NCBI GenBank assembly: GCA_017458285.1
Contig: JAFTFU010000004.1
Location: 52,561 to 116,560 of the forward strand
Direction: 5' to 3'
Length of the DNA stretch: 64,000 nt
Origin: Clostridia bacterium
Lineage (GTDB): Bacteria; Bacillota; Clostridia; TANB77; CAG-508
Shown: one piece after another, positions 1-64,000 of the stretch
How the letters are laid out: every line of letters starts with the position of its first letter
Position numbering within the stretch: position 1 is the stretch's first letter
Notes under the pieces: model-generated
What the model was told of the DNA's origin: nothing
Databases searched by the model: none
What the model saw: the letters and a program-made list of their open reading frames with translations, nothing else
Position numbers and translations under genes: made by a program

Positions 1-1
1 T

Positions 2-3000
2 ACAATTACTAAATTAGCTTATTCTTAGGCATCGTTAGCAGATACTGCTTTTACTTATCCAACTGTTTGGAATGGATATGAGTTACGTGCTACTACAAAA
101 TCTGCATTAAGAGACGCAATAGAAAAACAAGGAATTCATGAAGATTATTTACTTTGGGGTGGGCATGCTCTAGGTACTAACAGTTGGAGTCCAATTGATA
201 CAGTGTTAAATGATTATACTCGTGGAAATGGTTTTGCAGGTTTACCTGCTGCAAACATAACAGTTGAACACTCTACTAATGCAGGCTCTTCTTGGACTAC
301 AACTTCAGTATCAGATTTAGTAAAATGTAATTTAGTAACTAATGATTAGTCTCAAGTTAGAATTGTAGCAAGTGGAAATGTTCCTAATAATGCAAATCCT
401 CAATTGAGAATAACGATTAAATGTTCTGGTTCAACTTATTTTTAGTTAAAAAAGATTCATATTTTGATTAGTACGAGTGGATCATCAGGATGTAAAGTTA
501 CTATTAAAGGTTCTTTAAATTCTGCACCTACTAATTTTAATTAGACAATTTGTGATGATGTTGCTGTTACTGGGTGGAGTGGATGGAATTCTATTACTTG
601 TGATACAGTTGTAGGTGCAAATGATAGTCAAATTCATTCTTTACAATTTACTTTTACTTAGACAGGTGTTAGTTCTAGTTATGTTACATCGGGGTTCTGT
701 GTTTACAATATTTCTGGATATGGTTATATGAAACATACAGCTCCTTCACAATTAGCAAAATAGAGTCATGTTTATACCATAGATGGTAATGATAATGTAA
801 CTTTTCCAAATACAGGCTCTGTAATAATTAGTAAAACTCAAGATGCATCGGGAACAGCTGATAATAAACCAGCTTTAATTGTAGGTGGTCTTTCAACCGG
901 CTCTCATATTGAAATAGATTCAAATGAAATTCTTGCTAAATCTAATGGAACAACTCCTACAACATTATATTTACAAGATACTACTGGAACTGTCTCGGTC
1001 GCAGGTAGTGGAGGTTTAATTGTTTCAAATTTAACTGCATCTCAAGCAGTTTCTACAGACACAAATAAAAAATTGGTTTCTTCTAATCTTACTACAGCAG
1101 ACCCTTCAGCTTCTGGTTCAGGAATTACTTATATAGCAAGTATTTCTTAGAGCGCGATTGGTAAAATTACAGCTACTAAATCAACAGTAAGAAATGCTTC
1201 TACTTCACAAACAGGCGTTTTACAATTTACTGCAGCTAATACAAATACACAATTAAATACTTTAACTACCGGTAGTTCTACACCAGTAGATGCAGATTAT
1301 TATATTTCTCAATATGTTGGGGGAGGTACAACTACTACAACGTATCATCGTCGTCCAATGTCCGCACTGTGGGATTATATAAAAGGACATATTATTGACG
1401 ATTTATATTGGGCTAATATTAAAGTATAGGATAGTAGTAAGACTGATACTATTCCTACTTTTAAAACTATTTATTTTGGAAGTGTTGATCCTACTACAAG
1501 TGGAAGAGGTATATTAACATTCAGTTCTACATACCCTAATTATGGATTATGGTATTTTAATGATTCTACTGATGTTATTACTTTAGATGGCCATGGAAAA
1601 GCCAATAGTAAAACAGAAGCTGATTTAGCCATTAATGCTTTAGGTGCGGGTATTATTTCTACAAGAAATAGATATATACCTCATACTGGAAATACTACTG
1701 GTACAGTTGGTACAGCAATAAAACCTGTATATGTAGATGCTGGACAAATTAAAGCCAGCACTTCTACTATTGGAACTTTTGAAAAACCAATATATTTAAA
1801 CGCGGGCACCATTACTGCTTTAAATCCTGTTTGGCTATTAAGTGGTGGAACTGCAACTGCGAATAATGAAGATTTAAACGCTGCAAAATATAAAGTCATT
1901 GGAAATTATTATAGTGATGAAAATGCTAAATCTAAAACTATTTTAAATAGTCCTTTTGGAGCCGCTGCTTCTACTAATTGTTTAAGTTTTACCCTAAAAA
2001 CAGAAGCCTCTTTAGGCACAGGTACAACTTATCTTCGCTAGCTTTGGAGAAGTTATAATTCAGGAGTTGAAGCTGAAAGAACTTCTGCAAACAGTGGTTC
2101 TTCTTGGTCTACTTGGAGAACTAAAGTATTTAAAAATAGTGATGCTACTACTGCCGCTGGAAATAGTACAACACCAGTTTATGTAACTGCAAATGGTGCT
2201 GTTGCTACAGGTTATCCTTATTTAAGATATATTAATTCAACGGATGTTACAACTTATTCTGTAGATGAATTAGGAAAAACTGCAAGCATTGCATATATTA
2301 GAGCTACTGATGCTAATGCTCCTGTGTCAGGTCATATGATGTATATTAATGCTGGAATAGGACATATGGGAACTCCATTTTAGATTGGTATTCATGATAG
2401 TGATAATTTATATATTTATAAAAGATGGTATTCTTCTAGTGCATGGTCTGCTTGGACTAAGATGAATGCAGGACATGCAGACACTGCTTCACAAGTTTAT
2501 TCTACTCATACGTATCCAACAACTCGTTCATATATAGAATATCAACAAAATTAGTCTACTGGAAGTGGCAACGTTAGTTTAAGACACCATAATGCATTAT
2601 CAGTAAGTAGTAATATGGATACGACGAATACTTCAACAAGATGGACAGAATTATGGATTGGTAATGCAACTGCCTCTGGGACAGTTGGTAATAGTCAAGG
2701 TTGGTTAGCTCTTTATACTTCTGGAGTAAATTATACATAGATTTCCGCTTATGGAACTGGTAATAACAATTATTTTAATATTCCTAATTATTCAGGAACA
2801 GGTTATGCTCTTACTAGTTCAACTTTAACTAAAGGTTCAGCTACTAAAGGAATATATATTACTACAAATGGTCAAGCAGCAGAAATGTCTCATGAATTAA
2901 AAGCTACAGTTAATTCAGGAACTGAAAGTCGTTTAGCTTATTATTCAGCTGAGGGAACTATTTCTCCTGCTTCTCATATTTAGTATATTCCTACTCAAAA

Positions 3001-5977
3001 TGCAGAGTTAGGTACAACTAAAGGTTCAGTAAATGGTTTATTTATTTATGGTCCTGCTTATGGCAATGACACTGCTAATTTAGGAAGTGCTACGATTAAT
3101 GTATTTAGATATGGAGACCCTGGTCCTTAGATTAGATTTAGCACTGGATTAGGAACTGCTAATGCAGGAGCTGCAGAATCAAGCGCTATAATTTGGTCTG
3201 ATCATTCTTCTAGCATTGGAACAGATTAGTCTTTTCATTTTGTAGGATAGAATAATACATCTCATGCAGCTTCTAATGTTGGAGTTGTAACAAATACTTT
3301 TATTGGTAAAACACGTATATCTGCTGGTGTAAATTATGCTAATACTAATTATGTACTTTTTTCTAATGGTACAACAGGAATAAATGGATAGCTTTATTTG
3401 CAAGGCGCTTCTACAAGAGATACTGCACCTTCTTCTAACGATAATAGAGTTTTATATTTTACAGATTCAGCACGAAATGATTAGGGCCATATTTATTTTA
3501 GACATAATACTGCTGGTCAGCATTTAATGTATTTAAATACTTATTCTTCTGGCACTAAAGGAACTAGAGATCATATTGTATTAATTTCTGATACTGATAC
3601 TACAGATCCTCATTATATACAAATTAATTCTAGAATTAGCACTGGATTAAATATTAGTGGTACTAGAGGTTTTGCATATAATGCTGCTACCGCTGGAACG
3701 CATATTAGTGCGGCTGGCAATATACATATTACAGCAGCGTCACCTTATATTTAGTTTTATAATAATACTTCAGCATCTTATACGGGATATATTCAAGATA
3801 CAGCTGCTAATGGCATGGTTTTTAATCATGCAACAGTAGCAACGACCGCAGTTACCGCTTTAAGTCCTATTAATTCAAGTTTTAAACCTTAGTTTCAATT
3901 TGGAGGCTTAACTTATGTTAATGGAATATTAACTACTAATGGCTCTGCTTATATTAAAGGACGTGTTACAAGTTATGACTAGTGGAATATAATTTATTTA
4001 TCTAATATTACTAAAACAACAGCCCCCTCAAGTAGCACAGATGGAGGAATTATATTAAGAGATAAAGCAGGTACTAATTTAGCACTATTTCGAATTTGGG
4101 AAAATACCTCAATGGATAGATGTGCCAATATGTATGTTTATGGTAATAGCAATAATGCTGAAGTATCAATTTTTGCAAAAGCAGATGGTGATAGATATTT
4201 ACAGTGGACTGGAGGTATTATAAATCATACAGTTGAAGTCCGAGGACTTTTAAAGAGTACTAATTATTCTAATACTGTAACTATTGGTTCACAAAATGCA
4301 GGTTACACTCATATTTATAATAGTGCTAATATTCCTTTCATTTTTAATAAAAGTGTTTTAACTGCTGCGGGGGATTTAGGTGATACATCTTATCCTTGGC
4401 ATAATATTGTTTTAGGTAATTCTGCAGGAACAGCAAATGCTGATATTATTTTACATAGTTCTAAAGCTAATAATACACTGATTAGATTTTTAGTTAATAC
4501 TTCTAATGGTGATGGTCAAGGTATCCGCATTGGCGGCGGAGGATTAACCATTATTGGCGGTGGAGAATCTGCAGCAACAGTATAGTCTGGCACTGGTTAT
4601 GCAAGCGATGCAGAACAAATGCTTGTTACCAATGATTCGAGCATTAAATTTTATCCCAATCAATAGAGTGGTTATACTGCTTCAGCTTTAATTGAAATGA
4701 CTGCAGGTAGACTTTGGGTTGGAGTTAATGGAGATACTACAAGAGAGAATCAAATTTTAGTTCAGTCAGGCGCAGGACAATTATATATGTATAGCGCTGC
4801 TTCTACGACAGGAGCAAAGGGAATATATTTTCCTGCTCATGGAGATAATCCAGCAGGCTATATTGCTTATGTTGATTCAGAGCATAGAGTTTATTATAAT
4901 GGTAATTTTACAAGCCAAAGAGTTAAATTAATTGCAAATCAAGGTTCGCAAATTAATTCTGGAGTTTGGCTTAGAACTTGTATTGTTCAGAGTTATTAGA
5001 ATTATGCTAATTTTTAGATTAGATTAACTGGAGGATGGTCAACTGGTAGTCCAACAATAGCTACTATTGATGTAAATATGCGTAATGGTTTGGCTTCTAT
5101 GAAATTAGTTCATAGAGGATTTTTAGGAGTAATTGGTAAAGTAAAATTAGTTAAATTAGCAACTAATACCGCATATTTAGATGTTTATGTAAGAGAAAAT
5201 TCTAATAATACAGATTATTTTGGTCAATTTATTGGAAATGTCACTGTTACTCAAGATAATAATACAACTCATGGAACAACAAATGTTACTACTACAGATG
5301 TTACTGGTTTAGACGTTTTAGATTTAACAGTTGCAGTAGGAAATGCTTCAACACCAGTATATATTGATGCCACTGGTAATCCTGTAGCTTGCACCGCTTA
5401 TAATTCCGCAACAAATATTAGAGCTGCAACAGTTAATATTAACAATGATACAACTTCTAAATTATTTGTTTTAGGAGCAACTACTACTGGGTATACTTCT
5501 ATTTATAGAGAATCATCTGTATACATGCAAAACAATGTTCTTATGGGAGCTGCTTGGAACGACTATGCAGAATTCCGTCAATCAAAAGAAAGTAAAAAAA
5601 TTGAACCAGGTAGAGTAGTTTATGAAAATGGTGATGATACATTAAGTATGTCAAATGAGAGATTAATGCGTGGATGTAGTATTGTATCTGATACTTATGG
5701 TTTTGGCATTGGCGAATCTGAAGAGGCTCAACTTCCAATAGCCGTTTCTGGACGAGTATTAGCTTATCCCTATGAAAATAAAGAAGAATTTAAAACATAT
5801 ATTGGTTGGCCAGTTTGTTCTGGTCCAAATGGAACAGTTAGTATAATGACTGAAGAAGAAGAAATAAAATATCCAAGTCGTATTATTGGAACTATATCAG
5901 CAGTACCAGACTATGAGATTTGGCATGGTGGTGTTGATGTAATAGTTGACGGGCGAGTTTGGATTAAAGTGAGGTAA
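2..5977 (+). CDS. giant tail fibre / receptor-binding protein (5' end outside window; ~1991 codons here, dozens of sense TAG codons)
   Basis: Frame 2 stays open from nt 2 to TAA 5975-5977 if TAG is sense. This was checked codon by codon at 2-1500, 3750-4120 and 4580-5080. Track ORFs 3527, 4112, 4697 and 5078 are all in this frame. Composition is S/T/G/N-rich and fibre-like. The C-terminus (AAWNDYAEFRQ...AVSGRVLAY...DGRVWIKV) resembles the autoproteolytic intramolecular-chaperone domains of phage fibres. Confidence 0.8.
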
Positions 5978-5982
5978 TAAAT

Positions 5983-6384
5983 ATGGATTATAATGAATTA
6001 ATAACATCTATTTTTCAAATAGTTATCATTCCTTGTTTAGGAATATTAACTGGATTTTTTGTTAAATGGATTAATGCTAAAATTAATGAATTAGCAATTA
6101 AAACAAAAAATGAAAAAGAACAAAAATATTTATATATGTTAAAAGATACTATTACTTCAGCTGTAATAGCAGTAAATCAAACATATGTAGATAGTTTAAA
6201 GTAGCAAGGAACATTTGATATAGAGGCGCAAGGCAAAGCATTTACTATGGTTTATAATTAGATACTTTTATTACTGGGCGATGAAGGTAAAAAGTATTTA
6301 GCTGAAATTGTAGGAGATGTAAATAGTTATATAACTATGGAAATTGAAGCTGCTGTAAATCAAAATAAACTTAAAAAAGAGTAA
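5983..6384 (+). CDS. putative holin (LL-H-like)
   Basis: ATG lies 5 nt after the fibre stop. One sense TAG at 6202-6204; TAA at 6382-6384. N-terminal TM helix IFQIVIIPCLGILTGFFV followed by a charged amphipathic tail. A terminator follows. Confidence 0.55.
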
Positions 6385-6391
6385 AAAAAAT

Positions 6392-6424
6392 AAAAGGAGA
6401 ACAATGTAATATTGTTCTCCTTTT
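6392..6424. terminator. bidirectional rho-independent terminator between convergent genes
   Basis: Stem ggagaacaat / attgttctcc with loop gtaat, flanked by an A-run and a T-run. Confidence 0.75.
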
Positions 6425-6425
6425 A

Positions 6426-6971
6426 TTAAAATATTCCATAAATTTTTAAATGAATGTAACATTGAAAACCACTCACAAAAGTCGCATTGTAAACTAATCG
6501 AGGCTCAAAAGTTAAAGTATTAATAGTTGTAGCAGGAGCAGTTGTTTCAAATTTAATTGATCTATCAAAAGAACCGCTAGTATATTCAAATTGAGTCTAA
6601 AAATATTCACTACGTTCTTCTACAGTTAACTAAGTTCCATTAGATACAGTACCAGTCCTTCCTGCCCAAGACCCTAGGTATATGGAAGTCCCAGAGCTAG
6701 AAGGAGATCCCTTTATTAAAAGAAAATATTTACGGCCGTTAGTAGAAGACATATTTACATTAGTAGTTGCTTTTAAATATGTATTAGATTGTAGTTCTAC
6801 TGAATAACATAACCAATTCTAAAGATTTGGAATAGAAATATTCCATGCAGCACCATCAAGTGGGCTTGTAGTTGTTACATCTTTTAATAAAATTTTATTA
6901 GCTCTTAAAGGTAATTTAGCAAAATTTGTCATATCACTTGCTAAAATTAAACTACCCTAACTTATTGCCAT
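6426..6971 (-). CDS. hypothetical small protein, paralogue-like to 57374..57811 (shared N-terminal motif and identical 5' leader)
   Basis: ATG 6969-6971 to TAA 6426-6428, 182 codons with 4 sense TAG. N-terminus is MAISQGSLILASDMTNF. The 60 nt upstream are nearly identical to those upstream of 57374. Confidence 0.7.
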
Positions 6972-7030
6972 ATTTTCAACTCCTTTTTTTTCTTTTATAG
7001 TAACAAAAAAAAAAAAAAAGAGTCAAAAAA
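6972..7030 (-). promoter_or_regulatory. conserved promoter/5'-leader cassette TTTGACTC-T15-GTTACTATAAAAGAAAAAAAAGGAGTTGAAAAT-ATG (copy 1)
   Basis: The reverse complement is almost identical to 57322-57373. It contains TTGACT, a long T tract, TATAAA, and a GGAG RBS 9 nt from the ATG. Confidence 0.45.
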
Positions 7031-7031
7031 T

Positions 7032-7065
7032 AAAGGGTGGAAGTAAATTAATACTTCCACCCTTT
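7032..7065. terminator. hairpin terminator
   Basis: Stem aaagggtggaagta / tacttccacccttt with loop aattaa. It sits between the end of gene 7065..7529 and the promoter cassette. Confidence 0.7.
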
Positions 7066-7529
7066 TATGGTTTTATGTGATTGTTAAATTTATCTACCAC
7101 TCTTTTATGCAAGGCATCGCCAGCATGATTACCGCCTAAGCCTTTATAAGCAACATAATCTTCTTCAAACTATTCATATTCGTCAACTGTAATTATATGC
7201 TCTGGGTCTAATAAGAAAATACACTAATCTCTAAACTATTTTCCTTGGAGTGATAAAACACCAATAGTAAGATTTTCTACATTATTAGATAATACTTCTA
7301 TTTCTTCTTTCATTATTCTATCATTTTCATCTGATTTCTATTCTACTTTATCAATTTTTTCAGTTAATTCATCTACTATTTCTTCTCGCATTTCTTTCAT
7401 TCGTTCAGCTTTTACTTTATTAACACTTTCTTTTTCTAATTTAATGATATGTTTTGCCCATACAACAATTCCAGCTGCAATAATACCACATATCCACTAT
7501 AACCAATATTTTATAAAAATGTCTAACAC
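7065..7529 (-). CDS. hypothetical membrane-anchored coiled-coil protein
   Basis: GTG start at 7529, 4 nt after the RBS AAAGGAGGAGG. TAA at 7065-7067; 5 sense TAG. TM segment WICGIIAAGIVVW followed by a K/E-rich helix. Confidence 0.6.
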
Positions 7530-7604
7530 TTGTCCTCCTCCTTTCATTATCATATATTATCAAAATTAAATAAATTTAATTATACAAAATTACCCTAAAA
7601 TTTT

Positions 7605-7634
7605 TTGGACAAAGAGTAACAATAATCTTAAAAT
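7605..7634 (+). promoter_or_regulatory. possible promoter for the + strand small-gene operon
   Basis: TTGGAC (7605-7610), 18 nt spacer, TAAAAT (7629-7634), about 70 nt upstream of ATG 7703. Confidence 0.3.
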
Positions 7635-7702
7635 AATTTTTAAATAATAATGCAAGGGAAAAGATATTAAATAAATTATAGAAAGAAGGTTTAGTCTGAA
7701 TA

Positions 7703-8137
7703 ATGCAATAGCAAAATTATTATTATACTCCGCAAGTTCCTAGATATACTGCACAACCTCAACAACCTATTGCTGCGCCAATGCTTCGTGGACGTCCTGT
7801 TTCAAGCTTGGAGGAAGTGCGTGCGGCAGCAGTAGATTTTGATGGTATAGTAACATATTTTCCTGATTTGCCAAAAGGTCGTATCTATACAAAACAATGT
7901 AATATGGATGGGACTTCTTCAATTAATCTTTATGAATTAAAACCTATTCCAACAGAAACCGCATCTCCAGAAAATTTTGTTACTCGTGAAGAGTTTAATT
8001 AGGCAATTACGGCAATTAAAGAAGCATTTAATTCAACGACTAAAATTGATTCATAGCAAAGTCAAACTTCTCAAATTCAAAATCAAAATATAAATACTCA
8101 AGCGTAGAAACCCTTGTAGGAATTTAATTTTAATTAA
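7703..8137 (+). CDS. hypothetical protein (Q/N-rich ends)
   Basis: ATG 7703 after GAAAGAAGG. The track ORF 7781..8002 extends in frame through sense TAGs to TAA 8135-8137. Confidence 0.65.
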
Positions 8138-8151
8138 AGGAGAACTATAAT

Positions 8152-8400
8152 ATGAATTAGCCTATTAATAATCCAATGCAATTTATGCAAGCGATTAGAG
8201 GAGGACAAAACCCTCAACAGTTGATGTTGCAAATGCTTCAACAAAGAATGGGAAATACTCCCATGGGTTAGAATTTAATGCAATTAGCGCAAAATAATGA
8301 TATTGCAGGCATTGAACAGATAGCCCGCAATCTTTGTGCTTAGCGAGGTCTTGACTTTGATTAGGAATTTTCTTCCTTTAAACAACGCTTGGGGCTATAA
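8152..8400 (+). CDS. hypothetical small Q/M-rich protein
   Basis: RBS AAAGGAGAA then ATG 8152. 4 sense TAG; TAA 8398-8400. Confidence 0.6.
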
Positions 8401-8420
8401 TCCAAAAGGAGGAAATAGAT

Positions 8421-9218
8421 ATGTTTAATAATAACAACGGCTATAGTTTATCAGATATTGCGGCTGCTACTGGAAATGGTAATGATGGTTTCTTTGGTGG
8501 CAACAATGGCTGGTGGGTAATTCTATTATTCTTATTTGCTTTTGGCGGTTGGGGAAACAACGGTTGGAACAATGGAAATAATGGTGCCGCTAATGACGTT
8601 AGTTATAATTTTGACATTCATGATTTAGATGAGGGTATTCGTGGCTTAACTGCAAGTACTGCTAGTGGTTTTTATAATACTAATAACAGTATGCTTACTG
8701 GTTTTGCTAATGCTCAATCTCAACTTTGTAATACAGGTTTTGATGTAATTCAAGCAATTAATCAAAACACTGTTGCAGGTCTCCAAAATACTAATATGCT
8801 TCAGACTCAATTAGCTGATCATACTGCCGCAGAGCAATTAGCTAATTGTCAAGCTGTTAATACGTTAAATCAACAGTTTGCTAATTTAAATTATAATTTA
8901 GCTACTCAAGAATGTGATACTCGTAGAGCTGCTCAAGATATTGGTAGAGAGATTATTGATAATCAGAACAATAATCATCGTCAGCTTATGGACTTTATGG
9001 TTCAAAGTCAAATGTCTTCTCTTCTTTCTGAGAATCAAACTTTAAAGAATCAAATTTCTCAAAGTGAACAAAATGCATACCTTATTAATGCTTTAAGACC
9101 TTCAGCAGAGCCTGCTTACTTAGTTGCCAATCCTTATACTGGAACTTATGGCACTTATGGCTATAATGCTATGTTTGGCGGTCCTCTCAATAATGGTTTT
9201 GGGCCTGGCCCATTTTGA
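8421..9218 (+). CDS. hypothetical G/N-rich membrane protein with Q/N-rich coiled coil
   Basis: Intact 265-aa ORF after the RBS AAAGGAGGAAA. TM segment WWVILLFLFAFGGWG. Confidence 0.8.
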   Translation: MFNNNNGYSLSDIAAATGNGNDGFFGGNNGWWVILLFLFAFGGWGNNGWNNGNNGAANDVSYNFDIHDLDEGIRGLTASTASGFYNTNNSMLTGFANAQSQLCNTGFDVIQAINQNTVAGLQNTNMLQTQLADHTAAEQLANCQAVNTLNQQFANLNYNLATQECDTRRAAQDIGREIIDNQNNNHRQLMDFMVQSQMSSLLSENQTLKNQISQSEQNAYLINALRPSAEPAYLVANPYTGTYGTYGYNAMFGGPLNNGFGPGPF

Positions 9219-9237
9219 TTGAGGGGGTGACTAATCA

Positions 9238-9660
9238 ATGGAAATAACCGCAAATGCTATTCAAACAGTACAACCTAATTAGGCTGTTTTATTTACATCT
9301 ACAGCTATTCCAGGTAATTTATCTATGATACATCGTGAAGGTAGCGGATTGGTTGGCTTACGCGGGTTGACTAATGGTCAACGTCGTGCAAGATTCCTAG
9401 TTCGTTTTGGAGGAAATATTGCTGTTCCTACTGGACAAACTGTTGGTCCAATCACTTTAGCAATTGCCATTAATGGTGAAGCTGTTTAGACTTCAAGCAT
9501 GATTTCCACTCCTGCAGCTGTAGATAATTATAATAATGTAAATGCTGCATTGCATATTGATGTACCTATTGGATGTTGTAATGAAATTAGTGTTAAAAAT
9601 ATTAGCACTATTCCAATAAATGTTCAAAATGCTAATCTGATTGTAGAGAGGGTGGCATAA
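9238..9660 (+). CDS. hypothetical protein (beta-rich, possibly structural)
   Basis: RBS GAGGGGGTGA then ATG 9238. 2 sense TAG; TAA 9658-9660. Confidence 0.7.
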
Positions 9661-10283
9661 TGGAACGTTTAATTCAAATGAAAGAATAGCTAGTATCTGC
9701 TATTCAAGGACAAATGACTAATTTAAAAGATACTAACACAAAAGAACTTGGCGAAGCCATTGATATGGTTAAAGATTTATCTGAAGCTATTTATTATTGT
9801 ACTGTTACAAAAGCAATGGAAGAACATTCAGAAAATCAAAAAATGCCAATGAGTGAAAATAATAATTATTATTATACAGAAAAATACTATCCTTATAGAG
9901 ACATGGATAAAGATTCTGGTAAAATGTATTATCCCGATCATATGAGTTACTATGGTGGTAATAGTGGCGGAGGCAATTCCTCTTCAAGTTCATCTTCTGG
10001 AATGAGCGGTGGTAATAGTAGCGGACAAAGTTCTAACTATTATACTGAACGTGATTATCCAACTATGCGCGATTCAAGAGAAGGCCGCAGTCCAATGAGA
10101 CGTAGAATGTATATGGAATCTAAAGCAGCTCATCAAGAGGATAAAGCTATGAATGATTTAGAAAACTATATGCGTGATTTAAACCAAGATATTATGGAAA
10201 TGATTAGTCAAGCATCTCCAGAAGAAAAACAAATGCTTCAAAAGAAAATAAACGTTTTAGCTACTAAGCTTCAAAATGTTTGA
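9660..10283 (+). CDS. hypothetical protein with Ser/Gly-rich low-complexity centre
   Basis: ATG 9660 overlaps the preceding TAA (TAATG). One sense TAG joins it to the track ORF 9714..10283. Confidence 0.7.
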
Positions 10284-10584
10284 AATAAATCATATTAATT
10301 GGGATATTAAATTAGTTTCTTTTAATCATCCAAAAGTGCGGCGAAGTGATGGTTCATTTGCGCTTGGAGCTTGTGATGACACCACTAAAACAATTTATAT
10401 TAGTGAAGATGTTCCAAGTTATAAAATTAAAAAAGTGTTATGTCATGAAATTACTCATGCCGCGATGTTTAGTTATAATGTAAATCTTAATATAGATTAG
10501 GAAGAATTAATCGCAGATTTAATAGCAACATATGGTGAAGAAATTATAGCCATTACAAATAAAATTTTTGCTAAAATAGCTTAA
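10276..10584 (+). CDS. small HExxH zinc-metallopeptidase-like protein
   Basis: HEITH motif (CHEITHAAMF). The track ORF extends through TAG 10498-10500 to TAA 10582-10584. Confidence 0.65.
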
Positions 10585-10620
10585 AGGGGCTAGACTTAAT
10601 TGTCTAGCCCCTTATTTTTT
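10584..10620. terminator. rho-independent terminator at the convergence of the + and - gene blocks
   Basis: Stem aaggggctagac / gtctagcccctt followed by a T6 run. Confidence 0.8.
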
Positions 10621-11106
10621 TTACTCTCCCCAATTAAAAGCAGCTTGCTTATTTGCGCAAGCACCTATACAAATGGCATCACAAATATCTTGAATAGGTT
10701 TAAGTCCATAGTTTTCATTTACCCAAGCCTATGCCGCACGTTTTTGTTCAGGTCGAGTTTTACCTTTTATACCTAAAACCGATTTCCAAGTTCCAGCTAA
10801 GATTGCTTCTACTGGAACTTTTAAATCTAAACAAAGTTCATAAAGAACTCCAAAAACTTCTGCGAGAATTTTAAATGTTTGTACATTATTTACTCGCTAT
10901 CCATCCATATAAATATCTTCTAAAAAAACTTTTTCAATTTGATTTTCTTGAATTAAAGTTTTTACTTGCAATTTTAATTCATGTAATCGTTCATAAACAT
11001 TTGTTATACTATGCAAATCAATTTTTCCATATGAATCTAATTTTCCATCTTGAAATATAGCCCAACCACTTACATTGCTTGCTTGGTCAAGTGCTAATAT
11101 TTTCAT
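10621..11106 (-). CDS. ruvC: RuvC-like Holliday junction resolvase
   Basis: MKILALDQASNVSGWAI N-terminus typical of phage RuvC. 162 codons with 2 sense TAG; TAA 10621-10623. Confidence 0.8.
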
Positions 11107-11945
11107 CTTTTTAGCTCCTTTATTTTTTCTTTAGTTAATTTATTTTTAGTATCAATTAACTCAGGACATTCTTTCCAGTGAAGAGGAATATTAGTAATGG
11201 GGTGTTTTCCTGCCGTTTTTGCTTTCCCACGAATACATCTTCTAATAGAACTTGAAGAAAAACCATATTTCTATTCTGCTTCTAAGCTTGAATTAAATGA
11301 TTCCTTTAATTCAAAACAATATATAGGAATTTTTATTCCTTTTAAAATTTCATGTTTATTTTTTAATTCATTAATTTTTTGTTGTTCTATTTGATTAGTA
11401 TAAATCCAATGAATAGGCTATCCATTGGGCATAAAACCTGCATATTTTAATTTATTTTTACAAACTTTTTGAATTGAGCTATTATCTATTCCAGTAGCTC
11501 GTTCAGCTTCTAAAGCACTTTCAAAAATTAAATCTAATTCAATACAATAAACTGATTTATTAATACTTTTTTTAAAAGTACCATCTTGCCACATCTAATA
11601 ATTTAATTTACGACGATTTTCTTTTTGATTTTTTGTTAGAGTATTTGTTAATCCTCCAGCTGTTAAATTATAACCATAATCTGGATCTTGTGTATTATAA
11701 AAAGCAATTAATTCTTGTTCTTTTAAATTAGCTTCTTCTTTAGTTAAATTAGAATAAAGAATATCGTGTGTAAAATTATCCCATCCATATTTTAAAATAG
11801 CAGAGCTAAAATGACTATTAGGCTATTTTTTTATATATTCATAACCGTTTTTACCCCATCTTTTTTTAGGAGTTTGCTTTGTCTATCCAATATATTTTTT
11901 ATTATTAATTTTATTAGTATGACAATAAATCTTGTAATTATTCAT
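11103..11945 (-). CDS. free-standing GIY-YIG homing endonuclease with repeated NUMOD/IENR-type DNA-binding modules
   Basis: NNYKIYCHTNKINNKKYIG(TAG)T. The TAG sits at the Q of the GIY-YIG motif. 281 codons. TGA overlaps the ruvC ATG (ATGA). Confidence 0.8.
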
Positions 11946-12018
11946 AAGATATTCCACCTTTCATAAAATATAAAAAATGGAATAATAATATTAAAATTTT
12001 TTGACCAATATTCCCAAA

Positions 12019-12603
12019 TTATTTGGAAGTACTGCCGAACCCCCCAGTGCGTTCAGATTTAATGGGAATATCTCCAGAAACAGTCCCATAATAAAGAAAA
12101 ATTCCTTGTCCAATTTTATCTCCCTTTTTAAGGAGAATATCTCTTGGAGATAGATTAATTAATTGAAAATAAATATGTCCTTCATTATCAGGATTATTAT
12201 AATAATCTCTATCAATAATACCTACACCATTAGCTAATACAAGCCAATGCTTTAAAGGTAAAGAGGAACGCACTTGAAGCTATAAATACATTTCACGAGG
12301 AATATAAGCTTTAATACCTGTTGGAACTAAAGTAGGTTTTACTTTTAATTTTTTAGTTTCAGCTGCAAGTTCATCTAATGTTACAGTGTGGTCAAATGGA
12401 AAATTCATTCTAATGTTTAAATAATCAAAACCGCCACTCTCAGGTTTAAAATAAGCAGGAATAATTGTGTCTTCTGCTACTATAAAATCATAACCAGCGC
12501 TATCCCAAGTTGCACGATGAGGCATTAATTCATCGTGTTCTTTATATTGAGAAATAAGCTCAAAGCGAGGAAAATCCATATTATTCTTCAATCCCTTCAC
12601 CAT
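12019..12603 (-). CDS. dut: dUTPase
   Basis: Two track ORFs join in frame through TAG 12280-12282 (..PREMYL-Q-LQVRSSLPLKHW..GVGIIDRDYYNN..ERTGGFGST). The start may instead be ATG 12579 (MDFPRF). Confidence 0.85.
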
Positions 12604-12835
12604 ACTTTACATAAAAATGACCTTCAGGAAACTTTTCTTCATTAAATACTTTCTTCGCTTTGACAATCTGATATTCTTCTACAATCTCGCCTTTTTCTTT
12701 AATGTATTTAGTAGTATAACTAAAATTTGTTAATTGAAACATAGGGTCATTAGCAAGCTCTTCATGAAGCTATTCAACTTCTTCAACAGTGCCAACGCGA
12801 TAAGTAGTTACATCGTTAATTAAATATTTATTCAT
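12581..12835 (-). CDS. hypothetical protein
   Basis: ATG 12833-12835 to TAA 12581-12583, 85 codons, one sense TAG. Confidence 0.6.
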
Positions 12836-13118
12836 TTGTTTTTCTTACCTCTAATTTAATATTTTGATTTGCATGTAATGCTTTAGATTCAGCCCAAAAA
12901 TCTTTTATTACTTTATCTAAAACCATTTCTGAGCCTGTTAATTCTACTGCTTCAGCTTGATTAGTTAAAGCACCAACTGCAAGGAACTAACCAAGAGTAT
13001 TTAAATTGCAATCTTCTGTTAATTTTCTAACTTGTTGACCTAATTCAGCTGTAGTATCAATTAAAATAATTTCTTGCTAAACTGTAAATAAGTTAGGTTT
13101 ACAAAATAATTTAACCAA
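12828..13118 (-). CDS. hypothetical protein (start uncertain, TTG proposed)
   Basis: Open frame with 2 sense TAG, ending at TAA 12828-12830. No ATG is available; TTG 13116-13118 overlaps the upstream stop. Confidence 0.35.
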
Positions 13119-13641
13119 ATGGCACCACTCCTCCATCATAAGGGAAAAGCATGTAACAATAAACTTCATTATCATCTTTATTTCTAAACCAAATTTCAAT
13201 ATGATCTTCACAAACATCATGACTTACTATTGGTCCAATAGCTAAAGAAACAGCCAATAGCGCGGAACCTAAATCTTTTAAATCATTAATTTCATTTTGA
13301 TTATTTACAAAGACAGTATAATAGGAAGTTTCTACGCTTAACAACATATAATATTTATTATGAATTTTTTCATGATATTGATTAAATTCATTTATAAATT
13401 CTTTCATTTGACTGGTTTCATAATTAGGTAATTGCCGAATAATACTACGATTTAATTCATAAAGACTAATTTCAGGACCTTTTCCCTTAGCTGTTGGTAA
13501 ATAAGGTATCCATCTTCCATCTTTAAATTCAAATGCTTCATGAGTTTCTTCAACAATGCAAATATCCCCATCATTAGCGTGATTAGCCAAAAGTAAAGAA
13601 TTGTTTAAATCTTCAGCTCTCGCTACTCTTTTTAATTTCAT
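13111..13641 (-). CDS. hypothetical protein
   Basis: Intact 176-aa ORF. Confidence 0.8.
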   Translation of the reverse strand: MKLKRVARAEDLNNSLLLANHANDGDICIVEETHEAFEFKDGRWIPYLPTAKGKGPEISLYELNRSIIRQLPNYETSQMKEFINEFNQYHEKIHNKYYMLLSVETSYYTVFVNNQNEINDLKDLGSALLAVSLAIGPIVSHDVCEDHIEIWFRNKDDNEVYCYMLFPYDGGVVPFG

Positions 13642-14125
13642 TCTGCATAAACTCTCTTATATTTATTATTCTTTGATTTTTAGAACCTCTCATTGCTAAA
13701 GTAATATCACGTTCAGCGGCAATAAAAGGTCCATCAATCAAGTAATCTGATAATTCTAAAATATGTTTTAAATGAGGTTTATTCTATTGAAATAAATTTT
13801 CTGCTAAATAACCAGTCCAAACATAAATTAAAATATCAGGATAATGTTCTCTAACACTTGTTATTACTAAATCAGTTAAAAATAAATTTTCATCACATAA
13901 AGGTTCTCCACCCATTACGCTAAAATTGCGCTAAACATCATTAGCATTTAAACCTTGAAGAATCTCTTTCAAAGTATCATTAGTAAATTCTTTACCACCA
14001 TTAAAATCCCAAGCCTCCGGATTATGACAATCCTTACAATGAATTGGACAACCTTGAGTAAAAAAGGTTAGGTTTACTTTTTTACCTGCGGCGATATCAT
14101 TTTTTATAAGACCTGCGTAACGCAT
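13613..14125 (-). CDS. nrdG: anaerobic ribonucleotide reductase activating protein (radical SAM)
   Basis: MRYAGLIKNDIAAG..GCPIHCKDCHNPE cluster. Continues through 2 sense TAG to TGA 13613-13615. Directly downstream of nrdD. Confidence 0.85.
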
Positions 14126-15126
14126 TACTCCATCACTCCTACGTGTTTCACGCGGTGGTGAACTTCATCTTGTTTACCTAAATTAAAAGCGGTTTTATAA
14201 TTGCCAGTTAAATAACCAGTTACTCTACGTAATTGCTGAATATTCTCACTACCGCAAATAGGGCAAGCATCATTTATCTCACCTTGGAAACCGCAGTCTA
14301 AACAAGTATCGCTTGGGACATTAATAGCAAAATATGGAATATCTTTATCCATAGCATAATTTACAATTTGTTCTAATGCTTCTGGATTATGAACTGCTGA
14401 AGCATCTAATTCAACATAAGTAATACATCCGGCTTGAGAATATCCTGTTAATTGACTTTCAATATCAATTTTTTCAAAAGGACTTAATTCATGCCAAACA
14501 GGAACATGCATACTATTTGTAAAGAATTCTTTATCTGATACAAGTGGAATTTCGCCATATTTTTCTTTAAACTTTTTCATGGCTGTATAACAAAGATTTT
14601 CAGCAGGAGAATAATAAACTCCAAAATTAAGTTTATATTCTTGTTTAAATTCTTTGCAACGAGTATTAAATAATTTTTCAATACGTTTAGCTAATTCCAT
14701 ACCCTCTGGAGTTGTATGGTCTTTACCAATAAGAATCTATAAACATTCTGCCAAACCTAATTGTCCAAGGCTTAATGTTCCATGCTTAAGCGCACTAATA
14801 ATTCCTTCTTCTGGCTTATATCCAAGCATTAAACCATTTTCATACATAAATTTTGCAGAAGCAGGACTTTGTGAAGCAATATAATTAAAACGTTCAATTA
14901 ACATATCTTTAGCTTCATGAATTTTTTCATCTAGTAAATTCATAAAGTTATCAATATAATCTCTTTCATCTATTCCAGTATCAGAACGTAAATTAACTTC
15001 TTCTTTTGCCATCATAGCTAATTCTGGTAAAATAATAGTTACAGGACAAATATTACCGCGACCATCTTTAGTTTGTGGATTTGTCCCTGATTCCGCATTA
15101 ATGTCAATTCCATTTGCGGTTCTGCA
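14125..15126 (-). CDS. nrdD: anaerobic ribonucleotide reductase NrdD, exon 2
   Basis: Begins CRTANGIDINAESG..GRGNICPVTIILPELA and ends with the glycyl-radical motif RRVTGYL. One sense TAG. 334 codons in phase with exon 1. Confidence 0.85.
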
Positions 15127-16017
15127 CGTTTTTATCTGATGTTACCATCAGCACTGACTATATCTTCTATCTTACGATAGCCTTCCGCTTCGAGTATGTG
15201 CCTATCTCATACCCTACTCCCTTACATTCATCAGGGATAGTCGATACACTTTATTTTAGATATATTCGTTTTCTTCATATGCAATTTGCCATTCATCTTT
15301 ATAGAGCTTTTTTATTCGACCTAAACAACGACGAGAAATAAACTAATGATTACTTTCTTTAAAGAAATCTTGCATTTGTTTTTGAGTATCAAAATGATAT
15401 TCTTCTTTTGTATTTATATTTCTACATTTTACTTTTGTAGAATGTGGATTTTTATTTCCCATTTTACTTTGTCGCAATTTTTCTTTAATTATTTTCATTT
15501 CTTCATCTGTTTTATTTTTGTAAGTATTTCCGCCACATTTATACTCGGCATTAGTTTCATTATAGCCATTTTTAACACTATTATACCAAGCTATCCAATA
15601 ATGTTCTTTTGCGGTTAATTCTCGCTAAGAAGTAGCTGTATCTAATAGTTCTAATTTAAAATTATCTGGGCCATAATATCTAATTGCTCGTGCAAAATGA
15701 GTGTCTAATATATTATTTAAAGCATCATTCTTATGACGCTTCCATCGTTCTTCAATGGGACGAATACTCTATCCTATATATACCTTATTATTTTTTATAT
15801 TTGTGATTTTATAAACGAACATATTAACATTCTCCTTTTATATTATTATCGTTCATTTTATTTAAAAAATGTTCGACACAATTTAAGGAAAAATGTCCTA
15901 AAATCTTAGCACGGTCTCATCCACTTGGGACCTAACCGTTAGCATACGGACCACCTGCGGCCGCACACACCCTCGGGCGAGGTTCAAAAGGTTTTACATG
16001 AGCTGTAGTTTCCGCTT
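15127..16017 (-). mobile_element. group I intron (T4 td-like, IA2-type) in nrdD
   Basis: The 5' exon ..CAUGGGU pairs with the intron guide GCUCAUG (7 bp, U.G at the splice site). Core elements GCUAACGGU and GAUAUAGUCAGUGC are present. The intron ends ..GAUAAAAACG. An in-frame TAA lies 7 codons into the intron. Confidence 0.8.
15256..15822 (-). CDS. intron-encoded GIY-YIG homing endonuclease
   Basis: MFVYKITNIKNNKVYIG(TAG)S; 189 codons, 3 sense TAG, TAA 15256-15258. Confidence 0.8.
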
Positions 16018-17280
16018 ACCCATGGTTGAGAAGTAAGTCTTGGGGTCATTAATATCATACCCCGCATTACCAGACCAATCAATATTAGCATAATTAGGAT
16101 AAAGACGTTTTGCTGTAGATTTTAATGCTAATTGATATAAATCATAATTAGGGTCACCGGGTTCTCTGTTAATACCTTTCATACATTGGAAAATTCCACA
16201 TGGAAATATTGAAGTTTTATGAAGTTTACCAAGGCCTTCAATAGATACTTCTAATAGAGCTTTAGTTACCATACGACCTTCGGGTAAGGTACAGGTTCCA
16301 TAATTAATAGAGGTAAAAGGTAATTGATTACCACTGCGAGATTGCAAAGTATTAAGATTATGATACATACCTTCCACAGCTTGATGGACTTCTTTTTCTG
16401 TCATATCCATAGCATATTGATAAGCAGCTTTATGTGATTCATCATTAGCTTCAATATCATCAAAAGATAATTCTTTAGGAATAGAATCTAAATAATCTTG
16501 ATCTGTAACCCCTTCAAGATATTTTAATCCATCAATCATATGTTTACGAAAACTTTTACGAACATATGGAACCATAGTCCAATCTAAATGTGTTGCAGAT
16601 ACACCACCAAACTATTGAAGGCTTTGTAACTGGAAAATAACTGCTACTAATTGAAATGCAGTATTTACAGAACCAGCAGGACGTACATCAGTTTGACGAG
16701 TATTAAATCCATTAGCAAGTAAATCATCAAAAGGAATAGATAAACAATTATGATTTCCTACATAATAATTATCAAGGTCATGAATATAAATCATATTACC
16801 TTCATGATTTTCTCTAGCTTTTTTAGAAATTAAATAATCTAATGCTAATTTTTTAGTAACAACTGCTGCAGCTTCTCCTGTGCGTCCGCCAAAAGAATGT
16901 TCATCTACATTAGCATTTTGATTTTGAACATCAGTAGCTTCCAGCTTTTCACGAATAGCATCAATAAAATCATGCTAGTAATTACGAGCCACTTCTTTTT
17001 TATATCTATATCTTATATAAGCTCTTGCAACATCAGGGCGCTCAGAACGCATAAGATATTCTTCAACTAAATCTTGAATTTCTTCTACGGAACAACTATT
17101 TCCATCTTGATATTTAAAACAATCTTCAATATCATAAGCAATATCATATGCAGTATCATCTTCATAGAGTTTTCCATCTACTTCAATAAATGCTGCATTT
17201 ATTGCATCTATAATTTTTTGTTTATTAAAATCGACGATATCACCATTTCGTTTAATTACAAGCAATATTATCTCCTCCAT
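16018..17280 (-). CDS. nrdD: anaerobic ribonucleotide reductase NrdD, exon 1 (ATP-cone plus N-terminal barrel)
   Basis: Track ORFs 16975, 16612 and 15994 join in frame through 2 sense TAG. The exon ends ..YFSTMG at a U. 421 codons. Confidence 0.85.
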
Positions 17281-17340
17281 CTAAATATTGACTCAAAAAA
17301 GAGTATTCTACTATATTTAGTTTTTTAGATATATTAATTA

Positions 17341-17940
17341 TTACATGTTGTCCTTAGACTGCTCATAATGTTCAAGTTTTTTAAGTGTTTTAAAATGTTC
17401 TAATTCTCTTTTAATAATTTGTTCACTTTTATATAAATCTCTAGTATTATTATTCACTAAAATGTAATAATCGAAATCTATATATTTAAAATCTTTTAAA
17501 TCTGAATCATATCTTCGTAAAATTTCTTTTATATCAGGATACTTTTCTCTTTGTAAGCTACGAATTAATCTTTCTTTATCATCGCATCTAACATATACTA
17601 TTTGAGTATTTAAATTAGGATTTTTAAGTAAAGTTCTGGCTGCGGCAGGATTAGCACTTAAAACATTAATTTGAGAATAAACCAAATCTTCATATCGAGT
17701 GCCATAATACCATCCATTAAAATTTTGCCATTCGGCAAGTTTTCCACTATCTATTTCTTGAAGAAATTCTTCTCTAGAAACAAAATGATAAGGATGACCT
17801 TCTTTTTCTCCTGTTCGTTGAGGGCGAGAAGAAACTTGAGGAACTACATGAAAATCATTAGGGTATAACATTAATAAATGGTCAATAATAAAATTTTTAC
17901 CAGAACCGCTTTCACCAATAAAAACAATTAAATCTTTCAT
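17341..17940 (-). CDS. guanylate kinase-like nucleotide monophosphate kinase
   Basis: P-loop GESGSGKN and a SRPQRTGEKEGHPYHFVS guanylate-kinase signature-like segment. Confidence 0.7.
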   Translation of the reverse strand: MKDLIVFIGESGSGKNFIIDHLLMLYPNDFHVVPQVSSRPQRTGEKEGHPYHFVSREEFLQEIDSGKLAEWQNFNGWYYGTRYEDLVYSQINVLSANPAAARTLLKNPNLNTQIVYVRCDDKERLIRSLQREKYPDIKEILRRYDSDLKDFKYIDFDYYILVNNNTRDLYKSEQIIKRELEHFKTLKKLEHYEQSKDNM

Positions 17941-19318
17941 TCAATACTTTCTCCTTTATACCTTTCTGTTTGTAAAGTTAAATCTCCATCTTTATCAATA
18001 TCTATAATATGATATAATTGATGTCCCCCAGAAGTAGCATATTTTTTAGTAATAAAAGTATCTCCTGAACGAATGCCTTGCACCATTATCATACTACCCC
18101 TATTAAACCAGCTTAATTCTTGACGATGCTTTATACCATCTTCTCCTATTTCAGAAATAGTTTTATCAAATAAAGCAAAATACTCTTTTCTAAATTTAAC
18201 ATTTACTACTCCATCAGTAGTTAAAATGGTGGCAATTCCTTTAGTTTTATTTTTAGCAATACAAGTGCCGCAAATTTTAAAGAGTTTAAACATATTTATA
18301 GTTTTTTTACCTTTTGTAAAACTCTTATCTATAATTGGCTCTTCTGGTAATGAATAAAAATTGCTTAATCCATATTTACCCATATTTACAGTAGATAATT
18401 CATGAGGGTGATGATAAAAACAAAGAACTTCCATTTCCCAAGAAGAATAATTTCCAGAAGCATATTTATTCCAATCTAATTTAAAGATTTGATCATTTAA
18501 TTGCTGAAGAACTTCATTACCAGATTCTTTTAACCAATCTCTAAAAATATCCATTACAGATTGATAATACTTATCCCAAACCTTCGCTATTAAAATATTA
18601 TTTTCTGAAATTATATCATCTTTATCAATTTTAGTTAAAAAATCTACTGCACGAGTATCTAATTGATAATAGCCTGGTAATTTATCATTTTTACAAACTG
18701 CCTTTAAATATCTATTAAATTCATAAACACTAAAAGCAAATTGTCTTTCTTCTGTGTCTCTTGGAATTAAATTCATTTTATTTAATGTTGGCATATTTTG
18801 AAGTGTTAAACGAGATTTTTTATCACAGGTTTGCCAAATAAACCACGCCATTGCTAATTTTCTATCCATCATTTTATCAAAAGCTCCTGCTTTAATTAAT
18901 GATACCATAGATTGCTTTTTTGGGCTAATTTTTTGATAAAAATCTTTAATAGATATGTATGGTCTATTTGCAATAATTTCACGAACTAAATCATCATTGA
19001 CGTTTAACAATGCTTTCATTCCAAATAGAATTTGATGATTTTTTACATCTGGTTTAAATCCAAAATCAGATTGATTAATATCAACTAAGCTTACATTAAT
19101 ACCAGCATTAATAATTTCATTTAACGCTTTTGCGATTTTACCATAATCAGTGCTTACAGTTTTATCATCTTCAATATCACTATTTTCATCTTCTAATGAA
19201 CCACTGTTTACAACTAAGCAAGCAGTATCCCAATAAATTGGGTCAAAAGAAGTTGCAAGATATAAAGTTTGAACACCTACAAAACTATATGCTAAACTAT
19301 GAATTGTTGAAAAACTAT
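17937..19318 (-). CDS. dnaE: DNA polymerase III alpha (DnaE-like), exon 3
   Basis: The first 2 nt complete codon TAT, giving ..PQMG-Y-SFSTIHSLAYSFVGVQTLYLA (the G-Y-x-F-x-K-S-H-x-x-A-Y region of DnaE). TGA at 17937-17939. Confidence 0.8.
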
Positions 19319-20462
19319 CTGTAATATGTCTTTATATTTCTATAAAGCATAGACTATATTTTACTGTATACAAATACAGAACACCGTTTCCCAATGCGTA
19401 TCAATAACATCAGTACTCTCTGTCTCACCAGAGATAGTCGTTACAGGTTTCTTAAAGGATATTGATAATTGTTATTATGAAAGCACATACCATTATTAAT
19501 TCTACGAATTGTCTCTTTGGATGCTGTGGTTGCTTCTGAAATTTCTTTATATGTTAAATTAGTATTTAAAAGCAGTTCTTGGACTTGAATTGCCCTCTGT
19601 TCGTTTGCACTAATTTTTCTAATGGGGTATGAAGGATATAATCCTTTTCTTAACGTACCAGCATTAATTTTTTTAACTGTTGAATATCCCATATTTAGTT
19701 GTTTAGAAATTTCATTTAAAGATAAAGTAGAATTTAATAATAGGTCAATAAGTTCATCATAATCTTCGTCAGATTTATAATATTTACAAAGAGGATATTG
19801 TTCTTTATCATCAAAAAAATAAGTTCCTGTATTAATACTTGAAATAAAACTTGCGCTTACCCTATATTTATTTTCTATTTCATAATATGGAATTTTATCT
19901 TTTAATAGTTGTTTAATATCTTGAACCTCTTCATTAGATAATATTAAAGAATGTTTACGGGAACCACCATAATCCCTATTATATCCTTGACCGTTGCCGC
20001 AAAATGTATTTAATTCTTTTATCCAATATTGCTCTCTTTTATTAACTTCTTCCTAATTTAATGTATATAAAATTTCTAATACTTCAATATCAAAATTTTC
20101 TATACCATATTGTCTAATTTTTTTATGAATTAAATCATTATAAGAAGAAGCCTTGCTATTAAAAGCGCAAGATTTATGCTCTCTTATCCTTCTTTGTAAA
20201 TTATTTGTCTATCCAACATATTTGTGTTGATTAATTTTATTTGTATAGCAATAAATATAATTCATTTTTATTCTCCTTTATATAAACTATTGCCATACAT
20301 CCTTTAAGACTTCCCACGGGATTATCATGGCAACAGCTGGGATACATTTTATATCCTCGCTGATACTTTAGATTTCCCCGTTAGCATTTAATAACTTTTG
20401 TCCCAAAGTATTAAATACCCCGCTGATAAACGGAAAGATGTTTAGGGGCAAGTTTTCCATTC
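19319..20462 (-). mobile_element. group I intron 2 in Pol III alpha
   Basis: The exon ..AUGGGGU pairs with intron GCCCC. The T of the apparent TGA stop is the last exon nucleotide. Core elements UGCUAACGGGGAAAUCU and CCCGUGGGAA are present, and the 3' end is ..AUUACAG. Phases add up: 1228 + 1382 = 870 codons. Confidence 0.8.
19441..20265 (-). CDS. intron-encoded GIY-YIG homing endonuclease with C-terminal HTH
   Basis: MNYIYCYTNKINQHKYVG(TAG)T; 275 codons; RBS AAAGGAGAA. Confidence 0.8.
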
Positions 20463-21690
20463 ACCCCATCTGAGGACCTGCGCCATATTTCCAAACATAT
20501 GCACCTAATTGAGGACTTTTTGCTTGTTCAAGAACCTTTTGATGTAATGCAGGAATTTTATCCATTTGTTTTTTACCCACTACTTTACGAGCAGAATTTG
20601 CTTCTGCTAATGTAAATCCGCAAATATCTTTATCCATTAACATTAACATCAATTGTTCTTGGCTTGGTGGCACGCCATATGATGATTTAAAATAAGGTTC
20701 TAAGGTTTTTTGTTCATTAGGAGTTAATCCCCAACGATTCATTTCATCATACCATAATTGAATATTATTTTTAAATTTAAAATATTTATCAATAGGACGC
20801 TCTTCTTCTTCTCCCATAAGGCGCAACAATCCATTTGCGTCACTCATTTCTGTGATTGAACGAGGCCGCAAACGTTTAGCCGCTTTAACGCCTTCTTGAG
20901 AATCAAATTGAAAAATATTTATAACTGAAACATTATCAAGCGCATCCCAAATTCTTTCATCATTTTTTGGTAAAACATTAGGATGAAGATATTTATCATA
21001 AACTTCTTTTAAAGATAATTCCGGTTCAATTTGACCATCTTGCTGTAAAAATTGAATAGTTTGGACAATTTTATCTTGAACTTCTGTTACTAAGAAATCA
21101 TATTTAACATTACCCATATATTCAATATCGTGAAGATTCCATTGAGTAATAATTTCGCCTTTTGGAGTTTTCATAAAAGCGCAATGTTCAAATGGATCAT
21201 CACTAAATAAAACAATTCCAGAAGCATGAGAAGAACGCTTATTATGAATACCTTCAATAGCTATAATAATTTCAGCTAAGCCTGGATAATTGTTTACTTC
21301 ACGAACGAATGAAGCTACTGGTTTTCTTCCTTTTTCAGGATTACCAAATAACACATCTTTTACAGGCCATAAAAATCCTCGTTCTTCTGGTACTAAAGAA
21401 GCCATATATTGAGCTTGATCTACATCAATACCGTCTTTATAAATTTCTGCTACTTCTTCGTGCCCACTTGGAGTAATTTTATTTATATATCCAGCTCCAG
21501 GACCTCTATAACCCCTACAAGCTGTTAAAATTGCTGATTTAGTAGTTTCAGTTCCAAAAGTAGCAATTCGTGTACATCCAAAGATTTTTGCCCATTCTGG
21601 AACATCATCATTAAAAGTAGCACTTCTTTCTTGAGCAATTTTATTAATAATGGTTTTAATTTTAGAAGGACAAACATCTATATCAATATC
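20463..21690 (-). CDS. dnaE: DNA polymerase III alpha, exon 2
   Basis: Begins DIDIDVCPSKIK.. (catalytic Asp motif). No TAG. Confidence 0.8.
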
Positions 21691-22707
21691 CGTTATTTAT
21701 TGGACTATATCTTCTATAACTAATTGTTATAGGACTGCGCTACGGAATAGTGCCTATCTCTATTCCTCTTGAAATTATATTTCATTTAGTCTCTACACTC
21801 CAATAAAATCCTTTATATAAAGTTTTATTTTTTATTGCTTTATTTAAGCCAGAATGTCCAGTTAGTTGTAAATAATCTAATACAGCGGTTTTGGCATTAA
21901 AAACTCTTAATAAATTCCAATCTTTATCATACATATAGACTTTTTTACCGTTTACTGCTTTATCCCCTTTTTTACCATACATACCATTTTTTTCGCCAGA
22001 AACAGCTAAAGACATTTTTTTACGGTATTCTAAAGTTTTCATGTAATCTGTATTACGATTATTTTTAATTTTATTTTTTGTTTCTTCTGTTAAATGAGCT
22101 CCATAACGAGGGTTATTAGGACCAGAATATTTAATACTCATTTTTTCTGAATATAATTTTCTCTATTCTTCAGACCATCCAGCAGTTGTATTACCGCCTT
22201 CTCCACCCTCATGGATATTATAAAAATTTTTATCTTTTACGGCATTAAAAACTTTTATAAATTCTTTTTCTTTCTAATTATTTTCTTGCTCATTAGAAGA
22301 AATAAATAAAATTTCTTTTTTAAAATTTTCTTTACCATATTTATTAATAGCTAATTTAATTAAATTTCCACTACCTAAATAATCATCGTTTAATTCACCA
22401 TGATGTTTTCCTATATATTTTTTTCCATTAATTAAATTAGTAGTTAAATAAATATAATATTTTTTCATATAAATCACCCTTTCATTGCTTTATGAAAAAA
22501 GTGATATTGACATTGACTGACTTTGACCAAGATTTTATTAAAGCACGGTATTATGAGCCTAACCGCTTGCGGCCGCACACTCTCTTAGTCAGCTGATTCG
22601 TGTATTTTTATACCTTATTTTGCTGATACCGTTAGCCTATTAAAATAGACACCCCTTGGCAGGGTTCACAGTCTTTTTTTACAACTCGGCAATATCAATA
22701 TTAGACT
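21691..22707 (-). mobile_element. group I intron 1 in Pol III alpha
   Basis: The exon ..GAACUCGGU pairs with intron GCCGAGUU (8 bp, U.G at the splice site). GGCUAACGGU core and a GCGGCCGC hairpin are present. The intron ends ..AAUAACG. Splicing gives RVELG-DIDIDV, matching the canonical R-V-S-M-P-D-I-D-I-D. Confidence 0.8.
21782..22468 (-). CDS. intron-encoded GIY-YIG homing endonuclease
   Basis: [22 protein letters not shown]. Track ORFs 22274 and 21782 join in frame through 2 sense TAG. RBS AAAGGGTGA. Confidence 0.75.
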
Positions 22708-24084
22708 ACCGAGTTCAACTCTATCTTCATTAAGATATCTAAAGAAAGGCAAATCCCATTCAATAGGATCTAACTGAGTAATACCCATTAAATAATGATT
22801 TAAAGCTGCACAAGAAGAACCTCTACCTGCGCCAATAGTAGAACCGCACTCCCAAATTAAATTAATATAATGTTGAAGAGTATTAGGGTAACGAAACATA
22901 TTTGTTTCAAGCTTTTCACTAATAATACTTTTTACACGAGCCTCTTCTTCTAATTCAGTAAAATATCGTTCAGCTTTTGGAGAATAGCAAATTCCCAATT
23001 CATACATTTTTTCAATACATTGATTTACCCAATAACGATTTTGAATATCATCATCATGTAACATTTGACTTAAATGAGGATATTTAGGATTATCTTCTCC
23101 AACGCCATTAACAGTCATCCAATAAGATTTAGGATATTCTTTTACTTCTACGCTTGGCACATCTTGTTTGTGGAACAAAGAATATCTTGAAATTTTATTA
23201 TAAATTTCTAAAGAATTTTTCATAACTATTGATGCAAATTCTTCATCATTATCAAAAGTAATTGTTAAATTCTTTAATACTTCATCAGGAGACATAAGAT
23301 AAGCATATTTATAAAATAAATCTACTTCTCGTTCTCCTTCTTTAGAATTAAGATATGCTTTATGAACTTGTCTATCTTCTTTTGTTAAATAATGACTATC
23401 TGTTCCAACCGTCATTTTAATATTATATACGTTAGCTATAGAACGAAGAATTTGATTAACTCTAATTTGGTCGTTAGAAGGTGCAGGCGCACATTCAATA
23501 TAAAAATCATCACCAAATAAATTTAAACAAAATTTTAGAAATTCTTCTATTTTTTGATAATAAATAGTTGCATTAGAGATATCATCTACTTCTATGCAAT
23601 CTTTATAAGCTATAGCTAATTGACTTAATTCTCCACCAATACAAGCTGTTGTTGCAATTAGATGACCAGGAAATTTATTTACTACTTCTACTAATTCAGA
23701 TTTTAAAGTAGGAACTCTTTCCATTTTTCTATCTACATAAGAATTCATCCAAGCGCGAGAACTTAATTCTCGTAATGCCCTATGACCAATAGCATCTTTA
23801 GCAATTAAAATAAAATGATAATATTTTTGGCCGTTATCTCTTGTATCAGTTAAATAAATTTCATTACCTAAAGCTAATTTAAAATCTGGATTTCTTTCTT
23901 GTACTTTAAGCATATACTTTTCAGCAGCTATATGAGCAGATAATACTTCATGATCAGTAATGGCTATTCCCATTAATCCCATGTCTATAGCTTTGTCAAT
24001 AAGCTGCTCTGGTGTATTTATACAATCTACCAGCCGCAGATTTGAGTCGGTAGTATGGTTATGATTATTAAAATATGTATTCAT
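22708..24084 (-). CDS. dnaE: DNA polymerase III alpha, exon 1 (PHP domain)
   Basis: NNHNHTTDSNLRLVD..GIAITDHEV PHP motifs. 459 codons, no TAG. Ends at GGU. Confidence 0.85.
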
Positions 24085-24140
24085 TTACTACCCCACTTTT
24101 TTATTTTCTATAATTATTATAACATATATTATTATATGTA

Positions 24141-25354
24141 TCAATTTTTTTGAATCACAACTAATTTTTTTGCAGCGCGTGTAATTCCTGTATATAAATA
24201 TTTTTTTCTTTCTACTTGGCCTCTTGGCCATCCAGATTCTTCACAAAGTAATACTTTATCCCACTCGCTACCTTGAGCTTTCCATACACTAATAGCATAA
24301 CCAAAATTAGCATGTAATGGTAAAGCAAACTTTTTATGTAAACGATATTCTTCTTTTGGATTTAAAGATGGACTTCCTGTTAATAATTCATTATAATCAA
24401 ATGATATCATATCATATTGTTCATCATCATTATCGCCTGAGATAGTAGCTGTTAAAATAGGGACTGAAAAAGAATGCCCACGCACCCAATAAGGATAATT
24501 CCAATTAGAAATTGTCATTTGTTTTATTGTTCCAATTACGCCGTTGGTTAAAGGATTTTGTTGATTTGATAAAATTTCCCATTCATTATGAAGATTAATT
24601 ATTTTATCTCCTACCATAGGCTCATTCGGTAATTCTTGGGCCGCTCTCATTTGATTATTAAGAATTAATTTATTACGAGTTGTAGCACATAAAACTTGAT
24701 CAGCCCATAATAACATAGATGTGGATAAATCAGATTTATGAAACATCATAACTTGTTCATTTTTACAAGGAAAAGTGCTTAATGGATTACCTTGCCGCAC
24801 ATGCATTGATAAACGAATAATTTCACTTTCTTGTGCTTGTCTCATTATTTCATCTAAAAAAATATGAGGACTATCTAAGACATGATTATCAGCATCTTCT
24901 CCTGGCGTATCTGAAATGGGAGATAATTGTTCAGGGTCTCCACAAGCTAAAATATAAAAATTATGTTGACATAATAGATCCCACATTTTCCAAGGTAACA
25001 TACTAACTTCATCTACTACAACTATTTTTATTTCTGATTCCATTTCAAATGGAGCTTTTGGAACAAAAACATAATTACCTGTAGGCATTCTACGTGCATG
25101 ATATAAAAGTTTGTGGGCTGTAGTTGGATTAGGACAATTTTTTTGTTTTAATACATTTGTTGCTTTTCCAGTATAAGCAATATATCTTACTTCATTTTCT
25201 TGTACACCTAAAGCATCAATAATAAAACGAACAAGAGTTGATTTTCCAGTTCCTGCCGTTAAGCGTAGCCAGAGATAATGGTATATTTAAATCCTGCTTG
25301 ATATCTGGCTACTGCAATTTGCAATCCTTGTTCTTGTTTTGTTGTAAGAGTCAA
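24141..25354 (-). CDS. Dda/RecD-like SF1 helicase, interrupted by a -1 frame change at the Walker A motif
   Basis: TTG 25354 after AAAGGAGG gives LTLTTKQEQGLQIAVARYQAGFKYTIISGYA, then TAA at 25259-25261. The -1 frame continues (L)TAGTGKSTLVRF..VVVDEVSML..GDPEQLSPI..VWKAQGSEWDKV to 24141. Confidence 0.7.
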
Positions 25355-25848
25355 AGATTTTCCTCCTTTCTGAATAAATTTTCAATATTCCATAAATTTG
25401 CATGAATTTCTCTATGACAATTTGCACAAATTAAAATACATTTTTTACTTTCTTCTAAACAATCTTTTAATTTAAAATCTCTATCTCCTATTGTAAAATC
25501 TTTTTTAGAACTATCTAAATGGTGAAAATCTAAGGCTCCTAAATAAGCATTATATCCACAGCGCTCACATTTTCCTCCGCGCTATTTTCTAATTAAATCT
25601 AAAAATTGACTTCGCGTATATTGAGTACCTTCTGGCATACATTCATAACAACACTATCGTTGATTGGCTGCAGCACTTCTAGGTATAAATTCATTTTCAC
25701 AAATTAAGCATTTTCGAGGAGTTTTTAATCCTTGATTAGTTTTTTTTCGTAACTGACGAGCAAGATATTCACAATGTTTACTACAATATTTAGCTGTAGA
25801 TTTTTTACATTCAAATTCATTGTTACAAATTATACAATTTTTAATCAT
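25351..25848 (-). CDS. free-standing HNH endonuclease with N-terminal CxxC zinc fingers
   Basis: ..LDFHHLD..KCILICANCHREIHA. 2 sense TAG. TGA overlaps the helicase TTG start. Confidence 0.75.
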
Positions 25849-25921
25849 AATAATTCTCCTTAATTTTTATTTATTATAATTAAAAATTGTTTTTATTGTT
25901 TTCACTGGCTTTACCCTTTTC

Positions 25922-26200
25922 TCATAGCCGGTTAATATCATTTTTAGTTACCTTGTACTCCATTGGACGGCATACCCAACTAACATATCCTTGAAATTGA
26001 ACATTATATCTACTTTTAAAATAATCCATTATTTCCTCATCACATAAATAATCAAAACAATATATTCCATACATTGCTTTAAATTCAGTATCATATTTTT
26101 CTTCTATCATATCAAGTAAATTCCAAAAATCTCGTCCATTATACATAAATTCACTAAAATCATACTTATCTAAACATTCTATATTATATTCTCGATCCAT
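25922..26200 (-). CDS. hypothetical protein
   Basis: ATG 26200 (MDREYN) after GAGGTGGA. The track ORF start at 26248 is less likely. Confidence 0.6.
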   Translation of the reverse strand: MDREYNIECLDKYDFSEFMYNGRDFWNLLDMIEEKYDTEFKAMYGIYCFDYLCDEEIMDYFKSRYNVQFQGYVSWVCRPMEYKVTKNDINRL

Positions 26201-26246
26201 ACATCCACCTCTATTATATATTATAACATTTTTTAATTTTTGATTC

Positions 26247-26344
26247 AAAAATTTTGAAAAGTGATTTTAATTCTGAATTGCGATTGTGGTGGTCCTGCGC
26301 GGCCGCTGCAGGTATTTTCCTCGCAAGGGTGTGTGCGTGTGAGC
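26247..26344 (+). repeat. GC-rich structured element, copy A (second copy at 57195-57287)
   Basis: AAAATTTTGAAAAGTGATTTT..ATTGCGATTGTGG..CCTGCGCGGCCGCTGCAGG..CCTCGCAAGGGTGTGTGCGTGTGAGC. It aligns along its whole length with copy B in the same orientation. It contains a NotI palindrome. Confidence 0.6.
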
Positions 26345-26350
26345 TATGTG

Positions 26351-26956
26351 TTACCACGCAGTTGCAATATCAAGTTGATAAATATTGCGTTTAGCAAAGC
26401 CGCCAGTATCGCAAACAATGCCTAAACCAAGAGATGTCTGAACAATGCTACCTCTAGGATGGACAGACAAATTAGCAGCGCACATTACATAATTACCTAA
26501 CATTTTAACACCATCTTGTCGTACCCAATATGGATATTCAGTTTCAGAAAATCCTCTGTTACGCATAATGCGTACAACTCCACCCATAGGAAGATTATAA
26601 TAAGTTTCTTTACCAGAAGGGCCATAGTTAACGCCTTTAGATTTTGTTAATTTAGAACCTGTCCAAGAAAATGTAACAGCTTCACTTGCTTTCAAATTAT
26701 CTAACTTCTTTTGAATATCTGTTTGAGCATTATGAGCTGCCCACCATTCAGATTGGGCTGTAGCAATAATAGTATGGTCTTCAGCATATCCTAAAGCTCT
26801 TGCGGCTTCTGCCATTTGATGTGCATAATTCTTTCGTTCTTCAAATTGATTAATTAGACTTTCATGTTCTTCAATTGTAGTAGGTTCAGTGGCAAAAACA
26901 TTAAAAGGTAAAATAAAACTAAATAGTAATAATGTACTAATAATAATTTTTTTCAT
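26351..26956 (-). CDS. secreted 3D-domain protein (cell-wall-binding / lytic-transglycosylase-like)
   Basis: Signal peptide MKKIIISTLLLFSFILPFNVFA. C-terminal ..VHPRGSIVQTSLGLGIVCDTGGF..QLDI is typical of 3D domains. Confidence 0.75.
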   Translation of the reverse strand: MKKIIISTLLLFSFILPFNVFATEPTTIEEHESLINQFEERKNYAHQMAEAARALGYAEDHTIIATAQSEWWAAHNAQTDIQKKLDNLKASEAVTFSWTGSKLTKSKGVNYGPSGKETYYNLPMGGVVRIMRNRGFSETEYPYWVRQDGVKMLGNYVMCAANLSVHPRGSIVQTSLGLGIVCDTGGFAKRNIYQLDIATAW

Positions 26957-26967
26957 CTAATCTCTCC

Positions 26968-28743
26968 TTAAAAAATATAATTTGTTTTATTAATTATTTC
27001 ATAATCTTCAATTAAAATTTGAGGAGAAATATTTCCACCCCACTCATTTAAATTGCAAGTGCCTATAATATTAATAATTGTAATCCCGTCGGCTTTTAAT
27101 GATTCAAATTCTTCTTGGCTTGCTTTAAATTTAATTAAAGATAAATTATTATCTAATTGAATTTTTATAGTAGGACTTTTATCTGGCGACATTAATTTTA
27201 AATCTTTTGAATGAATTTGGATATTTTCTATAGCAATCTAAGGTTCTGGAATTCCCTAGCCCCATATTGAATGCAGAAAACCAATATCTAAAATATCCTA
27301 AATATGTCTATCCAAGTCACCATAATTCCAAATAAAATCAACTTTATAAGATGCATTAAAATCAAAATCCCTTAATTTATTTGTAATATAATCTTTAAGC
27401 TATGTTATACAACTATCATCAATTATACAACCAAAAGCAGAACCATGACCTTGCGCTAATTTAACAAAATTAGATTCTACTAAAAACTCTCTAAAATTAT
27501 CTAATTTAGAAAATTGAGTATTTCTACCGCTACCACGCCATTCAAAACAAGTAATTTCACCGGTAGTATTATTATATTCAATATGAGAATTAAGAATTAA
27601 GGTTGGCCTTTGATATTCGTTAGCAATTTGATTTGCAATTAATCCAGTAAGATTTTCTTCTACTGGTTCAGTTAATTGAATAATTAAAATTGGAAGATTT
27701 AATAAATTTTCATCTTGAATTTTTTTTCTTATAATTTCTAAACTTGTATCTCTTGCTCGTGTCTATCTGCTTTTTACATTTATGCAATTTCTACAAGCCT
27801 ATTCAACCCGAGTTTCAAACTAACCTTTACAACCTCGTTTCGTAGAGGGTATTTGTTCATATGCCTTAAAATCTAACATAGATTCAAAAAGTAGTAATTT
27901 TTCTTCAAAAGTGCCTAAACGAATAACAGCATTTATATAAGGAGCTATATAAAAAGAAACACCAAATGGAGTTAACTCTCCTTTAAGAGAATACGATTGT
28001 TTATCTACAAAAGCTTTTATAAAAGGATTTCTTAAGTTATTAAATCCTTCTAAAATTAACTCTCTTGTTTCATATTCAGTTAATTGCATCATATCTGCTA
28101 TCATACCAATAGAAACTAAATCTAAAATATTATCAGCATAATTCTAACCATCATCAATTAACTAATCTATATACTAACAAAACTTATAGACTATTCCAAC
28201 ACCAGATAGAGTTTTATTAGGATAATCGCAAGTTTGATTATTTATACGACAAGCAAATTCACAAAATGCCATATCTGATTCATGATGATCTAAAATTAAA
28301 ACATCTGTATCCTATTTCCAAAGATTAATATGCTATTCAAAATCACTGCTGCCTGCATCAGGAATAATTAATAATTTTGTGTCTTTGGGAATAACTTCTA
28401 AATTAATACCATGCTATTTCCCAGTATGAATAGTATAACTAATATTGGTTTGCGCAGTTCCTGGAAAACGCATATTTATGTAATTAATTAAAGCAGCTGC
28501 GCTAGTATATCCATCTGCATCACTATCTATTTGAATAAATATTTTACTACCGAATGCTAAATGTCTTAATAACATTTCTGCTCCAGTATCCATATTTTCT
28601 AGTAAAAGCGGATCTAATATATCTTCTTTTGTAGTATGTAAATAATGTTGAATATCATCAGGCTAAATACCACGATTATAAAAAATCTATTCTATAGGAG
28701 ATTCAAATAAATTTGGAGTTTGCGTTAAATAAGAATAATCCAT
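26968..28743 (-). CDS. recJ: RecJ-like DHH-family ssDNA exonuclease
   Basis: DHH motifs IQIDSDADGYTS, IIPDAGSS and LILDHHE. 592 codons containing about 15 sense TAG. Track ORFs 27820 and 26968 are in this frame. Confidence 0.8.
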
Positions 28744-29846
28744 TATATCCTCCTTTCTTTAAAAAGTTTTAAGAAAATATTTTTATTACAATCTATAGGA
28801 GAATCTTTGTATCCAGTTAATTTTTGAGTATCCAAAATATAAGAAACTTGAATTGAATTTTTATATTTATTCTAAATTTTTTTTAAATTTTTTAATAAAT
28901 GAATATATTCACTATCTCCAAGAGTTTGAAATTGTCTATCAAAAGCAATAATAATTTCTTGCGCTCCTGCATCCATTAATAGCTACATTTGAAAGCTAGA
29001 AACATTACTGCCGCAGCAAGCCACGGAGATATCATTATCTTCTCCAAAATAAGTTCTATATAATAAGCAACTTTTTTCACCTTCAAATATAATAGCCTTT
29101 TTTACTTTTGGAATATTACATCTTGAGTTATTAAAATTATAAAGATTTAATCCAAGAGGATGATTATACTGAATACCATTAACAATTAATGGTCTATATT
29201 TTCCATATATTTCTTCTTCTTTAACTACTGTGCGCCCACGTAAGCCAATAAATCTGCCATCTTTATCAAAATGCGGAATCGTAATCTAATCTTTTCCAGG
29301 ATAAAATCCTATTTCAGCATTTATTAAAACCTGCTGTGAAATACCTTCGTTTAACCAAGGAGCTATTCTTATATTATAATTAAATCGTTTTAAAATAACT
29401 GGATCATATTCTTCTAAAGTAATGTGTGGGATAGAATACTAAATATCTTTAATACGTTCATAGTTTGCTAAAAATTTCCAGTCTTCTAGTCCTTCTTCTT
29501 CTGGAATATCAATTTCTTGTCCAGAGATATGAAAATAATGTGCAATCCATCTAACAGCATCATTTAAATCATAATTAATATGCTATTGAATAGACATTAC
29601 TTTAATGCATAATTGAAAAATATCAAAAATAGGTTCATCGCAACCTGTATAACATCTAAATAGTCCAGTATTTTCGTAGAAATATAATTTTCTTGATGCA
29701 TCACTTGCGGGAGGGTTATGACAAATAGTTCGGGCGATGAGCCCAGTTGGACAATACTCTGGCTCACCGCCCCATTCATCTAACAACTAAAAGATATCAT
29801 CAATAGATAAACTATCTCTAATATCTTGTTTATTAAAGGTTAGCAT
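28743..29846 (-). CDS. dnaG: DNA primase (CHC2 zinc finger plus TOPRIM)
   Basis: CHNPPASDASRKLYFYENTGLFRCYTGC finger; IIFEGEKS and IIAFD TOPRIM motifs. 5 sense TAG. TAA overlaps the recJ ATG. Confidence 0.8.
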
Positions 29847-29847
29847 A

Positions 29848-30084
29848 TTAATAAAGAGTTACTTTAGTGCAAGTGCGCATCAAACCACAGTTATCATTTA
29901 CATAATCAATCAAAAATTTCTGAGGGTCAGCAAGCTTGCCTTTATGAGACTTCTTTTCTTGAGCAATAAGCGCATTTGCTAACTTAGTAGGAATCAAATA
30001 TTCAACAGAACCGCACTTGTCATGAACTTCTCCTTGCTTCGTAATTACCATTGTAAATCTTTCATTTTTTCTTAAATTACCCAT
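29848..30084 (-). CDS. hypothetical protein
   Basis: Intact 78-aa ORF with RBS GGAGATAA. Confidence 0.65.
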   Translation of the reverse strand: MGNLRKNERFTMVITKQGEVHDKCGSVEYLIPTKLANALIAQEKKSHKGKLADPQKFLIDYVNDNCGLMRTCTKVTLY

Positions 30085-30099
30085 AATTAATTATCTCCT

Positions 30100-31644
30100 T
30101 TAATCTTCATCTGCATCATCCGCAAAAGCGCTTGCTACGTGTATTCTTATATCATCAATAGAAATTAAATCATAATTCCAAGTTGTTGCAAACATAGGTT
30201 TTATTCTACAAGTACCCAAATCTGATTGACACCATAAATAAATTCCTTTATATCTACCACGCCTATTTTTATAAACAGAAATTTTTAAAGTCGGAGTTGC
30301 AAATGCTCCAGTGCTTGTAATTGCTTCTAGTCCTGTTGTATCTTTTTCTCTAACAGGTAAAAGAATTAATCCCAAATCTATTTTATCTGCTATACTTTTA
30401 GCTCCGCGCAATAAATTTTGATCGGGGGTTTCTGCATCTTGATAATCAGCATTTAACTATGTAGCAGACATAATAAATATTCCATATTCATTACAAATAT
30501 CTTTTAATCTATTGGATAACATAAAAAGAATATTATCTTCACGAAGTCTTACTCCACCACTACGGCGAGTAATTTCTTCTAATATTTTCATGCTAGTATG
30601 AATATAATCATGAAAACAAAATTTAATATCGTGATCACGAATATTTCTTTTTATTTTATTTTCAACATCTTGCAATGAAAAATCTGGTAAATGTTCTATA
30701 TATAAAGGTGCATTTTTTAAAATTTGAGCTGCTTCTAAAACTCTATTTTCTTCATCACCTTCATATTTACCATTTAAAATATGTTCTTCATTTACATTAG
30801 ATAAAAATGCTAACATCATTGTTTGAATTTCTGTTAAATCTTGCTCAGTTGCAATATATAATGTAGGCTATGAAGGACCTGTTTTAATCCATCCAAAATT
30901 TTCATCATACATTTTATCACAACTAATATAACAAGCATCCGCAATCATAGAACGAGATTTACCAATTCCAGTAGGGGCTGACCGCAAATAAAATTTTTTA
31001 AGTCTTGCGCCCCTTGTAACTGTATTAATTAAAGGTCCATATAAAGGAACTCCAACTTCTGGATTTTCTTTTAAATCTTTAATTAGTTCTAAAATATTAG
31101 TTCCAGCTTGTTGAGCTTCATCAATTACTTCATCTACATAACGTAAACGAATATCTTCAATGCGTTTATTTATTTTGTTTGCTAAATCAACTAATGAAGA
31201 ATTATCTAAAACTTCTTCTTGATGTTGACGTTTTTTAGTATCTAAAATATCATCAGGGTCATAAATATCAGTAACATCAATTCCATAAGCATCATAAGCT
31301 CTTAATAAAGTAAATTTTTTAACACGACTATAATAATAATCAAAAGTGTTAGGAGTAGCATTTTCTGATACTTTTATTAACCATTCCTCACCTTTTTGTT
31401 GTTTAAAAATAGCTTCACTTTTAGGACGAGCTGCAAGAAAATCTGCAATACTTGATAATGAAATTTCTTGTGCTCCTAATTCATGTAATTTAAAAATACA
31501 TCCAAAAGCAATTTTATGGAACTGGTCTGGAAAATCTTCATCTGTTAATGAGTATTTATCTGTATAATCTAAAAGACGAGGATTATTAAAGACACTTCCT
31601 ATTACCTGCATAATTGCTGGAATATCAACATACTTACTTGGCAT
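30100..31644 (-). CDS. dnaB: replicative DNA helicase DnaB
   Basis: Three track ORFs join through 2 sense TAG. Walker A SAPTGIGKS, FCFHDYI, and an RRG-containing C-terminus. ATG 31644 lies 6 nt after GAGGAGG. Confidence 0.85.
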
Positions 31645-32158
31645 CTTCAACCTCCTCGTCTAAAAATGTAAATATTTTTCTTTTTTTAGGTTGTCGCATA
31701 GGTTCTTTAATCACAATATCAATATAATGGGGTGAATATTCTTCAATATTTTTATCAGTATTTTTCTATTTTAAAAGCCACTAATTATAATAATAATTAT
31801 AAGCTTCTTGATATACCCAAGGCACTATTCCAATTCCATTATTTGATTTTGATAAATCATTTTTCTTTACTTCATAAAAATATTTTAAGGTTCTTAAAAT
31901 ACCTGAATAGGTATAATCATAATCCTAGATAAATTTTTTAATCTGTAAAGTTATACGACCATCCATGTGTTTTAAATTAAATAACTAAATAATATATTCT
32001 TCTAATGCTTGCCTATCTTGTTCTTCTTTTGCTTGCTCTTCTGATAAAGCACCAGCGCAAGAAGCATGAGCATATCTTCTTGTATTCACTAAAACAGCTG
32101 GATATTTATCTCTATCAAATCTTTTCTTACATATTGTGCAAGTTACATAATGGGCCAT
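31634..32158 (-). CDS. hypothetical zinc-finger protein (possible helicase loader / replication organiser, by position only)
   Basis: MAHYVTCTICKKRF..HASC. 175 codons with 4 sense TAG. Its end overlaps the dnaB start. Confidence 0.55.
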
Positions 32159-32174
32159 TTAATCCCACCTTTAA

Positions 32175-32200
32175 AATAGCCCCCAATTAAGGGGGCTATT
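32175..32200 (-). terminator. intergenic hairpin (terminator/attenuator)
   Basis: Stem aatagccccc / gggggctatt with loop aattaa. Confidence 0.5.
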
Positions 32201-32204
32201 AATT

Positions 32205-33179
32205 TTATAATAAAGTAGCTTTAATTTCTTCATTAATAAGGTAAATAAATTCAGCTTGCTCACGAGTAGCTTCTGTAACCTTTTTACCCTTGCCAAGATA
32301 AGTGTCAACAATAGCACTAATCTTTGCAGCATTGCTTTGATTATTAGCCATCAGCTCATTAACCAAAGATGTAAATTCAGACATCAAAGCATCATAATCA
32401 TATTCATTTTCATTAATAGGAATGATTTTTTCAGGTTCATTAGTAACAGCATCAGAACCCTTTACTTCTTCTTCTTTGTTAATTGCGGCTGCAATTGCAT
32501 TAGAAAGTGACTGATAAGAAAAATCAACTTCCGCAGGCATATACTTAATTCTACTCTTACATTCTACAGATTCATCAGCACTACGAATAATTAACTTTCG
32601 AGAACCAGCTTCTACTGTTGCATAAGCTTCAATATCTACTAAGTTACGAACAATCTCATTATACGTATTTGGACATGCCGGGACAATCTGATTATATTCA
32701 GTTCCATCTTTACGCTTAAAAGTCTTATCCTTGGAATGAGAAATAAAGAAAATGGTATAACCTTTCATCTGAATTGTATTCAAAACAGTTTCCCATTCCT
32801 TCTTTACTTTAGACCAACCATTAGTGGACCAACCACCATCTCCAATATTTTCAATACCAAGCTGACTACAAATATATTTTTCACAAAGCGCAGCAGCCTT
32901 ATCAACAGTATCAAAAATAATTACCTTAAAACGTTCCTTAATCTCAGGATCATCCAACTGACGCAAAACCCCTCTAATATCAGTCCAAGAATTAATATCA
33001 ACAGGAGCTTCAACATTTAGTGCACCATATCCCTTCTCAAATGCAAATAGCATAGAGTTAGGGATTTCGCAAGCAAAAGTAGTCTTACCTACACCACCAG
33101 GCCCATACATATAAATTGTATAACCATCTAAATTCTTACTAATTTTATGAGGTTTAATTGCTTTTAGATTAATTGCCAT
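32205..33179 (-). CDS. Sak4-like RecA-fold AAA ATPase (phage nucleotide-binding recombination protein)
   Basis: YMYGPGGVGKTTF Walker A; IIFDTVD Walker B; FISHSK. No TAG. Confidence 0.75.
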   Translation of the reverse strand: MAINLKAIKPHKISKNLDGYTIYMYGPGGVGKTTFACEIPNSMLFAFEKGYGALNVEAPVDINSWTDIRGVLRQLDDPEIKERFKVIIFDTVDKAAALCEKYICSQLGIENIGDGGWSTNGWSKVKKEWETVLNTIQMKGYTIFFISHSKDKTFKRKDGTEYNQIVPACPNTYNEIVRNLVDIEAYATVEAGSRKLIIRSADESVECKSRIKYMPAEVDFSYQSLSNAIAAAINKEEEVKGSDAVTNEPEKIIPINENEYDYDALMSEFTSLVNELMANNQSNAAKISAIVDTYLGKGKKVTEATREQAEFIYLINEEIKATLL

Positions 33180-33222
33180 ATTATTTCATTTCCTTTTTAT
33201 TTTATTTTTTAATTTAGATGAT

Positions 33223-33242
33223 AGGCTGCAAAATTGCAGCCT
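33223..33242 (-). terminator. short intergenic hairpin
   Basis: aggctgca-aaat-tgcagcct. Confidence 0.4.
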
Positions 33243-33246
33243 TTAA

Positions 33247-34194
33247 TTAAAACTGGAAATTACCAGTGGCGGAAGTAGCAGTAGTTGTTGCCGCATTATT
33301 AGCAGCCTTTTGAGCCTTATATTCATCCTGACGCTGCTTAATAGAAGCTAGATAAACTTCTCTATTGGCCATCATTTCAGTCAATTCTACAGCAGTAAGA
33401 GTTTCTTCAGCATCCCAATCATAAGGAACAGGATTACAACCAGTAACAACCCAATCCTTACGAGTGCTATTTACAATTCTTACTTCTGGTTCACCGAAGG
33501 CACTTTCAGTTGTAATTTCACGTCTAATAGTCTGAGAAAGCTGACGACCCCAAACGCAAGTAAAAACAGGGTTAGTGCTTGTTGCGCCAAGCCCAGTAAA
33601 ATAATCCATACCAGAAGGATTAGTTACACTAAATTCAATAGGTAAAACATCTTTGCGGAAATTAAAAGTACAACCTCTAATAGTTACCTTCTCAGGAGTA
33701 TTACGCTCTTCATCTGCATCAGTATGAACAACAGAAGTAATAAGCATATCACACTTAAAAGTATTATGAGTCTTTTCATCAGGGTCAACAGAATCAATAG
33801 CGTGAACAAAGCCGCCTTCATTACGCTTTACAGAAACAAGTTCCTCAGAACCATTTCTATCAGAATAAAATTCATTAAGAGCAATAGCAGAATCAATTCT
33901 TACCTTAGCAGCAGAATCCTTATCACTCATCATAATAGTTTTCATCTTACCATCAATAATATTCTTCAAAATACCAAAAGTAGCATTGTTACTACCATTC
34001 TTAGTTTTTTCAGTTACATAAGTAAAATGAACACTTACAATATTTGTACACTCTTCATCGGTTGCAATGTCAAGATTTCCCATAATAAAAGTAGTTCCAG
34101 GAGCTTTAGAATTTTCTCCTGTAACTCTCTCTTCCAGAGAATGTTCATAAATATATCCTTCAATATGAGTTGTATTAATAAAATTTTTCTTCAT
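33247..34194 (-). CDS. hypothetical protein (possible ssDNA-binding protein, by position next to the Sak4-like ATPase)
   Basis: Intact 315-aa ORF without TAG. The function is inferred from position only. Confidence 0.8.
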   Translation of the reverse strand: MKKNFINTTHIEGYIYEHSLEERVTGENSKAPGTTFIMGNLDIATDEECTNIVSVHFTYVTEKTKNGSNNATFGILKNIIDGKMKTIMMSDKDSAAKVRIDSAIALNEFYSDRNGSEELVSVKRNEGGFVHAIDSVDPDEKTHNTFKCDMLITSVVHTDADEERNTPEKVTIRGCTFNFRKDVLPIEFSVTNPSGMDYFTGLGATSTNPVFTCVWGRQLSQTIRREITTESAFGEPEVRIVNSTRKDWVVTGCNPVPYDWDAEETLTAVELTEMMANREVYLASIKQRQDEYKAQKAANNAATTTATSATGNFQF

Positions 34195-34210
34195 ATTATT
34201 TTATTTCTCC

Positions 34211-34558
34211 TTAATCTTCAAAAATAACTTCTTTTCCTTTTTCTGTTATACGATAAATTACTGGGTCTTGAGAAACCTTTTCCACATATCCATCAGATAC
34301 AAGTTTACGAATACTACCAGATACTGTGCGAGAAGAAATAAAAAGTTCTTCTGCAATATCTTTTGCCTTCCAAGTTTCTCTATCAGCATAGTCTTGTAGA
34401 AATTTAAGAATTAACTTACCATTATCTGTGAAAGCAGGCTTATTCTTTTTATCCGAACTATTCTTAAAAGTATTCCAATAATCTTCTAAATTTTCAGGAA
34501 GAGGATTGGTAGAAAAATTACTTTCTACATAATCAATAAAATCAGATTTCAATGACAT
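34211..34558 (-). CDS. winged-helix DNA-binding protein
   Basis: AKDIAEELFISSRTVSGSIRKLVSDGYVEKV HTH segment. ATG at MSLKSDF is preferred. Confidence 0.65.
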   Translation of the reverse strand: MSLKSDFIDYVESNFSTNPLPENLEDYWNTFKNSSDKKNKPAFTDNGKLILKFLQDYADRETWKAKDIAEELFISSRTVSGSIRKLVSDGYVEKVSQDPVIYRITEKGKEVIFED

Positions 34559-34619
34559 AAAAATATACAACCTTTCTCATTTCTATATATATTATATCAT
34601 TATTTTTTTATAAAATCAA

Positions 34620-35074
34620 TTAAGAAATTTCATCCAAAAAAATTAATTCTTGAGCATAAGGTAATCCTCGTGCAAAAGACATAAAAGCATCAGACCATTC
34701 AGTTAACTTATGATTACGACGTTGCCCTTTTGAACATATGCCTAAAAGATTTTCATAATTACAAGTCCAAGTCCTAGTCTGTAACCAACCTTCTGGTAAC
34801 CAACGAATTAATTCTTTCCAATAACGCTTATCTTTTGTTTCATTATATTTTTGTCTTAAAAATTCTAATTGTTCAATAAAAAATTCTGATAATTGTTTAA
34901 TTGAATTTTCTCCAGCAGGAGTAAAAGTATCTCCTTCTTGTTTATAATAAATTAAATCTGAATTAAAATCATCAGTTTCAAAACATTTAAGTGTAATTGG
35001 AGTAGAGGTTAATTTATGCATTGTAGATGTGGAGTTACTTACAGTTCCTACTTTATAAGTATCCATTTCTTTCC
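34620..35074 (-). CDS. conserved phage protein, possibly ThyX-like, exon 2
   Basis: The first 2 nt complete a TGG codon, giving ..APLYW-W-KEMDTYKVGTVSNSTSTMHKL. 151 further codons. Confidence 0.7.
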
Positions 35075-36084
35075 CATGTTATCTTATGTTTCCATAAGCA
35101 CTGACTATCTTTTACTTGTAGATATATCTACAAGGAGACCATTTCGAAGTGCGTATCAATAGCACCCCTACTCCTCCGCCCAAAAGGCAAAGAGGATAGT
35201 CGATACAGGTTAATTGTGTATTAATAAATCTGTTAAAGTATAATTTTCATTATTCAAAATAATTAAAGGAATATTATGTTTTTTACAATATTCTATCTTC
35301 ATCTAATCGTGCTTTTGAAGTGTTTCAAAACCATCACTCCAGCTCCCATTAGGCTATTCATAATGCTATTTTCCATTATACTCAATTAAATGTGATAGTT
35401 TTCCATTTTTAAATATGGCAAAATCAAAACGCAATGCTCGTATATCTTTTAAATCTGAAAATGTATATTGTGTGGCAAATTCTATTTTATTATCTATTAA
35501 CATTTTGGTAATTTTTTGTTCATTAAAACTATGAACACATCCACAACTTTTAATTAAACCTTCACGTAAATGCTAACCACTTGTAATAAATATATTACCA
35601 CAATATTTACATTGACATTTCCACATTGCTTTTAAGTTTTTACTTCCAGCAAAATCTATTACTTTAATTCCATCATTTTCAAAATCAATCATATTTTTTA
35701 TATTTTTAGATTCTTTAATTTTACAGCCACAGCTTTTTGTATGCCCTGACTTTAAATTACGAGTATCTACATTGGTTTCATTGCCACAATCACATAAGCA
35801 ATGCCATTTACCACCTTTAATATAATATAAAGGAGTTAAATATCCAAACTTCTAATTTGTTAAATCTTGACGAGGTTTTGAATTTCTTATTTGTTTTTCC
35901 ATATAATAATTCCACCTTTCATTATTATATAAAAAACGTTTCAATATCTTTAACAGATTTTGACACAATTTTTCCCACGGGATTACCATATTTTATAAAC
36001 TTAGGTTTCCCCGTTAGCATCATCTATAATCATAGATAATACCCCGTTGATGAGACGGAAAAATCTTTCATTGGCAGATAACCT
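35075..36084 (-). mobile_element. group I intron in the ThyX-like gene
   Basis: The exon ..CUGGU pairs with intron GCCA. The T of the apparent TAG is the last exon nucleotide. Core elements UGCUAACGGGGAAACCU, CCCGUGGGAA and GAUAGUCAGUGCUUAUGG are present. The intron ends ..GAUAACAUG, like T4 td. Confidence 0.75.
35210..35902 (-). CDS. intron-encoded homing endonuclease: zinc-ribbon repeats plus PD-(D/E)xK (Vsr/DUF559-like) nuclease
   Basis: DLTN(TAG)KFGYL..CLCDCGN..KSCGC repeats, then RFDFAIF..LIEYNGK(TAG)HY. 231 codons. The stop lies inside the 3' ribozyme core. Confidence 0.7.
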
Positions 36085-36490
36085 ACCAGTACAAAGGAGC
36101 TGTAATATCTACAGACACAAAAATCTAACGCATAAATTTACGATGTTCAGGGCCTGCCTTGATTAAACGCTATGCTAAAAATAAATCTTCTGGACCAATA
36201 AATGCGCTTAAAAATGTATCATCAGGACCTTCTTCTAAGGTTCCATTTTTTAAAAGCCAATCTATATAATGTTCAAAACAGCGTTCCGCATCTTTATCGG
36301 TAGGATATTCCTATTCCCAATTTGGATATTTTAAACTGGTCCAAGCAGATGCTATATCATCCAGTTGACTAACATCCCAAAGATTGGTGATACCAAACCA
36401 ACTATCACTTTTATTCCAAGAGTTCATAGGATTACGCATTCCTCGGAACGCATTTTCAAAATTGTAAGTGTGAATATTTTCAAATTTCAT
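36085..36490 (-). CDS. conserved phage protein, possibly ThyX-like, exon 1
   Basis: MKFENIHTYNFENAFRGMRNPMNSW..GPEHRKFMRQIFVSVDITAPLYW. 3 sense TAG. 135 codons plus 1 nt. Confidence 0.7.
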
Positions 36491-36743
36491 TTTTTAAATT
36501 AGAATCCTTTGCAGTAGAATTTAAATTATTAATAGAATCATTATAAGTGACTGTATATTGATTATCACCAGAAGAAGAGGTTGTAGTTACCCATTGAAAA
36601 GGATTATAATTTGGAGTAGTGTAAGTCCAAGTTCCGCTATTTGCGCGATAACCATCCCAATAAGCTTCGTCAAGAAGCTTTTGAAGTTCTTCTTTAGTAA
36701 TTTCAATTTTATTATTTTTATTAGTTGTAAATATTTTAATCAT
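36480..36743 (-). CDS. hypothetical protein
   Basis: Intact 87-aa ORF overlapping both neighbours by a few nt. Confidence 0.6.
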   Translation of the reverse strand: MIKIFTTNKNNKIEITKEELQKLLDEAYWDGYRANSGTWTYTTPNYNPFQWVTTTSSSGDNQYTVTYNDSINNLNSTAKDSNLKNEI

Positions 36744-37777
36744 TTTATACTATACCCCCAGTCTTTAGCATGATAAAATTCTTGCCAATACCATTCTCTT
36801 TCGTTTAATTTATCTGCAGTACATTCTTCTAAAATTTCAAATGTAAAATTTTCTGGACCTATTTCATACATAGCCGGATAAAGTTTATTACGTGTAGCTA
36901 CTTCTGCACCTGTTCCACGTTTAATATGTTGACGCCATCTTTCAGCAATATTAACTGCTTGACCAACATAACACATCTAATTTTTAATATTAGTAATTTT
37001 ATAAATACCAGTATGCTACCCCTATCCAATAACTCTACCAACTAAATCAGTATAAGGTTTTTCATAATAGCATTTATAAATTACTTTATTAAGAGGAAGA
37101 TTATCTCTAAAATAAGGCAATATTTCTCTTAATCTTTTAATTTCTACCTAATCACTTAAAGATAACTTTAAACGATAAAAAGAATCATCTTCTTCTTTTT
37201 GCTAAGTTCTTTTGGCTACTTCAATAGCTGCTGAAACTTTACTACGTTCATCTTCTAATTGATTTTTTAATTCATCAGTTTCTTGGCGTAAAGAACCTAA
37301 CTTAGAATATAATTTACTTGTCTATTCTTTAAAATCTTCTTTAGCATCTTCCAAAAGAGAAAGATAGGTTTTATTTATATCTTCTCTTCTTTGCTAGAGA
37401 TTTTTACTTAGACGTTCCATTTCATGTTCGTAGTTTTCTTGAGCATTTTGTCTAGCAGTTTCATATATGGCTGCGGCCGCAGTTTTCTACTATTCAGTTA
37501 AATCATTTAAATGTTCTTTTGTACGAGTAAGTTCCTATTCTTTTAAATCAATCTCTTTTATTAAAGTTTGTAAAATATCCCCACGTTGTTCTATTAACTA
37601 CTAAAACTAATTTGCCTAATCTTGCAAAGTATTAATACTTACTTTTAAATTATCTCGCTATACTATTAAAGCAACATTAGACTCCTATATTTTTTGTAAT
37701 TTTGGTTTTAATATTGAATAACAAATGCCGGCGCCCACTCCGCCTGCGACTATAGTTAATAAAATTATAAAAATCAT
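36740..37777 (-). CDS. membrane-anchored coiled-coil protein with C-terminal GIY-YIG nuclease domain
   Basis: MIFIILLTIVAGGVGAGICYSIL TM segment, about 200 aa of coiled coil, then TGIYKITNIKN(TAG)MCYVGQAVNIAERWRQH..NEREWYW. 346 codons with about 15 sense TAG. The frame was checked at three points. Confidence 0.75.
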
Positions 37778-37790
37778 AATAAGAAAAAAA

Positions 37791-37811
37791 GGGACAGCTT
37801 TATGCTGCCCC
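37791..37811 (-). terminator. rho-independent terminator
   Basis: ggggcagc-ataaa-gctgtccc followed by T7 on the minus strand. Confidence 0.6.
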
Positions 37812-37829
37812 TATAGACTTTATATTAAA

Positions 37830-38093
37830 TTACTCTTCAGCAGTGGGATCAAAAGCCATACCAGCATCAGTCAGACTTAGAAACTTAACCTGCTTATGAG
37901 TACCATCGGCAAGTTCAATCTCAGCAGGAGTACGAATGCCAAGACCCTTGCGTTGAATAGCGGATGTAAAAATACCATCAACGGAACGCTTCTCAAGACC
38001 GAGAGCATCAGCAACATCAGCAGCAGTTACATTCTGTCCATTAATACTCTTTAGATAGTCCAACACTCGTCTAGAATTCTCTTTCATAGCCAT
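37830..38093 (-). CDS. small winged-helix-like DNA-binding protein
   Basis: Intact 87-aa ORF. GC content is noticeably higher than the surroundings. No TAG. Strong RBS AAAGGAGATT. Confidence 0.75.
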   Translation of the reverse strand: MAMKENSRRVLDYLKSINGQNVTAADVADALGLEKRSVDGIFTSAIQRKGLGIRTPAEIELADGTHKQVKFLSLTDAGMAFDPTAEE

Positions 38094-38132
38094 AATAAAT
38101 AATCTCCTTTAAATTAAAAATATATTTTTAGT

Positions 38133-38888
38133 TTAATGTATAATAAATTCACTTGTCTCTAATTTTAAATCTTCTATAGTTAATTTATTTAGATGAGTAT
38201 AAGGTATTCTTATAATAGGAATATTATGAGAATGACACCAATCATTTTTTATATTATCTCTTTTTTGCTATTCTTGAAGAGATAATGAAAAGAACTTATT
38301 TTCTTGAAAATGTTGTATTCCATCATATTCAATTATATAAGAATTATCCACAAAAAAATCAAAACGAGGATTACTCATTTTATTATTTTCATAAGTTAAA
38401 TCATCAAATGTTTTTTCAGCTACAAATGAAATATTATTATTAGTTAGTAATGTAGCAATTTTATACTACCCTTTTGACCGGATGCAACCACATGAAGTTG
38501 TATTTCCGGATATTAAATCATTAGCTCTTACTTCTATATGATTACCGCATTCACATAAACAATTCCAAACTACGCTATTATTAAGCCGTTTATTTGTAGA
38601 ATGTATTGCTATTAATTTTCCAAATTTCTAATTTGTTAAATCTTTAGCTATAAATTTATGCTAATTCATAGGGCCGGTTTTCTTGCCAATACGACTTGCT
38701 ATTTCTTTCTATAAGCATCCACAAGAAGTAGTTTTTCCTCTAATTAAATCCTATGTTCTAACTATTTTAGTATTACCGCAATCACACTAACAAAACCAAG
38801 GATAATGATTGTTTAGTTTAAAATCACATTTATATAATGCCACTAATCTTCCAAAACGTTGATTAGTTAAATCAAATGCTTTTGCCAT
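38133..38888 (-). CDS. free-standing homing endonuclease, zinc-ribbon repeats plus PD-(D/E)xK-like nuclease
   Basis: DLTNQRFGRL..CQCDCGN..TSCGC, then DLTN(TAG)KFGKL..CLCECGN..TSCGC, then RFDFFV..IIEYDGIQHF. 252 codons. Confidence 0.75.
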
Positions 38889-39024
38889 ATAATTCTCTCC
38901 TTACAAAGAATCTAAATAAATGAGCTTATTTTAGTAAGGAATAAAATATTATCTCAAAAGGTAGCTAATCTTTTGCTCCCTCATTTATTTTATGTAAAAA
39001 TTATATCAAAAAAATTTTTTTATG

Positions 39025-39219
39025 TCAAGAATTTTCTTCTAAAATTTCTTGAACCATTTCATCAACAATCATCATATCAAAAGGTGTTAATGAACCAGAA
39101 ATTGACATAATTTCATCTTTTGCACGCAGAACTTCTGCACAATTTTCATTTGCTTCAATGATAGACTCTAGCTTAGCGATTCGTTCCGCAAGCTTTTTCA
39201 TTTCTTTCTTTTTCATCAA
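39025..39219 (-). CDS. hypothetical small helical protein
   Basis: Intact 64-aa ORF. Confidence 0.55.
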   Translation of the reverse strand: MMKKKEMKKLAERIAKLESIIEANENCAEVLRAKDEIMSISGSLTPFDMMIVDEMVQEILEENS

Positions 39220-39271
39220 TTTTTCTTCCTTAATTTTTACAAGTATATTATATAAAAATTTTTTAGAAATG

Positions 39272-40096
39272 TCAATCTAAAAATTTTAAAAATTCTTCTT
39301 CAGAAATAATAGGTATTCCGAGTTTTTTAGCTGATACATTTTTAGATGAACTTGAATTAATATCATTGTTAATTAAATAATCTACATTAGAAGAAATAGC
39401 TGATAATACTTTTCCGCCTTCTTTTTCAATGATTGATTTTAATTCATTTCTATTTTTATAATGTTTAATACTACCTGTAATTACAAATTTTTTATTTTGA
39501 AGCTTATTAGAAGATTCCATCATTTCCACTTCTGGGATATTTAAATATTGATAATATATATTATCTGCTTCTTCATAATTAAAATTAAGAATTTTTAAAG
39601 CAGTAATATCTCCCATATCTGGAAGTTTAGTAAAATCAAATTTATTATTAATAGCATCTCTAAAAGCTTCATAAGACTTAAAATATTCTGCTAATTGTTT
39701 TGAAGCACTTCGTCCAATTTGAGGAATTCCAATAGCACAAATAAATTTTTCTAATGTTGTTGTTTTACTATTTTCAATAGCTGTTAAAATATTATTAACA
39801 GAAGTGGGACCAAATCCTGGCATTTTTACCCATAAAGAGCGATATTGTTCAAGATTAAAAATATCTTCTATTTTACTAATCCAAAATTCGTCTATTAATT
39901 TTCCAAGAGTAGCTTTAGAAAGTCCGCGAATATCTAATCCAGATTTACCGCAAAAATGTTCAAGTTTATTAATAAATTTTCCTTCACAATTAGGATTAGA
40001 ACAATAGAGTTCTTCTGTATCAAAGTTTTTTCTTCTGATAGTTTTTTCTCCACAAATAGGACAAACAGTTGGTATAATCAAATATTCTTTATTCAT
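39272..40096 (-). CDS. ligA: NAD-dependent DNA ligase, C-terminal fragment (Zn finger, HhH, BRCT) as a separate ORF
   Basis: MNKEYLIIPTVCPICGEK..CSNPNC..GIPQIGRS..BRCT-like KFVITGS. ATG 40094-40096 overlaps the stop of the inserted endonuclease gene. Confidence 0.8.
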   Translation of the reverse strand: MNKEYLIIPTVCPICGEKTIRRKNFDTEELYCSNPNCEGKFINKLEHFCGKSGLDIRGLSKATLGKLIDEFWISKIEDIFNLEQYRSLWVKMPGFGPTSVNNILTAIENSKTTTLEKFICAIGIPQIGRSASKQLAEYFKSYEAFRDAINNKFDFTKLPDMGDITALKILNFNYEEADNIYYQYLNIPEVEMMESSNKLQNKKFVITGSIKHYKNRNELKSIIEKEGGKVLSAISSNVDYLINNDINSSSSKNVSAKKLGIPIISEEEFLKFLD

Positions 40097-40691
40097 AATA
40101 CTTCCAATGATAACCTCCACAAGTCTATCTTTGACCCCTACATACCATACAAATTTTACTTTGAGTAGTTTTTGGAACTTGTCTAGCAGCTTCTGAAGCA
40201 CTTTCATAAATTATTCCTGTTTCGATACATTGAACAGGTTTTTTACGAGCTTCAGAGGCTTTTTTTGCATTAATTTGACGCATCTTTAAAGCTTCTTTAG
40301 GATGTTCTTTTTGCCATTTTAACATATCCTAAGCACGTGCTAAACCAAATTCAGGATGCTATTTCATCCACTCGAGAGCTTTTGGTAAAGCATTAGGTGA
40401 AATTGGTGTCTAATTTCCTTTTAAAATATTATATCCATATTCTGGATTGTCACTTTGGTATAAGTTAATATAATATTCTTCTTTTTTATTTGCTTCTTGA
40501 TATGACCAATTACCCTGTTCTAGAATTAAATGTTCAAAATTATTCCATCCATATTTATTTATTGCATTATAAAATAAAGTACAAGATTTATAACCTTTTC
40601 CATTTTTCCATCTATCTTCAACATTCTACATTGTTTGTCCAATATAAACCTTATTGTTTATTTTATTTTTATGCATATATATTGTAATCAT
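40089..40691 (-). CDS. free-standing GIY-YIG homing endonuclease inserted inside ligA
   Basis: MITIYMHKNKINNKVYIGQT (the Q here is CAA) .. C-terminal CGGYHWKY. 201 codons with several sense TAG. Own RBS AAAGGAGGAA. Confidence 0.8.
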
Positions 40692-40752
40692 TTTTATTCC
40701 TCCTTTATTAATTATAAAATTCGGAATAATCCGATTACTATAAATTGTCCCG

Positions 40753-41883
40753 TCAATCAAAATTTTTTTCAGCTTTTACTATTTGTGGAATTATCATATT
40801 ACTTTTCATAATCCAAACCTTCTAACCTTTAAAAGGTTTATCTCCTAAAATTTCTTGCATAATACTTATATTATGAAGATTTGCACGTTCAATGGTAGAC
40901 CCATCTATTTCTACTGGATTAAAAATAGCAACAGGTGTTAATACTCCAGTTCTACCCATAGTCCATTCAATATCTCTTAATGTAGTCGGATAAGTTTCAT
41001 CATATAGCTTATACGCAATCGCATTTTTAAAGTGATGAGCAGTTTCACCTAAAGATTTACCAAATTTAATATCATCATATTTTACAACAATACCATCATA
41101 TGGAATATCTTCTGACATTTCAATAATATCTTGTAAAAGAAATTCATCAAATGTACTATGTTGAATCCAAGGAACAACTTGAAAACCTAGATGATTACAA
41201 GCATCTAATTTATTACTTAACCAATGATAATTATCAAATCCTTTAATAACATCCCAAACCATGAAAGTTAAATTGCGTTTAGCACATTCATTACTATCTA
41301 ATAATCTTATACTACCCGCTGCAAAATTGCGGGGATTTTTATAATCATTAGCGAATTTTTGAAAATCACTTTCTAAACAAACAATCTCTCCATCAACAAT
41401 TAATTCATCTTTATAATTAATTTTATTTGGAATAGATGGGATTACTAAAGCATTATGAGTAATATTTTCTCCAATGCGACCATTACCACGAGTCTCTGCG
41501 GATATCAATTTACCATTTAAATATCTTAAAGAACAAGTTAAACCATCACATTTAGTCATTATTAAAACAGTATGATTATGAACAAAATTATCAACTTCTA
41601 CAATATTTTTAGTTTTATCTAAAGATAACATAGGATGATTATGTTCTACTTTTTTTAATTCATTAACTACTTGATAAGAAATATTTTGAGTTGGAGAATG
41701 GGAAGGATAATAATGAGTCGCTTGTTCCCAGTTAAGCAGCTCAAAATACCACTTATCCCATTCTTCATCACTAATTTGTGGATTACCTTCATCATATGAT
41801 TTAGTCCATTCATTTAATTGAGTAGCAACTTTATCCATATCACTATGGCTCCAAATTGCATAATCATTTAATAATTCATTCAT
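40753..41883 (-). CDS. ligA: NAD-dependent DNA ligase, N-terminal fragment (adenylation plus OB domains)
   Basis: The track ORF extends through TAG 40822-40824 (..PFKG-Q-KVWIMKSNMIIPQIVKAEKNFD) to TGA 40753-40755. Contains KCDGLT (KxDG). Confidence 0.8.
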
Positions 41884-44225
41884 ACTTTTGTCACACTCAC
41901 AATTTGATTTCCCTTAATAACAATAGTTCCAACAGAAGTTTTATTAACTACTTTAGCTATTTCATTTGCTTTTATACATAAAGAACTCTTATTACCACAA
42001 ATTAAAATCATATCATTGTCAGATACTAGACTTGCGGCAACAACTTCTTCACCCTTCGCGCAAATATTACCACGTAAATTTCGACCTTGAATAGGCAATG
42101 CTTTCAATGCAAATCTACGTCCCATGCCATGCTTAGTAAATAGTGCTAAATCATCAGTCTCATCTCGTACGGGTAAAGCACAAATAACTTCATCTTCTGG
42201 CCGTAAATTGATTCCTTTAATACCCATAGATACTCTTCCTGTTGGAGTAAAATCAGCACCTTTTACTCTTAATCCATAACCATTTTTAGTAAGTAAAATA
42301 ATACTTTCTTGATTAGCTAAAAATACAGAAACTAATTCATCATTCTCATGGAAATTTAAAGCTTTAATACCACTCTTCTTTTTTACAGAGATATAATCAC
42401 TTAAAGCAGTTCTTTTTACATAACCTTGCTTTGTAACAAAAACAATATATTTATCATCTGTTTCTCTATAAATGGAATAAATAATAGTGGGTTCTTCTTG
42501 CGGTTCCATGCTAACCAAAGCACGAACAGGTATTCCTTTAGAAGTATTATTTCCCTCTGGAATATCATCAACAATTAAACGATACATATTTCCCTTATTA
42601 GTAAATATCATAAGGCTATCTACGGTATTAGTTCTTAAAACCATATTAGTTATATCATCTTGTGTTTTGATTCCTTTTCCTCCACGTCTTTGAGATCTAA
42701 ATGAAGTAGCTGGTATACGTTTAATATTACCGCCCTCTGTGAATACAACAACACATTTTTCTGGTGGAATTGCGGCAATCTTTTTTTCTTCATTGTTTTT
42801 AGGTTCTTCAATTTGAGTTAATTCAGTGCGTCTTTCATCACCATATTTATTTACAATATCATTTAAACGTAACAATAATTCATCTATTGGATTAGCTAAT
42901 ATTGCATTATAATGGTCAATATCATATTGTAGACCTGAACATTCCTCTTGCAACTCAATTTTTTCCAAATTTGCTAAACGACCTAATTTCATTTCTACAA
43001 TAGCATGAGCTTGGTCTTCTGTAAATTTATATTTATTTTGTAACTGAGTTTTTGCATCTGCAGCTGATTTAGACTGTTTGATTAAAGCGATGATATTATC
43101 AATATCTTCTAATGCTTTTAATAATCCTAAATTAATATCTAATTTGCGTTCAGCCTTTTTTAAATCAAACTCGGTTTCTCTTTTAATACATTCCGTGTTA
43201 TGTTCAACATAAATTTTACAACAATCTTTTAAATTTAATTCAGTTGGAGTTTTACTTACCAGACCAACCATATTATAAGAGAAAGATGTTTGTAAATCAG
43301 TTAATTTAAATAATTGAAAAATAATTTTATTTAAATTAGCATTTTTTTCACATTCAAGGACTAAGCGAAATCCCTTTTTACGAGTGCTTTCATTACGGAT
43401 ATGTTTAATTCCTTCAATGTCTCCATTATCACAAATTTTACCAATTTGTTCCATAAGTGCTTCCGTGGCAACTCCATAAGGAATTTCATAAAATACAATA
43501 TTATTATTTTCAATATTGTATTTACCTCTAATTTTAATACTACCTCGACCAGTTCGCATTATATTTGGAATATCATTTTTATTAATAATAATTCCACCAG
43601 TTGGAAAATCTGGGCCTGGTAACATAGGTTCTTTGCCATTTATATAATCATTAATAGCTTGCGCAACTTCTCTTAAATTATGAGGCGCCCAATTACAAGC
43701 CATTGCAACACCAATGCCAGTATTAGGATTACAAAGTAAATTAGGAAAATAAGATGGTAATGTTACAGGTTCATCTTTAGTTTCAGAATAATTAGGAACT
43801 GTATTAACAACTCCTTTTTTCATTCCAACTAACATACCATCTTCAACTAAAGTAGATAATCTTGCTTCAGTATAACGATAAGCTGCAGGGCCATCTCCAT
43901 CACGATTACCTTTTGAGCCATGAAAATCAATTAAAGGATAACGCATTACCCATTCTTGAGATAATCTAACTAATGCCCCATAAATACTTGAATCTCCATG
44001 AGGATGCCAATAAGCCATTGTGTTACCAACAATATTAGCACATTTAACATGAGGTTTTTTTGAACTGAAACCCTCATCATAAGAGCAATATAGAATACGT
44101 TTTGCCACTGGTTTTAATCCAGTTTTTGCATCTGGGATAGAACGGTCAGTATTTACAGCAACCGCATATTCTATAAAATTAGTACCAAGTTCAGTAATAA
44201 GATCAGTTAGAATCTCGTTTGCCAT
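41880..44225 (-). CDS. gyrA: type IIA topoisomerase subunit A (GyrA/ParC-like)
   Basis: ..RSIPDAKTGLKPVAKRILY..HPHGDSSIYGALVRLSQ..AAYRYTEARL. Intact 781 aa, no TAG. Confidence 0.85.
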   Translation of the reverse strand: MANEILTDLITELGTNFIEYAVAVNTDRSIPDAKTGLKPVAKRILYCSYDEGFSSKKPHVKCANIVGNTMAYWHPHGDSSIYGALVRLSQEWVMRYPLIDFHGSKGNRDGDGPAAYRYTEARLSTLVEDGMLVGMKKGVVNTVPNYSETKDEPVTLPSYFPNLLCNPNTGIGVAMACNWAPHNLREVAQAINDYINGKEPMLPGPDFPTGGIIINKNDIPNIMRTGRGSIKIRGKYNIENNNIVFYEIPYGVATEALMEQIGKICDNGDIEGIKHIRNESTRKKGFRLVLECEKNANLNKIIFQLFKLTDLQTSFSYNMVGLVSKTPTELNLKDCCKIYVEHNTECIKRETEFDLKKAERKLDINLGLLKALEDIDNIIALIKQSKSAADAKTQLQNKYKFTEDQAHAIVEMKLGRLANLEKIELQEECSGLQYDIDHYNAILANPIDELLLRLNDIVNKYGDERRTELTQIEEPKNNEEKKIAAIPPEKCVVVFTEGGNIKRIPATSFRSQRRGGKGIKTQDDITNMVLRTNTVDSLMIFTNKGNMYRLIVDDIPEGNNTSKGIPVRALVSMEPQEEPTIIYSIYRETDDKYIVFVTKQGYVKRTALSDYISVKKKSGIKALNFHENDELVSVFLANQESIILLTKNGYGLRVKGADFTPTGRVSMGIKGINLRPEDEVICALPVRDETDDLALFTKHGMGRRFALKALPIQGRNLRGNICAKGEEVVAASLVSDNDMILICGNKSSLCIKANEIAKVVNKTSVGTIVIKGNQIVSVTKV

Positions 44226-44421
44226 AAAGTGTTTTCATCCTTTCTTCAAAATCTTCTATTGCTTCTTCGACAAAATAAAGTTTTGTTAAAACTTCATCTT
44301 TAGCTTCATCGGTCATTTTTTCAGGATAATCTCCCCAATTTCTATATTGACCTTGTTTATATTGACCAATATAAAGGATATCGCCCCATTGATTTCTTTC
44401 AGTGAGTCTATTATTCAGCAT
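44203..44421 (-). CDS. hypothetical small protein between the topoisomerase genes
   Basis: ATG 44421 (MLNNRLTERNQW). Overlaps the gyrB stop and the gyrA start. Confidence 0.4.
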   Translation of the reverse strand: MLNNRLTERNQWGDILYIGQYKQGQYRNWGDYPEKMTDEAKDEVLTKLYFVEEAIEDFEERMKTLYGKRDSN

Positions 44422-44806
44422 TATATTGGGCCTCCTCGCTATGTTCTTTAATATAATTCTTACGAGGAACAACTGCTGTTCCCATCAAATCATCAAATAG
44501 TTTTCTTGCAGCTTCAGTATCGTTAATTGTTACTTGACGAATAATTCTTTGTTCAGGGTCTGTTAAAGTTTCTTCTGTTTCTTCAACATCCATTTCGCCA
44601 AGTCCCTTCATACGGTTTACTTTATAAGATTTACCACTATTGGCTTTACGATATTCTTCTAAAGCTTCATCATTCTTAATATATTTATATCCTTTATTTG
44701 TAGTAATTTTATACAAAGGTGGAACACCAGCATAAACAAAGCCATCTTCAATAAGCTGAGGACAAAAATTCCAAATAAATGTATAAAATAAGTTTTTGAT
44801 GTGAGC
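44411..44806 (-). CDS. gyrB: type IIA topoisomerase subunit B, exon 3
   Basis: AHIKNLFYTFIWNF..PPLYKI..RMKGLGEM. 132 codons. Confidence 0.85.
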   Translation of the reverse strand, partial: AHIKNLFYTFIWNFCPQLIEDGFVYAGVPPLYKITTNKGYKYIKNDEALEEYRKANSGKSYKVNRMKGLGEMDVEETEETLTDPEQRIIRQVTINDTEAARKLFDDLMGTAVVPRKNYIKEHSEEAQYNAE

Positions 44807-45790
44807 CATTTATTCTTATGTTTCCATAAGCACAGACTATATCTTACCTGCGGCCGCAGCCACAAGAACGCCCATTTCAAGTTGCGTGCTAATAGCAACC
44901 TTACTCCTCCGATACGAGGATAGTCGTTACAGGATTAGATGTTTTTCCAAGTTTGATATTGGACTACTCTTTTTATTGTATTTCGTGTGCATTTCCCTAA
45001 ATATAAAGTATATATTTCACTAATAGATTTATTTTCTTCTTCGGCTAATCTGCGAATTTCTTTAACATCGGATTTTGTTAATTTTGCTTTATTTTTACCT
45101 TTTCTTTCTACTTTAGAAGAAATATTTCTAATCATAGATGTATCAACATTCTACCAAGTGTTTCCTCTGTAGGCTTTGCAAAAAGCATCATAGCTAATTT
45201 CATCTGCATACATCTTATAAACGTCGGCAGGAGATATATTTTGAAGAAAAATCATTTCTCTAATATTTAAAACTTGTTCTTCATTTAATCTCGCTTTAAT
45301 ATTCTTTGAACCACTTGTATAATCAAGAGGAGTTTCTTCTGCTCGTAGAATATTATATCCTTTTTCTCTATTTAAAGCATCGTAATAATCTATCCAATAC
45401 TATTCTCTAATTAAAAGCTCTGCATCGGTCAAAGTATCACAATCTTCAATAATTTCAAAATCAAAATTTTCAAATCCATATTTTCGCAATGCACGAATAA
45501 TAGGTCTATTGTTGCCTTTATTTATCTCATATCTGTATTCACGCAATCTTTTTGCTAAATTTACAGATTTACCTATATATACTTTATCATTTAATTTATT
45601 AGTCCATTTATATATCGCTCTCATTTTAATCATCCTTCCCACGGGATTGCCATATCTAAAAAGACTTAGGTTTCCCCGTTAGCATATTTTTTCTACTTTA
45701 TATGAGTTCCAAGTGGAGCACATAAATAAAGTCTGTCCAAAAATATACCCCAGTGGCGAACTGGAAAAGGCGTAACAGGCACTTTTACAT
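44807..45790 (-). mobile_element. group I intron 2 in gyrB (splits the DADVDG|AHI motif)
   Basis: The exon ends ..GAUGGU. The intron ends ..GAAUAAAUG. Core elements UGCUAACGGGGAAACCU and GAUAUAGUCUGUGCUUAUGG are present, with a CUGCGGCCGCAG hairpin. The P1 pairing is weaker (about 3 bp). Confidence 0.75.
44935..45624 (-). CDS. intron-encoded GIY-YIG homing endonuclease
   Basis: MRAIYKWTNKLNDKVYIGKS. Track ORFs 45400 and 44935 join in frame through 2 sense TAG. Confidence 0.75.
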
Positions 45791-46036
45791 ACCATCAACA
45801 TCAGCATCGCTCATAATAATAATTTTTCCATAACGAATTTTATTTTTATCATAAGATACTTTCATAGTTTTAGGATCAATCTCTAAACCAAAAGCATCCA
45901 TCATGGTCATTATTTCTGCATTCTTTTGGATTTTATCAATACCAGCTTTGTGAGTATTAAGAATTTTACCACGCACAGGAAGCACTGCTTGAAATTCATT
46001 ATCTCTAGCAGTCTTCATATTACCAGAAGCACTGTC
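45791..46036 (-). CDS. gyrB: type IIA topoisomerase subunit B, exon 2 (TOPRIM)
   Basis: DSASGNMKTARD..LPVRGKILN..IIIMSDADVDG. 82 codons. Confidence 0.85.
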
Positions 46037-47120
46037 CATGTTTATCTTATATTTCTATAAGCACTGACTAACTCTTCACTCCGGTTTGTCAAACCATCAT
46101 CGTGTCCTCTATTTCCAATCACGTATCAATAGTGATTGTACTCTCCGTCTCACCGGAGATAGTCGATACAGCTTATTTTATATCTTTATAAGTTTGTCTC
46201 GTTATAGCATTATATACAGTACTCCAAGCTCTATCTGGAGCGTATTTTTGCCAAATCTATTTAGGACTTATTCCATTATCATAATCATATCTCATTTGTT
46301 TCACTTGTTCTTCGGTGAAACATTTTTTATTGTTTGCGGCTACTTCGGAAGAATTTGCTTTTGCATTGTGTGAATGCCAATATTTATTTTCTTCAGTATG
46401 ATACTCTGGATAAATATTTTTCCAAGTATCAAACCACCAAACCTTCTAAAGACCTCTTTTTGAAATTTTATCTTTATATTCTTCATAAACTATTTTGAAT
46501 GGAATATGAGCATTATAACATTCTCTAATATATTTTACATCTTCCTCATTTAATAATGCTCGACCATTTTTTGAACCAACCTAACTCCTGTTTGGGTTTT
46601 CGTCTCCGCCTAGAGTAGCATTATATCCATTGATATAAGAATTATAATAATTTATAAAGAACTTTTCCATCTAATCAAGAAGTTCTTTAGAATATTCTTC
46701 TGGAGATAATATTGCGATAATTTCATAATCAAAATTATCAAAACCATATTTTCTTACTGCTTGATGAAACTGACTATTATAATCATTTGCTTTATCATTA
46801 TAAACTGAAGATTTATGATTATATTGACGTCTTTCTATATCAACGCTCTATCCAATATAACATTTATGATTTATTTTATTTTCATATTTATAAATTCCTA
46901 TCATATCACTCTCTCCTTTCATTAGAATATAAGGGAGATACTGATATGATTTACTGGTTTTGTCCTAAAGATATAAAATCTTGCCACGGGATTGCCTTCG
47001 CCTAAACATATTTTGACATATATGTGTAACGGTCAGGTTTCCCCGTTAGCTTTACCTGCGGCCGCAGGTAAAACCCCGTTGATGAAGCGGTAAAAAGGAT
47101 TAGGGCAATAGTTTTCACTT
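46037..47120 (-). mobile_element. group I intron 1 in gyrB (splits the EG|DSA motif)
   Basis: The exon ..GAGGGU pairs with intron GCCCU. Core elements GCUAACGGGGAAACCUGACC, CCCGUGGCAA and GUUAGUCAGUGCUUAUAG are present, with a CUGCGGCCGCAG hairpin. The intron ends ..GAUAAACAUG. Confidence 0.8.
46173..46904 (-). CDS. intron-encoded GIY-YIG homing endonuclease
   Basis: MIGIYKYENKINHKCYIG(TAG)S. 244 codons; RBS GGAGAGAG. Confidence 0.8.
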
Positions 47121-48401
47121 ACCCTCAGTAATATAAATTTCACATTTCTTGCGGTCTTTACTAAAACAATCAGCTAATTTAGAATCAAAGCGTAAAGCTT
47201 TTTCTTTTTTAGCTTGTTTTTCACGAATTGAATCTCTAGCTTTTTGCGCAGCTTCTCTGGCTTTTTTAGCCATTTTAGCTTTATCCGCTATAGCTTTAAT
47301 TTCTTTTTCATTTTGAGTGAACCATATGCGCAATTCATCTGCAATTGCCGCAGTAAATGGTGTCATTTCAAGCTTAGTAATTCGAGTTTTAACTTGTGCA
47401 TCATATGCTACGTTAGGAGCCGTAATATTAAATACAATATATAATCCTTCTTGAATATCATCACCAGAAAGATTATCTTCATTATCTTTAAGCCATTTCT
47501 TTTCTTTGAAGAATTTATTAAATTCTCGTGTAAGCAATGCTTTAATTTGTGTAATATGAGGTCCAACAGAAGTTAATCCTGTATTTACATATGGGACCAT
47601 AGTCATTGAATAATTAGACGTATAAGTCATAACCATATCAATTTTATTTTTCCCATTTGTAAAATTTAAATTAAAACGATTATTAATTAATTCTTTATTT
47701 TTAACTGCTTCATCTACTAAATCATTCAAACCATCTGTAGAATAATAAGTAGTTTTTTCTCCATTATTATCTAATTCTATAGTTAGACCAGGACAAAGGG
47801 CTGCAACAGTTTTAAATAAAACTTTAATTTCATTTACATTTACTTCTGGATGTGTAAAGAATTCTTCACTTGGTTCCCATTCTACGCAAGTTCCATTTTC
47901 AAAATCTTTAGCTGTAAAAATTTCTCGTTTATTAAATTCACCTTCAACAAAATAACAACGCTCTACTTGCCAATTACGATAAGTATAAACATCTAACCAA
48001 TGAGAAAGAAAAGTTGTTATTTTAGAACCAATACCAAAAGAACCTAAAGAAGTGCCTTCATAAGTACCATCTTCTCTATATTTTCCTGAAGTGTTTAATA
48101 CACTGAAAGCTGCTTCAAGAATTGTTTTTCCATCTTCTCTAAAACTATTAGGAATAAAACCTTGCCCATAATCTCGTACACGACACATTTTACCATTTAT
48201 TGCAACTTCAATTTTATCTCCATGACCTAATCTAAATTCATCTACTGCATTAGAAAAAATTTCTACTAATAATTGAGTTGCATATGTCGTATCTCCTGCA
48301 TATACGCCCGGCTTAAGTCTTGTAAATTCTCGTGGGTCTAAGCTTTCTATTGATGTTTCAGTATAAAGTGTTTTATCTATTTCTTTTTCTTTATTCAACA
48401 T
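47121..48401 (-). CDS. gyrB: type IIA topoisomerase subunit B, exon 1 (GHKL ATPase plus transducer)
   Basis: ..EIFSNAVDE..DYGQGF..GSFGIGSK.., ending ..CEIYITEG. No TAG. The start is ATG 48401 or GTG 48422. Confidence 0.8.
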
Positions 48402-49164
48402 ATTTCCATTTAAAACCTCCACATTTATTTCTTATTCCGCGGCATACTTTTGAAATTGCACTACTATCACAATTATTTTCTCTTGCGGCTAATGCCAGTG
48501 TGTCATAAATTTGAATAATAAAATTATCCTCATTTAATTTTGCTACTTTTTTACTAGAAGATTGTATTTGAGTTGTCCCAGGCATACCTTTATATGTATA
48601 TTTATTATATTTAGGGATAAGTAACTCATCTTTTTCATTCAACCAACAAAAATATCTATTATTAGTTGAATGTCTTTCACCCCTACAACAAGCAGCAATA
48701 TGTTTTTCACCTAAATTTTCTTGTTCAGCACAATCTGCAATACAACGCCAAATTTTTATAACATTATGATTTTCATCAATTTCAGCTATTCTTTTTGCAT
48801 TGTTTCGTTTTGTTTCACTAACTTTTTTATAAGTGTTGGGGTCATTTCTTGGATGATGAGTATCTAATGTTTGATTATAACCATTAGGAACTAATGTATT
48901 ATACTTAATTAGATATTCACGTTCTTTTTCTCTGACTTCATATTCATCCATTTCATCTGGGAAATACTATAATATTGTATAAGAGAAATTTTCTAATCCA
49001 TATTTGCGAATAGCGCAGTATAATGGATACTACCCCCTGGGAGTGTCTGGATGATTAACATGATAGAGATGCTAAGAATATCTCCTTTGCGGATTGATAG
49101 AACAACTTGAACCAATATATTTTTTCTAATTTATTAAATTAGTAAAACAATAAATAAAATTCAT
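48391..49164 (-). CDS. free-standing GIY-YIG homing endonuclease upstream of gyrB
   Basis: MNFIYCFTNLIN(TAG)KKYIGSS .. C-terminal CGGFKWKY. 258 codons. Confidence 0.8.
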
Positions 49165-49233
49165 ATTTTTCACACCTTTCATATAAATATGAATTTTATC
49201 TTAAATATGTTGTCCTGTCCTGACCCGACCTTA

Positions 49234-49410
49234 TCAATCATTATTTAACTCCTTTTCCAATTGGATTAAACCATTATCAAGGATTTGCATAATTACTAAT
49301 GCTTCAGTAGGTTCAGTTGTATAACTTAATAAATCTTGAATAAAATCATCACTTTCAATAATATCACGAATATTATCTATTGTTTTTTGTGTTACTTCAA
49401 TTTGTTGCAT
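49234..49410 (-). CDS. hypothetical small protein
   Basis: ATG 49410 to TGA 49234-49236, 59 codons. Confidence 0.5.
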   Translation of the reverse strand: MQQIEVTQKTIDNIRDIIESDDFIQDLLSYTTEPTEALVIMQILDNGLIQLEKELNND

Positions 49411-49643
49411 TAGTCATCCACCTCATCTAATAACCAATCTTCATAATTGTATATTACATCAATGATTTCATTTCCTAATTTACCATTTTCAATCATATGA
49501 CGAATATACTCTAACATTGCAAATGCTCGCCAATTATACATTTTATACTAAGATGGAGTATCTTCCACTACTTTTTTCCATTCCATACCTGTGCGTTGCT
49601 CACGCAATATTTGATTATATGATTTTTGCTATTTTTTATTCAT
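49410..49643 (-). CDS. hypothetical small protein
   Basis: ATG 49643 to TAA 49410-49412 (TAATG overlap). 2 sense TAG. Confidence 0.5.
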
Positions 49644-49663
49644 AATATTATTATACCATATTT

Positions 49664-49957
49664 TTAAAATTGATTCAACATTTTACTATCTGACCAAGTA
49701 AATGCTTTATAAGAACCTAATCGCATTAAAGCTATATATCTACCAAAAACAGAAGAATTATTCCAATGATTCCTCATACCTTCCCACTATTTTTGAATAT
49801 AAGGATAATCTAATTCTTTTAAAAAAGGTAGGAAAGTAGATTCATCATAAATATCTATCATATTTTTAATTTCTTCTTTAGAGTATTCAAAATAATAAGA
49901 ATTATCTTGACACTTATAATATTGATTATTTAGAAGCTAATTTGTCTGCTAATTCAT
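49664..49957 (-). CDS. hypothetical protein (start uncertain)
   Basis: Open frame ending at TAA 49664-49666. The first ATG (49957) lies inside the 3' end of rnhA. Confidence 0.45.
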
Positions 49958-50357
49958 TCCACTTATCTCCTGAGTGACCTTTTACTTTTTTTAATTCAAT
50001 TCTATATCCATTCTACCAATGTTTATAAAAAGGCTAAATTAAATCTAAATTTTCAGGCGTTTTATTATCTGCTTTTAGCCATCCTTTATTTGCCCAATTA
50101 AACATCCAAGAAGAAAAAATGTTTATACAATATGCGCTATCAGAATATATTATTGGAATACTGCTATTAAATGACTAAGTCCCATATCTTAAAAAAGCCC
50201 ATAAAATAGCTTTAAGTTCTTCTCTATTATTAGTTGTCTCTTGGCAATATTCAGTATGAGTAGTAATTAAATTTTCATTATCGTCTAATATAATTACTGC
50301 AAAGCCTCCTGGCCCACCTGGATTAAAACGACAGCTGCCGTCTGTATAAATAATCAT
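49926..50357 (-). CDS. rnhA: ribonuclease HI
   Basis: MIIYTDGSCRFNPGGPGGFAV..NNREEL..IYSDSAY..KVKGHSGDKWNELADKLA. 3 sense TAG. Confidence 0.8.
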
Positions 50358-50560
50358 TGCTTTTCTAGCTCCATATTTTCTGGTAAATATAATAAAGTTA
50401 CATTGTCGGGTAATAATTGTTTAATATGCTCAAATACTTGGCGAAAAGTATCATAATCATATTCATAATCTGGCATACGAAGTCTAATAGTATCTCCAGG
50501 TTCAAGTTCATCTATATTAAAATTTAATTTCTGTAATGTAATATCTTTAATTTCAATCAT
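50354..50560 (-). CDS. hypothetical small protein
   Basis: ATG 50560 (MIEIKDIT) after AAAGGAGCA. ATGA overlap with rnhA. Confidence 0.55.
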   Translation of the reverse strand: MIEIKDITLQKLNFNIDELEPGDTIRLRMPDYEYDYDTFRQVFEHIKQLLPDNVTLLYLPENMELEKQ

Positions 50561-50640
50561 AATATGCTCCTTTAATTGACATATCATTATATTTTTCTTA
50601 TTATATATATTATACAATATTTTTTAAATAAAAACAATAA

Positions 50641-50670
50641 AAAGGGTTTGAGAAAAATCCCAAACCCTTT
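50641..50670 (-). terminator. hairpin terminator after the lysis cassette
   Basis: aaagggtttg / caaacccttt arms flanked by A/T runs. Confidence 0.65.
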
Positions 50671-50676
50671 TTATAT

Positions 50677-51006
50677 TTAGATACCATAATTAATATCTAT
50701 ATCTTCATTCGATGGAGCATCCCCATTATCAATATCGGCATTTAATTCTGCCATTACTGTTTCAAATTTAATACCGTTCTTTGTATTTTCTTTTGTTGAT
50801 TTATTATAATAAAAACACTAGCTTACACCATATGCACCCCAAGGTAAGCTAATCATAGCTGTTAACCAAGGTAAAGAACCAGTATAATCTTTCCAAACAC
50901 AAAATGCTGCTAGCGCTAAAAAAGCAAGTGTTACTATCCATATGAGAATAGACTCTTGGATTAATAACACTTTACTAAATGCTTTTTTAGATTTTTTCTT
51001 CGCCAT
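50677..51006 (-). CDS. putative holin
   Basis: Overlaps the endolysin 3' end. Two TM segments (ILIWIVTLAFLALAAFCVW and WLTAMISLPWGAYGV). One sense TAG; TAA 50677-50679. Confidence 0.6.
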
Positions 51007-51988
51007 TTAAAATACGATAAAGAACAGTAACAAACTCTTCACGAGTTAATGGTTTACGATACATTTTACGTCCTTGGGTGTCTCCTTTAATATATTTTTT
51101 AGATTCAGCCCATTCACGAGCTTTTGCAGAATAAGATTCAACATGCTCATCTGCAGCTAAATCTTCTAAATAAGCATTCATCAATTCTTTAAACTTATCA
51201 AGAGTCATATCTTCATCCTCCTCAATTGGTTTAATATATTTTTTAGTATAATTTAAATGTATCCATCCTTCTCCAGTATATCCCCATCCAGTAGAAGAAG
51301 TTTTAGAAATATGAACGATAGTATCATTATAATATTTTTTAATAATATTATAATTAGTTCCTGCGCCTTTGCGGCAATTTAAATAACCATCATCAGATTT
51401 AATAATAACATCGTAATTAACTTCTGTTATTTTATCCTCTACTTTTGGAGTTGTGCCTGGATTTTTTATTACCCAGTAATATTTAACTTGTTTTTTAAAT
51501 AAAGAGTAATCTCCTTGAGTTCTAGCTAATTTAGTAGATGCAGGGTCATTAATAAAAATTGTATTACCAGAGATTTTCCATACAACAATATAGTGTCCAC
51601 TTCTGGTCCAATTTCCTTTACCCATACAAGCTATTACTAAATCACCATTATCTACCGCATTTTTTGCCTGAGTATGATAAGATGTAGTAGAATTGCCATA
51701 AATGTTAGCACTGTTTAATTGCGTGCATTTTAATCCATATCTTTTAAAAGCCGGAACAAAGTATGAATAATATGTTCCAGAATTTAATGCTTTATAACCA
51801 TTTTTTAAAGCCCAAGCACATTCTGTCTTTGGTGTAACATTTTTATCAGCCCACGTTGCTAAAATCATAGCAGCACTGCTGGGGCCGCAACCTGAACCGC
51901 CAATAGTGCTGCTTTCACCTTTTACTGCATAAGGTATGTTTTTCCAACGAGGGTCTGTTTGAAAATATGAAACTGGTTGTTGTGCCAT
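50987..51988 (-). CDS. endolysin: papain-like (C39/CHAP-type) cysteine peptidase plus SH3b-like wall-binding domain
   Basis: GGSGCGPSSAAM (Cys) and SGHYIVVW (His). SH3-like YLNCRKGAGTNYNIIKKY..GWIHLNY. Confidence 0.75.
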   Translation of the reverse strand: MAQQPVSYFQTDPRWKNIPYAVKGESSTIGGSGCGPSSAAMILATWADKNVTPKTECAWALKNGYKALNSGTYYSYFVPAFKRYGLKCTQLNSANIYGNSTTSYHTQAKNAVDNGDLVIACMGKGNWTRSGHYIVVWKISGNTIFINDPASTKLARTQGDYSLFKKQVKYYWVIKNPGTTPKVEDKITEVNYDVIIKSDDGYLNCRKGAGTNYNIIKKYYNDTIVHISKTSSTGWGYTGEGWIHLNYTKKYIKPIEEDEDMTLDKFKELMNAYLEDLAADEHVESYSAKAREWAESKKYIKGDTQGRKMYRKPLTREEFVTVLYRILNGEEKI

Positions 51989-52002
51989 ATTTTCTTCCCT
52001 CC

Positions 52003-53262
52003 TTATAATAAATTTGCTAATTCTGCGATTTTACTACGATGAATTTTTTGAAGAGTTACTTCACCATAAAAATCATGTCCTCTAAATATTTTAGATATTC
52101 TACGCATACCATTATTTGCGCCATCATATTCAATTAAATCTACTTGACTTTCTGTATCACCATCAAGTATCATAATACAATCTTCACCGACTCTTTGTAA
52201 AGCTAATTTAGCTAAAGTAATATCAAGATTCTAAGCTTCAGTGATATAAATACCAGCGTTCATTCCAGAAGTATCATAACCTCTAATATCACTCATAGGT
52301 AAAAGAATTAATTTATTTTCTTCAATTAAACGCAAAACCGCTTCTTGTCCACCTAATTTACTAGATAGCATATTACCAATTTGAGCATCTAATAATTTTT
52401 CGTTTTTATCTCCTGGATAGTAACCAAGTTTAGCTGCGTTACGAGTAGCTACAGTATTACAAAAAACAATTATTTTATCTATGCGATTATGTTCTAATAA
52501 ATAAAATAAATACCCAAGAGCTAGGTGAGATTTTCCTGCTCCAGAAGGACCGCGCAACATAGTAATTTGATTGTTTAATAAGCTATCTGCGGCCATTGCT
52601 TGAAAAATATCATCTTTATAAGGTTTAATATTTCCAAACCAATCACTTTCAAAAGTTTTATATTTAAGTGGTCTAAATTCAGATCCAGTCCAACATAAAG
52701 TATCTACTCTATCTCCACGACAATCCCAAATATTAACATATTCATTTATTTGAATATTTGGTAAATTTAGATGACCTTCATAAAGTAAGGCTAATTCTTC
52801 ATCTGATAAGTCTATATCTTTATAGCCTGTATAATTATCCGGTTTTATAATAATACTTTTTACTTCTATAGGTAAAAACGCTGAAGCTAGTTGCTTCATT
52901 GCCAAGTCATTAGTATAAAAAATTATTTTATCTTCAGAATTTTCAGTTAATATTCGTTTATCTAATGCATAAAGTATAGATGCAATAATTTTTCCATCAT
53001 TGTTTAATTCTAAATATGCAAAATTATTAGAAATATTATCTGTATAAATTAAACATATATATTCATTAATATGTTCATCTAAGAGATGAAGAAGTGTACG
53101 AGCTGTATGTTTTATTCTAACATCTTTATTTTGTGATACTTTAATTTTTTCTAATTCTTGCAATGTAATAGAACTAATTACTGTTATAGATTCATTACTC
53201 TATTGAAATAAATCTTCATTTAATAATAATAAGCTACTTGTATCATAAAAATTAAAAATCAT
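52003..53262 (-). CDS. phoH: PIN-domain PhoH-like ATPase
   Basis: ATG 53262 (MIFNFYDTSSLLLL, PIN-like). Walker A GPSGAGKSHLA. 2 sense TAG join the track ORF to both the upstream and downstream parts. Confidence 0.75.
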
Positions 53263-53503
53263 CTTCTTCATCATCCTCTTCTTCATTTGGAATTATAAAT
53301 CCAATTTGATTTACAGGTTCTTCACCTAATTCATTTTTTATTTTCTCTAATTGATTAGTGTCTTTCTAAATAGTTAATACCATTGGACTTTTTTTTAATT
53401 CAAGGTATTGTAATAATAAATTTATTATTCCATCGCCTAATGGCACTATCCATTGAGTAAATATAACACCTAAAATAAAAGCTATTAAAAGTTTAATAGG
53501 CAA
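53252..53503 (-). CDS. hypothetical small membrane protein with acidic tail
   Basis: TTG 53503 after AAAGGGGTGA. TM segment LLIAFILGVIFTQWIV. Ends EEEDDEEDDF. Confidence 0.45.
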
Positions 53504-53553
53504 TCACCCCTTTAAATAATCCTATATATTTATAAAAAAATATTTAAAGATAT

Positions 53554-53985
53554 TTAATCTATATTGTCCTTATTGCGGTTTGCGCGAATACGTTTATAAA
53601 ACTTATCTTTATTATTTATATATTGTTTTAATTCTTCTTGTTCATTTTTTAAAGCATCTTTCATTATATCTAATTCATTTTGTATTTGTTGACGTTGATG
53701 CTCTAGCATATTTTCCATATAGCCATGCGAATTATATTTTTTACTTTTATTTACTGAATAATATAATTGATTAAGCGCAGCTAATTTATGTTTTAATTCA
53801 TTGCGACGATATTGAAATAGTTTAATAATAGCTCTACTTGAAGCTATTTTAATACCAGTTAATTCATTTTGCATATCTTTATCTTCTGGAGCGCAATGTG
53901 CAATGCCTGTGAAATACTAGCCTTCATATTCAATAATATATGTAGATACTCCAGAGTCGTTATCATATAAATAATTATGTTCCAT
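53554..53985 (-). CDS. hypothetical coiled-coil protein
   Basis: ATG 53985. One sense TAG joins it to the track ORF 53554..53874. Confidence 0.6.
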
Positions 53986-54051
53986 AATAAAAATTCCTTT
54001 TTCTTTTAATTATACTAAAAGAAAAAGGAAAAGGCAAGTTTAAATTAAAAT

Positions 54052-54080
54052 TTGACACTAGAAAAAATTTTTTTTATAAT
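54052..54080 (+). promoter_or_regulatory. consensus sigma70/sigmaA-type promoter TTGACA-17 nt-TATAAT
   Basis: TTGACA 54052-54057 and TATAAT 75-80 of the same kb (54075-54080), exact 17-nt spacer, 85 nt upstream of ATG 54166. Confidence 0.7.
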
Positions 54081-54165
54081 TAATATGTAAATTTTTTAGA
54101 GGTATATTTATGTGTAATATTCTTTAATGGGATAAAGAATAAAAATTAATAAAGGAAGTAAATAA

Positions 54166-55374
54166 ATGATATTTCATGATTGTACACAATGTACGAATGA
54201 ATGTCGGTTGCAAGCATTTGAAGCTGTCAGAGATGAATATTCATCTATTGACAGCTTCAAGTATAATCCGCAAATTCATTCTAAACCAAAAAGTATTTTA
54301 TTAGGATTAACTAATAAGTGTAATTTAAATTGTAACTATTGTTTTGTACATTAGAATCCTTTAGATATGACTTTTGATGTAGCAGATAAAGGAATTTAGT
54401 GGGTATTATCTAATTGTCAAGAAGATGAAAAGCCAACTGTTGGATTTTTTGGAGGAGAGCCTTTATTAAAATTTAATGATATAATTGTTCCTATTGTATA
54501 GAAATATAAAAATAAAGTTAATTTCTCTATTACTACTAATGGGATTCTATTAAATGAAGATATTATTGATTTTCTTCATGATTATGAAATTTATCCTTTA
54601 TTATCTTTTGATGGAGTTCCAGAAGTATAGAATAAACAACGCTCTAATTCATTTAATCAAGTATTGAAAAATATTCCTTATCTTTTATTACGTTTTCCTG
54701 AAATAACTATGCGGGCTACAGTTACAAAAGAATCTATTCCTTATTTATATGATACTGTATTAATGGCAGATGAATTAGGATTTAAACATATTTTCTTTTG
54801 TGAAAATGCTTATGAAGATTGGGATAAAGAGATTGAAAAAGAGTTAGAAGAATAGTTTAAAAAAATAGGCTTATTTATTTATAAAAGATTAAGAAATAAA
54901 GAATCTGTTTTAAAAATTGATCCTTTTAATCGTATTTTTGAAAGTATTGATAAAGGATAGCATAATGAATTATATTTTGATAATAGAATAATACGATGTG
55001 GGTTAGGAACTACTTCCTGCGCAATTACTCCAGAAGGAAATATAATTCCTTGTCAAGAAAAAATTTCTAATATAACGCATATAATTGGAAATATTTATAC
55101 AGGCATTGATTATAAAAAACATAAAGAATTTTTAATAGATTACTTTAATAAAGTAAATAATTTATCTTGTGATAAAGGGTGTTCGGATAAAAATAAATTA
55201 ATTTGTTTATCTCATTTATGCCCTTCTCGTTTAGAAGATTTAAATTATTAGTTTTCTACAGCTTCGTGCGCTTTTTCTCGTATGGCAACAAAAATTTGTT
55301 TAAGGCTATTCTTTTTATGTAGTTATAGCATAGAACCTAATATTAGAGAATATTGGGGAGGTGGATTAAATTGA
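54166..55374 (+). CDS. radical SAM enzyme with C-terminal SPASM-type Cys clusters (anSME / sactisynthase-like), enzyme A
   Basis: LGLTNKCNLNCNYCF (CxxxCxxC); GGEPLL; RCGLGTTSCAITPEGNIIPC; CDKGC..CLSHLC. 403 codons. 8 sense TAG, all checked in frame. TGA at 55372-55374. Confidence 0.8.
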
Positions 55375-56546
55375 ATCCGCGTTTACGACCTACAAAAGTA
55401 AGAAGTATTATTTTTACTGAAGCTTGTCCTTTAGATTGTTTATATTGTAATTTTAAGCAAAGTAATAATTTTGGTACTAGTAAAGGTTTAACAAAAGAGC
55501 AATTATTTCATTTAGTAGAAACTTTTGATAAATTAGATGATGTAAATACTATAGATACAAGGATATTATTTTCGGGCGGCGAACCCTTGTTGCGTTGGCC
55601 ATGGATAAAAGAAATTATAGAAAAATATTAGACAAGATTTTCTTATTCTTTTAATACTTCTGGATATTTATTTACAGAAGAAATGTTGGAATTTTTATCT
55701 CATTATTAGGTAGATTTTACTTTATCTATAGATGGTAATGAAGCGCTAACTAATTATCTGCGACCAGTAGTAAACAACCCTTATAAAGTAGGATATATGA
55801 AAGCTTTGAAAAAGATAGTTCCCACTTTTTTATATTATTTTCCTACTACTCCATTTAGATTAATTGTTAATGCAAGATATGTTGATTTATTATATCAAAT
55901 ATATCAATTTGCTAATGAATTAGGCTTCCCATATTTTACTTTTTTAATAGATTTTGGTCATAGAGATTTTGATAAACCTAATGAAAAACCTAAAAAAAAT
56001 TATTTAAAGTGGGAAGAAAAACATACTGAAATTTTAGAAGAGCAATTAATGTTAATTGTTAATAACATTTTAAGTTCTTATAAGCAAGGAATTAAAAGAA
56101 CACAAGTTTTAGAATTTAATTAGATTCTTAAATATTTATTTAATGAAATTAAATTTACTCCAGAAAATATTCATTGTTAGTTATTTAATAAAAGAAGTTT
56201 AACTACTTTATATAATAATGATTTAGAAGGATATTGTCTTAAACGAGAATTTCCTGATATTGAAAAATTAAAAATTGCTGTAATGGATGAATATAATTCT
56301 TTAAATCATACTTGTTATTTAGATGAAAAATGTCCTATGTTTGATTATTGTTGTATTCATTGTTGTATTCAAAGTGGTTATTATAAATCAAAACGATTTT
56401 TTGATTTTGATACTATTGAATGTTTAGTAATGAAAAGTTGTTATAAAGCTATTTTAAAATTATTATCTGTTGGAAATGATGAATGTAAAGATGTTTTTTT
56501 ATATCAATAGTACATACTTGATATGATAGAACAAGGGGGTGCTTAA
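55371..56546 (+). CDS. second radical SAM enzyme with C-terminal Cys cluster, enzyme B
   Basis: TTG start after GGAGGTGGA, overlapping the upstream stop (TTGA). FTEACPLDCLYCNF; SGGEPLL; C-terminal CYLDEKCPMFDYCCIHCC. 5 sense TAG; TAA 56544-56546. Confidence 0.75.
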
Positions 56547-56547
56547 A

Positions 56548-57192
56548 ATGTCTATTCCTAATTCACCTTCTTGCGATAGTTGTTATAATGGAGAAAGTTG
56601 TTCAGATAGAAATAGCGGCGGATGTTCTGGGTGTAATGTTTGTGATTATAGCTGTTAGACAATTTGTGAAGTTGGTTATTAGTCAATAAAAAATCATCCA
56701 AATGTTGGAGATTTTCCTTGGAAAGAAGTTAAACCAAAGATAGATTTTATAAAAGATGTTATTACAGCAGTTAATTGGAATTCTTTAATAAAAAAGCTAG
56801 AAGAAGCTGAAAAAGTAGGAGAAAAATCTTCTCAAGGTAGTAAAGGTTCTGCAACTTAGGTATAGCCTAATGGAGTTTTTTATGCTAATAATTATAATGA
56901 AATTTAGCAAAAATTAAGTGGTTTTGAAGATGCTGCTTTTGATCCTGTAGTAAAAAATGATTTAATTACAGCTGCACGAATTAATGCTATTAGAAATGCT
57001 TATTTAAATGCTAAATTTAAAAACAGTGTATGCGATGTATGTAATAGTGGAGAAAACTCTTGTAGTTGTAATTGCGCTTGTTCTTGTGATTGTGCGTGTG
57101 ATTGCCCTTGCCCGTGTTCTTGTGATTGTAGCTGTGACTGTAACTGTAGTTGTAATTGTAGCTGTGGGCCTTCCTGTGGAGATAATTCCTAA
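56548..57192 (+). CDS. 214-aa Cys-rich protein (N-terminal Cys cluster, helical middle, C-terminal alternating Cys-X tail); candidate radical SAM substrate
   Basis: ATG follows 1 nt after the enzyme B stop; RBS GGGGGTG. MSIPNSPSCDSCYNGESCSDRNSGGCSGCNVCDYSC(TAG)TIC ... CDVCNSGENSCSCNCACSCDCACDCPCPCSCDCSCDCNCSCNCSCGPSCGDNS. 5 sense TAG; TAA 57190-57192. Confidence 0.75.
57061..57165 (+). repeat. (TGY-NNN)n hexanucleotide-periodic tract encoding 18 Cys alternating with S/N/A/D/P
   Basis: 35 consecutive codons: C S C N C A C S C D C A C D C P C P C S C D C S C D C N C S C N C S C. Confidence 0.9.
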
Positions 57193-57194
57193 TT

Positions 57195-57287
57195 AAAATT
57201 TTGAAAAGCGATTTTGGTTTTGGATTGCGGATGTACTGACCCTGGCCGGCCGCAGCAGATATTTTTTTCGCATGCATGTGTGTGAGC
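57195..57287 (+). repeat. GC-rich structured element, copy B
   Basis: AAAATTTTGAAAAGCGATTTT..ATTGCGGATGT..CTGGCCGGCCGCAGCAG..TTCGCATGCATGTGTGTGAGC. Collinear with copy A at 26247-26344. Its 3' end merges into the operon terminator. Confidence 0.6.
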
Positions 57288-57316
57288 CCCTTATATACGT
57301 TATGTATATAGGGGGC
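57286..57316 (+). terminator. rho-independent terminator of the radical SAM cassette
   Basis: 12-bp stem gccccttatata / tatatagggggc with a 7-nt loop, followed by TTTAATTT. Confidence 0.75.
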
Positions 57317-57321
57317 TTTAA

Positions 57322-57373
57322 TTTGACTCTTTTTTTTTTTTTGTTACTATAAAAGAAAAAAGGAGTTGAAAAT
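57322..57373 (+). promoter_or_regulatory. conserved promoter/5'-leader cassette (copy 2) TTTGACTC-T13-GTTACTATAAAAGAAAAAAGGAGTTGAAAAT-ATG
   Basis: Nearly identical to the reverse complement of 6972-7030. Confidence 0.45.
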
Positions 57374-57811
57374 ATGGCGACAGCATTTTTAGGTTTACCA
57401 ACTGTTACAACTGGTACTTTAATTAAAGCATCTGATTGGAATAGTATGGTAAATAAAATAGATGCGGCTATAAAGAAAATTATGGTTGTTGAACATTTAC
57501 ATGAATTTGGAATTATAGAAATGAATAATACTTCTGAGAGTAAGACAATATCTTTACCATCGGCGACCGTAAAAGGATATTTTAAACTTGCAACTGCTCA
57601 CCCTCCAGATAGCAATGCTGTGATAGATATTCCTTTAAGGCAAGCAATTTCTAGTGTATCAATACCTACTACGAAGACTTTAGGTTGTACAGCAGCAATA
57701 ACATATCCATCAACTACTTCTTGTACTATATCAGCATCTCGAAACGGCGGCACAGGAAGTTATACTAGCTTGTATTATTGGGTATATATATATGAAGTCA
57801 TGTCAGTATAA
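57374..57811 (+). CDS. hypothetical small protein (N-terminal LIKASDWNSMVNKI motif shared with the Cys-rich protein and 6426..6971)
   Basis: Intact 145-aa ORF with no TAG. A bidirectional terminator lies downstream. Confidence 0.75.
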   Translation: MATAFLGLPTVTTGTLIKASDWNSMVNKIDAAIKKIMVVEHLHEFGIIEMNNTSESKTISLPSATVKGYFKLATAHPPDSNAVIDIPLRQAISSVSIPTTKTLGCTAAITYPSTTSCTISASRNGGTGSYTSLYYWVYIYEVMSV

Positions 57812-57906
57812 TATTTATATTTTTAAAGAAATTCTAAAAAATAAAATTGAGTAATATTTATTAAAATTACGATAGTTATAATAAATCTTTATATATGTAT
57901 ACATGT

Positions 57907-57940
57907 AAAAAATCCTCGTGCATAATGCACGAGGATTTTT
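57907..57940. terminator. bidirectional terminator
   Basis: aaaaatcctcgtgca / tgcacgaggattttt perfect stem. Confidence 0.8.
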
Positions 57941-57941
57941 A

Positions 57942-58712
57942 TTAACCATAATAGCCTCCATCGGGAGGGTCTCTGCGATATTGCCAATCTCTAGGACAAG
58001 TAACATTCATCCAACTGGGTCCGGAGCATTTTCCTTCATGAACACAACGAGCGCACTGCCTTCTTTTATATTCATCAACTTTTAACCAAGTTTCATAAGG
58101 CTTAATTTTAGTAACATCAGGTTCAACGCAAATATCATGTGGAGTAGTTCCTTCTTTAATCAAATGCGTATCTGTCCATTTAGTTTTCATCTCTTGGATA
58201 ATATCATTTAAATTACAAGGATAACAATCGTGAGCATCCATTGCAGTATTATACATCCAAAGATTATTCTCAAAGAAATGTTCTTTTTGATGAGTATGTC
58301 CAAAAAGATTAAGAGTCATTTGTTTTAAAAACTTATCATTATTCCCAGTGAGAGAAGGAAAATGACTCATATAAAAATGGTATCCCTGATGCTTTAGATA
58401 AATAGAATTTTTTGTTTCTACTACATTAGGAAGTTTAGAAAAAGCTTCCCATCTTTTATCTGTACAATGATTACCTCTAACTAAATGTAATTTTCCATTT
58501 ATTCTACTAATTAGATTTAAACCTTGTTCTAAACTTTTTTCTCCCCCTAAAAGAAGATCTCCTAATACATACAAATCATCTTCTGGTTTAACCAATTTAT
58601 TATTTCTTTTAATAATTTCTTCGTTCATTTCATTAACAGAAGAGAAATTTCGTGCTTTCCAAATAAATTCTCTATTGTGGCAAAAATGCCAATCACTTGT
58701 TATAAAAATCAT
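57942..58712 (-). CDS. calcineurin-like metallophosphoesterase with Cys-rich C-terminus
   Basis: SDWHFCHN, LGDLLLGG, GNHC and GHTH motifs. No TAG. Confidence 0.75.
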   Translation of the reverse strand: MIFITSDWHFCHNREFIWKARNFSSVNEMNEEIIKRNNKLVKPEDDLYVLGDLLLGGEKSLEQGLNLISRINGKLHLVRGNHCTDKRWEAFSKLPNVVETKNSIYLKHQGYHFYMSHFPSLTGNNDKFLKQMTLNLFGHTHQKEHFFENNLWMYNTAMDAHDCYPCNLNDIIQEMKTKWTDTHLIKEGTTPHDICVEPDVTKIKPYETWLKVDEYKRRQCARCVHEGKCSGPSWMNVTCPRDWQYRRDPPDGGYYG

Positions 58713-59367
58713 AAAACATCAATCCTTCATCTAAAGTGTCTGTTTTTGGAATTTCTTTCCAATGATAACCATAAGCTTTTTCAGTTATGCCATTTAGACA
58801 ACGTCTTATATTAGGATGTGCTGTCTTTTTTAAATATATATCTACATCAGCCATTGATTTGAAAACTAAATTTTTCTCTACTAATACAATATAACTTTTA
58901 ACAGGCTTTATTCCTAATGCTCGTTTAGATAATTCTTTATAGTTAATATTTTTAGAATTTAATGCTGTATATACTACCTAATCATAGATTTGAAAATATT
59001 GACAAGTTTTAGTTATTGAACAGCCATTTAATAAATAATAATTTACAATTTCATCGTAATTATATTTTGTATGACCTAAACCACCCAGGGCCGCATTATA
59101 TCCATTTTTAAAACTATTATAATGATTTATCCAAAATATTTCTCTTTCATTTAATTTTGAATTTTCACATTCCTCAATTTTTTCAATTATAAAATTCTAT
59201 TCACCATATTTATTAATCGCTAAATGTAAGGGAGCATTATGATCTTTATCCTACTCATTTTTTGCACTTTTACAATGGTCTAACCATCTGCGATGAATGG
59301 AATTTCTTGTCTATCCAATATATAATTTTTGATTTAATTTATTTGTAATTTTGTAAATAGAACCCAT
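58693..59367 (-). CDS. free-standing GIY-YIG homing endonuclease
   Basis: MGSIYKITNKLNQKLYIG(TAG)T .. AYGYHWKE. 225 codons. The end overlaps the phosphoesterase start. Confidence 0.8.
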
Positions 59368-59434
59368 ATTATAACACCTTCCTTTATAATACTTAAAAAA
59401 TATCACGATACGGTGTCATAAAACTGTCCAAAAC

Positions 59435-59959
59435 TTAGTCATTTACCATTTCTCCTATAATATGATAATTATAAGGGTCAAATGTCGGATTTGTAAAACT
59501 CTTATACATATTCTTTAAAACATCTTCTGGAACTCTAGCACGACCTTCACGCAAAGCATTTCTCTGTAAACAAGTTTCTAAAGAAGGATGAAAATAATAA
59601 ATATTTACATCAATCTTATCTAAACCATGAAGTGCATTTAAAAGTTTGCTACGAGAAGGCCAATGAAGATGCGTAGCATCTGCAATGGTATTCTTATGAT
59701 TAGAAATGCCTTCTTGAATTTCAGCAATATATTTACGCCAAACTTCTTTTTCTTTATTAAAATAAGAATCAGAATCTTTTAAAAGAGAAAATCTCACATC
59801 ATCCCGAGATACATATTTACAATCTTCCCAATGATTAAGAAGTTCTTTAGCTTTATGAGTTTTTCCCGATGCAGGACAACCTGACATAATCCAAAGACTC
59901 CTGGGCCTCCTCAGTAAAACTTCCATTATTAAACGCCTCCCTAAATTTAAATTCTTCAT
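59435..59959 (-). CDS. P-loop kinase (AAA_33 / polynucleotide-kinase-like)
   Basis: IMSGCPASGKTH Walker A; SRDDVR. The start is uncertain (59959 or 59926). Overlaps the upstream ORF by 70-107 nt. Confidence 0.65.
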   Translation of the reverse strand: MKNLNLGRRLIMEVLLRRPRSLWIMSGCPASGKTHKAKELLNHWEDCKYVSRDDVRFSLLKDSDSYFNKEKEVWRKYIAEIQEGISNHKNTIADATHLHWPSRSKLLNALHGLDKIDVNIYYFHPSLETCLQRNALREGRARVPEDVLKNMYKSFTNPTFDPYNYHIIGEMVND

Positions 59960-60122
59960 CTAAATTTCGTGTTTCTACATGATTGATTTCAGCTTTACAC
60001 CAAGGACACCACATCTTTTTACGATGGTCTTTTCCGTGTTGAAAACCAACCTTTCTACGGACTGGAATTCCACTTCGTCCGCAATTTATACACCAAAACT
60101 TATGTTCCTCATATTTAGCCAT
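59853..60122 (-). CDS. small zinc-ribbon protein
   Basis: CINCG..CPWC pair; RBS AGAGGTGG. The 3' end overlaps the kinase ORF in another frame. Confidence 0.55.
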   Translation of the reverse strand: MAKYEEHKFWCINCGRSGIPVRRKVGFQHGKDHRKKMWCPWCKAEINHVETRNLDEEFKFREAFNNGSFTEEAQESLDYVRLSCIGKNS

Positions 60123-60134
60123 ATTACCACCTCT

Positions 60135-60461
60135 TTAATGATTTGCCATATATTCTTCAAATTTATCAGAGTAATCATAGCCTTTATCAGGGCCAATCTT
60201 ATACCCTTCATCAATCATGGTTCCAATAGCCTTATAACAAACTCTATTAGTAGATTTCTGTTTGGCCTTAACGCAAAATCCCATCTCAACCATTTCATTT
60301 AAAAGCCTTGCGGCCTTCTGATTAGTAAGTCCCACAAGACGCATATCAAGAGCTTTCATTTCATCTATATTCATTTCTCTTGGATGTTCCATGAGTACAC
60401 AAGAAAGAATAGTTTTCATTTCACTATTAAAATCAGCAGAATACTTAGAACGACCTTTCAT
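60135..60461 (-). CDS. hypothetical protein (possible wHTH)
   Basis: Intact 108-aa ORF. Confidence 0.65.
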   Translation of the reverse strand: MKGRSKYSADFNSEMKTILSCVLMEHPREMNIDEMKALDMRLVGLTNQKAARLLNEMVEMGFCVKAKQKSTNRVCYKAIGTMIDEGYKIGPDKGYDYSDKFEEYMANH

Positions 60462-60643
60462 AAATTATCCTCCATAATAAAAATAATTCGTTCACAAAAA
60501 TTATCTTTTTCTTCTTTTGTAATTTTTTTCCATTTCCAGCACCAAGATATACGATCGCAAATCCAATCAATAGAATATTGTTTAACAGGTTTAAAATTTT
60601 CATATTCAGCAAGAGCTTTATTTAATTGTTTTGAATAGTCCAT
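60458..60643 (-). CDS. hypothetical small protein
   Basis: Intact 61-aa ORF; RBS AAAGGAGTGG; ATGA overlap with the next gene. Confidence 0.6.
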   Translation of the reverse strand: MDYSKQLNKALAEYENFKPVKQYSIDWICDRISWCWKWKKITKEEKDNFCERIIFIMEDNL

Positions 60644-60700
60644 AAATTACCACTCCTTTTCATTTTCTATATATATTATACTATAAATTTTTAAAAAAAT

Positions 60701-60737
60701 AAAATAAGTCTTCTATTTAACTAGAAGACTTATTTTT
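60701..60737. terminator. hairpin terminator
   Basis: aataagtcttcta / tagaagacttatt stem flanked by A and T runs. Confidence 0.7.
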
Positions 60738-60740
60738 TAT

Positions 60741-61124
60741 TTAATCCATTAATCTACAGAAAGGTACATAAAGAGAAGCTGAAAAACCAAGATTTTTCTC
60801 ATAATAAGCTCGACATTTTTCTTTTATGCAGGGTACAAATTCTTCTTCAGTCCACTCAGCATTTTTCATTTCAGTAACTACTTTTGGATTTAATTCGCTT
60901 TGATAATAATAAGCTGAAGTGATTTTACGAAATGGACAAAGTTTTACAGATCGTTTTTGAAAAGAAGATTTTTCAACTTTAGGATAATAATGTTCTAAGG
61001 CTTGTTCTACTCTAAATACTGGAATTAATTTTGAACCATTAGTATAACACTATTCTTTATCAATTATAGAATAATTTTCAAGAAAATCTTCTATTTTATT
61101 AGGGAAAGTCATAGAATCACTCAT
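60741..61124 (-). CDS. hypothetical protein
   Basis: ATG 61124 to TAA 60741-60743, 128 codons, one sense TAG. Confidence 0.6.
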
Positions 61125-61981
61125 TATTTTCTACCTCCTAAATAAGTTTTAGTAAATAATTTTCATTTAACTTATCATAATCAGTATAAGGAATTCTAAT
61201 TAAAGAAATATTTTTTATTTTACAATAATTATTTTTATATGTATCATATTCTTGAATATGTTTTAAACTTTTTTCTTTTTGCCCCCATCCAGAAAAATGC
61301 TGAGGTCCATCATACTCTATTAAGCATATTAACTAATCATTGTGGAAAATAGCATAATCGAAGTAGGCGAGTCGATTAGTTTGCGGGAAACGACAATCAT
61401 TAAAATAATATTGTGTTTTGAAGGATATGTTTAATTTAGTTAATAAGGTATTTATTTTTAACTCACCTTTAGATTTTAAACATCCACAAGACTAAGTATT
61501 ACCATTTGTTAAATTATAAGTTTGAATTTCTACAATGTTACCGCAATCACATTTACATTTTTTAGCATTTTTATTAAAAAGATTTTCTATGACAGTTAAT
61601 TTTCCGAAACGCTGCCCTACTAAATCTTTTTGTTCAAAGAACTATTCTTTAATGTGGCCGCAAGAAGTGGTATGATTAGAAGTTAAATAATCTGTTCTTA
61701 CTTCAATTTCTTTCCCACAAGAACATTTGCAAATCCATCGTGTATATTTATCATTACGTGCGGCTGCAGGTTTAATAGCAATCAATTCTCCAAATGACTA
61801 ATTAGTTAAATCTAGTTTTTTTTGTATTTGGCGCAATGCCCCATTCTTTTAAATTTTTCATAAGCGTTGGGCCAGAACAACCATATTCTTTACCTAATTT
61901 TTTTGATCCAATTTTTTTAATTGTATATTTATAAATTATATCTTGTTTTTCCTATTCAGTAAACGTTTTCTAAACAGACAT
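61117..61981 (-). CDS. free-standing homing endonuclease (HTH plus zinc-ribbon repeats plus PD-(D/E)xK-like), with a frame change at an A8 run
   Basis: MSV..GSKKLGKEYGCSGPTLMKNLKEWGIAPNTKK ends at TAA 61802-61804. The +1 frame after the A8 run (61816-61823) continues LDLTN(TAG)SFGELIAI..CKCSCG..TSCGH..CKCDCGN..SCGC..YFDYAIF..LIEYDGPQHF to TGA 61117-61119. Confidence 0.65.
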
Positions 61982-62013
61982 ATTTTACACATCCCTTCTA
62001 TTAAATATAAAAA

Positions 62014-62048
62014 TTTGAGGGCATCGCTAAAATAGTTTTGCCCTCAAA
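62014..62048 (-). terminator. rho-independent terminator after the RNA ligase gene
   Basis: tttgagggca / tgccctcaaa stem, followed by a T-run on the minus strand. Confidence 0.65.
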
Positions 62049-62053
62049 AAGTT

Positions 62054-63469
62054 TTACATTTCAGAAAGGATATCTTCGTCCATGCTTTCAATATCTTTTT
62101 CTGCCAAAGAATCTATGGCAACTCCGCTTAAACACTTGAAGTTAAAATTCTTATGTTTATAAGCGCAAAACTTAGGCTTATCAACAATTCTTACAACTAC
62201 GCCTTCTCTAATATGAGTTTTACCAATGGGGTCAGGACCATCATAAAATTCTTCGGCTTTCGCTTTAATCCAATCTCCAGCGGTACGATAATTATCTACA
62301 TTTACAGAAAAATCAGTGCGGTCATAATCAGAAGGAATAATACCTCTCCAAAGGATAGGAACAGATTCTACTCCCATCTGCTCACACCGATACCGCATAT
62401 AATCAGGTGGATACTCAACAACGTGACCATCTTCAGTAGTTTTAGTCATACGATATACAAAAAGACGAGACTGCGGCAGTTCTACTTCAAGAGCAAAATC
62501 ACCTTCATCATCCCTACCATAAAGTATTTTCTTACCATCGGGAGCACAACCATAAGAAAAAGTGGTAGTAGATCCGTACTGCTTAGAAAAAGCTTTATCA
62601 CTTACCTTACTATTGGATACCTGCGGCATAATAGGAGTTCCATTATTAGTAAATCCGCAAACTTCATAATAAACAGTTTCACCCTGGAATAGTTTACCTT
62701 GAAAAGCAAGCGCGTGCGGCTCACGGAAACTATTATCACCATAGTATCCGCCCTTTTCAAAATCATTAAGAACGGTTCTACGAGTACCAGTTACATAACC
62801 ATATTCATAGATAGGAGAACCCTCTCGCCGCAGAATGCGGTCCAGCAAAGTACGCTTATAGCCGGAAAGCTTGGGTAAATAACCAGTTCTTTGAGAAGTA
62901 CCATGTACCTTAAGAGTAATTTCAATTAAATCTCCTTGCTTAAAATCTCCAAGATGATAAGTAAGCTGTTCAGTATCAACATGCTGAGCAAAAAGAGGAG
63001 CAATATCTACAGTGGTCTTACGACCTTTATTACCCTGCGTTCCAGAATGTCTATTAGAACCTCTAGGAATATACTTACAACAAATATCATGACCGTTAAT
63101 TACATCAATATGATCGCCAATTTCAAATTTAGCTTCACCGGTATAAGCAAGAGATTCCAGAGGCATAAACAAACCTTCAGAACGCTCACCGCGTAACTTC
63201 ATTGCGCGAATATTACGCTTGTTAGGGTCAAGATAACCTCCAATATTATTACCATTTTCATCCTTTTTGCGCACGAGATTATTATAATCACAATACTCCT
63301 GGCTTAACTGAAGGTCAGTTGGGAAGAAAATACCAAAATCACCAAGCTGAACATCAAGTCCAACAATTACATTTTGTCCAAAAATAACCGCACACTGAAG
63401 TCTATCCGCATTAGAATGAGGATGAAGTTCATTAATTTTTACTACGTAACCACAATGCTCTGCGCTCAT
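62054..63469 (-). CDS. ATP-dependent RNA ligase (DRB0094/Rnl-like) with N-terminal OB / tRNA-binding-like domain
   Basis: N-terminus VVKINELHPHSNADRLQCAVIFG. Nucleotidyltransferase motif I ITLKVHGTS. Intact 471 aa, no TAG. Confidence 0.65.
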   Translation of the reverse strand: MSAEHCGYVVKINELHPHSNADRLQCAVIFGQNVIVGLDVQLGDFGIFFPTDLQLSQEYCDYNNLVRKKDENGNNIGGYLDPNKRNIRAMKLRGERSEGLFMPLESLAYTGEAKFEIGDHIDVINGHDICCKYIPRGSNRHSGTQGNKGRKTTVDIAPLFAQHVDTEQLTYHLGDFKQGDLIEITLKVHGTSQRTGYLPKLSGYKRTLLDRILRREGSPIYEYGYVTGTRRTVLNDFEKGGYYGDNSFREPHALAFQGKLFQGETVYYEVCGFTNNGTPIMPQVSNSKVSDKAFSKQYGSTTTFSYGCAPDGKKILYGRDDEGDFALEVELPQSRLFVYRMTKTTEDGHVVEYPPDYMRYRCEQMGVESVPILWRGIIPSDYDRTDFSVNVDNYRTAGDWIKAKAEEFYDGPDPIGKTHIREGVVVRIVDKPKFCAYKHKNFNFKCLSGVAIDSLAEKDIESMDEDILSEM

Positions 63470-63476
63470 AAATATA

Positions 63477-64000
63477 TCACTCCTTTATTAAATACTAATC
63501 TCCCATTATCATGTCTAAAGTTATGTTATTTAATTCCCAATATGGAATACGTACTAATGGAATATTATGCGTTAAAGCATATTTATTTTTTTGTTTATCA
63601 TAAATTTGTCTTTGCTAAAAAGATTGTTTAAAAATAGGAATATCTTTAAAATGCTATTCTCCATCAAATTCAATTAATCTTATTGGTTCATTGTTTTTGA
63701 ATAAAATAAAATCATATCGTAATTCTCTGCCATTATTTCCCATTAAATCTTTAAAATATGCTTTATTATATAAATATGAAATATTGTGTTCTTGTAGAAT
63801 AACTTCTATCTAAGATTCGCCGGCACTTTTATTTTTACATCCACAGGAAACAGTATTTCCTAATACTAAATCATGACTACTCACTAATTTAATATTTCCA
63901 CAAGCACACTAACATTTCCAAAGTGGACGATTATCATTATTTTTTATATTTGTTGCTTCTATAACTTTTAATTTTCCAAATGTTTGATTTAATAAATTTT
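63477..64000 (-). CDS. homing endonuclease of the zinc-ribbon plus PD-(D/E)xK-like family (5' end outside window)
   Basis: ..LLNQTFGKLKVI..C(TAG)CACGN..VSCGC..LRYDFILF..LIEFDGE(TAG)HF. TGA 63477-63479. Confidence 0.7.

Follow-up and report, generated by a model that had tools for sequence, protein, structure and literature searches.

The 64-kb stretch of DNA analysed here (64,000 nucleotides, called the window below) raises the question of whether its in-frame TAG triplets stop translation or encode an amino acid and, in the latter case, which amino acid they encode and why they are so unevenly used. The window is part of what is very probably a circular gut phage genome of ~183 kb in which TAG, otherwise a stop, encodes glutamine (NCBI translation table 15), with TAA and TGA kept as stop codons. 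This phage carries an SPbeta-type replication module in DNA of 30% GC.

Coding capacity of the window

The whole window (1..64000, GC content 30.2%) was searched for coding sequence by greedy selection of non-overlapping ORFs, and coding density and TAG counts were compared between codes. Under code 11 the ORFs cover 59.7% of the sequence (91 ORFs, mean length 140 aa), while with TAG as a sense codon the coverage reaches 89.5% with 85 ORFs that are clearly longer (mean length 225 aa). The same method applied with TGA as sense codon gives a coverage of only 62.6%, which is no real gain over code 11. The longest stop-to-stop frame extends from 784 to 1991 codons once TAG is read as sense. It corresponds to a very long structural ORF, putatively tail-fibre-like, localized at 2..5977 on the + strand, which is open from the window edge and has 25 TAG and neither TAA nor TGA; under code 11 this frame is broken up into 26 pieces, none longer than 319 codons. 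The initial annotation, made from the sequence of the window, had described this frame of ~1991 codons, and had proposed that TAG is a sense codon throughout with only TAA and TGA as terminators. The frame stands as described, and the proposal on TAG is borne out by the rise in coverage from 60% to 90%, by the continuity of Pfam domains and by alignments to homologues that bridge the TAGs.

There are 191 in-frame TAG codons in the window, spread over 53 of the 85 ORFs (62%), and they represent 24% of all Gln codons. With TAG read as sense, the ORFs end with TAA (58/85) or TGA (27/85) and with no other codon, showing that both triplets still terminate translation. TAG is evenly positioned along the ORFs but depleted in their last decile. 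In three ORFs (7703-8137, 63477-63743 and 61239-61403) a TAG is found 4-7 codons before the TAA or TGA and could in principle act as a stop. Homologue alignments with 15 or more residues on either side of the codon bridge 121 of the 191 TAGs; the other 70 are bridged by no homologue.

Pfam domains span TAG codons in a number of replication and metabolism genes, all of them on the - strand. These are RNase H (49926..50357), whose 3 TAG lie within a full-length Pfam match, the RecJ-like exonuclease (26968..28743, 15 TAG; DHH and RecJ_OB domains), the dUTPase (12019..12603, 1 TAG), NrdD (see below) and its activase NrdG (13613..14125, 2 TAG), the DnaB-type helicase (30100..31644), which has one of its 2 TAG on the conserved Gln of an 'SQL' motif, and a PIN-PhoH protein (52003..53286, 2 TAG). 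A radical SAM protein is encoded on the + strand by a gene with 7 TAG (54166..55374). The gene that adjoins recJ (28743..29846, - strand, 6 TAG) occupies the position of the primase gene, like yorJ in SPbeta and the primase gene of Geobacillus E3. Pfam gives no hit for it, and its initial label 'dnaG' has the position beside recJ as sole basis. The 'ruvC' label corresponds to a match that is present but below the Pfam cut-off. The expectation that nearly every fragmented gene would become whole on readthrough was overstated: nrdD is still split by an endonuclease-bearing insertion, and dnaE, gyrB and ligA, absent from the genes named in the initial annotation, are split too.

That the standard code applies, with real stops at the in-frame TAGs of genes that are pseudogenes, products of assembly errors or naturally fragmented, is virtually impossible: 91 ORFs and 60% coverage are still obtained under code 11 and several genes are truly fragmented, though for another reason (intron-like insertions), but the frames are interrupted by TAG alone and never by TAA or TGA, which in 30% GC DNA extends to 1991 codons with 25 TAG, the Pfam domains and homologue alignments run across TAGs whose columns have CAA or CAG in relatives, and the same proteins recur on several independent assemblies.

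Suppressor tRNA and release factors

The initial annotation reported correctly that the window has no suppressor tRNA. A tRNA search detected no tRNA gene in the 64 kb, and no Rfam family is found in the window at gathering thresholds. A tRNA(CUA) is localized instead just outside, ~10-15 kb past the right end of the window and within a tRNA cluster, both in a near-identical sibling assembly and in an IMG/VR relative that is ~92% identical. In the sibling assembly it lies at positions 6717-6790 of locus L169 (ARAGORN; Rfam RF00005, 56.7 bits). This locus is the end of the assembly, whose last 55 nt recur as the first 55 nt of the window-matching contig. In the IMG/VR relative the tRNA(CUA) is inside a cluster of 23 tRNAs, and one more 10-kb step along the close relative adds 14 further tRNAs. 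A tRNA(CUA) is found also in six more distant relatives; the CUA tRNAs of the relatives are too diverse for one DNA search pattern. The replication-region loci of 80 relatives have no tRNA. The tRNA(CUA) of the sibling assembly and of the relative are canonical, with 74-75 nt and an ordinary cloverleaf, and the former features a 7-bp acceptor stem and G73. An endonuclease gene begins 24 nt after the suppressor tRNA.

The window was also said to lack a release-factor gene, and none is identified among its ORFs by Pfam or by a GGQ context. Extension of the search beyond the window, which yielded the tRNA(CUA) of the sibling assembly and of the relatives, gave no RF2, no other release factor and no aminoacyl-tRNA synthetase in the ~80 kb inspected of the ~183-kb genome; by eye, none of the ORFs in the extra 10 kb of the relative looks like a release factor. 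During infection, an enzyme of the host would load the phage tRNA(CUA) with Gln. The charged tRNA would then outcompete host release factor 1, leading to full translation of the TAG-containing genes.

To our knowledge there is no described bacterial lineage in which TAG codes for Gln, and it is extremely unlikely that the host itself reads TAG as Gln and that the phage follows the host code. The presence of TAG in 62% of the window ORFs would fit this explanation. However, the phage lineage has its own tRNA(CUA), a third of the ORFs, long ones included, avoid TAG completely, and the same recJ gene varies among close relatives from no TAG to 15 TAG. Borges et al. (bioRxiv 10.1101/2021.08.26.457843) reported ~90% recoded genes for phages that share the code of their host and 26-71% for phages of standard-code hosts.

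The amino acid encoded by TAG

The amino acid assignment was tested mainly on the recJ-like gene. Its codon alignment with 80 related phage loci places CAA or CAG opposite TAG at conserved columns in 76/80, 75/80, 71/80 and 65/80 loci. The 11 relatives with no sign of recoding have Gln in 10 or 11 cases at five of the 15 TAG columns. The distant outgroup proteins, YorK of SPbeta and gp97 of Geobacillus E3, give information on just 2 of these 15 columns.

The residue profile opposite TAG across the window gives Gln the best likelihood of all residues (log-likelihood per observation of -2.5, compared to -3.1 for Glu). Tabulation of the strongly conserved TAG columns, defined as those at least 80% conserved across relatives, yielded Gln in 14 cases and Glu in one. 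Gln is the majority residue in 33% of the TAG columns, a rate to be compared with 40% of genuine CAA/CAG columns and 1-3% of the columns of other residues. Solved structures of DnaB have Gln opposite the TAG of the SQL motif in 3/3 cases, and those of NrdD have Gln (QYGG) opposite TAG in 2/3. The recJ codon alignment, the likelihood, the conserved columns and the DnaB and NrdD structures agree with the initial assignment of TAG to Gln. These homologue comparisons support the reading of TAG as sense, and they support no residue other than Gln.

It is very unlikely that TAG is a sense codon for a different residue (pyrrolysine, Trp, Glu, Lys, Tyr, Leu or Ser). After Gln, the residues most often opposite TAG are Glu and Lys, but only 3% of true Glu or Lys columns have a Gln majority, and both the conserved columns and the likelihood clearly favour Gln. 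The tRNA(CUA) is overall as similar to tRNA-Trp as to tRNA-Gln, its nearest matches among 165 other phage tRNAs being Trp (0.70 identity) and Gln (0.68 identity). Pyrrolysine is suggested by ARAGORN, which labels the CUA tRNAs 'tRNA-Pyl'. The tRNA-Pyl is a compact form, unlike the tRNA(CUA), an ordinary cloverleaf with G73 and an acceptor stem of 7 bp. Moreover, no Pyl genes were seen, and the TAG columns are Gln in relatives.

Interrupted genes and homing endonucleases

Genes dnaE, gyrB, nrdD and ligA remain split even when TAG is read through because intron-like insertions interrupt them. The coding sequence of dnaE (DNA polymerase III alpha; 17937..24084, - strand) is found in three TAG-free pieces (22666-24084, 20461-21696 and 17937-19331) separated by two endonuclease-bearing insertions. 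Similarly, gyrB (44411..48401, - strand) is composed of three TAG-free exons (47115-48401, 45785-46039 and 44411-44809), the two insertions cutting the protein sequence at EG|DS and DVDG|AH. The two nrdD exons, also on the - strand, code for an N-terminal part (15994..17280, 2 TAG) with an ATP-cone and NRDD profile positions 2-265 and for a C-terminal part with the glycyl-radical region (14125..15141, 1 TAG; Pfam). The insertions look like introns, though an Rfam E-value search of region 13000-49500 detected no group I intron. Splicing is probably the way by which dnaE, gyrB and the other split genes are expressed. Their translation as separate polypeptides is less likely because dnaE piece 2, dnaE piece 3 and the nrdD C-terminal part are open upstream without an ATG for 97, 104 and 42 codons, respectively.

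About 10 genes code for GIY-YIG or zinc-ribbon endonucleases, most of them in intron-like insertions of dnaE, gyrB, nrdD, ligA and one unknown gene. All those listed here with TAG codons are on the - strand. The Gln of the GIY-YIG motif Y-I/V-G-Q-S/T is encoded by TAG in the genes at 11103..11945 (5 TAG), 15256..15822 (in the nrdD insertion, 3 TAG), 19441..20265 (in the second dnaE insertion, 2 TAG), 46173..47009 (in the first gyrB insertion, 6 TAG) and 58693..59367 (4 TAG). The codon is CAA in a fusion of a coiled coil with GIY-YIG (36740..37777, 16 TAG) and in the gene between the two ligA parts (40100..40691, with an approximate 3' end), which has several TAG downstream of the motif. The initial annotation was exact on these codons: the five genes that it listed by their starts at 11945, 15822, 20265, 46904 and 59367 have TAG, and the other two, 36740..37777 and the one that starts at 40691, have CAA. 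Its description of the motif Gln as invariant was not: the position is Lys in the endonuclease of the second gyrB insertion (44935..45633, 2 TAG) and in the SegE-like GIY-YIG/NUMOD3 endonuclease of the first dnaE insertion (21782..22468, 2 TAG), and Ser in 48391..49182. The zinc-ribbon/DUF2726-type endonuclease (38133..38888, 7 TAG) has two L-T-N-Q-x-F-G repeats in which the Gln codon alternates exactly as had been noticed, with CAA in the repeat at residue 10 and TAG in that at residue 87.

Uneven use of TAG and possible timing of suppression

TAG represents 42% of the Gln codons in endonuclease genes and 6% in the genes that they interrupt (Fisher p = 6e-12). It is absent from 32 of the 85 ORFs, including dnaE, which has 46 Gln codons, gyrA (41880..44225, - strand; 781 codons with 19 CAA/CAG), gyrB, a helicase gene, the gene of an AAA_24 ATPase and other long genes. 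TAG-rich genes are found in the structural block, in the radical-SAM cluster and most of all among the homing endonucleases. The TAG-free genes might be expressed by the naive host machinery, while the TAG-rich ones would require that the suppressor is made first.

Such a distribution is consistent with two successive meanings of TAG, a stop early in infection under host RF1 and Gln once the phage tRNA accumulates, as in the model proposed by Borges et al. (bioRxiv 10.1101/2021.08.26.457843). Recoding would then serve mainly to time or lock the expression of certain genes and less as a uniform code. This reading, which may equally well prove right or wrong, is a refinement of the reassignment to Gln and does not contradict it. 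It accounts for the long TAG-free genes and for the enrichment of TAG in homing endonucleases and in the structural block. However, TAG is present in the replisome genes dnaB and recJ and in the gene at the primase position, which share a gene string with TAG-free genes and need suppression. A simple split between early genes in standard code and late recoded genes fails here for that reason, and any switch would have to precede DNA replication.

A more tentative idea, rather unlikely to be correct, is that amber recoding in this lineage is used most heavily on the selfish homing endonucleases as a translational lock, imposed by the phage or by the elements themselves, that keeps them silent until the suppressor tRNA is made. 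If true, the lock would also leave the endonucleases useless after transfer to standard-code phages, and the switch would take place before replication, earlier than the late switch that has been proposed for other clades.

Reassignment of TAG to Gln has practical consequences for annotation. The default bacterial code loses or breaks a third of the coding sequence of this phage, including the 1991-codon structural gene, recJ, the radical-SAM gene and all homing endonucleases. Table 15 should be tested by annotation pipelines in this large family, which comprises hundreds of IMG/VR contigs of 100-200 kb. The recoding of TAG to Gln, the suppressor tRNA and the timing hypothesis are already published, and no new question is opened for that reason. 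The phage is a well-documented addition to the recoded gut phages, in which the amino acid can be read by comparing codons with those of close relatives, whose recoding varies from none to heavy, and the contrast between TAG-rich mobile endonucleases and the TAG-poor genes that host them is unusually clear.

Comparison with known systems

Amber suppressor tRNAs that insert Gln are known in E. coli, supE being derived from tRNA-Gln and su7 from tRNA-Trp. They have the CUA anticodon in common with the phage tRNA and differ from it in that the tRNA here is phage-encoded. The acceptor end of the sibling-assembly tRNA (U1-A72, G2-C71, G3-C70 and G73) resembles that of E. coli tRNA-Gln. Many Firmicutes make Gln-tRNA by transamidation.

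The replication module has the same gene set and order as those of Bacillus phage SPBc2 (yorI-yorL) and Geobacillus virus E3 (gp96-98), in which a DnaE-type polymerase and a RecJ-like exonuclease are followed by the primase and the DnaB helicase. The two phages differ by their standard code and their identity to the window phage is only ~35%.

Human-gut phage phAss-1 of the proposed Phassvirus (OQ749652; 136 kb) also reads TAG as Gln (PMC10607447). Its genome carries numerous tRNAs, suppressor tRNA(CUA) genes among them, and lacks a dedicated synthetase, and the GenBank annotation gives recJ in three fragments. The two phages are only distantly related: its RecJ is 34% identical to that of the window phage, no closer than those of SPbeta or Geobacillus E3, and its genome is smaller than ~183 kb and has no match at the nucleotide level. 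A megablast of 20 kb of the window against GenBank phages gave no match to any of them, and neither this search nor RecJ identity places the window phage in Phassvirus.

The initial annotation likened the recoding to that of code 15 gut phages, and the comparison is apt. TAG is reassigned to Gln in crAss-like phages and in the large clades Jade, Sapphire, Agate and Lak (Borges et al., bioRxiv 10.1101/2021.08.26.457843), with proteomic proof in the crAss-like phages (PMC9523058). RF2, found in a minority of the published code-change phages, is absent from the parts of the window phage genome that were read. Preferential recoding was noted there for a group I intron endonuclease (Borges et al., bioRxiv 10.1101/2021.08.26.457843); this published case concerns one family and TGA recoding in Agate, while the bias reported here extends to ~10 genes in five interrupted genes. 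The large recoded clades have genomes of 150-210 kb, a range that includes the ~183 kb of the window phage. Its fit to Jade, Sapphire or Agate consists only of this size and of a likely Firmicutes-phage affinity, the terminase lying outside the window. The features shared with the code 15 gut phages are in-frame TAG codons aligned to Gln, low GC content, a phage-encoded tRNA(CUA) and a partial recoding of the gene set in which structural genes are recoded and replication genes are variable.

TAG is a sense codon in the window

Covering the window with greedy non-overlapping ORFs accounts for 59.7% of its length under the standard stops (91 ORFs, mean 140 aa), for 89.5% when TAG is read as sense (85 ORFs, mean 225 aa) and for only 62.6% when TGA is read as sense. 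With TAG as sense, the longest open frame lengthens from 784 codons to 1991. This frame (2..5977, plus strand) has 25 TAG and neither TAA nor TGA, and since these two stops make up ~6% of the triplets of the DNA in that frame, a chance origin is excluded. In-frame TAGs number 191 and lie within 53 of the 85 ORFs. Their distribution along the coding sequences is even except for a deficit in the last tenth, the opposite of what spurious run-on beyond real stops would give.

Pfam matches cross TAGs in RNase H (the whole domain, with three TAGs), RecJ, dUTPase, NrdD, NrdG, DnaB and PhoH. Alignment to ORFs of ~160 related loci, with at least 15 residues aligned on either side, bridges 121 of the 191 TAGs. 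The in-frame finding is thus real and the initial annotation, which had read TAG as sense in this DNA, was right.

The amino acid at TAG

The RecJ-like gene (26968..28743, minus strand) was aligned by codon with those of 80 IMG/VR loci (44-65% identity). Opposite its 15 TAGs the relatives carry CAA (296), CAG (124), AAA (110), GAA (94) and TAG (47), and four conserved columns have CAA or CAG in 76, 75, 71 and 65 of the 80. Eleven relatives have zero TAG in RecJ and zero density gain on readthrough, and hence probably use the standard code; at five of the TAG columns 10-11 of these 11 have glutamine. The RecJ orthologues (L006-L085) range from 0 to 15 TAGs and some of their loci show no readthrough density gain, so that recoded and apparently standard-code members are interleaved in the family.

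When all window genes that have homologues are pooled, Gln is the residue most often opposite TAG (1241), followed by Glu (544) and Lys (400). Scored with substitution profiles derived from the same alignments, the log-likelihood per observation is -2.51 for Gln, against -3.11 (Glu) and -3.15 (Lys); a second run had a similar outcome. Counted per column (at least 10 homologue residues each), glutamine is the majority in 29 of 89 TAG columns. Calibration within the window puts this rate of 33% beside 40% for true CAA/CAG columns and 1-3% for columns of other residues. Where one residue reaches at least 80% (15 TAG columns), it is Gln in 14 and Glu in one. These strongly conserved columns and the likelihoods bear out glutamine, which had been proposed as the most likely residue.

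Outside the clade, all three solved DnaB structures place the Gln of their conserved 'SQL' motif opposite a DnaB TAG, and two of three NrdD structures do so for one NrdD TAG and the Gln of 'QYGG'. Two of the RecJ TAG columns are Gln in SPbeta YorK and Geobacillus E3 gp97. The argument drawn earlier from endonuclease paralogues is exact codon by codon, while the supposed invariance of the motif glutamine does not hold (Lys or Ser in three paralogues).

Genes interrupted by endonuclease-bearing insertions

Nearly every fragmented conserved gene had been said to become full length on readthrough. Not all of them do: nrdD is still in two pieces (14125-17280), as are ligA (39272-41883) and one unknown gene (36068-36490 plus 34620-35066, spanning 34620-36490), while dnaE (17937-24084) and gyrB (44411-48401) are in three pieces and three exons, respectively, all on the minus strand. 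In relatives each is a single ORF (dnaE 1304-1323, gyrB 620, nrdD at least 706, ligA 645 and the unknown gene 242-299 aa). Seven insertions across these five genes carry GIY-YIG or zinc-ribbon endonuclease genes. In gyrB the cuts fall precisely on two conserved motifs, EG|DS and DVDG|AH. Downstream pieces are open upstream of any ATG (97 and 104 codons in dnaE, 42 in nrdD) and must therefore join the upstream piece. The insertions share the short motifs GCTAACGGGGAAACCT, TGCGGCCGCAGGT and AAGATATAGTC, the last of which is similar to the core conserved among group I introns. The seven insertions look like group I introns; no Rfam match to a group I intron was reported in the window.

Nearest assemblies and decoding machinery

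The window has a GC content of 30.2%, and a megablast of 20 kb gave no nucleotide-level match to GenBank phages. The 471-aa product of 62054-63469 (minus strand) has an exact match on the ENA metagenome contig XIEF21-1_SAMN15829979_METAG-scaffold_71 (183,384 bp), where the window ends at position 4084 in reverse orientation. Over its first 3 kb the overlap is identical, over its whole 11.9 kb not perfectly so; the window thus comes from this contig or a near-identical sibling. Stored gene calls of the contig already read across TAG, for example in a radical-SAM protein of 402 aa that contains seven.

Neither tRNA genes nor a release-factor-like gene were seen in the 64-kb window, in line with the absence of a suppressor tRNA and release factor noted before. 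In relatives a tRNA cluster lies upstream of the 62054-63469 homologue, past the window's right end, and in five of them it includes a tRNA with a CUA anticodon. The close relative IMGVR_UViG_3300021400_000219 (~92% nucleotide identity) has 23 tRNAs in ~10 kb (4888-15292 of its locus L174), among them tRNA(CUA) as well as an ordinary tRNA-Gln(UUG). They cover most amino acids, and this phage family carries a near-complete set.

The sibling assembly scaffold_44 (same study, 183,573 bp) was reached via a TAG-free DUF2828 protein adjoining the tRNA cluster. Its last 12 kb (L169) encode tRNA-Ser, tRNA-Gln(UUG), tRNA(CUA) at 6717-6790, tRNA-Lys and tRNA-Arg. The terminal 55 nt of scaffold_44 equal the opening 55 nt of scaffold_71, a signature of circular assembly that places tRNA(CUA) ~10 kb past the window's right end. 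This tRNA scores 56.7 bits with the Rfam tRNA model and folds into an ordinary cloverleaf. Its CCA is encoded, and its acceptor end (U1-A72, G2-C71, G3-C70, G73) is similar to that of E. coli tRNA-Gln. Similarity to 165 phage tRNAs does not separate a Gln from a Trp isotype. A host enzyme would charge the phage tRNA(CUA), which would then compete with RF1.

Within L169 6790-7794 a GIY-YIG endonuclease gene of 326 aa with zero TAG starts 24 nt downstream of tRNA(CUA), and a second GIY-YIG gene, with 4 TAGs, lies between tRNA-Ser and tRNA-Gln. L169 2669-2758 scores 51.2 bits with the Rfam selenocysteine tRNA model (gathering score 47) and is not called by ARAGORN. Its predicted fold combines a long variable arm with acceptor and D stems of 8 and 6 bp, and its anticodon is UGA, which pairs with the serine codon UCA, instead of UCA. 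It is an unusual tRNA of the Sec-like or 'allo' type.

Uneven use of TAG

Glutamine codons in the window ORFs comprise 191 TAG (24%), 518 CAA and 78 CAG. No TAG occurs among the 46 Gln codons of dnaE (all three pieces) or the 19 of gyrA, nor in the gyrB exons, a UvrD-like helicase, an AAA_24 ATPase and the 62054-63469 gene. Among these TAG-free genes stand RecJ (15 TAGs), the primase-position gene (28743..29846, minus strand; 6) and DnaB (30100..31644, minus strand; 2), so that the division known from some clades, with replication genes in the standard code and late genes recoded, is not clean here. This matches Borges et al. (bioRxiv 10.1101/2021.08.26.457843), who report 'variable' use for replication genes. 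The strongest contrast is between the mobile endonuclease genes (56 TAG among 132 Gln codons) and the genes that they interrupt (8 of 124; odds ratio 10.7, p = 6e-12).

Four TAG-free genes, coding the AAA_24 ATPase, its neighbour, an OB-fold/PHA02142-like protein and a DUF2828 protein (window 32205-34194 and 62054-63469; L169 10001-11518), prefer CAG to CAA (5:2, 5:1, 12:4 and 11:0), against 518 CAA to 78 CAG genome-wide. Early or high expression, or recent acquisition, may account for this preference. TAG is densest in 36740-37777 (minus strand; 16 in 345 codons), a fusion of a very TAG-rich transmembrane/coiled-coil amino-terminal part of ~250 aa to a carboxyl-terminal GIY-YIG domain. A plus-strand cluster (54166-57192) within a mostly minus-strand region codes for a radical-SAM enzyme (7 TAGs), a Cys-rich 287-aa protein (4) and a 214-aa protein (5) that terminates in an extended series of CxC repeats, CSCNCACSCDCACDCPCPCSCDCSCDCNCSCNCSC. 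The TAG-free 50987-51988 (minus strand), among replication-type genes, codes a 333-aa protein whose peptidase C39-like domain could be that of a cell-wall hydrolase or processing protease; if it is the lysin, the lack of TAG would be notable, as lysis genes are reported to be preferentially recoded in other clades.

Comparison with known recoded phages

CrAss-like phages are an established case of TAG-to-Gln recoding by phage-borne suppressor tRNAs, proven there by proteomics (PMC9523058). Such recoding is also established in Lak phages, in several large gut clades infecting Firmicutes or Bacteroidetes (bioRxiv 10.1101/2021.08.26.457843) and in phAss-1 (PMC10607447). The window phage shares all sequence-level traits that define these phages. 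It is only distantly related to phAss-1 (RecJ identity 34%), and its replication module is like that of SPbeta-type phages of Firmicutes, which suggests a Firmicutes host. One intron endonuclease family is likewise preferentially recoded in the TGA-recoded Agate phages, where recoding was proposed to delay endonuclease production (Borges et al., bioRxiv 10.1101/2021.08.26.457843). TAG-to-Gln recoding itself is already known and the window phage is a further case; its most novel feature is the extent of recoding in intron-borne endonucleases.

Follow-up and report, generated by a model that had tools for sequence, protein, structure and literature searches.

Two questions are raised by the window, a stretch of 64,000 nucleotides of DNA: whether the many homing endonuclease genes (HEGs) in its replication genes are recent arrivals or old residents, and how they fare in a genome whose stop codons have been reassigned. 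The contig to which it belongs (120.8 kb) is a phage with TAG recoded to Gln, and positions 10.6-64 kb of the window are its early/replication module. ORFs of at least 100 aa cover 0.50 of the contig under the standard code vs. 0.94 with TAG as sense, and the remaining MAG contigs are standard-coded. Key to the analysis was the closest relative, G001, a single, 81%-complete IMG/VR record with 91-96% nucleotide identity across the module; TAG exchanges mostly with CAA or CAG between the two. G001 is empty for all 14 HEGs and all six introns, and its empty alleles set each insertion site to the exact base. With G001 as the empty reference, HEG presence was compared site by site in further relatives, labelled with L numbers, in a clade that also includes TGA-recoded and standard-code members. 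No suppressor tRNA was found on the phage contig, so that the means and timing of TAG decoding are matters of inference.

Introns and free-standing cassettes of the module

The module carries nine GIY-YIG genes, one HNH gene and four genes for zinc-ribbon nucleases with a Vsr-like PD-(D/E)xK domain (ZnPD). Six HEGs reside in group I introns (nrdD, dnaE twice, a thyX-like gene, gyrB twice) and eight are free-standing, one of them dividing ligA. The initial annotation had claimed 14 HEGs and six introns in about 53 kb, and Pfam and PHROG matches together with absence from G001 bear this out; the space taken, given there as 11.7 kb or 18%, is recomputed as ~12.3 kb of inserted blocks within the window, or 19%. 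All nine GIY-YIG genes, with starts as first annotated, match Pfam PF01541 or SegE_GIY-YIG/NUMOD. GIY1 scores 22.5 against a cut-off of 22.6 and GIY4 17.3, and HEGs scoring at or below Pfam cut-offs could be inactive. The HNH gene (25351-25848), likewise correctly recognized with its start at 25848, matches PHROG HNH families (E=3.5e-21) and gave no match in a Pfam search. The four zinc-ribbon nucleases hold up through matches to DUF2726 and to PHROG families annotated 'homing endonuclease' or 'intron encoded nuclease', except that one start had been misplaced at 61981, the nuclease ORF starting at 61836. A conserved coiled-coil GIY-YIG gene (36740-37777), additional to the earlier count, occurs in all relatives and is a core gene, not a mobile HEG.

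The introns, all group I, are:

15127-16017, minus strand: nrdD intron between MG and CRT, holding GIY2 (15256-15822)
19319-20462, minus strand: dnaE intron 2 between PQMG and YSF, holding GIY3 (19441-20265)
21691-22707, minus strand: dnaE intron 1 between RVELG and DIDID (catalytic aspartates), holding GIY4 (21782-22468)
35075-36084, minus strand: thyX-like intron between PLYW and WKE, holding ZnPD1 (35210-35902)
44807-45790, minus strand: gyrB intron 2 between DADVDG and AHI (Toprim DxD), holding GIY6 (44935-45624)
46037-47120, minus strand: gyrB intron 1 between ITEG and DSA (Toprim Glu), holding GIY7 (46173-46904)

All six, base-exact against G001, leave stop-free ORFs upon removal (NrdD, 754 aa; DnaE, 1328 aa; ThyX-like, 286 aa; GyrB, 647 aa), and 6/6 follow the group I rule, with U as the last base of the 5' exon and G as that of the intron, as in the nrdD junction ATGGGT/aagcgg...aaaaacg/TGCAGA. 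Each intron has one copy of the P element GCTAACGG and one of a Q-like element, neither of which recurs elsewhere on the 120-kb contig (six occurrences apiece), and a complementary R/S pair (GACTAT/ATAGTC) is present. RNAalifold, applied to four ORF-deleted introns, recovered P4 and P7 with compensatory changes in 17 of 53 pairs. Searches with the Rfam group I model missed all six, also when relaxed to E<=10 on a 2.5-kb sub-region; L075 has a dnaE intron that lacks an ORF, shares the P4-P6 sequence and scores 63.7 bits against Rfam Intron_gpI. The six are related introns whose endonuclease ORFs all occupy a peripheral loop, located between P4-P6 and P7. They interrupt nrdD, dnaE, the thyX-like gene and gyrB at the most highly conserved catalytic codons, and splicing out of the mRNA would be needed to restore the interrupted enzymes.

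Occupancy of these sites varies among relatives. GIY2 homologues lie at the same nrdD site in L044, L045, L050, L063 and L071, a 58% homologue of GIY3 occupies the identical dnaE site in L061, and GIY4 has homologues in L046 (77%) and L048 (58%). The thyX-like intron, whose ZnPD1 is of the zinc-ribbon plus PD-(D/E)xK kind, is an exact 1010-nt insertion relative to G001 and was not found in the ~5 relatives with both thyX exons mappable. The gyrB intron 2 site is filled by other GIY-YIG genes in L003, L012, L014 and L019.

The free-standing HEGs, described earlier as lying beside or inside conserved genes, were indeed placed at ruvC/dut, helicase, ligA, gyrB, kinase/phosphoesterase and RNA ligase:

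11103-11957, minus strand: GIY1, GIY-YIG HEG between ruvC and dut (block 11110-12028; Pfam GIY-YIG/NUMOD)
25351-25848, minus strand: HNH HEG, exactly between orf25922 and the helicase start (block 25341-25930)
38133-38888, minus strand: ZnPD2, zinc-ribbon plus PD-(D/E)xK (block 38142-38985; PHROG homing endonuclease)
40089-40691, minus strand: GIY5, GIY-YIG HEG dividing ligA (690-nt block, no intron)
48391-49164, minus strand: GIY8, GIY-YIG HEG upstream of gyrB (block 48388-49230)
58693-59367, minus strand: GIY9, GIY-YIG HEG between kinase and phosphoesterase (block 58695-59434)
61117-61981, minus strand: ZnPD3 (61117-61836) and an upstream 57-aa HTH-like ORF (block 61140-62135)
63477-64000, minus strand: ZnPD4, zinc-ribbon plus PD-(D/E)xK, upstream of the RNA ligase gene (block 63470-64257)

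GIY8 has rewritten the gyrB N-terminus, GIY9 has replaced that of the phosphoesterase, and the RNA ligase gene has had its final 27 codons replaced by the ZnPD3 block; ZnPD3 and the HTH-like ORF (to 61981) lie downstream of that gene, in different frames. The eight cassettes come with ribosome-binding sites of their own and rewrite start or stop regions of their neighbours. GIY5 is not intron-borne because its block is too small for a ribozyme. The ligA gene, continuous in G001, is here an adenylation/OB ORF (40753-41883) and a Zn-HhH-BRCT ORF (39272-40096), a layout shared with L002, L005 and L031 (GIY5 identity 68-70%); the flank in the C-terminal half has only 81% nucleotide identity to G001. 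GIY1 and ZnPD2 (26.8 bits against DUF2726, cut-off 24.7) are likewise absent from G001. In L067/L068 the GIY1 site holds a 62% homologue, and a zinc-ribbon nuclease takes the place of GIY8 in L009 and L034. ZnPD genes stand in the position of ZnPD3 in L244, L272 and L287 and, as with ZnPD4, which extends to ~64190 past the window end, directly upstream of RNA ligase in L226, L239, L276, L277, L283 and L286.

Direction of change and TAG content

It is very probable that the replication module of this recoded phage was invaded recently, and many times, by homing elements. Identical endonuclease content at every site in relatives would have spoken against recent mobility; instead the closest relative has none of the 14, and distant relatives carry homologous HEGs at identical sites only patchily. 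The direction, gain here vs. loss in G001, is suggested by parsimony and flank divergence in an unrooted comparison: identity to G001 is 0.86 in the first 25 nt beside the junctions vs. a background of 0.92, a small dip that differs from site to site. Alternatively, the HEG-rich state is ancestral and persistent, and G001 shed all 14, either through exact deletions or by recombining with empty alleles. Homologues of 55-77% at the same sites in distant relatives imply that several pairings of site and HEG are old, and G001 is one incomplete record. Nevertheless, 14 precise losses, including six exact intron excisions, within ~5% divergence are unparsimonious, most sites are empty in most relatives, and the divergent tracts beside the inserts resemble imported donor sequence. 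In addition, the HEG at the GIY7 site of L007 is 95% identical although its GyrB is only 82% identical, making recent horizontal transfer visible. Wholesale loss is accordingly improbable. Invasion would have proceeded by cleavage of the empty allele of a related phage during co-infection, with repair copying the element plus some flanking sequence.

The HEGs had also been ranked among the most TAG-rich genes. Their enrichment is real and moderate: HEGs have 1.76 vs. 0.70 TAG per 100 codons in neighbouring genes (Mann-Whitney p=7e-5), a second tally gives 1.72 vs. 0.65 in other replication genes, and among Gln codons TAG makes up 0.38 vs. a module background of 0.18. The HEG level is, however, that of late genes (2.08 per 100 codons; share 0.48), and the most TAG-rich single gene is the coiled-coil GIY-YIG gene (4.6 per 100 codons). 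The long residence in recoded genomes deduced earlier is supported by codon use that matches the resident code: HEG homologues have 78 TAG and 0 TGA in 4682 codons in TAG-coded relatives, 7 TGA and 0 TAG in 1093 codons in TGA-coded relatives, and hardly any of either in standard-looking loci.

Residence time need not be the whole explanation of the enrichment, which may stem from selection for late expression. Because HEGs contain TAG at the late-gene rate while the genes they inhabit are almost free of it, they would probably be translated only after a phage-imposed switch of the cell to decoding TAG as Gln, delaying cutting until after replication-gene expression; if so, an HEG would be useless in a relative with a different code. 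A regulatory meaning is dispensed with if codon selection is weak and C->T drift (CAG/CAA->TAG) has accumulated harmless TAG in dispensable AT-rich genes. Such drift also predicts the near-absence of TAG and TGA in standard-looking loci, and TAG-rich non-HEGs do exist in the module (RecJ, 2.5; primase, 1.6 per 100 codons; the coiled-coil gene). Drift seems a rather unlikely sole cause, given that none of the 14 HEGs has fewer than two TAG while 28 of 53 neighbouring genes, including exons around HEGs, have none, that the HEG share of Gln codons is near the late value and twice the background, and that the same bias is significant for an intron endonuclease family of TGA-recoded phages (bioRxiv 10.1101/2021.08.26.457843).

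The interrupted helicase

The HNH gene adjoins a helicase gene (24141-25352) bearing one further insert:

25254-25261 (approximate), minus strand: 8-nt insert TAACGGCA in the Walker A codons of the helicase

The insert lies at codon 31, in the context GGC TAC GCT/TAACGGCA/GGA ACT GGA AAA. Stop-led inserts of 5-8 nt occur in 12 of 92 distinct helicase alleles (the window and 11 relatives); they are TAA-led in 10 further relatives and TAG-led, three codons downstream, in L063. Each opens with a true stop codon directly after the same Ala (or Gly) codon. HNH gene and insert are linked, in that all four loci with the gene (its homologues are confined to L150, L063 and L072, G001 lacking it) have an insert. 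The insert has been gained repeatedly in different backbones and is kept in genomes without the endonuclease; in one, a Vsr-like endonuclease replaces HNH.

These observations make the insert a candidate for a ribosome hop like that of T4 gene 60. There is about an even chance that the HNH cassette carries a stop-codon mini-insert into its probable target, the Walker A codons, whereby it would protect its own genome and the ribosome would have to skip the insert. Somewhat short of even is the chance of a plain knockout, in which the HNH enzyme or misrepair broke a dispensable helicase and homing spread the allele without recoding. Depending on the insert, the frame is shifted by 0, +1 or +2, and take-off and landing codons match in only 7 of 12, the other five landing on Val or Thr codons, as a knockout would allow; the downstream ORF of the window is 99% identical to G001, so that the event is recent and decay might not yet be visible. 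Against this, a downstream ORF of ~370 codons is intact in 12/12 interrupted alleles, and the 92 distinct helicases contain one other stop only, a single in-frame TAA in L052. Downstream sequence is under strong purifying selection in insert-bearing sister pairs (L166/L168, dS 0.59, dN/dS 0.09; L067/L068, dN/dS 0.03), the P-loop codons right after the insert vary synonymously with GTGKST/GSGKST kept, and, as noted, each insert opens with a true stop right behind one and the same Ala (or Gly) codon. A conserved hairpin, an internal SD and a nascent-peptide signal were looked for at the helicase insert and not found.

Comparison with known systems

The T4 mobA/gene 60 translational bypass cassette, reportedly described by Bonocora in 2011, offers the closest parallel to a helicase hop. 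In both, an HNH gene directly precedes the gene that is interrupted, the insert falls some tens of codons into the gene where conservation is high, and a stop directly follows the take-off codon, with take-off and landing matching in most copies here; the insert outlives endonuclease loss and is gained repeatedly in different backbones. Unlike gene 60, the gap is 5-8 nt rather than 50 nt, the target is an SF1 helicase P-loop rather than a topoisomerase, the three accessory signals were not found, and five of 12 copies have non-matching landing codons; the hop itself is a prediction. The gene 60 cassette has been called 'unique' (Manning & Atkins, bioRxiv 10.1101/2022.08.31.505936).

The kinds of element are already known, and their load is comparable to that of T4, which has group I introns in td, nrdD and nrdB with I-TevI-III and 12 free-standing seg (GIY-YIG) and mob (HNH) genes (PMC2988022). 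HEG numbers are alike (15 in T4, 14 here), as are shares ('11% of coding potential' vs. ~10% of the contig) (PMC2988022). Both phages mix intron-encoded and free-standing HEGs, all oriented as their neighbours, both have nucleotide-metabolism and replication targets including nrdD, and in both cassettes give neighbours new starts. In contrast to T4, the 14 HEGs lie within 53.6 kb rather than 169 kb, there are six introns rather than three and a third nuclease family, and the phage is TAG-recoded and unrelated to T4. Late expression, which in T4 depends on late promoters and RBS hairpins, would here stem from in-frame TAG.

The third family recalls I-Bth0305I and the EDxHD and 'VSR-like' phage homing endonucleases, which have a PD-(D/E)xK (Vsr-type) catalytic domain (PMC3239194) and similarly occur in phage group I introns and free-standing beside nucleotide-metabolism genes. 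Its motif, D...ExDGxQH...D..K with one to three N-terminal CxC...SCGC zinc-ribbon repeats, is unlike I-Bth0305I, and a family profile found no relative in the PDB, I-Bth0305I included. Replacement of MobE by a VSR-like enzyme is mentioned in the literature.

Delay of an HEG by stop codons is an idea already published, for one intron endonuclease of the TGA-recoded 'Agate' phages: the group I intron endonuclease, in an early gene, prefers the reassigned stop codon, and its synthesis is proposed to be blocked until late infection (Borges et al., bioRxiv 10.1101/2021.08.26.457843). The 'Agate' clade, with genomes of ~130-180 kb, has TAG-recoded, TGA-recoded and standard-code members, as does the present clade. 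Whereas that report concerned one gene family under TGA recoding, all 14 HEGs, of three families, are involved here under TAG recoding, and, beyond it, one and the same HEG lineage uses TAG or TGA depending on the resident code.

A TAG-recoded replication module rich in endonuclease genes

Contig C101, the source of the window, is 120,761 bp long and was binned in a MAG of 2.36 Mb and 28% G+C. Its coverage by ORFs of at least 100 aa rises from 0.50 under the standard code to 0.94 with TAG as sense, and coverage of the other large contigs in the bin is unchanged by this reading; it was therefore concluded that a TAG-recoded phage contig had been binned with a standard-code bacterium. In-frame TAG occurs throughout the C101 genes and most likely specifies glutamine, because comparison of the window with its closest relative shows TAG interchanging mainly with CAA and CAG (11 of 15 changes in one direction, 13 of 24 in the other). 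The incomplete contig carries no tRNA gene, suppressor tRNAs included. Its start is overlapped, at 94% identity, by the end of contig C78.

From 10.6 to 64 kb the minus strand of the window holds a replication and nucleotide-metabolism module comprising ruvC, dut, nrdG/nrdD, dNMP kinase, dnaE, SF1 helicase, RecJ, primase, DnaB, Sak4-like ATPase, thyX-like, ligA, gyrA/gyrB, RNase H, lysin, PhoH-like, phosphoesterase, kinase and RNA ligase genes. Homologous modules in loci of related phages (L001-L077) include 33 TAG-coded, 11 TGA-coded and 33 standard-looking members, a mixed-code make-up similar to that of the published Agate clade.

The module is interspersed with 14 homing-endonuclease genes (HEGs). 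The nine GIY-YIG genes (GIY1-GIY9) proposed in the initial annotation lie where it placed them, and each is recognized by PF01541, by SegE_GIY-YIG and NUMOD modules, or by both. Seven of the nine exceed the Pfam cut-off for PF01541; GIY1 is borderline (22.5 versus 22.6), and GIY4 falls under the cut-off, yet matches NUMOD3 (34 bits) and SegE_GIY-YIG. The single putative HNH gene (25351-25848) has no match in Pfam or NCBIfam; it is strongly matched by PHROG HNH families (phrog_2255, E=3.5e-21), and its protein sequence displays the motif DFHH...N...CANCHREIH. A tenth GIY-YIG domain is C-terminal in a coiled-coil protein (36740-37777). Being conserved across all relatives, this is a core gene and not mobile; with 16 TAG in 345 codons it is the most TAG-rich gene in the window. 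In two related loci, L019 and L036, the coiled-coil gene is itself interrupted, and the L019 insert carries a GIY-YIG gene.

The remaining four genes, ZnPD1-ZnPD4, encode one to three N-terminal repeats of the form FGxL...WxCxCxCG...V...L..G...SCGC, followed by a domain with D...ExDGxQH...D..K. They match PHROG families named 'homing endonuclease' or 'intron encoded nuclease' (E 1e-15 to 1e-42), and at least 7,566 related protein clusters exist, nearly all unnamed. ZnPD2 clears the DUF2726 cut-off; ZnPD1 and ZnPD3 score under it. Residues D177, E187, Q192, H193, D211 and K214 are invariant, and D189 nearly so. In an AF2 model (pLDDT 89) an alpha-beta-beta-beta-alpha-beta core (H139-150, E155-160, E175-180, E184-189, H204-220, E225-229) bears the conserved acidic residues. 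Sequence and profile searches of the PDB gave no meaningful match and no nuclease; kinship with the EDxHD family (I-Bth0305I) was not found by profile search of PDB sequences, Foldseek with the full-length model returned nothing below E=0.2, and NCBIfam had no match to the zinc-ribbon proteins. By profile, predicted core fold and residues, ZnPD1-ZnPD4 are classed as putative PD-(D/E)xK nucleases of the Vsr/DUF2726-like kind. All four zinc-ribbon nuclease genes that had been annotated stand. The start at 61981 does not: it belongs to a 57-aa helix-turn-helix (HTH)-like ORF (61810-61981) that lies upstream of ZnPD3 in a different frame, ZnPD3 itself starting at 61836; where the two overlap there is an A8 run. 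Possibly the HTH-like ORF was the N-terminal DNA-binding domain of ZnPD3, now frameshifted, and is either decaying or joined to it by slippage.

In keeping with the recent mobility that had been envisaged, endonuclease content differs among the many relatives drawn from IMG/VR. All 14 HEGs are absent from the closest, G001 (record IMGVR_UViG_3300021400_000219, 139.6 kb), which is 91-96% identical in nucleotide sequence to the window from 7 to 64 kb, and other relatives are occupied patchily. A tblastn search of G001 with the HEGs matched only the core coiled-coil gene and none of the 14. The alignment is broken exactly at 15 blocks, comprising the 14 HEG/intron blocks and one non-HEG block:

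57284-57902: 619 nt, absent from G001, with a plus-strand 145-aa ORF and no family match.

This block, read as an inserted gene, adjoins the terminator hairpin of a plus-strand cassette (54166-57192) that encodes a pair of radical SAM/SPASM enzymes together with a Cys-rich protein ending in an alternating Cys-X tail, and that is about 82% identical to its counterpart in G001. The segments peculiar to G001 encode glycosyltransferases and hypothetical proteins and hold no HEGs. HEG and intron blocks together take up about 12.3 kb of the window (19%), close to the 11.7 kb first estimated.

Group I introns and free-standing cassettes

Six of the HEGs are intron-borne. Measured against the intron-less alleles of G001, in which the genes are continuous, all six introns are exact insertions, and their removal leaves stop-free NrdD (754 aa), DnaE (1328 aa), ThyX-like (286 aa) and GyrB (647 aa) reading frames. 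All six junctions obey one rule, with U as the last base of the 5' exon (G.U in P1) and G (omega-G) as the last base of the intron.

Introns, all on the minus strand, with the endonuclease gene carried and exon/intron/exon junctions
nrdD intron (GIY2): ATGGGT/aagcgg...aaaaacg/TGCAGA
dnaE intron 2 (GIY3): ATGGGGT/gaatgg...attacag/ATAGTT
dnaE intron 1 (GIY4): CTCGGT/agtcta...aataacg/GATATT
thyX-like intron (ZnPD1): TACTGGT/aggtta...aacatg/GGAAAG
gyrB intron 2 (GIY6): GATGGT/atgtaa...aaatg/GCTCAC
gyrB intron 1 (GIY7): GAGGGT/aagtga...acatg/GACAGT

Insertion falls in catalytic motifs: MG/CRT of NrdD, ELG/DIDID of DnaE, and EG/DSA and DADVDG/AHI of the GyrB Toprim domain. Each intron has about 170-240 nt on the 5' side of its ORF and 90-136 nt on the 3' side, with an SD ahead of every ORF. 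The P motif GCTAACGG and a Q-like partner each occur in exactly six copies on the 120-kb contig, one per intron; the R element CGACTATC is present in five of the six, and S elements of the (A)GATATAGTC type, to which R is complementary, can be seen in the 3' portion of every intron. Folding four of the introns with RNAalifold after deletion of their ORFs returned P4 (ACGGGG/CCCGU), P7 (GACUA/UAGUC) and several hairpins, with compensatory changes in 17 of 53 pairs. Scans with Rfam RF00028 gave no group I match, either over the window in full, at the gathering score or at E<=10, or with the gyrB introns alone. An ORF-less dnaE intron in a related locus (L075, 3443-3675) is recognized by Rfam (63.7 bits, E=1.2e-13), and its P4-P6 sequence is visibly homologous to that of the window introns. 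Because this homologue is detected, the Rfam miss is probably due to the 0.6-0.8-kb loop ORF, which breaks the match. On the strength of the core motifs, the covariation and the L075 match, the six were accepted as predicted group I introns with an ORF in the loop between the P4-P6 domain and P7, and they would be expected to splice.

The gyrB introns are independently confirmed by redundant contigs in the bin, C108 (7.5 kb) and C110 (5.2 kb), which duplicate window 42162-49617 and 52286-57521 at 99.97-99.98% identity. The notion that these contigs represent HEG-minus phage variants within the same MAG was rejected, since their HEG content is the same. NotI palindromes (GCGGCCGC) occur seven times on the 120-kb, 30% G+C contig, and four of them lie inside four of the six introns (15957, 22569, 44850 and 47058) in the form of (C)CTGCGGCCGCAGG hairpins, possibly a peripheral stem that these introns share or else a small mobile palindrome.

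The other eight HEGs are free-standing cassettes between genes, where they remodel their neighbours.

Remodelling by free-standing cassettes
GIY8: gyrB gains a new start from the cassette
GIY9: replaces the first ~12 phosphoesterase codons
ZnPD3 block: replaces the last 27 RNA ligase codons
HNH block: the helicase gains an RBS and a TTG start, both new
GIY5: ligA is divided into two ORFs, the break falling between OB fold and zinc finger

An intron or intein in ligA was considered and rejected in view of the stop and frame change and of the size of the GIY5 block, which leaves no room for a ribozyme because its 690 nt hold a 603-nt ORF. The ligA split is kept in three diverged relatives, in which the HEG is 68-70% identical.

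Site occupancy and probable adaptation to the resident code

Relatives are occupied at only some of the sites, and the resident HEG is often of a different lineage or family.

Occupancy of the sites in related loci
nrdD site: 5 loci
dnaE intron 1: 2 loci
dnaE intron 2: 1 locus
gyrB intron 1: 1 locus
gyrB intron 2 site: 4 loci, with other GIY-YIG genes
ligA split: 3 loci
ruvC/dut site: 2 loci
RNA ligase flanks (80 loci): ZnPD gene upstream in 6, downstream in 3-4

Relatives have introns at further sites, in gyrA, RecJ, the coiled-coil GIY-YIG gene and other nrdD and dnaE positions. GIY7 is 95% identical to its homologue in locus L007, whose GyrB is 82% identical. Identity to G001 in the 25 nt flanking the junctions is 0.86, as against a comparison value of 0.92, and at several free-standing genes the drop is far deeper on one side. 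The C-terminal ligA ORF (38986-40089) is 81% identical in nucleotide sequence (68% aa) to G001, versus 92-96% for neighbouring genes, and looks like a long co-conversion tract brought in with GIY5. Co-conversion from diverged donors would give such dips in flank identity; the signal is uneven across sites. The occupancy and flank patterns are together read as multiple recent gains in the window lineage, and loss of the elements from G001 instead is the less likely account of its empty alleles. The HEGs would be predicted to cleave those alleles and to function in homing.

The enrichment in TAG ascribed earlier to the endonuclease genes was borne out. HEGs have 1.72-1.76 TAG per 100 codons and at least two TAG each, compared with 0.65-0.70 in the rest of the module (Mann-Whitney p=7e-5), where 28 of 53 genes are TAG-free; the value for the structural/late half of the contig is 2.08. 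The exons around the intron HEGs have no TAG in dnaE or gyrB, three in nrdD and four in exon 1 of the thyX-like gene. Across relatives the in-frame stops of HEG homologues match the resident code: 78 TAG and no TGA in TAG-coded loci (4682 codons), no TAG and seven TGA in TGA-coded loci (1093 codons), and four TAG and five TGA in standard-looking loci (4543 codons). The nrdD-intron HEG, with three TAG in the window, has a 69%-identical homologue with three TGA. These data support the view that HEGs have long resided in recoded genomes and have apparently adapted to the resident code. It follows that a HEG entering a differently coded relative would be truncated, and recoding may split the mobile-element gene pool among TAG-coded, TGA-coded and standard-code relatives. 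Since all three HEG families follow the resident code, stop-codon recoding may also time selfish-gene expression. Such code matching agrees with what Borges et al. proposed, namely that an intron endonuclease is delayed until late infection by recoded stops (bioRxiv 10.1101/2021.08.26.457843).

A stop-led helicase insert and comparison with T4

In G001 the P-loop stretch of the SF1 helicase, ...VIAGFAGTGKST, is uninterrupted. The window helicase (24141-25352), which follows the HNH gene directly on its downstream side, is broken in the Walker A codons: 31 codons past its new start it reads GGC TAC GCT TAA CG GCA GGA ACT GGA AAA, with eight extra nt (TAACGGCA) at about 25254-25261 that close the frame. 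From the HNH block to the insert, identity to G001 is 64-84%; past the insert it is 99%. Interruptions occur in 12 of 92 distinct helicase alleles from the clade, in 11 of them at one codon, after GGC TAY GCY.

Inserts in interrupted helicase alleles
Common codon, longer inserts: TAACGGCA, TAAAAGTT, TAAAGCA, TAAGGCA, TAAAGCT, TAAAACT
Common codon, shorter inserts: TAAGCA, TAAGCT, TAAGTT (twice), TAACT
L063, a TGA-coded genome, three codons downstream: GGT TAGGT AAA

Inserts are 5-8 nt long and change the frame by 0, +1 or +2. In all 12 a true stop codon lies immediately 3' of the take-off codon, TAA in 11 and TAG in L063, and in seven of the 12 the landing codon is synonymous with the take-off codon (GCT to GCA or GCT, GGT to GGT), the others being GTT (three) and ACT (two). 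Elsewhere in the 92 alleles the sole stop seen is one in-frame TAA, in L052. Interrupted alleles are dispersed on the helicase tree, so placed as to require at least 7-9 changes. Only four loci have the HNH gene, all four interrupted, and it accompanies none of the 80 uninterrupted alleles (Fisher/hypergeometric p about 2e-4). Upstream of the other interrupted alleles there is one zinc-ribbon nuclease, and seven are without any. When the collection was scanned for the exact context of the 8-nt insert, all matches were in-frame P-loops unrelated to it.

A ribosomal hop, a frameshift or a knockout could each be the consequence of the insert. The downstream ORF of about 370 codons is intact in all 12 alleles and is under purifying selection in two sister pairs in which both members have the insert (L166/L168, dS 0.59 and dN/dS 0.09; L067/L068, dN/dS 0.03). 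Internal re-initiation was rejected, there being no start codon between insert and P-loop, and minimum-free-energy folds around the inserts show no hairpin common to all copies. Since in-frame, +1 and +2 inserts all keep the selected downstream frame, the mechanism would be frame-independent, which would point to a short programmed hop more than to classical frameshifting; programmed recoding of some form is put at nearly an even chance. In the scheme proposed, the insert would render the phage's own helicase gene immune to the HNH endonuclease, and ribosomes would hop (or shift) from the Ala codon across TAA to the codon preceding GTGKST, restoring the helicase.

All the element types are of known kinds, and the link between recoding and HEGs has already been published for one family. 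What is new is the density of elements and the difference of 14 HEGs to none between near-identical genomes; the match to the resident code in three HEG families and the helicase insert; and an unnamed zinc-ribbon/Vsr-like family that appears to serve as an intron-encoded HEG. The two phages are a natural example, at base resolution, of the speed of homing-element turnover: their replication modules are about 95% identical and differ by 14 HEGs and six introns, and the 14 matched full and empty sites are suited to cleavage and competition experiments. Intron endonucleases have been suggested, in recent work, as weapons among co-infecting phages (PMC11620839). HEG and intron loads are probably under-counted in metagenomic phage annotation, because none of the six introns is detected by Rfam and thousands of relatives of the zinc-ribbon/Vsr-like family lack a name.

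T4 has 15 HEGs and three introns in 169 kb, described as 11% of its coding potential and as unmatched among T4 relatives (PMC2988022); here 14 HEGs and six introns lie within 53.6 kb and make up about 10% of 120.8 kb. In the T4 mobA/gene 60 system the insert protects from the endonuclease and outlasts its loss, and at times a VSR or GIY-YIG gene accompanies the gene 60 insert instead (bioRxiv 10.1101/2022.08.31.505936). The helicase locus resembles that system in its stop-led insert, in the linkage to an HNH gene and in retention of the insert without an endonuclease or with a different nuclease. It differs in that gene 60 has a gap of about 50 nt, a take-off hairpin, an internal SD and a nascent-peptide signal, whereas the helicase inserts are 5-8 nt long without a conserved hairpin. 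The HNH cassette and stop-led insert could be a second natural counterpart of mobA/gene 60, operating by a ribosome hop or shift, a possibility judged to fall a little short of even; if the hop is real, T4 gene 60 would no longer be the sole endonuclease-linked bypass.

Follow-up and report, generated by a model that had tools for sequence, protein, structure and literature searches.

Two inserts in dnaE of a TAG-recoded phage, found on the minus strand of the 64,000-nt stretch analysed here (the window), are very probably mobile IA-type group I introns, the removal of which would leave a message for a single polymerase of 1328 aa. What the sequences show is the frame, the homology over the joins, the helices and their covariation, which sites are filled in other phages, and that the contig is recoded; splicing itself, the activity of the endonucleases and its timing are inferred. 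The original prediction of two group I introns in this gene is supported by homology, by covariation, and by which relatives do or do not carry the introns, and all of its coordinates and sequence statements hold, well beyond what chance would give, including both P1 helices and the presence of the core strings GCUAACGGU and UGCUAACGGGGAAA (Table 1). Selfish elements of this kind are well known, although some details here are unusual.

The interrupted dnaE gene

Joined end to end, the three exons give one open frame of 3987 nt, without internal stops or frameshifts, matching the predicted 1328 aa. Pfam finds the domains of a family C polymerase in order, namely PHP, a palm with two catalytic Asp residues, fingers, and HhH: exon 1 carries PHP (81 bits) and positions 18–100 of the DNA_pol3_alpha profile, which continues across join 1 at positions 103–259 in exon 2, together with DNA_pol3_finger, and exon 3 carries HHH_6 (60 bits). 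Alignment of the spliced protein to DnaE homologues, put forward with the original prediction as a check, proved ungapped over both joins; in Thermus (Taq) DnaE (E 3e-56), VELG/DIDIDV at join 1 aligns with VSMPDIDTDF, and MG(Y)SFSTIHSLAYS at join 2 with ANYGFNKSHAAAYS. In SPbeta (YorL), Enterococcus phage H1 and Phass-1 the gene carries no inserts, and tblastn aligns it in a single piece over 99% of the spliced protein; the predicted dnaE product is one YorL-like Pol III alpha polymerase.

At the 5' boundary of intron 2, the exon T (20463) and the GA of the intron form an apparent TGA, and joining this T to AT (19318-19317) gives the Tyr of P-Q-M-G-Y-S-F-S-T-I-H-S-L-A-Y, a phase 1 assignment confirmed by the Taq alignment. 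The splice site therefore does lie within an apparent stop, as had been proposed, but it has no special “hidden” status: homologues read TGA or TAA there, which makes the arrangement ordinary, and one that stops translation of unspliced RNA.

That dnaE is instead a gene in pieces, made up of three separately translated, assembling fragments with free-standing endonuclease insertions between them, is very unlikely, although such phages do tolerate replication genes that are split. Neither exon 2 nor exon 3 opens with a start codon, and their first in-frame starts (21405 and 19019, respectively) lie about 95 and 100 codons in, so that fragments translated separately would lack the catalytic D-I-D and Y-S-F-S-x-x-H motifs; moreover, the last base of exon 2 belongs to a split codon. 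Furthermore, both endonuclease ORFs are flanked by conserved, covarying ribozyme helices, and ORF-less versions of 300 nt occupy the same site.

Table 1. Positions in the window of the dnaE exons and of the elements assigned to the two predicted introns, in order of transcription
Feature	Position	Strand	Description
dnaE exon 1	22708..24084	(-)	1377 nt, 459 codons; PHP domain and start of Pol III alpha palm; ends R-V-E-L-G
Intron 1	21691..22707	(-)	Group I, 1017 nt, phase 0; directly before two catalytic Asp codons (D-I-D), separating R-V-E-L-G from D-I-D-I-D-V
Intron 1 internal guide	22683..22696	(-)	P1 guide GCCGAGUU (22690-22683), pairs with exon AACUCGGU (22715-22708), U.G at splice site; candidate P10 guide GAUAUU (22696-22691)
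Intron 1 P3 5' strand, hairpins A and B	22635..22673	(-)	P3 5' strand GACUGUG (22673-22667); hairpin A (22665-22651), loop UGCC; hairpin B (22650-22635); J3/4 (UAA) and P4 follow downstream
Intron 1 J3/4, P4, P5, P6 5' region	22531..22634	(-)	From alignment and pair counts; J3/4 and P4 5' strand (22634-22626); P5 extension includes GCGGCCGC hairpin; P4 3' strand (22551-22544); P6 5' strand (22543-22531)
Intron 1 ORF	21782..22468	(-)	P6 loop; 228-aa Seg-like GIY-YIG + NUMOD3 homing endonuclease (predicted); in-frame TAG at codons 65 and 102; last codons overlap P6 3' strand, J6/7 and P7 5' strand
Intron 1 3' core	21691..21811	(-)	P6 3' strand (21811-21798); GUGUAGAGACUAA with P7 5' strand (21798-21786); P7.1 (21783-21771); P7.2 (21766-21744), loop GGCA pairs with hairpin A loop; P3 3' strand CGCAGUC (21739-21733); P8 (21732-21714); AAGAUAUAGUCC, J8/7 and P7 3' strand (21713-21702); terminal G (21691)
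dnaE exon 2	20463..21690	(-)	1228 nt; begins D-I-D-I-D-V; rest of palm, and fingers; last base T, first base of Tyr codon
Intron 2	19319..20462	(-)	Group I, 1144 nt, phase 1; interrupts G-Y-(S/G)-F-x-x-x-H, a conserved motif of the fingers
Intron 2 5' part	20384..20454	(-)	P10 guide AACU (20454-20451); P1 guide GCCCC (20449-20445), pairs with GGGGU; P3 5' strand AACAUC (20442-20437); hairpin A (20433-20420), loop UAUCA; hairpin B (20417-20384)
Intron 2 J3/4, P4, P5, P6 5' region	20299..20383	(-)	From alignment; J3/4 and P4 5' strand (20383-20376); P5 region (20365-20323); P4 3' strand (20321-20315); P6 5' strand (20308-20299)
Intron 2 ORF	19441..20265	(-)	P6 loop; 274-aa GIY-YIG endonuclease (predicted) with HTH repeats; in-frame TAG at codons 19 and 71; stop codon in J6/7 GUAACGACUA element
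Intron 2 3' core	19319..19460	(-)	P6 3' strand (19460-19451); CUGUAACGACUAU with P7 5' strand (19446-19434); P7.1 (19433-19418); P7.2 (19411-19393), loop UGAUA pairs with hairpin A loop; P3 3' strand GGUGUU (19385-19380); P8 (19379-19364); J8/7 and P7 3' strand (19363-19352); P9 with GAAA loop (19347-19330); terminal G (19319)
dnaE exon 3	17937..19318	(-)	1382 nt; AT of Tyr codon, then S-F-S-T-I-H-S-L-A-Y; HHH_6 domain and C-terminal region

Secondary structure and covariation

In both introns a U.G pair marks the 5' splice site and the last nucleotide is G, and both contain a P3/P7 pseudoknot, P4–P6, P7.1/P7.2, and the consensus P7 strands GACUA/UAGUC. Comparison covered 29 homologous introns, 17 of the intron-1 type and 12 of the intron-2 type, with the U.G present in 17/17 and 12/12, respectively, and the terminal G in both window introns and all homologues. 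The P1 pairs neighbouring the U.G covary with synonymous changes in the exon, which in the intron-1 type involve the third base of the Leu codon (CG 7, AU 2, GC 2, UA 1).

The intron-1-type alignment, built from 17 sequences, has 98.6% of its cells paired, as against 32–40% in slid controls, and 19 pairs show compensatory changes; the covariation score is 0.287, compared with 0.102 in shuffles, none of 500 of which reached 0.287. The corresponding values for the intron-2 type (12 sequences) are 90.3% paired, 22 compensatory pairs, and a covariation of 0.429 versus 0.162 (0/500). Duplex energies in the intron-2 type favour each intron's own partner over between-intron swaps, at -5.9 versus -3.8 kcal/mol for P1, -6.1 versus -1.65 for P3, and -2.9 versus -1.0 for the loop-loop pairing (permutation p at most 1e-4 for all three).

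P3 shows full compensatory variation, one intron-1-type pair occurring as AU 5, UA 5, CG 3, GC 2 and GU 2 (RNAalifold and pair counts), and P10 of intron 2 covaries between the window (AACU/AGUU) and phage EF1 (AAGAA/UUCUU). As P1, P3 and, in intron 2, P10 covary with exon or partner sequence, both splice sites are fixed to the nucleotide. The candidate P10 of intron 1, read from the sequence, could pair with GAUAUU of the 3' exon. P4, P5, P7.1 and P7.2 are supported by the alignments, and P6 and P8, on inspection, form hairpins of each homologue's own sequence; P7, being invariant in all sequences, is supported by consensus and not by covariation. The R element GUNNNGACUA and the S element AAGAUAUAGUC are represented by GUGUAGAGACUAA and AAGAUAUAGUCC in intron 1 and by CUGUAACGACUAU and AAAAUAUAGUC in intron 2, strands that resemble those aligned by Rfam in SPbeta bnrdE. 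Three other pairing candidates (for P7, GACUAA at about intron position 110; for P2, AGAC..GUCU; for the intron 2 P3 3' strand, GCAUU) were dropped given the covarying pairs in homologues.

These features leave a negligible probability that the inserts are inteins or group II introns, even though DnaE-family polymerases are well-known intein hosts and group II introns have recently been reported from phages. The inserts are out of frame with the exons and run into stops within 0–13 codons of the 5' splice site, unlike inteins; reverse transcriptase/maturase is absent, and the window gave no match to the Rfam group II family. The U.G, the terminal G, the P7 strands and J8/7 are all those of group I introns.

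Intron class and its detection by RF00028

Group IA2 introns include those of SPbeta bnrdE and bnrdF, and of T4 td, nrdB and nrdD with I-TevI-type GIY-YIG enzymes, and are self-splicing. The 3' halves of the window introns are very similar to this type, running from AACGACUA through P7.1, P7.2, GAAAC, the P3 3' strand, P8 and AAGAUAUAGUC to P9, with P7.1 and P7.2, both covarying, placed between P7 and P3' as in IA2. They also share with the IA2 phage introns an ORF in a peripheral loop, a host gene of DNA metabolism, and insertion within a conserved motif. The 5' order, however, departs from the canonical IA2 arrangement (P1, P2 +/- P2.1, P3, J3/4, P4): in the window class the covariation-supported P3 5' strand comes right after P1, followed by two hairpins before J3/4, a contrast made against the Rfam alignments of L031 and of SPbeta bnrdE, the latter with the order P1, P2, P3, J3/4, P4. 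Four further introns of the same class lie within the window (six in all). Site-1 introns of about 300 nt without an ORF occur in two relatives, L152 and L143, and a single-sequence fold of the L152 intron recovers P3, both hairpins, P4, P5, P6, P7.1 and P7.2.

Together with dozens of relatives on viral contigs, these introns may represent a structural subgroup within group I that still lacks a formal description, in which a hairpin with a P7.2-pairing loop and a second hairpin sit between P3 and J3/4; this is a tentative proposal, and on balance doubtful. A search for a description of this architecture (L7.2, P3.1) found none, in a literature covered incompletely.

The Rfam model RF00028 does not detect this intron class, even its ORF-less members. 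A gathering scan of the whole window (gathering score 50 bits) returned no RF00028 match, a scan of 18800-23000 at E values up to 10 returned no group I match, and the same was true of EF1 and of the ORF-less homologues; the L152 intron alone scored 14.3 bits, in its 3' half only, whereas the positive control, SPbeta bnrdE, scored 92.4 bits. The Rfam group I scan suggested alongside the original prediction would consequently have misled, and wrongly spoken against the introns. This miss is consistent with a recent complaint that phage introns are under-represented in the Rfam and GISSD models (PMC11878797).

The 15-mer GCTAACGGGGAAATC in viral contigs hit mostly an unrelated cyanophage coding sequence (about 20/120 loci were introns), and the combined pattern GCTAACGGGGAAATC N{20,50} AATCCCGTGGGAAGT gave no match. 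Against annotated phages, blastn with the intron 1 5' core found two Lactobacillus phage matches only, and with the intron 2 5' core none.

Endonuclease ORFs and TAG recoding

With TAG read as Gln, the intron 1 ORF matches NUMOD3 at 34.1 bits (cut-off 20.4), with SegE_GIY-YIG at 24.6 bits (cut-off 25) and GIY-YIG (PF01541) at 17.3 bits (cut-off 22.6) below their Pfam thresholds, and its blastn matches include Seg-like genes of T4-type phages. The intron 2 ORF matches GIY-YIG at 43.4 bits, above the same 22.6 cut-off, and a Trp_repressor-like HTH at 44.5 bits; it shares 44% identity with the endonuclease of EF1 intron B, and its first TAG aligns with the Gln of YIGQTNN there. The two ORFs had been described as unrelated GIY-YIG genes, of which the GIY-YIG assignment stands and the lack of relationship does not, as the N-terminal catalytic domains can be aligned with 34% identity across 85 aa (E 9e-8), although their C-terminal DNA-binding parts differ, being NUMOD3 in intron 1 and HTH in intron 2.

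Both ORFs are open only if TAG encodes an amino acid, a condition that the original prediction does not mention, and the phage contig almost certainly reads it as one, Gln. Across its 120.8 kb, ORFs of at least 150 aa cover 34% under the standard code versus 87% with TAG read through, and coverage of all other contigs of the bin is unaffected by read-through. ARAGORN predicted no tRNA anywhere on the window or the contig, and none with a CTA anticodon for the bin; a suppressor tRNA was found in neither contig nor bin. Comparison of NrdD with solved structures as a check on TAG as Gln was uninformative, the TAG positions falling at variable residues. dnaE itself uses 0 TAG against 52 CAA/CAG codons, where the window average is 24% TAG. 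Since dnaE is free of TAG and each endonuclease ORF has two, the endonucleases would be made only when TAG is decoded. The pairing of a host gene that fits the standard code with recoded TAG in the intron ORF is seen in both dnaE introns, and in six in the window.

Recoding also bears on whether the introns are decayed, with ribozymes that no longer splice and a dnaE pseudogene carried by a phage contig that is defective or mis-assembled. Such decay could draw on the fact that we infer the splicing of the predicted introns, on the stop-broken appearance of both endonuclease ORFs under the standard code, and on the missing Rfam match, but is highly improbable: the exons remain intact over their full length, all core helices are preserved and fit the covariation pattern of the family, the ORF “stops” are all TAG, which the whole contig reads through, and the Rfam miss extends to the entire class.

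Distribution and relation to known phage introns

Orthologous introns occupy site 1 in EF1 and about 20 IMG/VR contigs, and site 2 in EF1 and five relatives (L037, L072, L084, L152 and L143). Among relatives, L148 has site 1 only, L072 and L037 site 2 only, and L152 both, and relatives with one, both or neither site filled support the earlier proposal that the two invasions were independent.

Among the closest known systems is that of Enterococcus phages EF1 and EF5 (MF001358, MF001361), where introns interrupt the Pol III alpha gene at exactly the same two positions and phases, one immediately ahead of D-(I/V)-D-I-D and the other one base into the Tyr codon of G-Y-S-F, with ribozyme cores homologous to those of the window; in EF1 this is evident against H1, a 98%-identical intronless relative. 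One ORF in these records is annotated “HNH homing endonuclease # Phage intron”. Differences are that the site-1 intron of EF1 encodes an HNH endonuclease, as opposed to GIY-YIG in the window, that EF1 uses the standard code, with no TAG in its ORFs, and that the two polymerases are only about 41% identical.

Self-splicing group I introns with homing or nicking endonucleases occur in DNA polymerase genes of SPO1, Bastille, Twort and Pf-WMP3 (PMC3428280; PMC11878797). These likewise sit where the replicative polymerase gene of a phage is most conserved, but the polymerases are family A (Pol I-like) and not family C (DnaE/YorL-like), and the endonucleases are mostly HNH. A parallel for the recoding comes from the TGA-recoded “Agate” phages, in which a recoded endonuclease is reported within a group I intron of an early gene, its recoded stops being interpreted as delaying the endonuclease to late infection (Borges et al., bioRxiv 10.1101/2021.08.26.457843). 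In both cases the host gene fits the standard code and the intron endonuclease ORF has recoded stops, with TGA read as Trp in Agate and TAG as Gln here.

Proposed mechanism of splicing and homing

In the proposed mechanism, P1 would pair the last exon bases with the internal guide, setting the U.G wobble at the 5' splice site for attack by an external guanosine. P10 would then align the 3' exon, allowing the freed exon end to attack after the terminal G and so yield an mRNA for a single polymerase. By analogy with I-TevI-type enzymes, the GIY-YIG product encoded in the P6 loop may cut the intronless dnaE of co-infecting relatives, with repair copying the intron into the break. Endonuclease production would be confined to the period in which TAG is decoded, presumably later in infection.

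Conclusions

While these findings do not overturn current understanding, they carry practical and biological implications. To gene callers this polymerase looks like three fragments, accompanied by two “broken” endonuclease genes, where the correct product is one DnaE-type protein, and phages of this kind need annotation that is aware both of introns and of code 15. The standard covariance model overlooks a common class of phage group I intron, even when ORF-less, and the two alignments obtained here could seed a better model. If the class is indeed a separate subgroup, its strand order, by differing from that of IA2, would make it invisible to RF00028, and annotation of phages and metagenomes would systematically pass over it. 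Finally, a TAG-free host gene with TAG-using endonuclease ORFs would provide a clean second example of recoding that delays the expression of selfish cargo.

Polymerase Gene and Its Two Joins

The YorL-like DNA polymerase III alpha gene (dnaE) is interrupted by inserts of 1017 nt (intron 1, phase 0) and 1144 nt (intron 2, phase 1). Joining the exons as in the original prediction (1377 + 1228 + 1382 nt) gives a 1328-aa frame without internal stop, which phmmer matches to Thermus aquaticus DnaE among PDB sequences (E 3e-56), ungapped at both joins. At the first join, NEDRVELG/DIDIDVCP lies opposite NPERVSMPDIDTDFSD, a match that includes both catalytic Asp; at the second, PQMG(Y)SFSTIHSLAYS lies opposite FANYGFNKSHAAAYS. 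Uninterrupted homologues were found by tblastn in annotated phages (SPbeta YorL, Enterococcus phages H1 and VRE9, Geobacillus GR1 and Phass-1), each spanning residues 4–1321 in a single piece at 35–38% identity, and in a four-way protein alignment both joins fall in conserved, gap-free columns. The exons are joined at the right places. Exons 2 and 3 translated separately would each lose the conserved join motifs, because their first in-frame starts lie ~95 and ~100 codons inside, and the 3′ end of exon 2 is a single base of the split Tyr codon.

Enterococcus phage EF1 provides a natural control. Its polymerase gene is annotated in pieces in GenBank, with an entry 'HNH homing endonuclease # Phage intron', and carries two insertions relative to the intact gene of H1, its 98%-identical relative. 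In position and phase these match the window's two introns exactly, one preceding D-V-D-I-D and the other following ATGGGGT, where the exon resumes AT.TCT.TTC. The EF1 inserts share core sequence with introns 1 and 2, and the intron 2 endonuclease has 44% identity to the ORF at site 2 of EF1 (E 3e-54). Introns 1 and 2 belong to a known kind, with orthologues already annotated in GenBank phages.

Features of the polymerase gene, the introns of its class and the recoded frame (window coordinates)
Feature	Position	Strand	Content
1991-aa frame	2-5977	plus	TAG read through; open at window edge
Same-class intron	15127-16017	minus	
dnaE exon 3	19318-17937	minus	HHH_6 and C-terminal region (Pfam)
dnaE intron 2	20462-19319	minus	
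dnaE exon 2	21690-20463	minus	remainder of DNA_pol3_alpha and fingers (Pfam)
dnaE intron 1	22707-21691	minus	
dnaE exon 1	24084-22708	minus	PHP and start of DNA_pol3_alpha (Pfam)
Same-class intron	35075-36084	minus	
Same-class intron	44807-45790	minus	
Same-class intron	46037-47120	minus	

Group I Anatomy and Covariation

On their sequence, both inserts are genuine, precisely mapped group I introns, as first proposed, with splicing predicted. In each, a U.G pair closes P1 at the splice site (AACUCGGU with GCCGAGUU for intron 1, GGGGU with GCCCC for intron 2) and the last nucleotide is G; both also have P4, P5, P6, P7.1, P7.2 and P8, and intron 2 has a GAAA-looped P9. Classical P7 strands with J8/7 are GUGUAGAGACUAA ... 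AAGAUAUAGUCC in intron 1 and CUGUAACGACUAU ... AAAAUAUAGUC in intron 2; P7 is predicted in both by consensus match only. The endonuclease ORFs sit in the P6 loop, their 3′ ends overlapping the P6 3′ strand, J6/7 and P7.

A conserved 22-mer of intron 1 matched 30 viral contigs (IMG/VR), in most of which an intron fills this dnaE site, including ORF-less forms of ~300 nt in L152 and L143; a 15-mer of intron 2 added site-2 introns in L037, L072, L084 and L113, and relatives in other genes. In the intron-1-type alignment (n=17), 98.6% of cells are paired, against 32–40% in slid controls, with compensatory changes in 19 pairs and a covariation score reached by 0/500 shuffles. There P1 follows the third base of the exon Leu codon (CUC/GAG, CUA/UAG, CUG/CAG, CUU/AAG), and a single P3 pair appears as AU 5, UA 5, CG 3, GC 2 and GU 2 times. 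The intron-2-type alignment (n=12) has 90.3% of cells paired, 22 compensatory pairs, U.G in 12/12, and a score likewise reached by 0/500 shuffles. Because MAFFT misaligned P3 in this set, each intron's own strands were compared by duplex energy with strands swapped between introns, giving −5.9 vs −3.8 kcal/mol for P1, −6.1 vs −1.65 for P3 and −2.9 vs −1.0 for the loop-loop contact (permutation p <= 1e-4). P10 of intron 2 shifts with the 3′ exon, from AACU/AGUU in the window to AAGAA/UUCUU in EF1, whose Ser codon there is TCT vs AGT. In combination, covariation, duplex energies and the P10 change place both splice sites with single-nucleotide precision.

The splice site of intron 2 had been singled out as hidden inside an apparent TGA stop. 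The TGA is really there, formed by the T of exon 2 and the intron's GA, but it is incidental: EF1 has TGA at the same site and L072 has TAA. Phage introns usually put an early in-frame stop into the unspliced RNA.

Helix Order and Rfam

An Rfam group I scan, one of the checks named with the original prediction, did not recognise the introns: RF00028 had no match in the window, in EF1 or in ORF-less members. It gave 14.3 bits for the 300-nt L152 intron alone, covering the 3′ half, against 92.4 bits for the SPbeta bnrdE intron, a canonical IA2 member, and 81 bits for a phage intron in contig L031. Those two canonical introns run P1, P2 (+/− P2.1), P3, J3/4 and P4 in order; unlike them, the window's class has the covariation-supported P3 5′ strand immediately after P1, with two neighbouring hairpins, A and B, separating P3 from the UAA of J3/4, a difference that would account for the missed matches. 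The hairpin A loop pairs with the P7.2 loop, covarying in both alignments (intron-1 type, UGCC/GGCA vs UGCU/AGCA; intron-2 type, UAUCA/UGAUA, ACCA/UGGU, ACUAA/UUAGU, GCUA/UAGC). No prior description of this helix arrangement was found in the literature searched, of which coverage was partial; a 2025 survey noted that phage variants may escape Rfam and GISSD models (PMC11878797). L031 apparently holds two group I introns close together (7072-7291 and ~7300-7600, minus strand), the one recognised by Rfam and an unrecognised one of the hairpin-A/GCUAACGGGG class.

Mobility and Endonuclease Cargo

Site occupancy was compared among viral contigs with polymerases 50–68% identical to the window's. 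Only site 1 is filled in L148, L125, L135, L140, L142, L144 and L146, only site 2 in L072 and L037, and both in L152 and L143; site-1 cargo is HNH, GIY-YIG or none. This differing occupancy and cargo supports independent invasions, as had been proposed. The two GIY-YIG ORFs, in contrast, are not unrelated as had been thought: their catalytic domains can be aligned at 34% over 85 aa (E 9e-8), the difference being confined to the DNA-binding tails. Some related contigs (L074/L095, L084, L137, L153, L068) carry further dnaE insertions near residues 648-652, 746-747 and 832 of the window's protein, so the polymerase gene is a multi-site intron hot-spot throughout the phage group.

The window holds four more introns of this class, three with GIY-YIG ORFs containing TAG codons. 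One is in nrdD at FSTMG/CRTANG, another in a gene with ITAPLYW before the insertion, and two in a gyrB-like gene at the TOPRIM motifs E-G/D-S-A and D-A-D-V-D-G/A-H-I. In this genome of only 30% GC, several introns have GCGGCCGC (NotI) palindromes in peripheral hairpins, often inside CTGCGGCCGCAG, at 22569, 47058, 44850, 15957 and elsewhere. In dnaE intron 1 the palindrome lies in the P5 extension, in gyrB intron a and the nrdD intron it lies in hairpin B, and in gyrB intron b it lies in P8. Homologous introns of other contigs have other sequences in these hairpins.

TAG Recoding

The contig holding the window (C101, 120,761 bp, 30% GC; window = C101:52561-116560) lies in a bacterial bin of 217 contigs (2.36 Mb, 28% GC). 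It alone needs TAG read-through, the remaining contigs using the standard code; with the standard code, ORFs of 150 aa or more occupy 34% of its length, vs 87% with TAG as sense. This makes it a phage contig that was binned together with the bacterium or infects it. The homologous phage Phass-1 is classed under 'Caudoviricetes code 15 clade'. C101 is without any tRNA gene, and neither it nor the rest of the bin yielded an amber suppressor tRNA.

The ORFs of introns 1 and 2 each contain exactly two in-frame TAG codons, their stop codons being TGA or TAA. In the intron 2 ORF, the first TAG lies opposite the Gln of YIGQTNN in EF1. The dnaE exons have 52 CAA/CAG and 0 TAG, whereas the TAG share is 24% over the window as a whole. 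This pattern was also described by Borges et al., for a TGA-recoded intron endonuclease inside an early gene, with the proposal that recoding delays endonuclease synthesis (10.1101/2021.08.26.457843); for the endonucleases here, we infer activity and timing. The 1991-aa frame contains 25 TAG and probably encodes a large virion or tail protein; it shows heavy recoding of late genes compared with replication genes. The introns are of moderate added interest for their Rfam-invisible architecture, their recoded cargo, and the presence of six within 64 kb.

What the first reader, a model, noticed from the sequence alone, without database searches (positions are those of the whole stretch)
26247..26344. 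Two collinear copies of a ~95-nt GC-rich structured element containing 8-bp rare-cutter palindromes
Copy A (26247-26344) and copy B (57195-57287) align end to end in the same orientation: AAAATTTTGAAAAG(T/C)GATTTT .. ATTGCG .. a GC palindrome hairpin (GCGGCCGC in A, GGCCGGCC/CGGCCGC in B) .. TATTTT .. TCGCA .. TGTGTG..TGAGC. They are islands of more than 55% GC in a ~30% GC genome. Copy A is antisense to its flanking genes. Its 5' arm ATTGCGATTGTGGTGG can pair over about 15 bp with CCACGCAGTTGCAAT, which encodes the last codons of the 3D-domain gene. Copy B lies between the Cys-rich gene stop and its terminator. Part of A (CCTCGCAAGGGTGTGTGCG) resembles the P2-like region of the nrdD intron. 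The elements could be a small RNA, a 3'-UTR or processing element, a degenerate intron fragment, or a recombination or endonuclease target.
Basis: seen in the sequence. Interest (0 to 1): 0.6.

Follow-up and report, generated by a model that had tools for sequence, protein, structure and literature searches.

The report
Conserved AT-box plus GC-rich phage element
The two look-alike GC-rich islands are real members of an undescribed family of short non-coding elements found only in large uncultured phages that read TAG as glutamine; each has an almost invariant 29-base AT-rich box followed by a fast-evolving GC-rich stretch, all copies lie on one strand, and the most likely reading is a set of small non-coding transcripts, with function unproven.

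Summary
The contig has three collinear copies, not two: A at 26248-26344, B at 57195-57287, and C 6.7 kb left of the window. All are on the + strand. The closest relative phage (139.6 kb) has six, also all on the + strand. Four further lineages of TAG-recoded phages carry one copy in a tRNA cluster, antisense to the tRNAs; two of these genomes are complete and hold a single copy.

The shared feature is a bipartite box, AAAA(T/A)TTTGAAAA-N4-5-TTTT-NN-TTTTGG. It is followed by CGG and a GCSGSC..AGCAG motif at fixed distance, inside 50-75 GC-rich bases that are otherwise unalignable between lineages.

- At loci B and C the element is 85-95% identical between two phages whose flanks are 40-70% identical.
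- Rfam gives nothing.
- Similarity to the nrdD intron is limited to 10-12-nt words (E about 1-15).
- No secondary structure is conserved family-wide. B folds no better than shuffled sequence. C has two strong hairpins. A pairs with the 3D-gene end.
- Related bodies in the relative sit directly behind textbook sigma-70 promoters on the same strand. B, C and E run into terminators on that strand.

Best reading (about 0.4): short non-coding transcription units (sibling small RNAs). A polar DNA site is a serious rival.

The parts
26248..26276 (+). Copy A, conserved AT-rich box (AAAATTTTGAAAAGTGATTTT + AATTCTGA)
   Evidence: Exact 21-mer. The box is aligned across 14 family members. It is identical in the sister phage except for two bases.
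26277..26344 (+). Copy A, GC-rich body. It contains GCGGCCGC (26299-26306), a T-run (26314-26318) and an alternating purine-pyrimidine tract GTGTGTGCGTGTG (26329-26341).
   Evidence: It is 88% identical to orthologue A' while the flanking genes are 93-97% identical. Taken alone it folds no better than shuffles (z +0.2).
26268..26289 (+). Copy A, 5' arm of a long-range stem
   Evidence: Pairs with 26354-26378 in the minimum-free-energy fold (-41 kcal/mol, z -2.5). Against A' the outer stem (pairs 1-20 with 91-110) shows four changes that keep pairing, one of them A-U to G-C on both sides, and one break at its inner end (pair 21-90).
26354..26378 (+). Copy A, 3' arm of the stem. It is the antisense of the last nine codons of the 3D-domain gene.
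   Evidence: The two arm changes in A' are synonymous in the 3D gene (read from the sequences).
26220..26248 (-). Sigma-70-type promoter (TTGAAT-17-TGnTATAAT) for the next minus-strand gene. It lies back to back with the box of copy A.
   Evidence: 10 of 12 matches plus a TG motif. A similar divergent promoter lies next to the box in D and K156 (sequences).
57195..57223 (+). Copy B, conserved AT-rich box (AAAATTTTGAAAAGCGATTTT + GGTTTTGG). It starts 2 nt after the TAA stop of the Cys-rich gene.
57224..57287 (+). Copy B, GC-rich body. It contains GGCCGGCC (57244-57251), a T-run (57262-57268) and an alternating tract CGCATGCATGTGTGTG (57269-57284).
   Evidence: About 85% identical to orthologue B' while the flanks are 40-75% identical. 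No stable fold (z +1.5).
57287..57343 (+). Terminator-like hairpin (CCCCTTATATAC-GTTAT-GTATATAGGGGG) with a T13 run. It would end both the radical-SAM operon and any transcript of copy B.
   Evidence: Read. The B' locus has a different hairpin flanked by an A-run and a T-run at the same place.

Best explanation
A, B and the third copy C belong to a family of short non-coding transcription units, 'sibling' small RNAs of about 70-130 nt read from the + strand.

Proposed parts:
- The almost invariant 29-nt AT-rich box sits where the promoter or 5' leader sits. The transcript would start at or just before the GG that ends the box.
- The GC-rich body is the RNA.
- Where a terminator is at hand (B, C, E) the RNA ends at the terminator it shares with the neighbouring operon.

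In most lineages there is one such unit, inside the tRNA cluster. In the lineage of this window it has multiplied to at least six.

Copy A would be antisense to the 3' end of the 3D-domain (cell-wall hydrolase-like) gene. Its own 5' arm masks that antisense stretch.

Shown: the family, the box, the conservation, the positions, the strand, and the promoters in front of related bodies. Inferred: that the box-type copies are transcribed, where the transcript starts, and any regulatory role.
For: 1. The box is conserved in at least five phage lineages while the body diverges beyond alignment. Syntenic pairs D/G and E/I show no body similarity.
2. At loci B and C the element is 85-95% identical between two phages whose flanks are only 40-70% identical.
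3. In the sister phage, related bodies J, M and N (CGGCCG plus a GYGY tract; C-J z 6.9, I-M z 4.4, A-J z 3.9) lie directly behind sigma-70 promoters on the same strand. M and N were scored by the scan: TTGACA-18-TATAAT at 12/12 and TTGACA-17-TAAAAT at 11/12. J's promoter (TAGACA-17-TAAAAT with TG) I read by eye from the sequence. By my count from those sequences the distance from the -10 hexamer to CGGCCG is 27-33 nt, against 31 nt from GATTTT of the box.
4. B, B', C, C' and E are followed within 100-135 nt by intrinsic terminators that work on the element's strand.
5. C and C' fold into two hairpins (z -3.4 and -3.9). Their differences fall in loops or are absorbed by a register shift. Three to four G-U pairs exist only on the + strand.
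6. The outer stem of A keeps pairing through four changes, including one double compensatory change.
7. No coding signal. The TTG-started frame 'MKSDF..' varies from 12 to more than 46 codons. It has an in-frame TGA in B. Between A and A', 14 substituted bases in 11 codons include only one synonymous codon change (my reading of the sequences).
Against: - The box does not match a sigma-70 promoter: GATTTT is a poor -10 hexamer and there is no conserved -35 hexamer.
- No sigma-70-family or T7-type polymerase gene was found on the contig. No sigma-70-family gene was found in the sister phage.
- No secondary structure is shared across the family (alifold -1.3 kcal/mol).
- A', B, G, H, D and the K copies fold no better than shuffles.
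- A small-RNA reading does not explain why all 6 box-type copies in the sister phage and all 3 here, plus the 3 to 5 related right-arm bodies there, lie on one strand whatever the gene direction.
- No complementary target was found in the phage or in the host bin.
Confidence: 0.4

Rival explanations
1. A polar DNA site. The box plus the GCSGSC..AGCAG motif at fixed spacing is bound by a phage or host protein on double-stranded DNA. It would act in an orientation-dependent process, such as a replication origin (AT-rich unwinding box next to a GC clamp, possibly transcript-primed), a strand-specific nick site as in T5, or a guide signal for a translocase or packaging motor.
For: - All copies in a genome lie on one strand regardless of gene direction: 3 of 3 here and 6 of 6 box-type copies in the sister phage, with 0 on the other strand.
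- The two complete genomes of other lineages have exactly one copy.
- Conservation is of sequence and spacing, not of pairing.
- The box is made of phased A4/T4 tracts, typical of bent or easily melted DNA.
- A lies next to the recJ/dnaG/helicase module.
- In this lineage the bodies are G-rich on the non-template strand (GC skew +0.2 to +0.4) and carry 13-29-nt alternating purine-pyrimidine tracts that could form Z-DNA.
Against: - GC skew and the alternating tracts are absent in the other lineages.
- The ancestral copy sits in a tRNA cluster, not by replication genes.
- Six or more origins or nick sites in one lineage against one in the others is odd.
- It does not explain the textbook promoters in front of related bodies, or the G-U-only pairs in C.
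- The recurrent GTGCGTG word is not over-represented in the host bin (18 seen on both strands against about 14 expected per strand), so a host Chi role is unlikely.
Confidence: 0.25
2. A cis-acting RNA signal inside operon 3' ends. It would be a nut/put-like antitermination or processing/stabiliser element that acts on the polymerase or the mRNA just before a terminator, letting late genes downstream (tail fibres after C, the 145-aa fibre-like gene after B) be read.
For: - B and C lie between a stop codon and a strong terminator that is followed by late-type genes.
- The box can form a small AAAA/UUUU hairpin whose four-base loop is the only variable part (GUGA, GCGA, GCAA, GCCA). This resembles a boxB-type GNRA hairpin.
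- C has two stem-loops like HK022 put.
Against: - A, G, I, D, E and the K copies point against all neighbouring genes, so there is nothing downstream to antiterminate.
- The tail-fibre gene after C has its own promoter.
- The four A-U pair hairpin is marginally stable and is lost in copy I.
- No N- or Q-like protein was identified (not searched exhaustively).
Confidence: 0.12
3. Decaying fragments or recombination products of the phage's own group I introns, or another mobile GC-rich element, with no present function.
For: - The phage carries at least six introns of one family with a CUGCGGCCGCAG hairpin (earlier notes).
- A shares AGGGTGTGTGCG with the nrdD intron. C shares AACGGTTAGG and GTGTGTGCGG with it, all in the sense orientation.
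- Homing-endonuclease genes lie near A, B, D and F.
Against: - The shared words have E about 1-15 each.
- An HMM of the copies does not hit any intron.
- Rfam finds no intron-like signal.
- The defining box is not in the introns.
- The element is more conserved than its flanks at B and C and is kept at syntenic sites in distant lineages, which decay would not give.
- No target-site duplications or empty sites were found. Relatives of the 3D gene without the element have different neighbours.
Confidence: 0.08
4. A small protein gene starting at the TTG inside the box (MKSDF...).
For: - An open frame starts at TTG AAA AGY GAT TTT in all copies.
- The only variable base of the 21-mer in the close copies is a synonymous third position (AGT/AGC).
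- Diverged copies show Ser to Thr and Asp to Asn changes.
Against: - There is no Shine-Dalgarno sequence.
- Frame lengths are 12, 19, 21, 26, 28, 34, 38, 41 and more than 46 codons.
- B has an in-frame TGA where B' has TGG.
- A versus A' shows 14 substituted bases (3 first-position, 8 second-position, 3 third-position) in 11 codons, of which only one is synonymous (read).
- AAA, GAT and TTT never use synonymous alternatives in 14 copies. That points to nucleotide-level, not protein-level, constraint.
Confidence: 0.03

Closest known systems
PeSLs, the composite promoter-early/stem-loop cassettes of T4-like phages (Arbiol et al. 2010, PMC2839356; Comeau et al. 2014, PMC4122927)
   Same: Both are short conserved non-coding cassettes repeated in intergenic regions of large virulent phage genomes. 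Both combine a promoter-like AT-rich part with a GC-rich stem-loop part and differ slightly between phage lineages.
   Different: PeSLs carry a near-consensus sigma-70 (or MotA) promoter preceded by the terminator stem-loop. They cluster in hyperplastic regions and flank ORFans that differ between related phages. Here the box is not a sigma-70 consensus and the GC-rich part lies downstream of it. Copies lie 10-33 kb apart at module boundaries, all on one strand irrespective of gene direction. Other lineages have a single copy.
Sibling small RNAs with a conserved 5' region and a Rho-independent terminator (for example OmrA/B, Qrr1-5, LhrC1-5; from general knowledge)
   Same: There are several paralogous copies per genome. 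The most conserved block is at the 5' end, the middle is variable, and several copies end in an intrinsic terminator. Some sit in mRNA 3' UTRs and share the mRNA's terminator.
   Different: No transcript, promoter or target has been shown. The conserved block is pure A/U with no anti-SD-like seed. No common fold exists.
Lambda pR'-tR' '6S' transcript and the nut/put antitermination sites of lambdoid phages (from general knowledge)
   Same: Both are a short promoter-proximal unit that ends at a strong terminator just upstream of late genes (loci B and C). There is a possible small GNRA-type hairpin. C has two stem-loops.
   Different: Half of the copies face away from any gene. No Q/N analogue was identified. 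There is no sequence similarity.
T4 oriF/oriG-type origins (promoter plus downstream region forming a persistent R-loop) and the T5 strand-specific nick sites (from general knowledge)
   Same: Both have several copies in a large virulent phage and strand polarity. There is a promoter-like AT-rich part next to a segment that is G-rich on the non-template strand in this lineage.
   Different: The T4 downstream element is AT-rich, not GC-rich. There is no evidence here for initiation or nicks. G-richness is lineage-specific.

Membership tests
Group I intron (whole or fragment) | Conserved catalytic core (P3-P9, G-binding P7) recognisable by the Rfam covariance model | tested here: not met
   No Rfam hit at gathering score or at E<5 on either strand near A or B. 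The phage's bona fide introns are also missed by Rfam, so this alone is weak.
Group I intron (whole or fragment) | Significant sequence similarity to the phage's own intron family | tested here: not met
   Only words of 10-12 nt match (E 0.96-15). An HMM of the copies finds no intron.
Group I intron (whole or fragment) | Interrupts a gene, with a P1 guide pairing to the exon end and a U-G pair at the splice site | tested here: not met
   A, B and C are intergenic. B starts 2 nt after a stop codon, and no split reading frame is restored.
Intrinsic (Rho-independent) terminator | GC-rich hairpin immediately followed by a U-tract, conserved among copies | tested here: inconclusive
   A has CCTGCGCGGCCGCTGCAGG followed by TATTTTCC, flagged by the scan, and B has a T7 run. 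Paralogues G and H have A-runs at that place. In A' the hairpin is weakened.
PeSL (promoter-early stem-loop cassette) | Near-consensus sigma-70 early promoter within the repeat | tested here: not met
   No -35/-10 pair in the box at any spacing of 16-18. The best candidate is GATTTT with a non-conserved upstream hexamer. The related bodies M and N do have such promoters.
PeSL (promoter-early stem-loop cassette) | Stem-loop upstream of the promoter, and co-orientation with the flanked genes | tested here: not met
   The GC-rich part is downstream of the box. Orientation is independent of gene direction.
Trans-acting small RNA with terminator | Own promoter and a discrete transcript | not testable with these tools
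Promoter scans are inconclusive.
Trans-acting small RNA with terminator | Intrinsic terminator on the same strand | tested here: inconclusive
   Present after B, B', C, C' and E. Absent or not co-oriented after A, D, G and the K copies.
Trans-acting small RNA with terminator | Complementary target for the conserved region | tested here: not met
   No site within 4 mismatches of the 21-mer or its complement in the phage contigs or the host bin, beyond the copies themselves and matches that look like chance.
Chi-type recombination hotspot of the host | Short word over-represented and strand-skewed in the host chromosome | tested here: not met
   GTGCGTG occurs 10+8 times against about 14 expected per strand in the 2.06-Mb bin, and CGGCCG 4+4 against 15. 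By contrast GAAGCGG occurs 96+61 against 14. This assumes the bin is the host.
MITE/REP-like mobile repeat | Terminal inverted repeats, target-site duplication, empty sites in relatives | tested here: not met
   No inverted repeats or duplications are shared by the copies. The inverted repeat of A includes coding sequence of the 3D gene. No empty site was found.

The most novel reading that the evidence does not exclude
The box plus its fixed-distance GC motif is a previously unknown polar genome signal of TAG-recoded large phages. Candidates are a transcript-primed replication origin or a strand-specific nick or loading site. It is single-copy and tied to the tRNA/suppressor-tRNA cluster in most lineages and amplified on one strand in this one. 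It might then link genome replication or late-phase events to the region that carries the code-switching tRNA.
Probability: 0.2. Interest if true: 0.75.

Novelty: new variant of a known kind. Interest (0 to 1): 0.55.

Why it matters
Large gut and rumen phages that read TAG as glutamine are known only from metagenomes. Almost nothing is known about how they time gene expression or start replication. This is a 29-nt signal conserved across at least five such lineages, sitting in the tRNA cluster that carries the suppressor tRNA and multiplied on one strand in one lineage. It is one of the few non-coding handles on their regulation. If it marks small RNAs, it adds a family missing from Rfam. If it is a DNA site, it could mark origins or nick sites. 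Either way it gives a precise sequence to probe once such a phage is cultured or a metatranscriptome is mapped.

Tried and rejected
- **Rfam.** Searches at gathering score and at E<5 gave nothing near the elements.
- **tRNA or tmRNA.** None in the window or the contig.
- **GenBank phages.** No blastn match for A, C or K156.
- **Looser box pattern.** GAAAAGYGATTTTNNTTYTG in viral contigs gave only chance hits beyond the known copies.
- **Synteny through the 3D-domain protein.** Of 39 related loci, only the sister phage has the element. The others have an ordinary terminator there.
- **Synteny through the Cys-rich protein and the 145-aa protein.** No relatives were retrieved.
- **Bacteroidetes-type promoter** (TTTG ... 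TAnnTTTG). The spacing is 11 nt instead of 19-21, so rejected (by eye).
- **Sigma-54, ECF-type, CodY-box, IHF and LexA-box readings.** Compared by eye from remembered consensus sequences. None fits in spacing or is conserved among the copies.
- **Virion RNA polymerase.** The 3465-aa protein is a tape-measure protein. No T7-type polymerase was found on the contig, and no sigma-70 domains on the contig or in the sister phage.
- **Chi hypothesis.** Rejected on word counts.
- **R-loop or G-rich reading.** GC skew is positive only in this lineage.
- **Coding reading.** Rejected on the substitution pattern.
- **Common RNA fold.** RNAalifold on five lineages gave -1.3 kcal/mol.

Full report
**Where the window lies.** The window is bases 52561-116560 of contig C101, which is 120.8 kb and 30% GC, in a 2.36-Mb metagenomic bin. 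The contig is a phage. It has a 3465-aa tape-measure protein, tail fibres, a replication module and many homing endonucleases. Earlier notes report that it reads TAG as glutamine. I used that code for all gene calls.

**The observation.**
- Copies A (26247-26344) and B (57195-57287) are as described. They align without gaps.
- The 21-mer AAAATTTTGAAAAGYGATTTT occurs exactly twice in the window. No shuffle reached two matches.
- A search of the whole bin found a third copy, C, at C101:45794-45888, 6.7 kb left of the window. It also found contig C110, an assembly duplicate of B. Nothing else in 2.36 Mb matched.
- All three copies are on the + strand.
- A lies between two minus-strand genes. B and C lie between a plus-strand stop codon and an intrinsic terminator.
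- GCGGCCGC or GGCCGGCC occurs nine times on the contig. Four of the other sites are in the 5' parts of group I introns and two are in coding sequence.

**The family.**
- Scanning public collections for the exact 21-mer found the sister phage IMGVR_UViG_3300021400_000219 (139.6 kb, collinear with C101). It has orthologues A', B' and C'.
- The same scans found unrelated contexts in other uncultured phages: D in a 183-kb phage, E, and a weaker F.
- An HMM of the copies then found three further, more diverged copies in the sister phage (G, H, I). That gives six copies, all on the + strand.
- A degenerate pattern found one copy each in two complete genomes, of 200 kb and of 175.6 kb with terminal repeats, and one in an 83-kb fragment.
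- D, G and these three all sit in tRNA clusters, and in each the element points against the tRNA genes. In D's phage, the sister phage and the 200-kb genome the cluster includes a suppressor tRNA(CUA).
- I and E are both convergent with a 134-aa minus-strand gene. I judge them syntenic by eye.
- So the element is old. It is single-copy in most lineages and amplified in the lineage of this window.

**What is conserved.**
- Aligning 14 members gives a bipartite box: AAAA(T/A)TTTGAAAA, four or five variable bases, TTTT, two variable bases, TTTTGG.
- Nothing upstream of the box is conserved.
- Downstream, across lineages, only CGG at about +6 and a GC(C/G)G(G/C)C..AGCAG motif at about +21 to +35 persist, within a GC-rich stretch.
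- Within this lineage the copies align without gaps over 100 nt. CGGCCG is at a fixed place, and a 13-29-nt alternating purine-pyrimidine tract lies further on.
- Between this phage and its sister, C is about 95% and B about 85% identical, while their flanks are 40-70% identical.
- A is 88% identical amid genes that are 93-97% identical.
- The element is therefore under constraint at B and C, and the box is constrained everywhere.

**Structure.**
- Taken alone, the bodies of A, A', B, G, H, I, D and the K copies fold no better than dinucleotide shuffles. B is worse than average.
- C and C' form two strong hairpins (z -3.4 and -3.9). Their differences fall in loops or shift the register of the second hairpin. 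Several G-U pairs exist only on the + strand.
- A forms a stem of about 20 bp between its 5' part and the antisense of the last codons of the 3D-domain gene (z -2.5).
  - Against A', four changes in this stem keep pairing, one of them a double A-U to G-C change.
  - The same region in A' is no longer better than shuffles.
- Five lineages at the tRNA locus have no consensus fold.
- 'Structured element' is therefore true for some copies but is not the family's defining property.

**Not an intron piece, not coding, not Chi.**
- Similarity to the nrdD intron is one 12-mer for A and two 10-mers for C (E 1-15). By pairing with GCACAUACUC in the intron's 3' half, I read the 12-mer as the 5' strand of P3 (inference).
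- The frame MKSDF.. that starts at the TTG in the box has no Shine-Dalgarno sequence. Its lengths vary widely, B has an in-frame TGA, and changes between orthologues are mostly non-synonymous.
- The recurrent word GTGCGTG is not enriched in the host bin.

**Which strand, and is it transcribed?**
- The right arm of the sister phage is absent from our contig. It holds related GC-rich bodies with CGGCCG plus a GYGY tract. Similarity to C, I and A is significant against shuffles.
- M and N there lie directly behind sigma-70 promoters on the + strand, scored 12/12 and 11/12 with a TG motif. J lies behind a promoter that I read by eye from the sequence.
- M and N lie among minus-strand early genes and run towards the terminators of those genes.
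- By my count, the distance from the -10 hexamer to CGGCCG is 27-33 nt. That matches the 31 nt from GATTTT of the box.
- This is the best evidence that the body is a + strand transcript and that the box occupies the promoter or leader position.
- Against it, the box is not a recognisable sigma-70 promoter. No phage sigma factor or single-subunit polymerase was found.

**Weighing.**
- The small-RNA reading explains the conserved 5' block, the variable body, the shared terminators, the promoters of related bodies, the + strand-only pairs and the multiplication in one lineage. It does not explain the strict one-strand orientation.
- A polar DNA site explains the orientation, the single copy in complete genomes and the conservation of sequence and spacing without pairing. 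It does not explain the promoters or the hairpins of C.
- I put 0.40 on small non-coding transcripts, 0.25 on a polar DNA site, 0.12 on a cis-acting antitermination or processing signal, 0.08 on an intron or mobile remnant, and 0.03 on a peptide. The rest is unassigned.

**Comparison with known elements.** The closest described things are the PeSL promoter/stem-loop cassettes of T4-like phages (PMC2839356, PMC4122927) and sibling small RNAs. The element fails the defining features of PeSLs that I could test: a consensus promoter, a stem-loop upstream, and co-orientation with genes. It is absent from Rfam and from GenBank phages. I rate it a new variant of a known kind, namely repeated regulatory non-coding cassettes or small RNAs of large phages, with moderate interest.

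Noticed in passing
window 15957, 22569, 44850, 47058 (minus-strand sense): Four group I introns (nrdD, Pol III alpha, two in gyrB) share a (C)UGCGGCCGCA(G) hairpin. In nrdD and Pol III alpha it directly follows a GUGUG(U)GC stretch that pairs with GCACAUACUC in the 3' half of the nrdD intron (probable P3). Rfam misses all of them even at E<5.
   Followed up: partly
L039 4262-4385 (183-kb phage Ga0256404_1000120), also L043 956-1075: A 120-nt GC-rich, non-coding stretch lies directly beside tRNA-Thr(UGU) on the tRNA strand and is conserved between two samples. It could be an unrecognised structured RNA or an odd tRNA that ARAGORN does not call.
   Followed up: no
L122 (G001 120001-139573), e.g. 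15977-16006, 16312-16340, 16532-16560, 18479-18506: The right arm of the sister phage (GC 39-42%, absent from our contig) is an array of perfect TTGACA-N16-18-TATAAT promoters with TG motifs, mostly on the minus strand in front of tiny genes. It also has recurrent TTTTGTGCAAAAT operator-like words and GCCCGGGCG plus GTTAGC..GCTAAC hairpins. It looks like a host-takeover early region.
   Followed up: partly
L194 about 1360-1400 (minus) and L039 about 4590-4630: About 110-150 nt downstream of the box at the tRNA locus there is a hairpin, TATAGCCGC..GCGCTATA (K156). In D it is replaced by TATATGCGCC..GCCATATA, that is, two apparent double compensatory changes. It may be the 3' end of the same RNA or a separate feature.
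   Followed up: no
host bin G000 without the phage contigs: GAAGCGG, the Staphylococcus-type Chi word, is 4-7 times over-represented (96 + 61 against about 14 expected per strand). This suggests a Firmicute host with an AddAB-type Chi of that kind.
   Followed up: no
G000:C110 (5.2 kb) and C108 (7.5 kb): These short contigs duplicate parts of C101 (the region of copy B and the gyrB region). They are probably assembly variants of the same phage population and contribute to the bin's 6% 'contamination'.
   Followed up: no
window 25351-25848 (-): A free-standing HNH endonuclease gene (CANCHREIH motif, two in-frame TAG codons) lies 400 nt from copy A. A GIY-YIG gene (58693-59406) lies 1.4 kb from copy B. 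Endonuclease-like genes also neighbour D and F.
   Followed up: no
G001 52974 vs window 26248; G001 map vs C101: The structural module of the two phages is only 65-77% identical, while the replication module is 90-96% identical. The genomes are strongly mosaic, and our phage carries more intron and endonuclease insertions.
   Followed up: no
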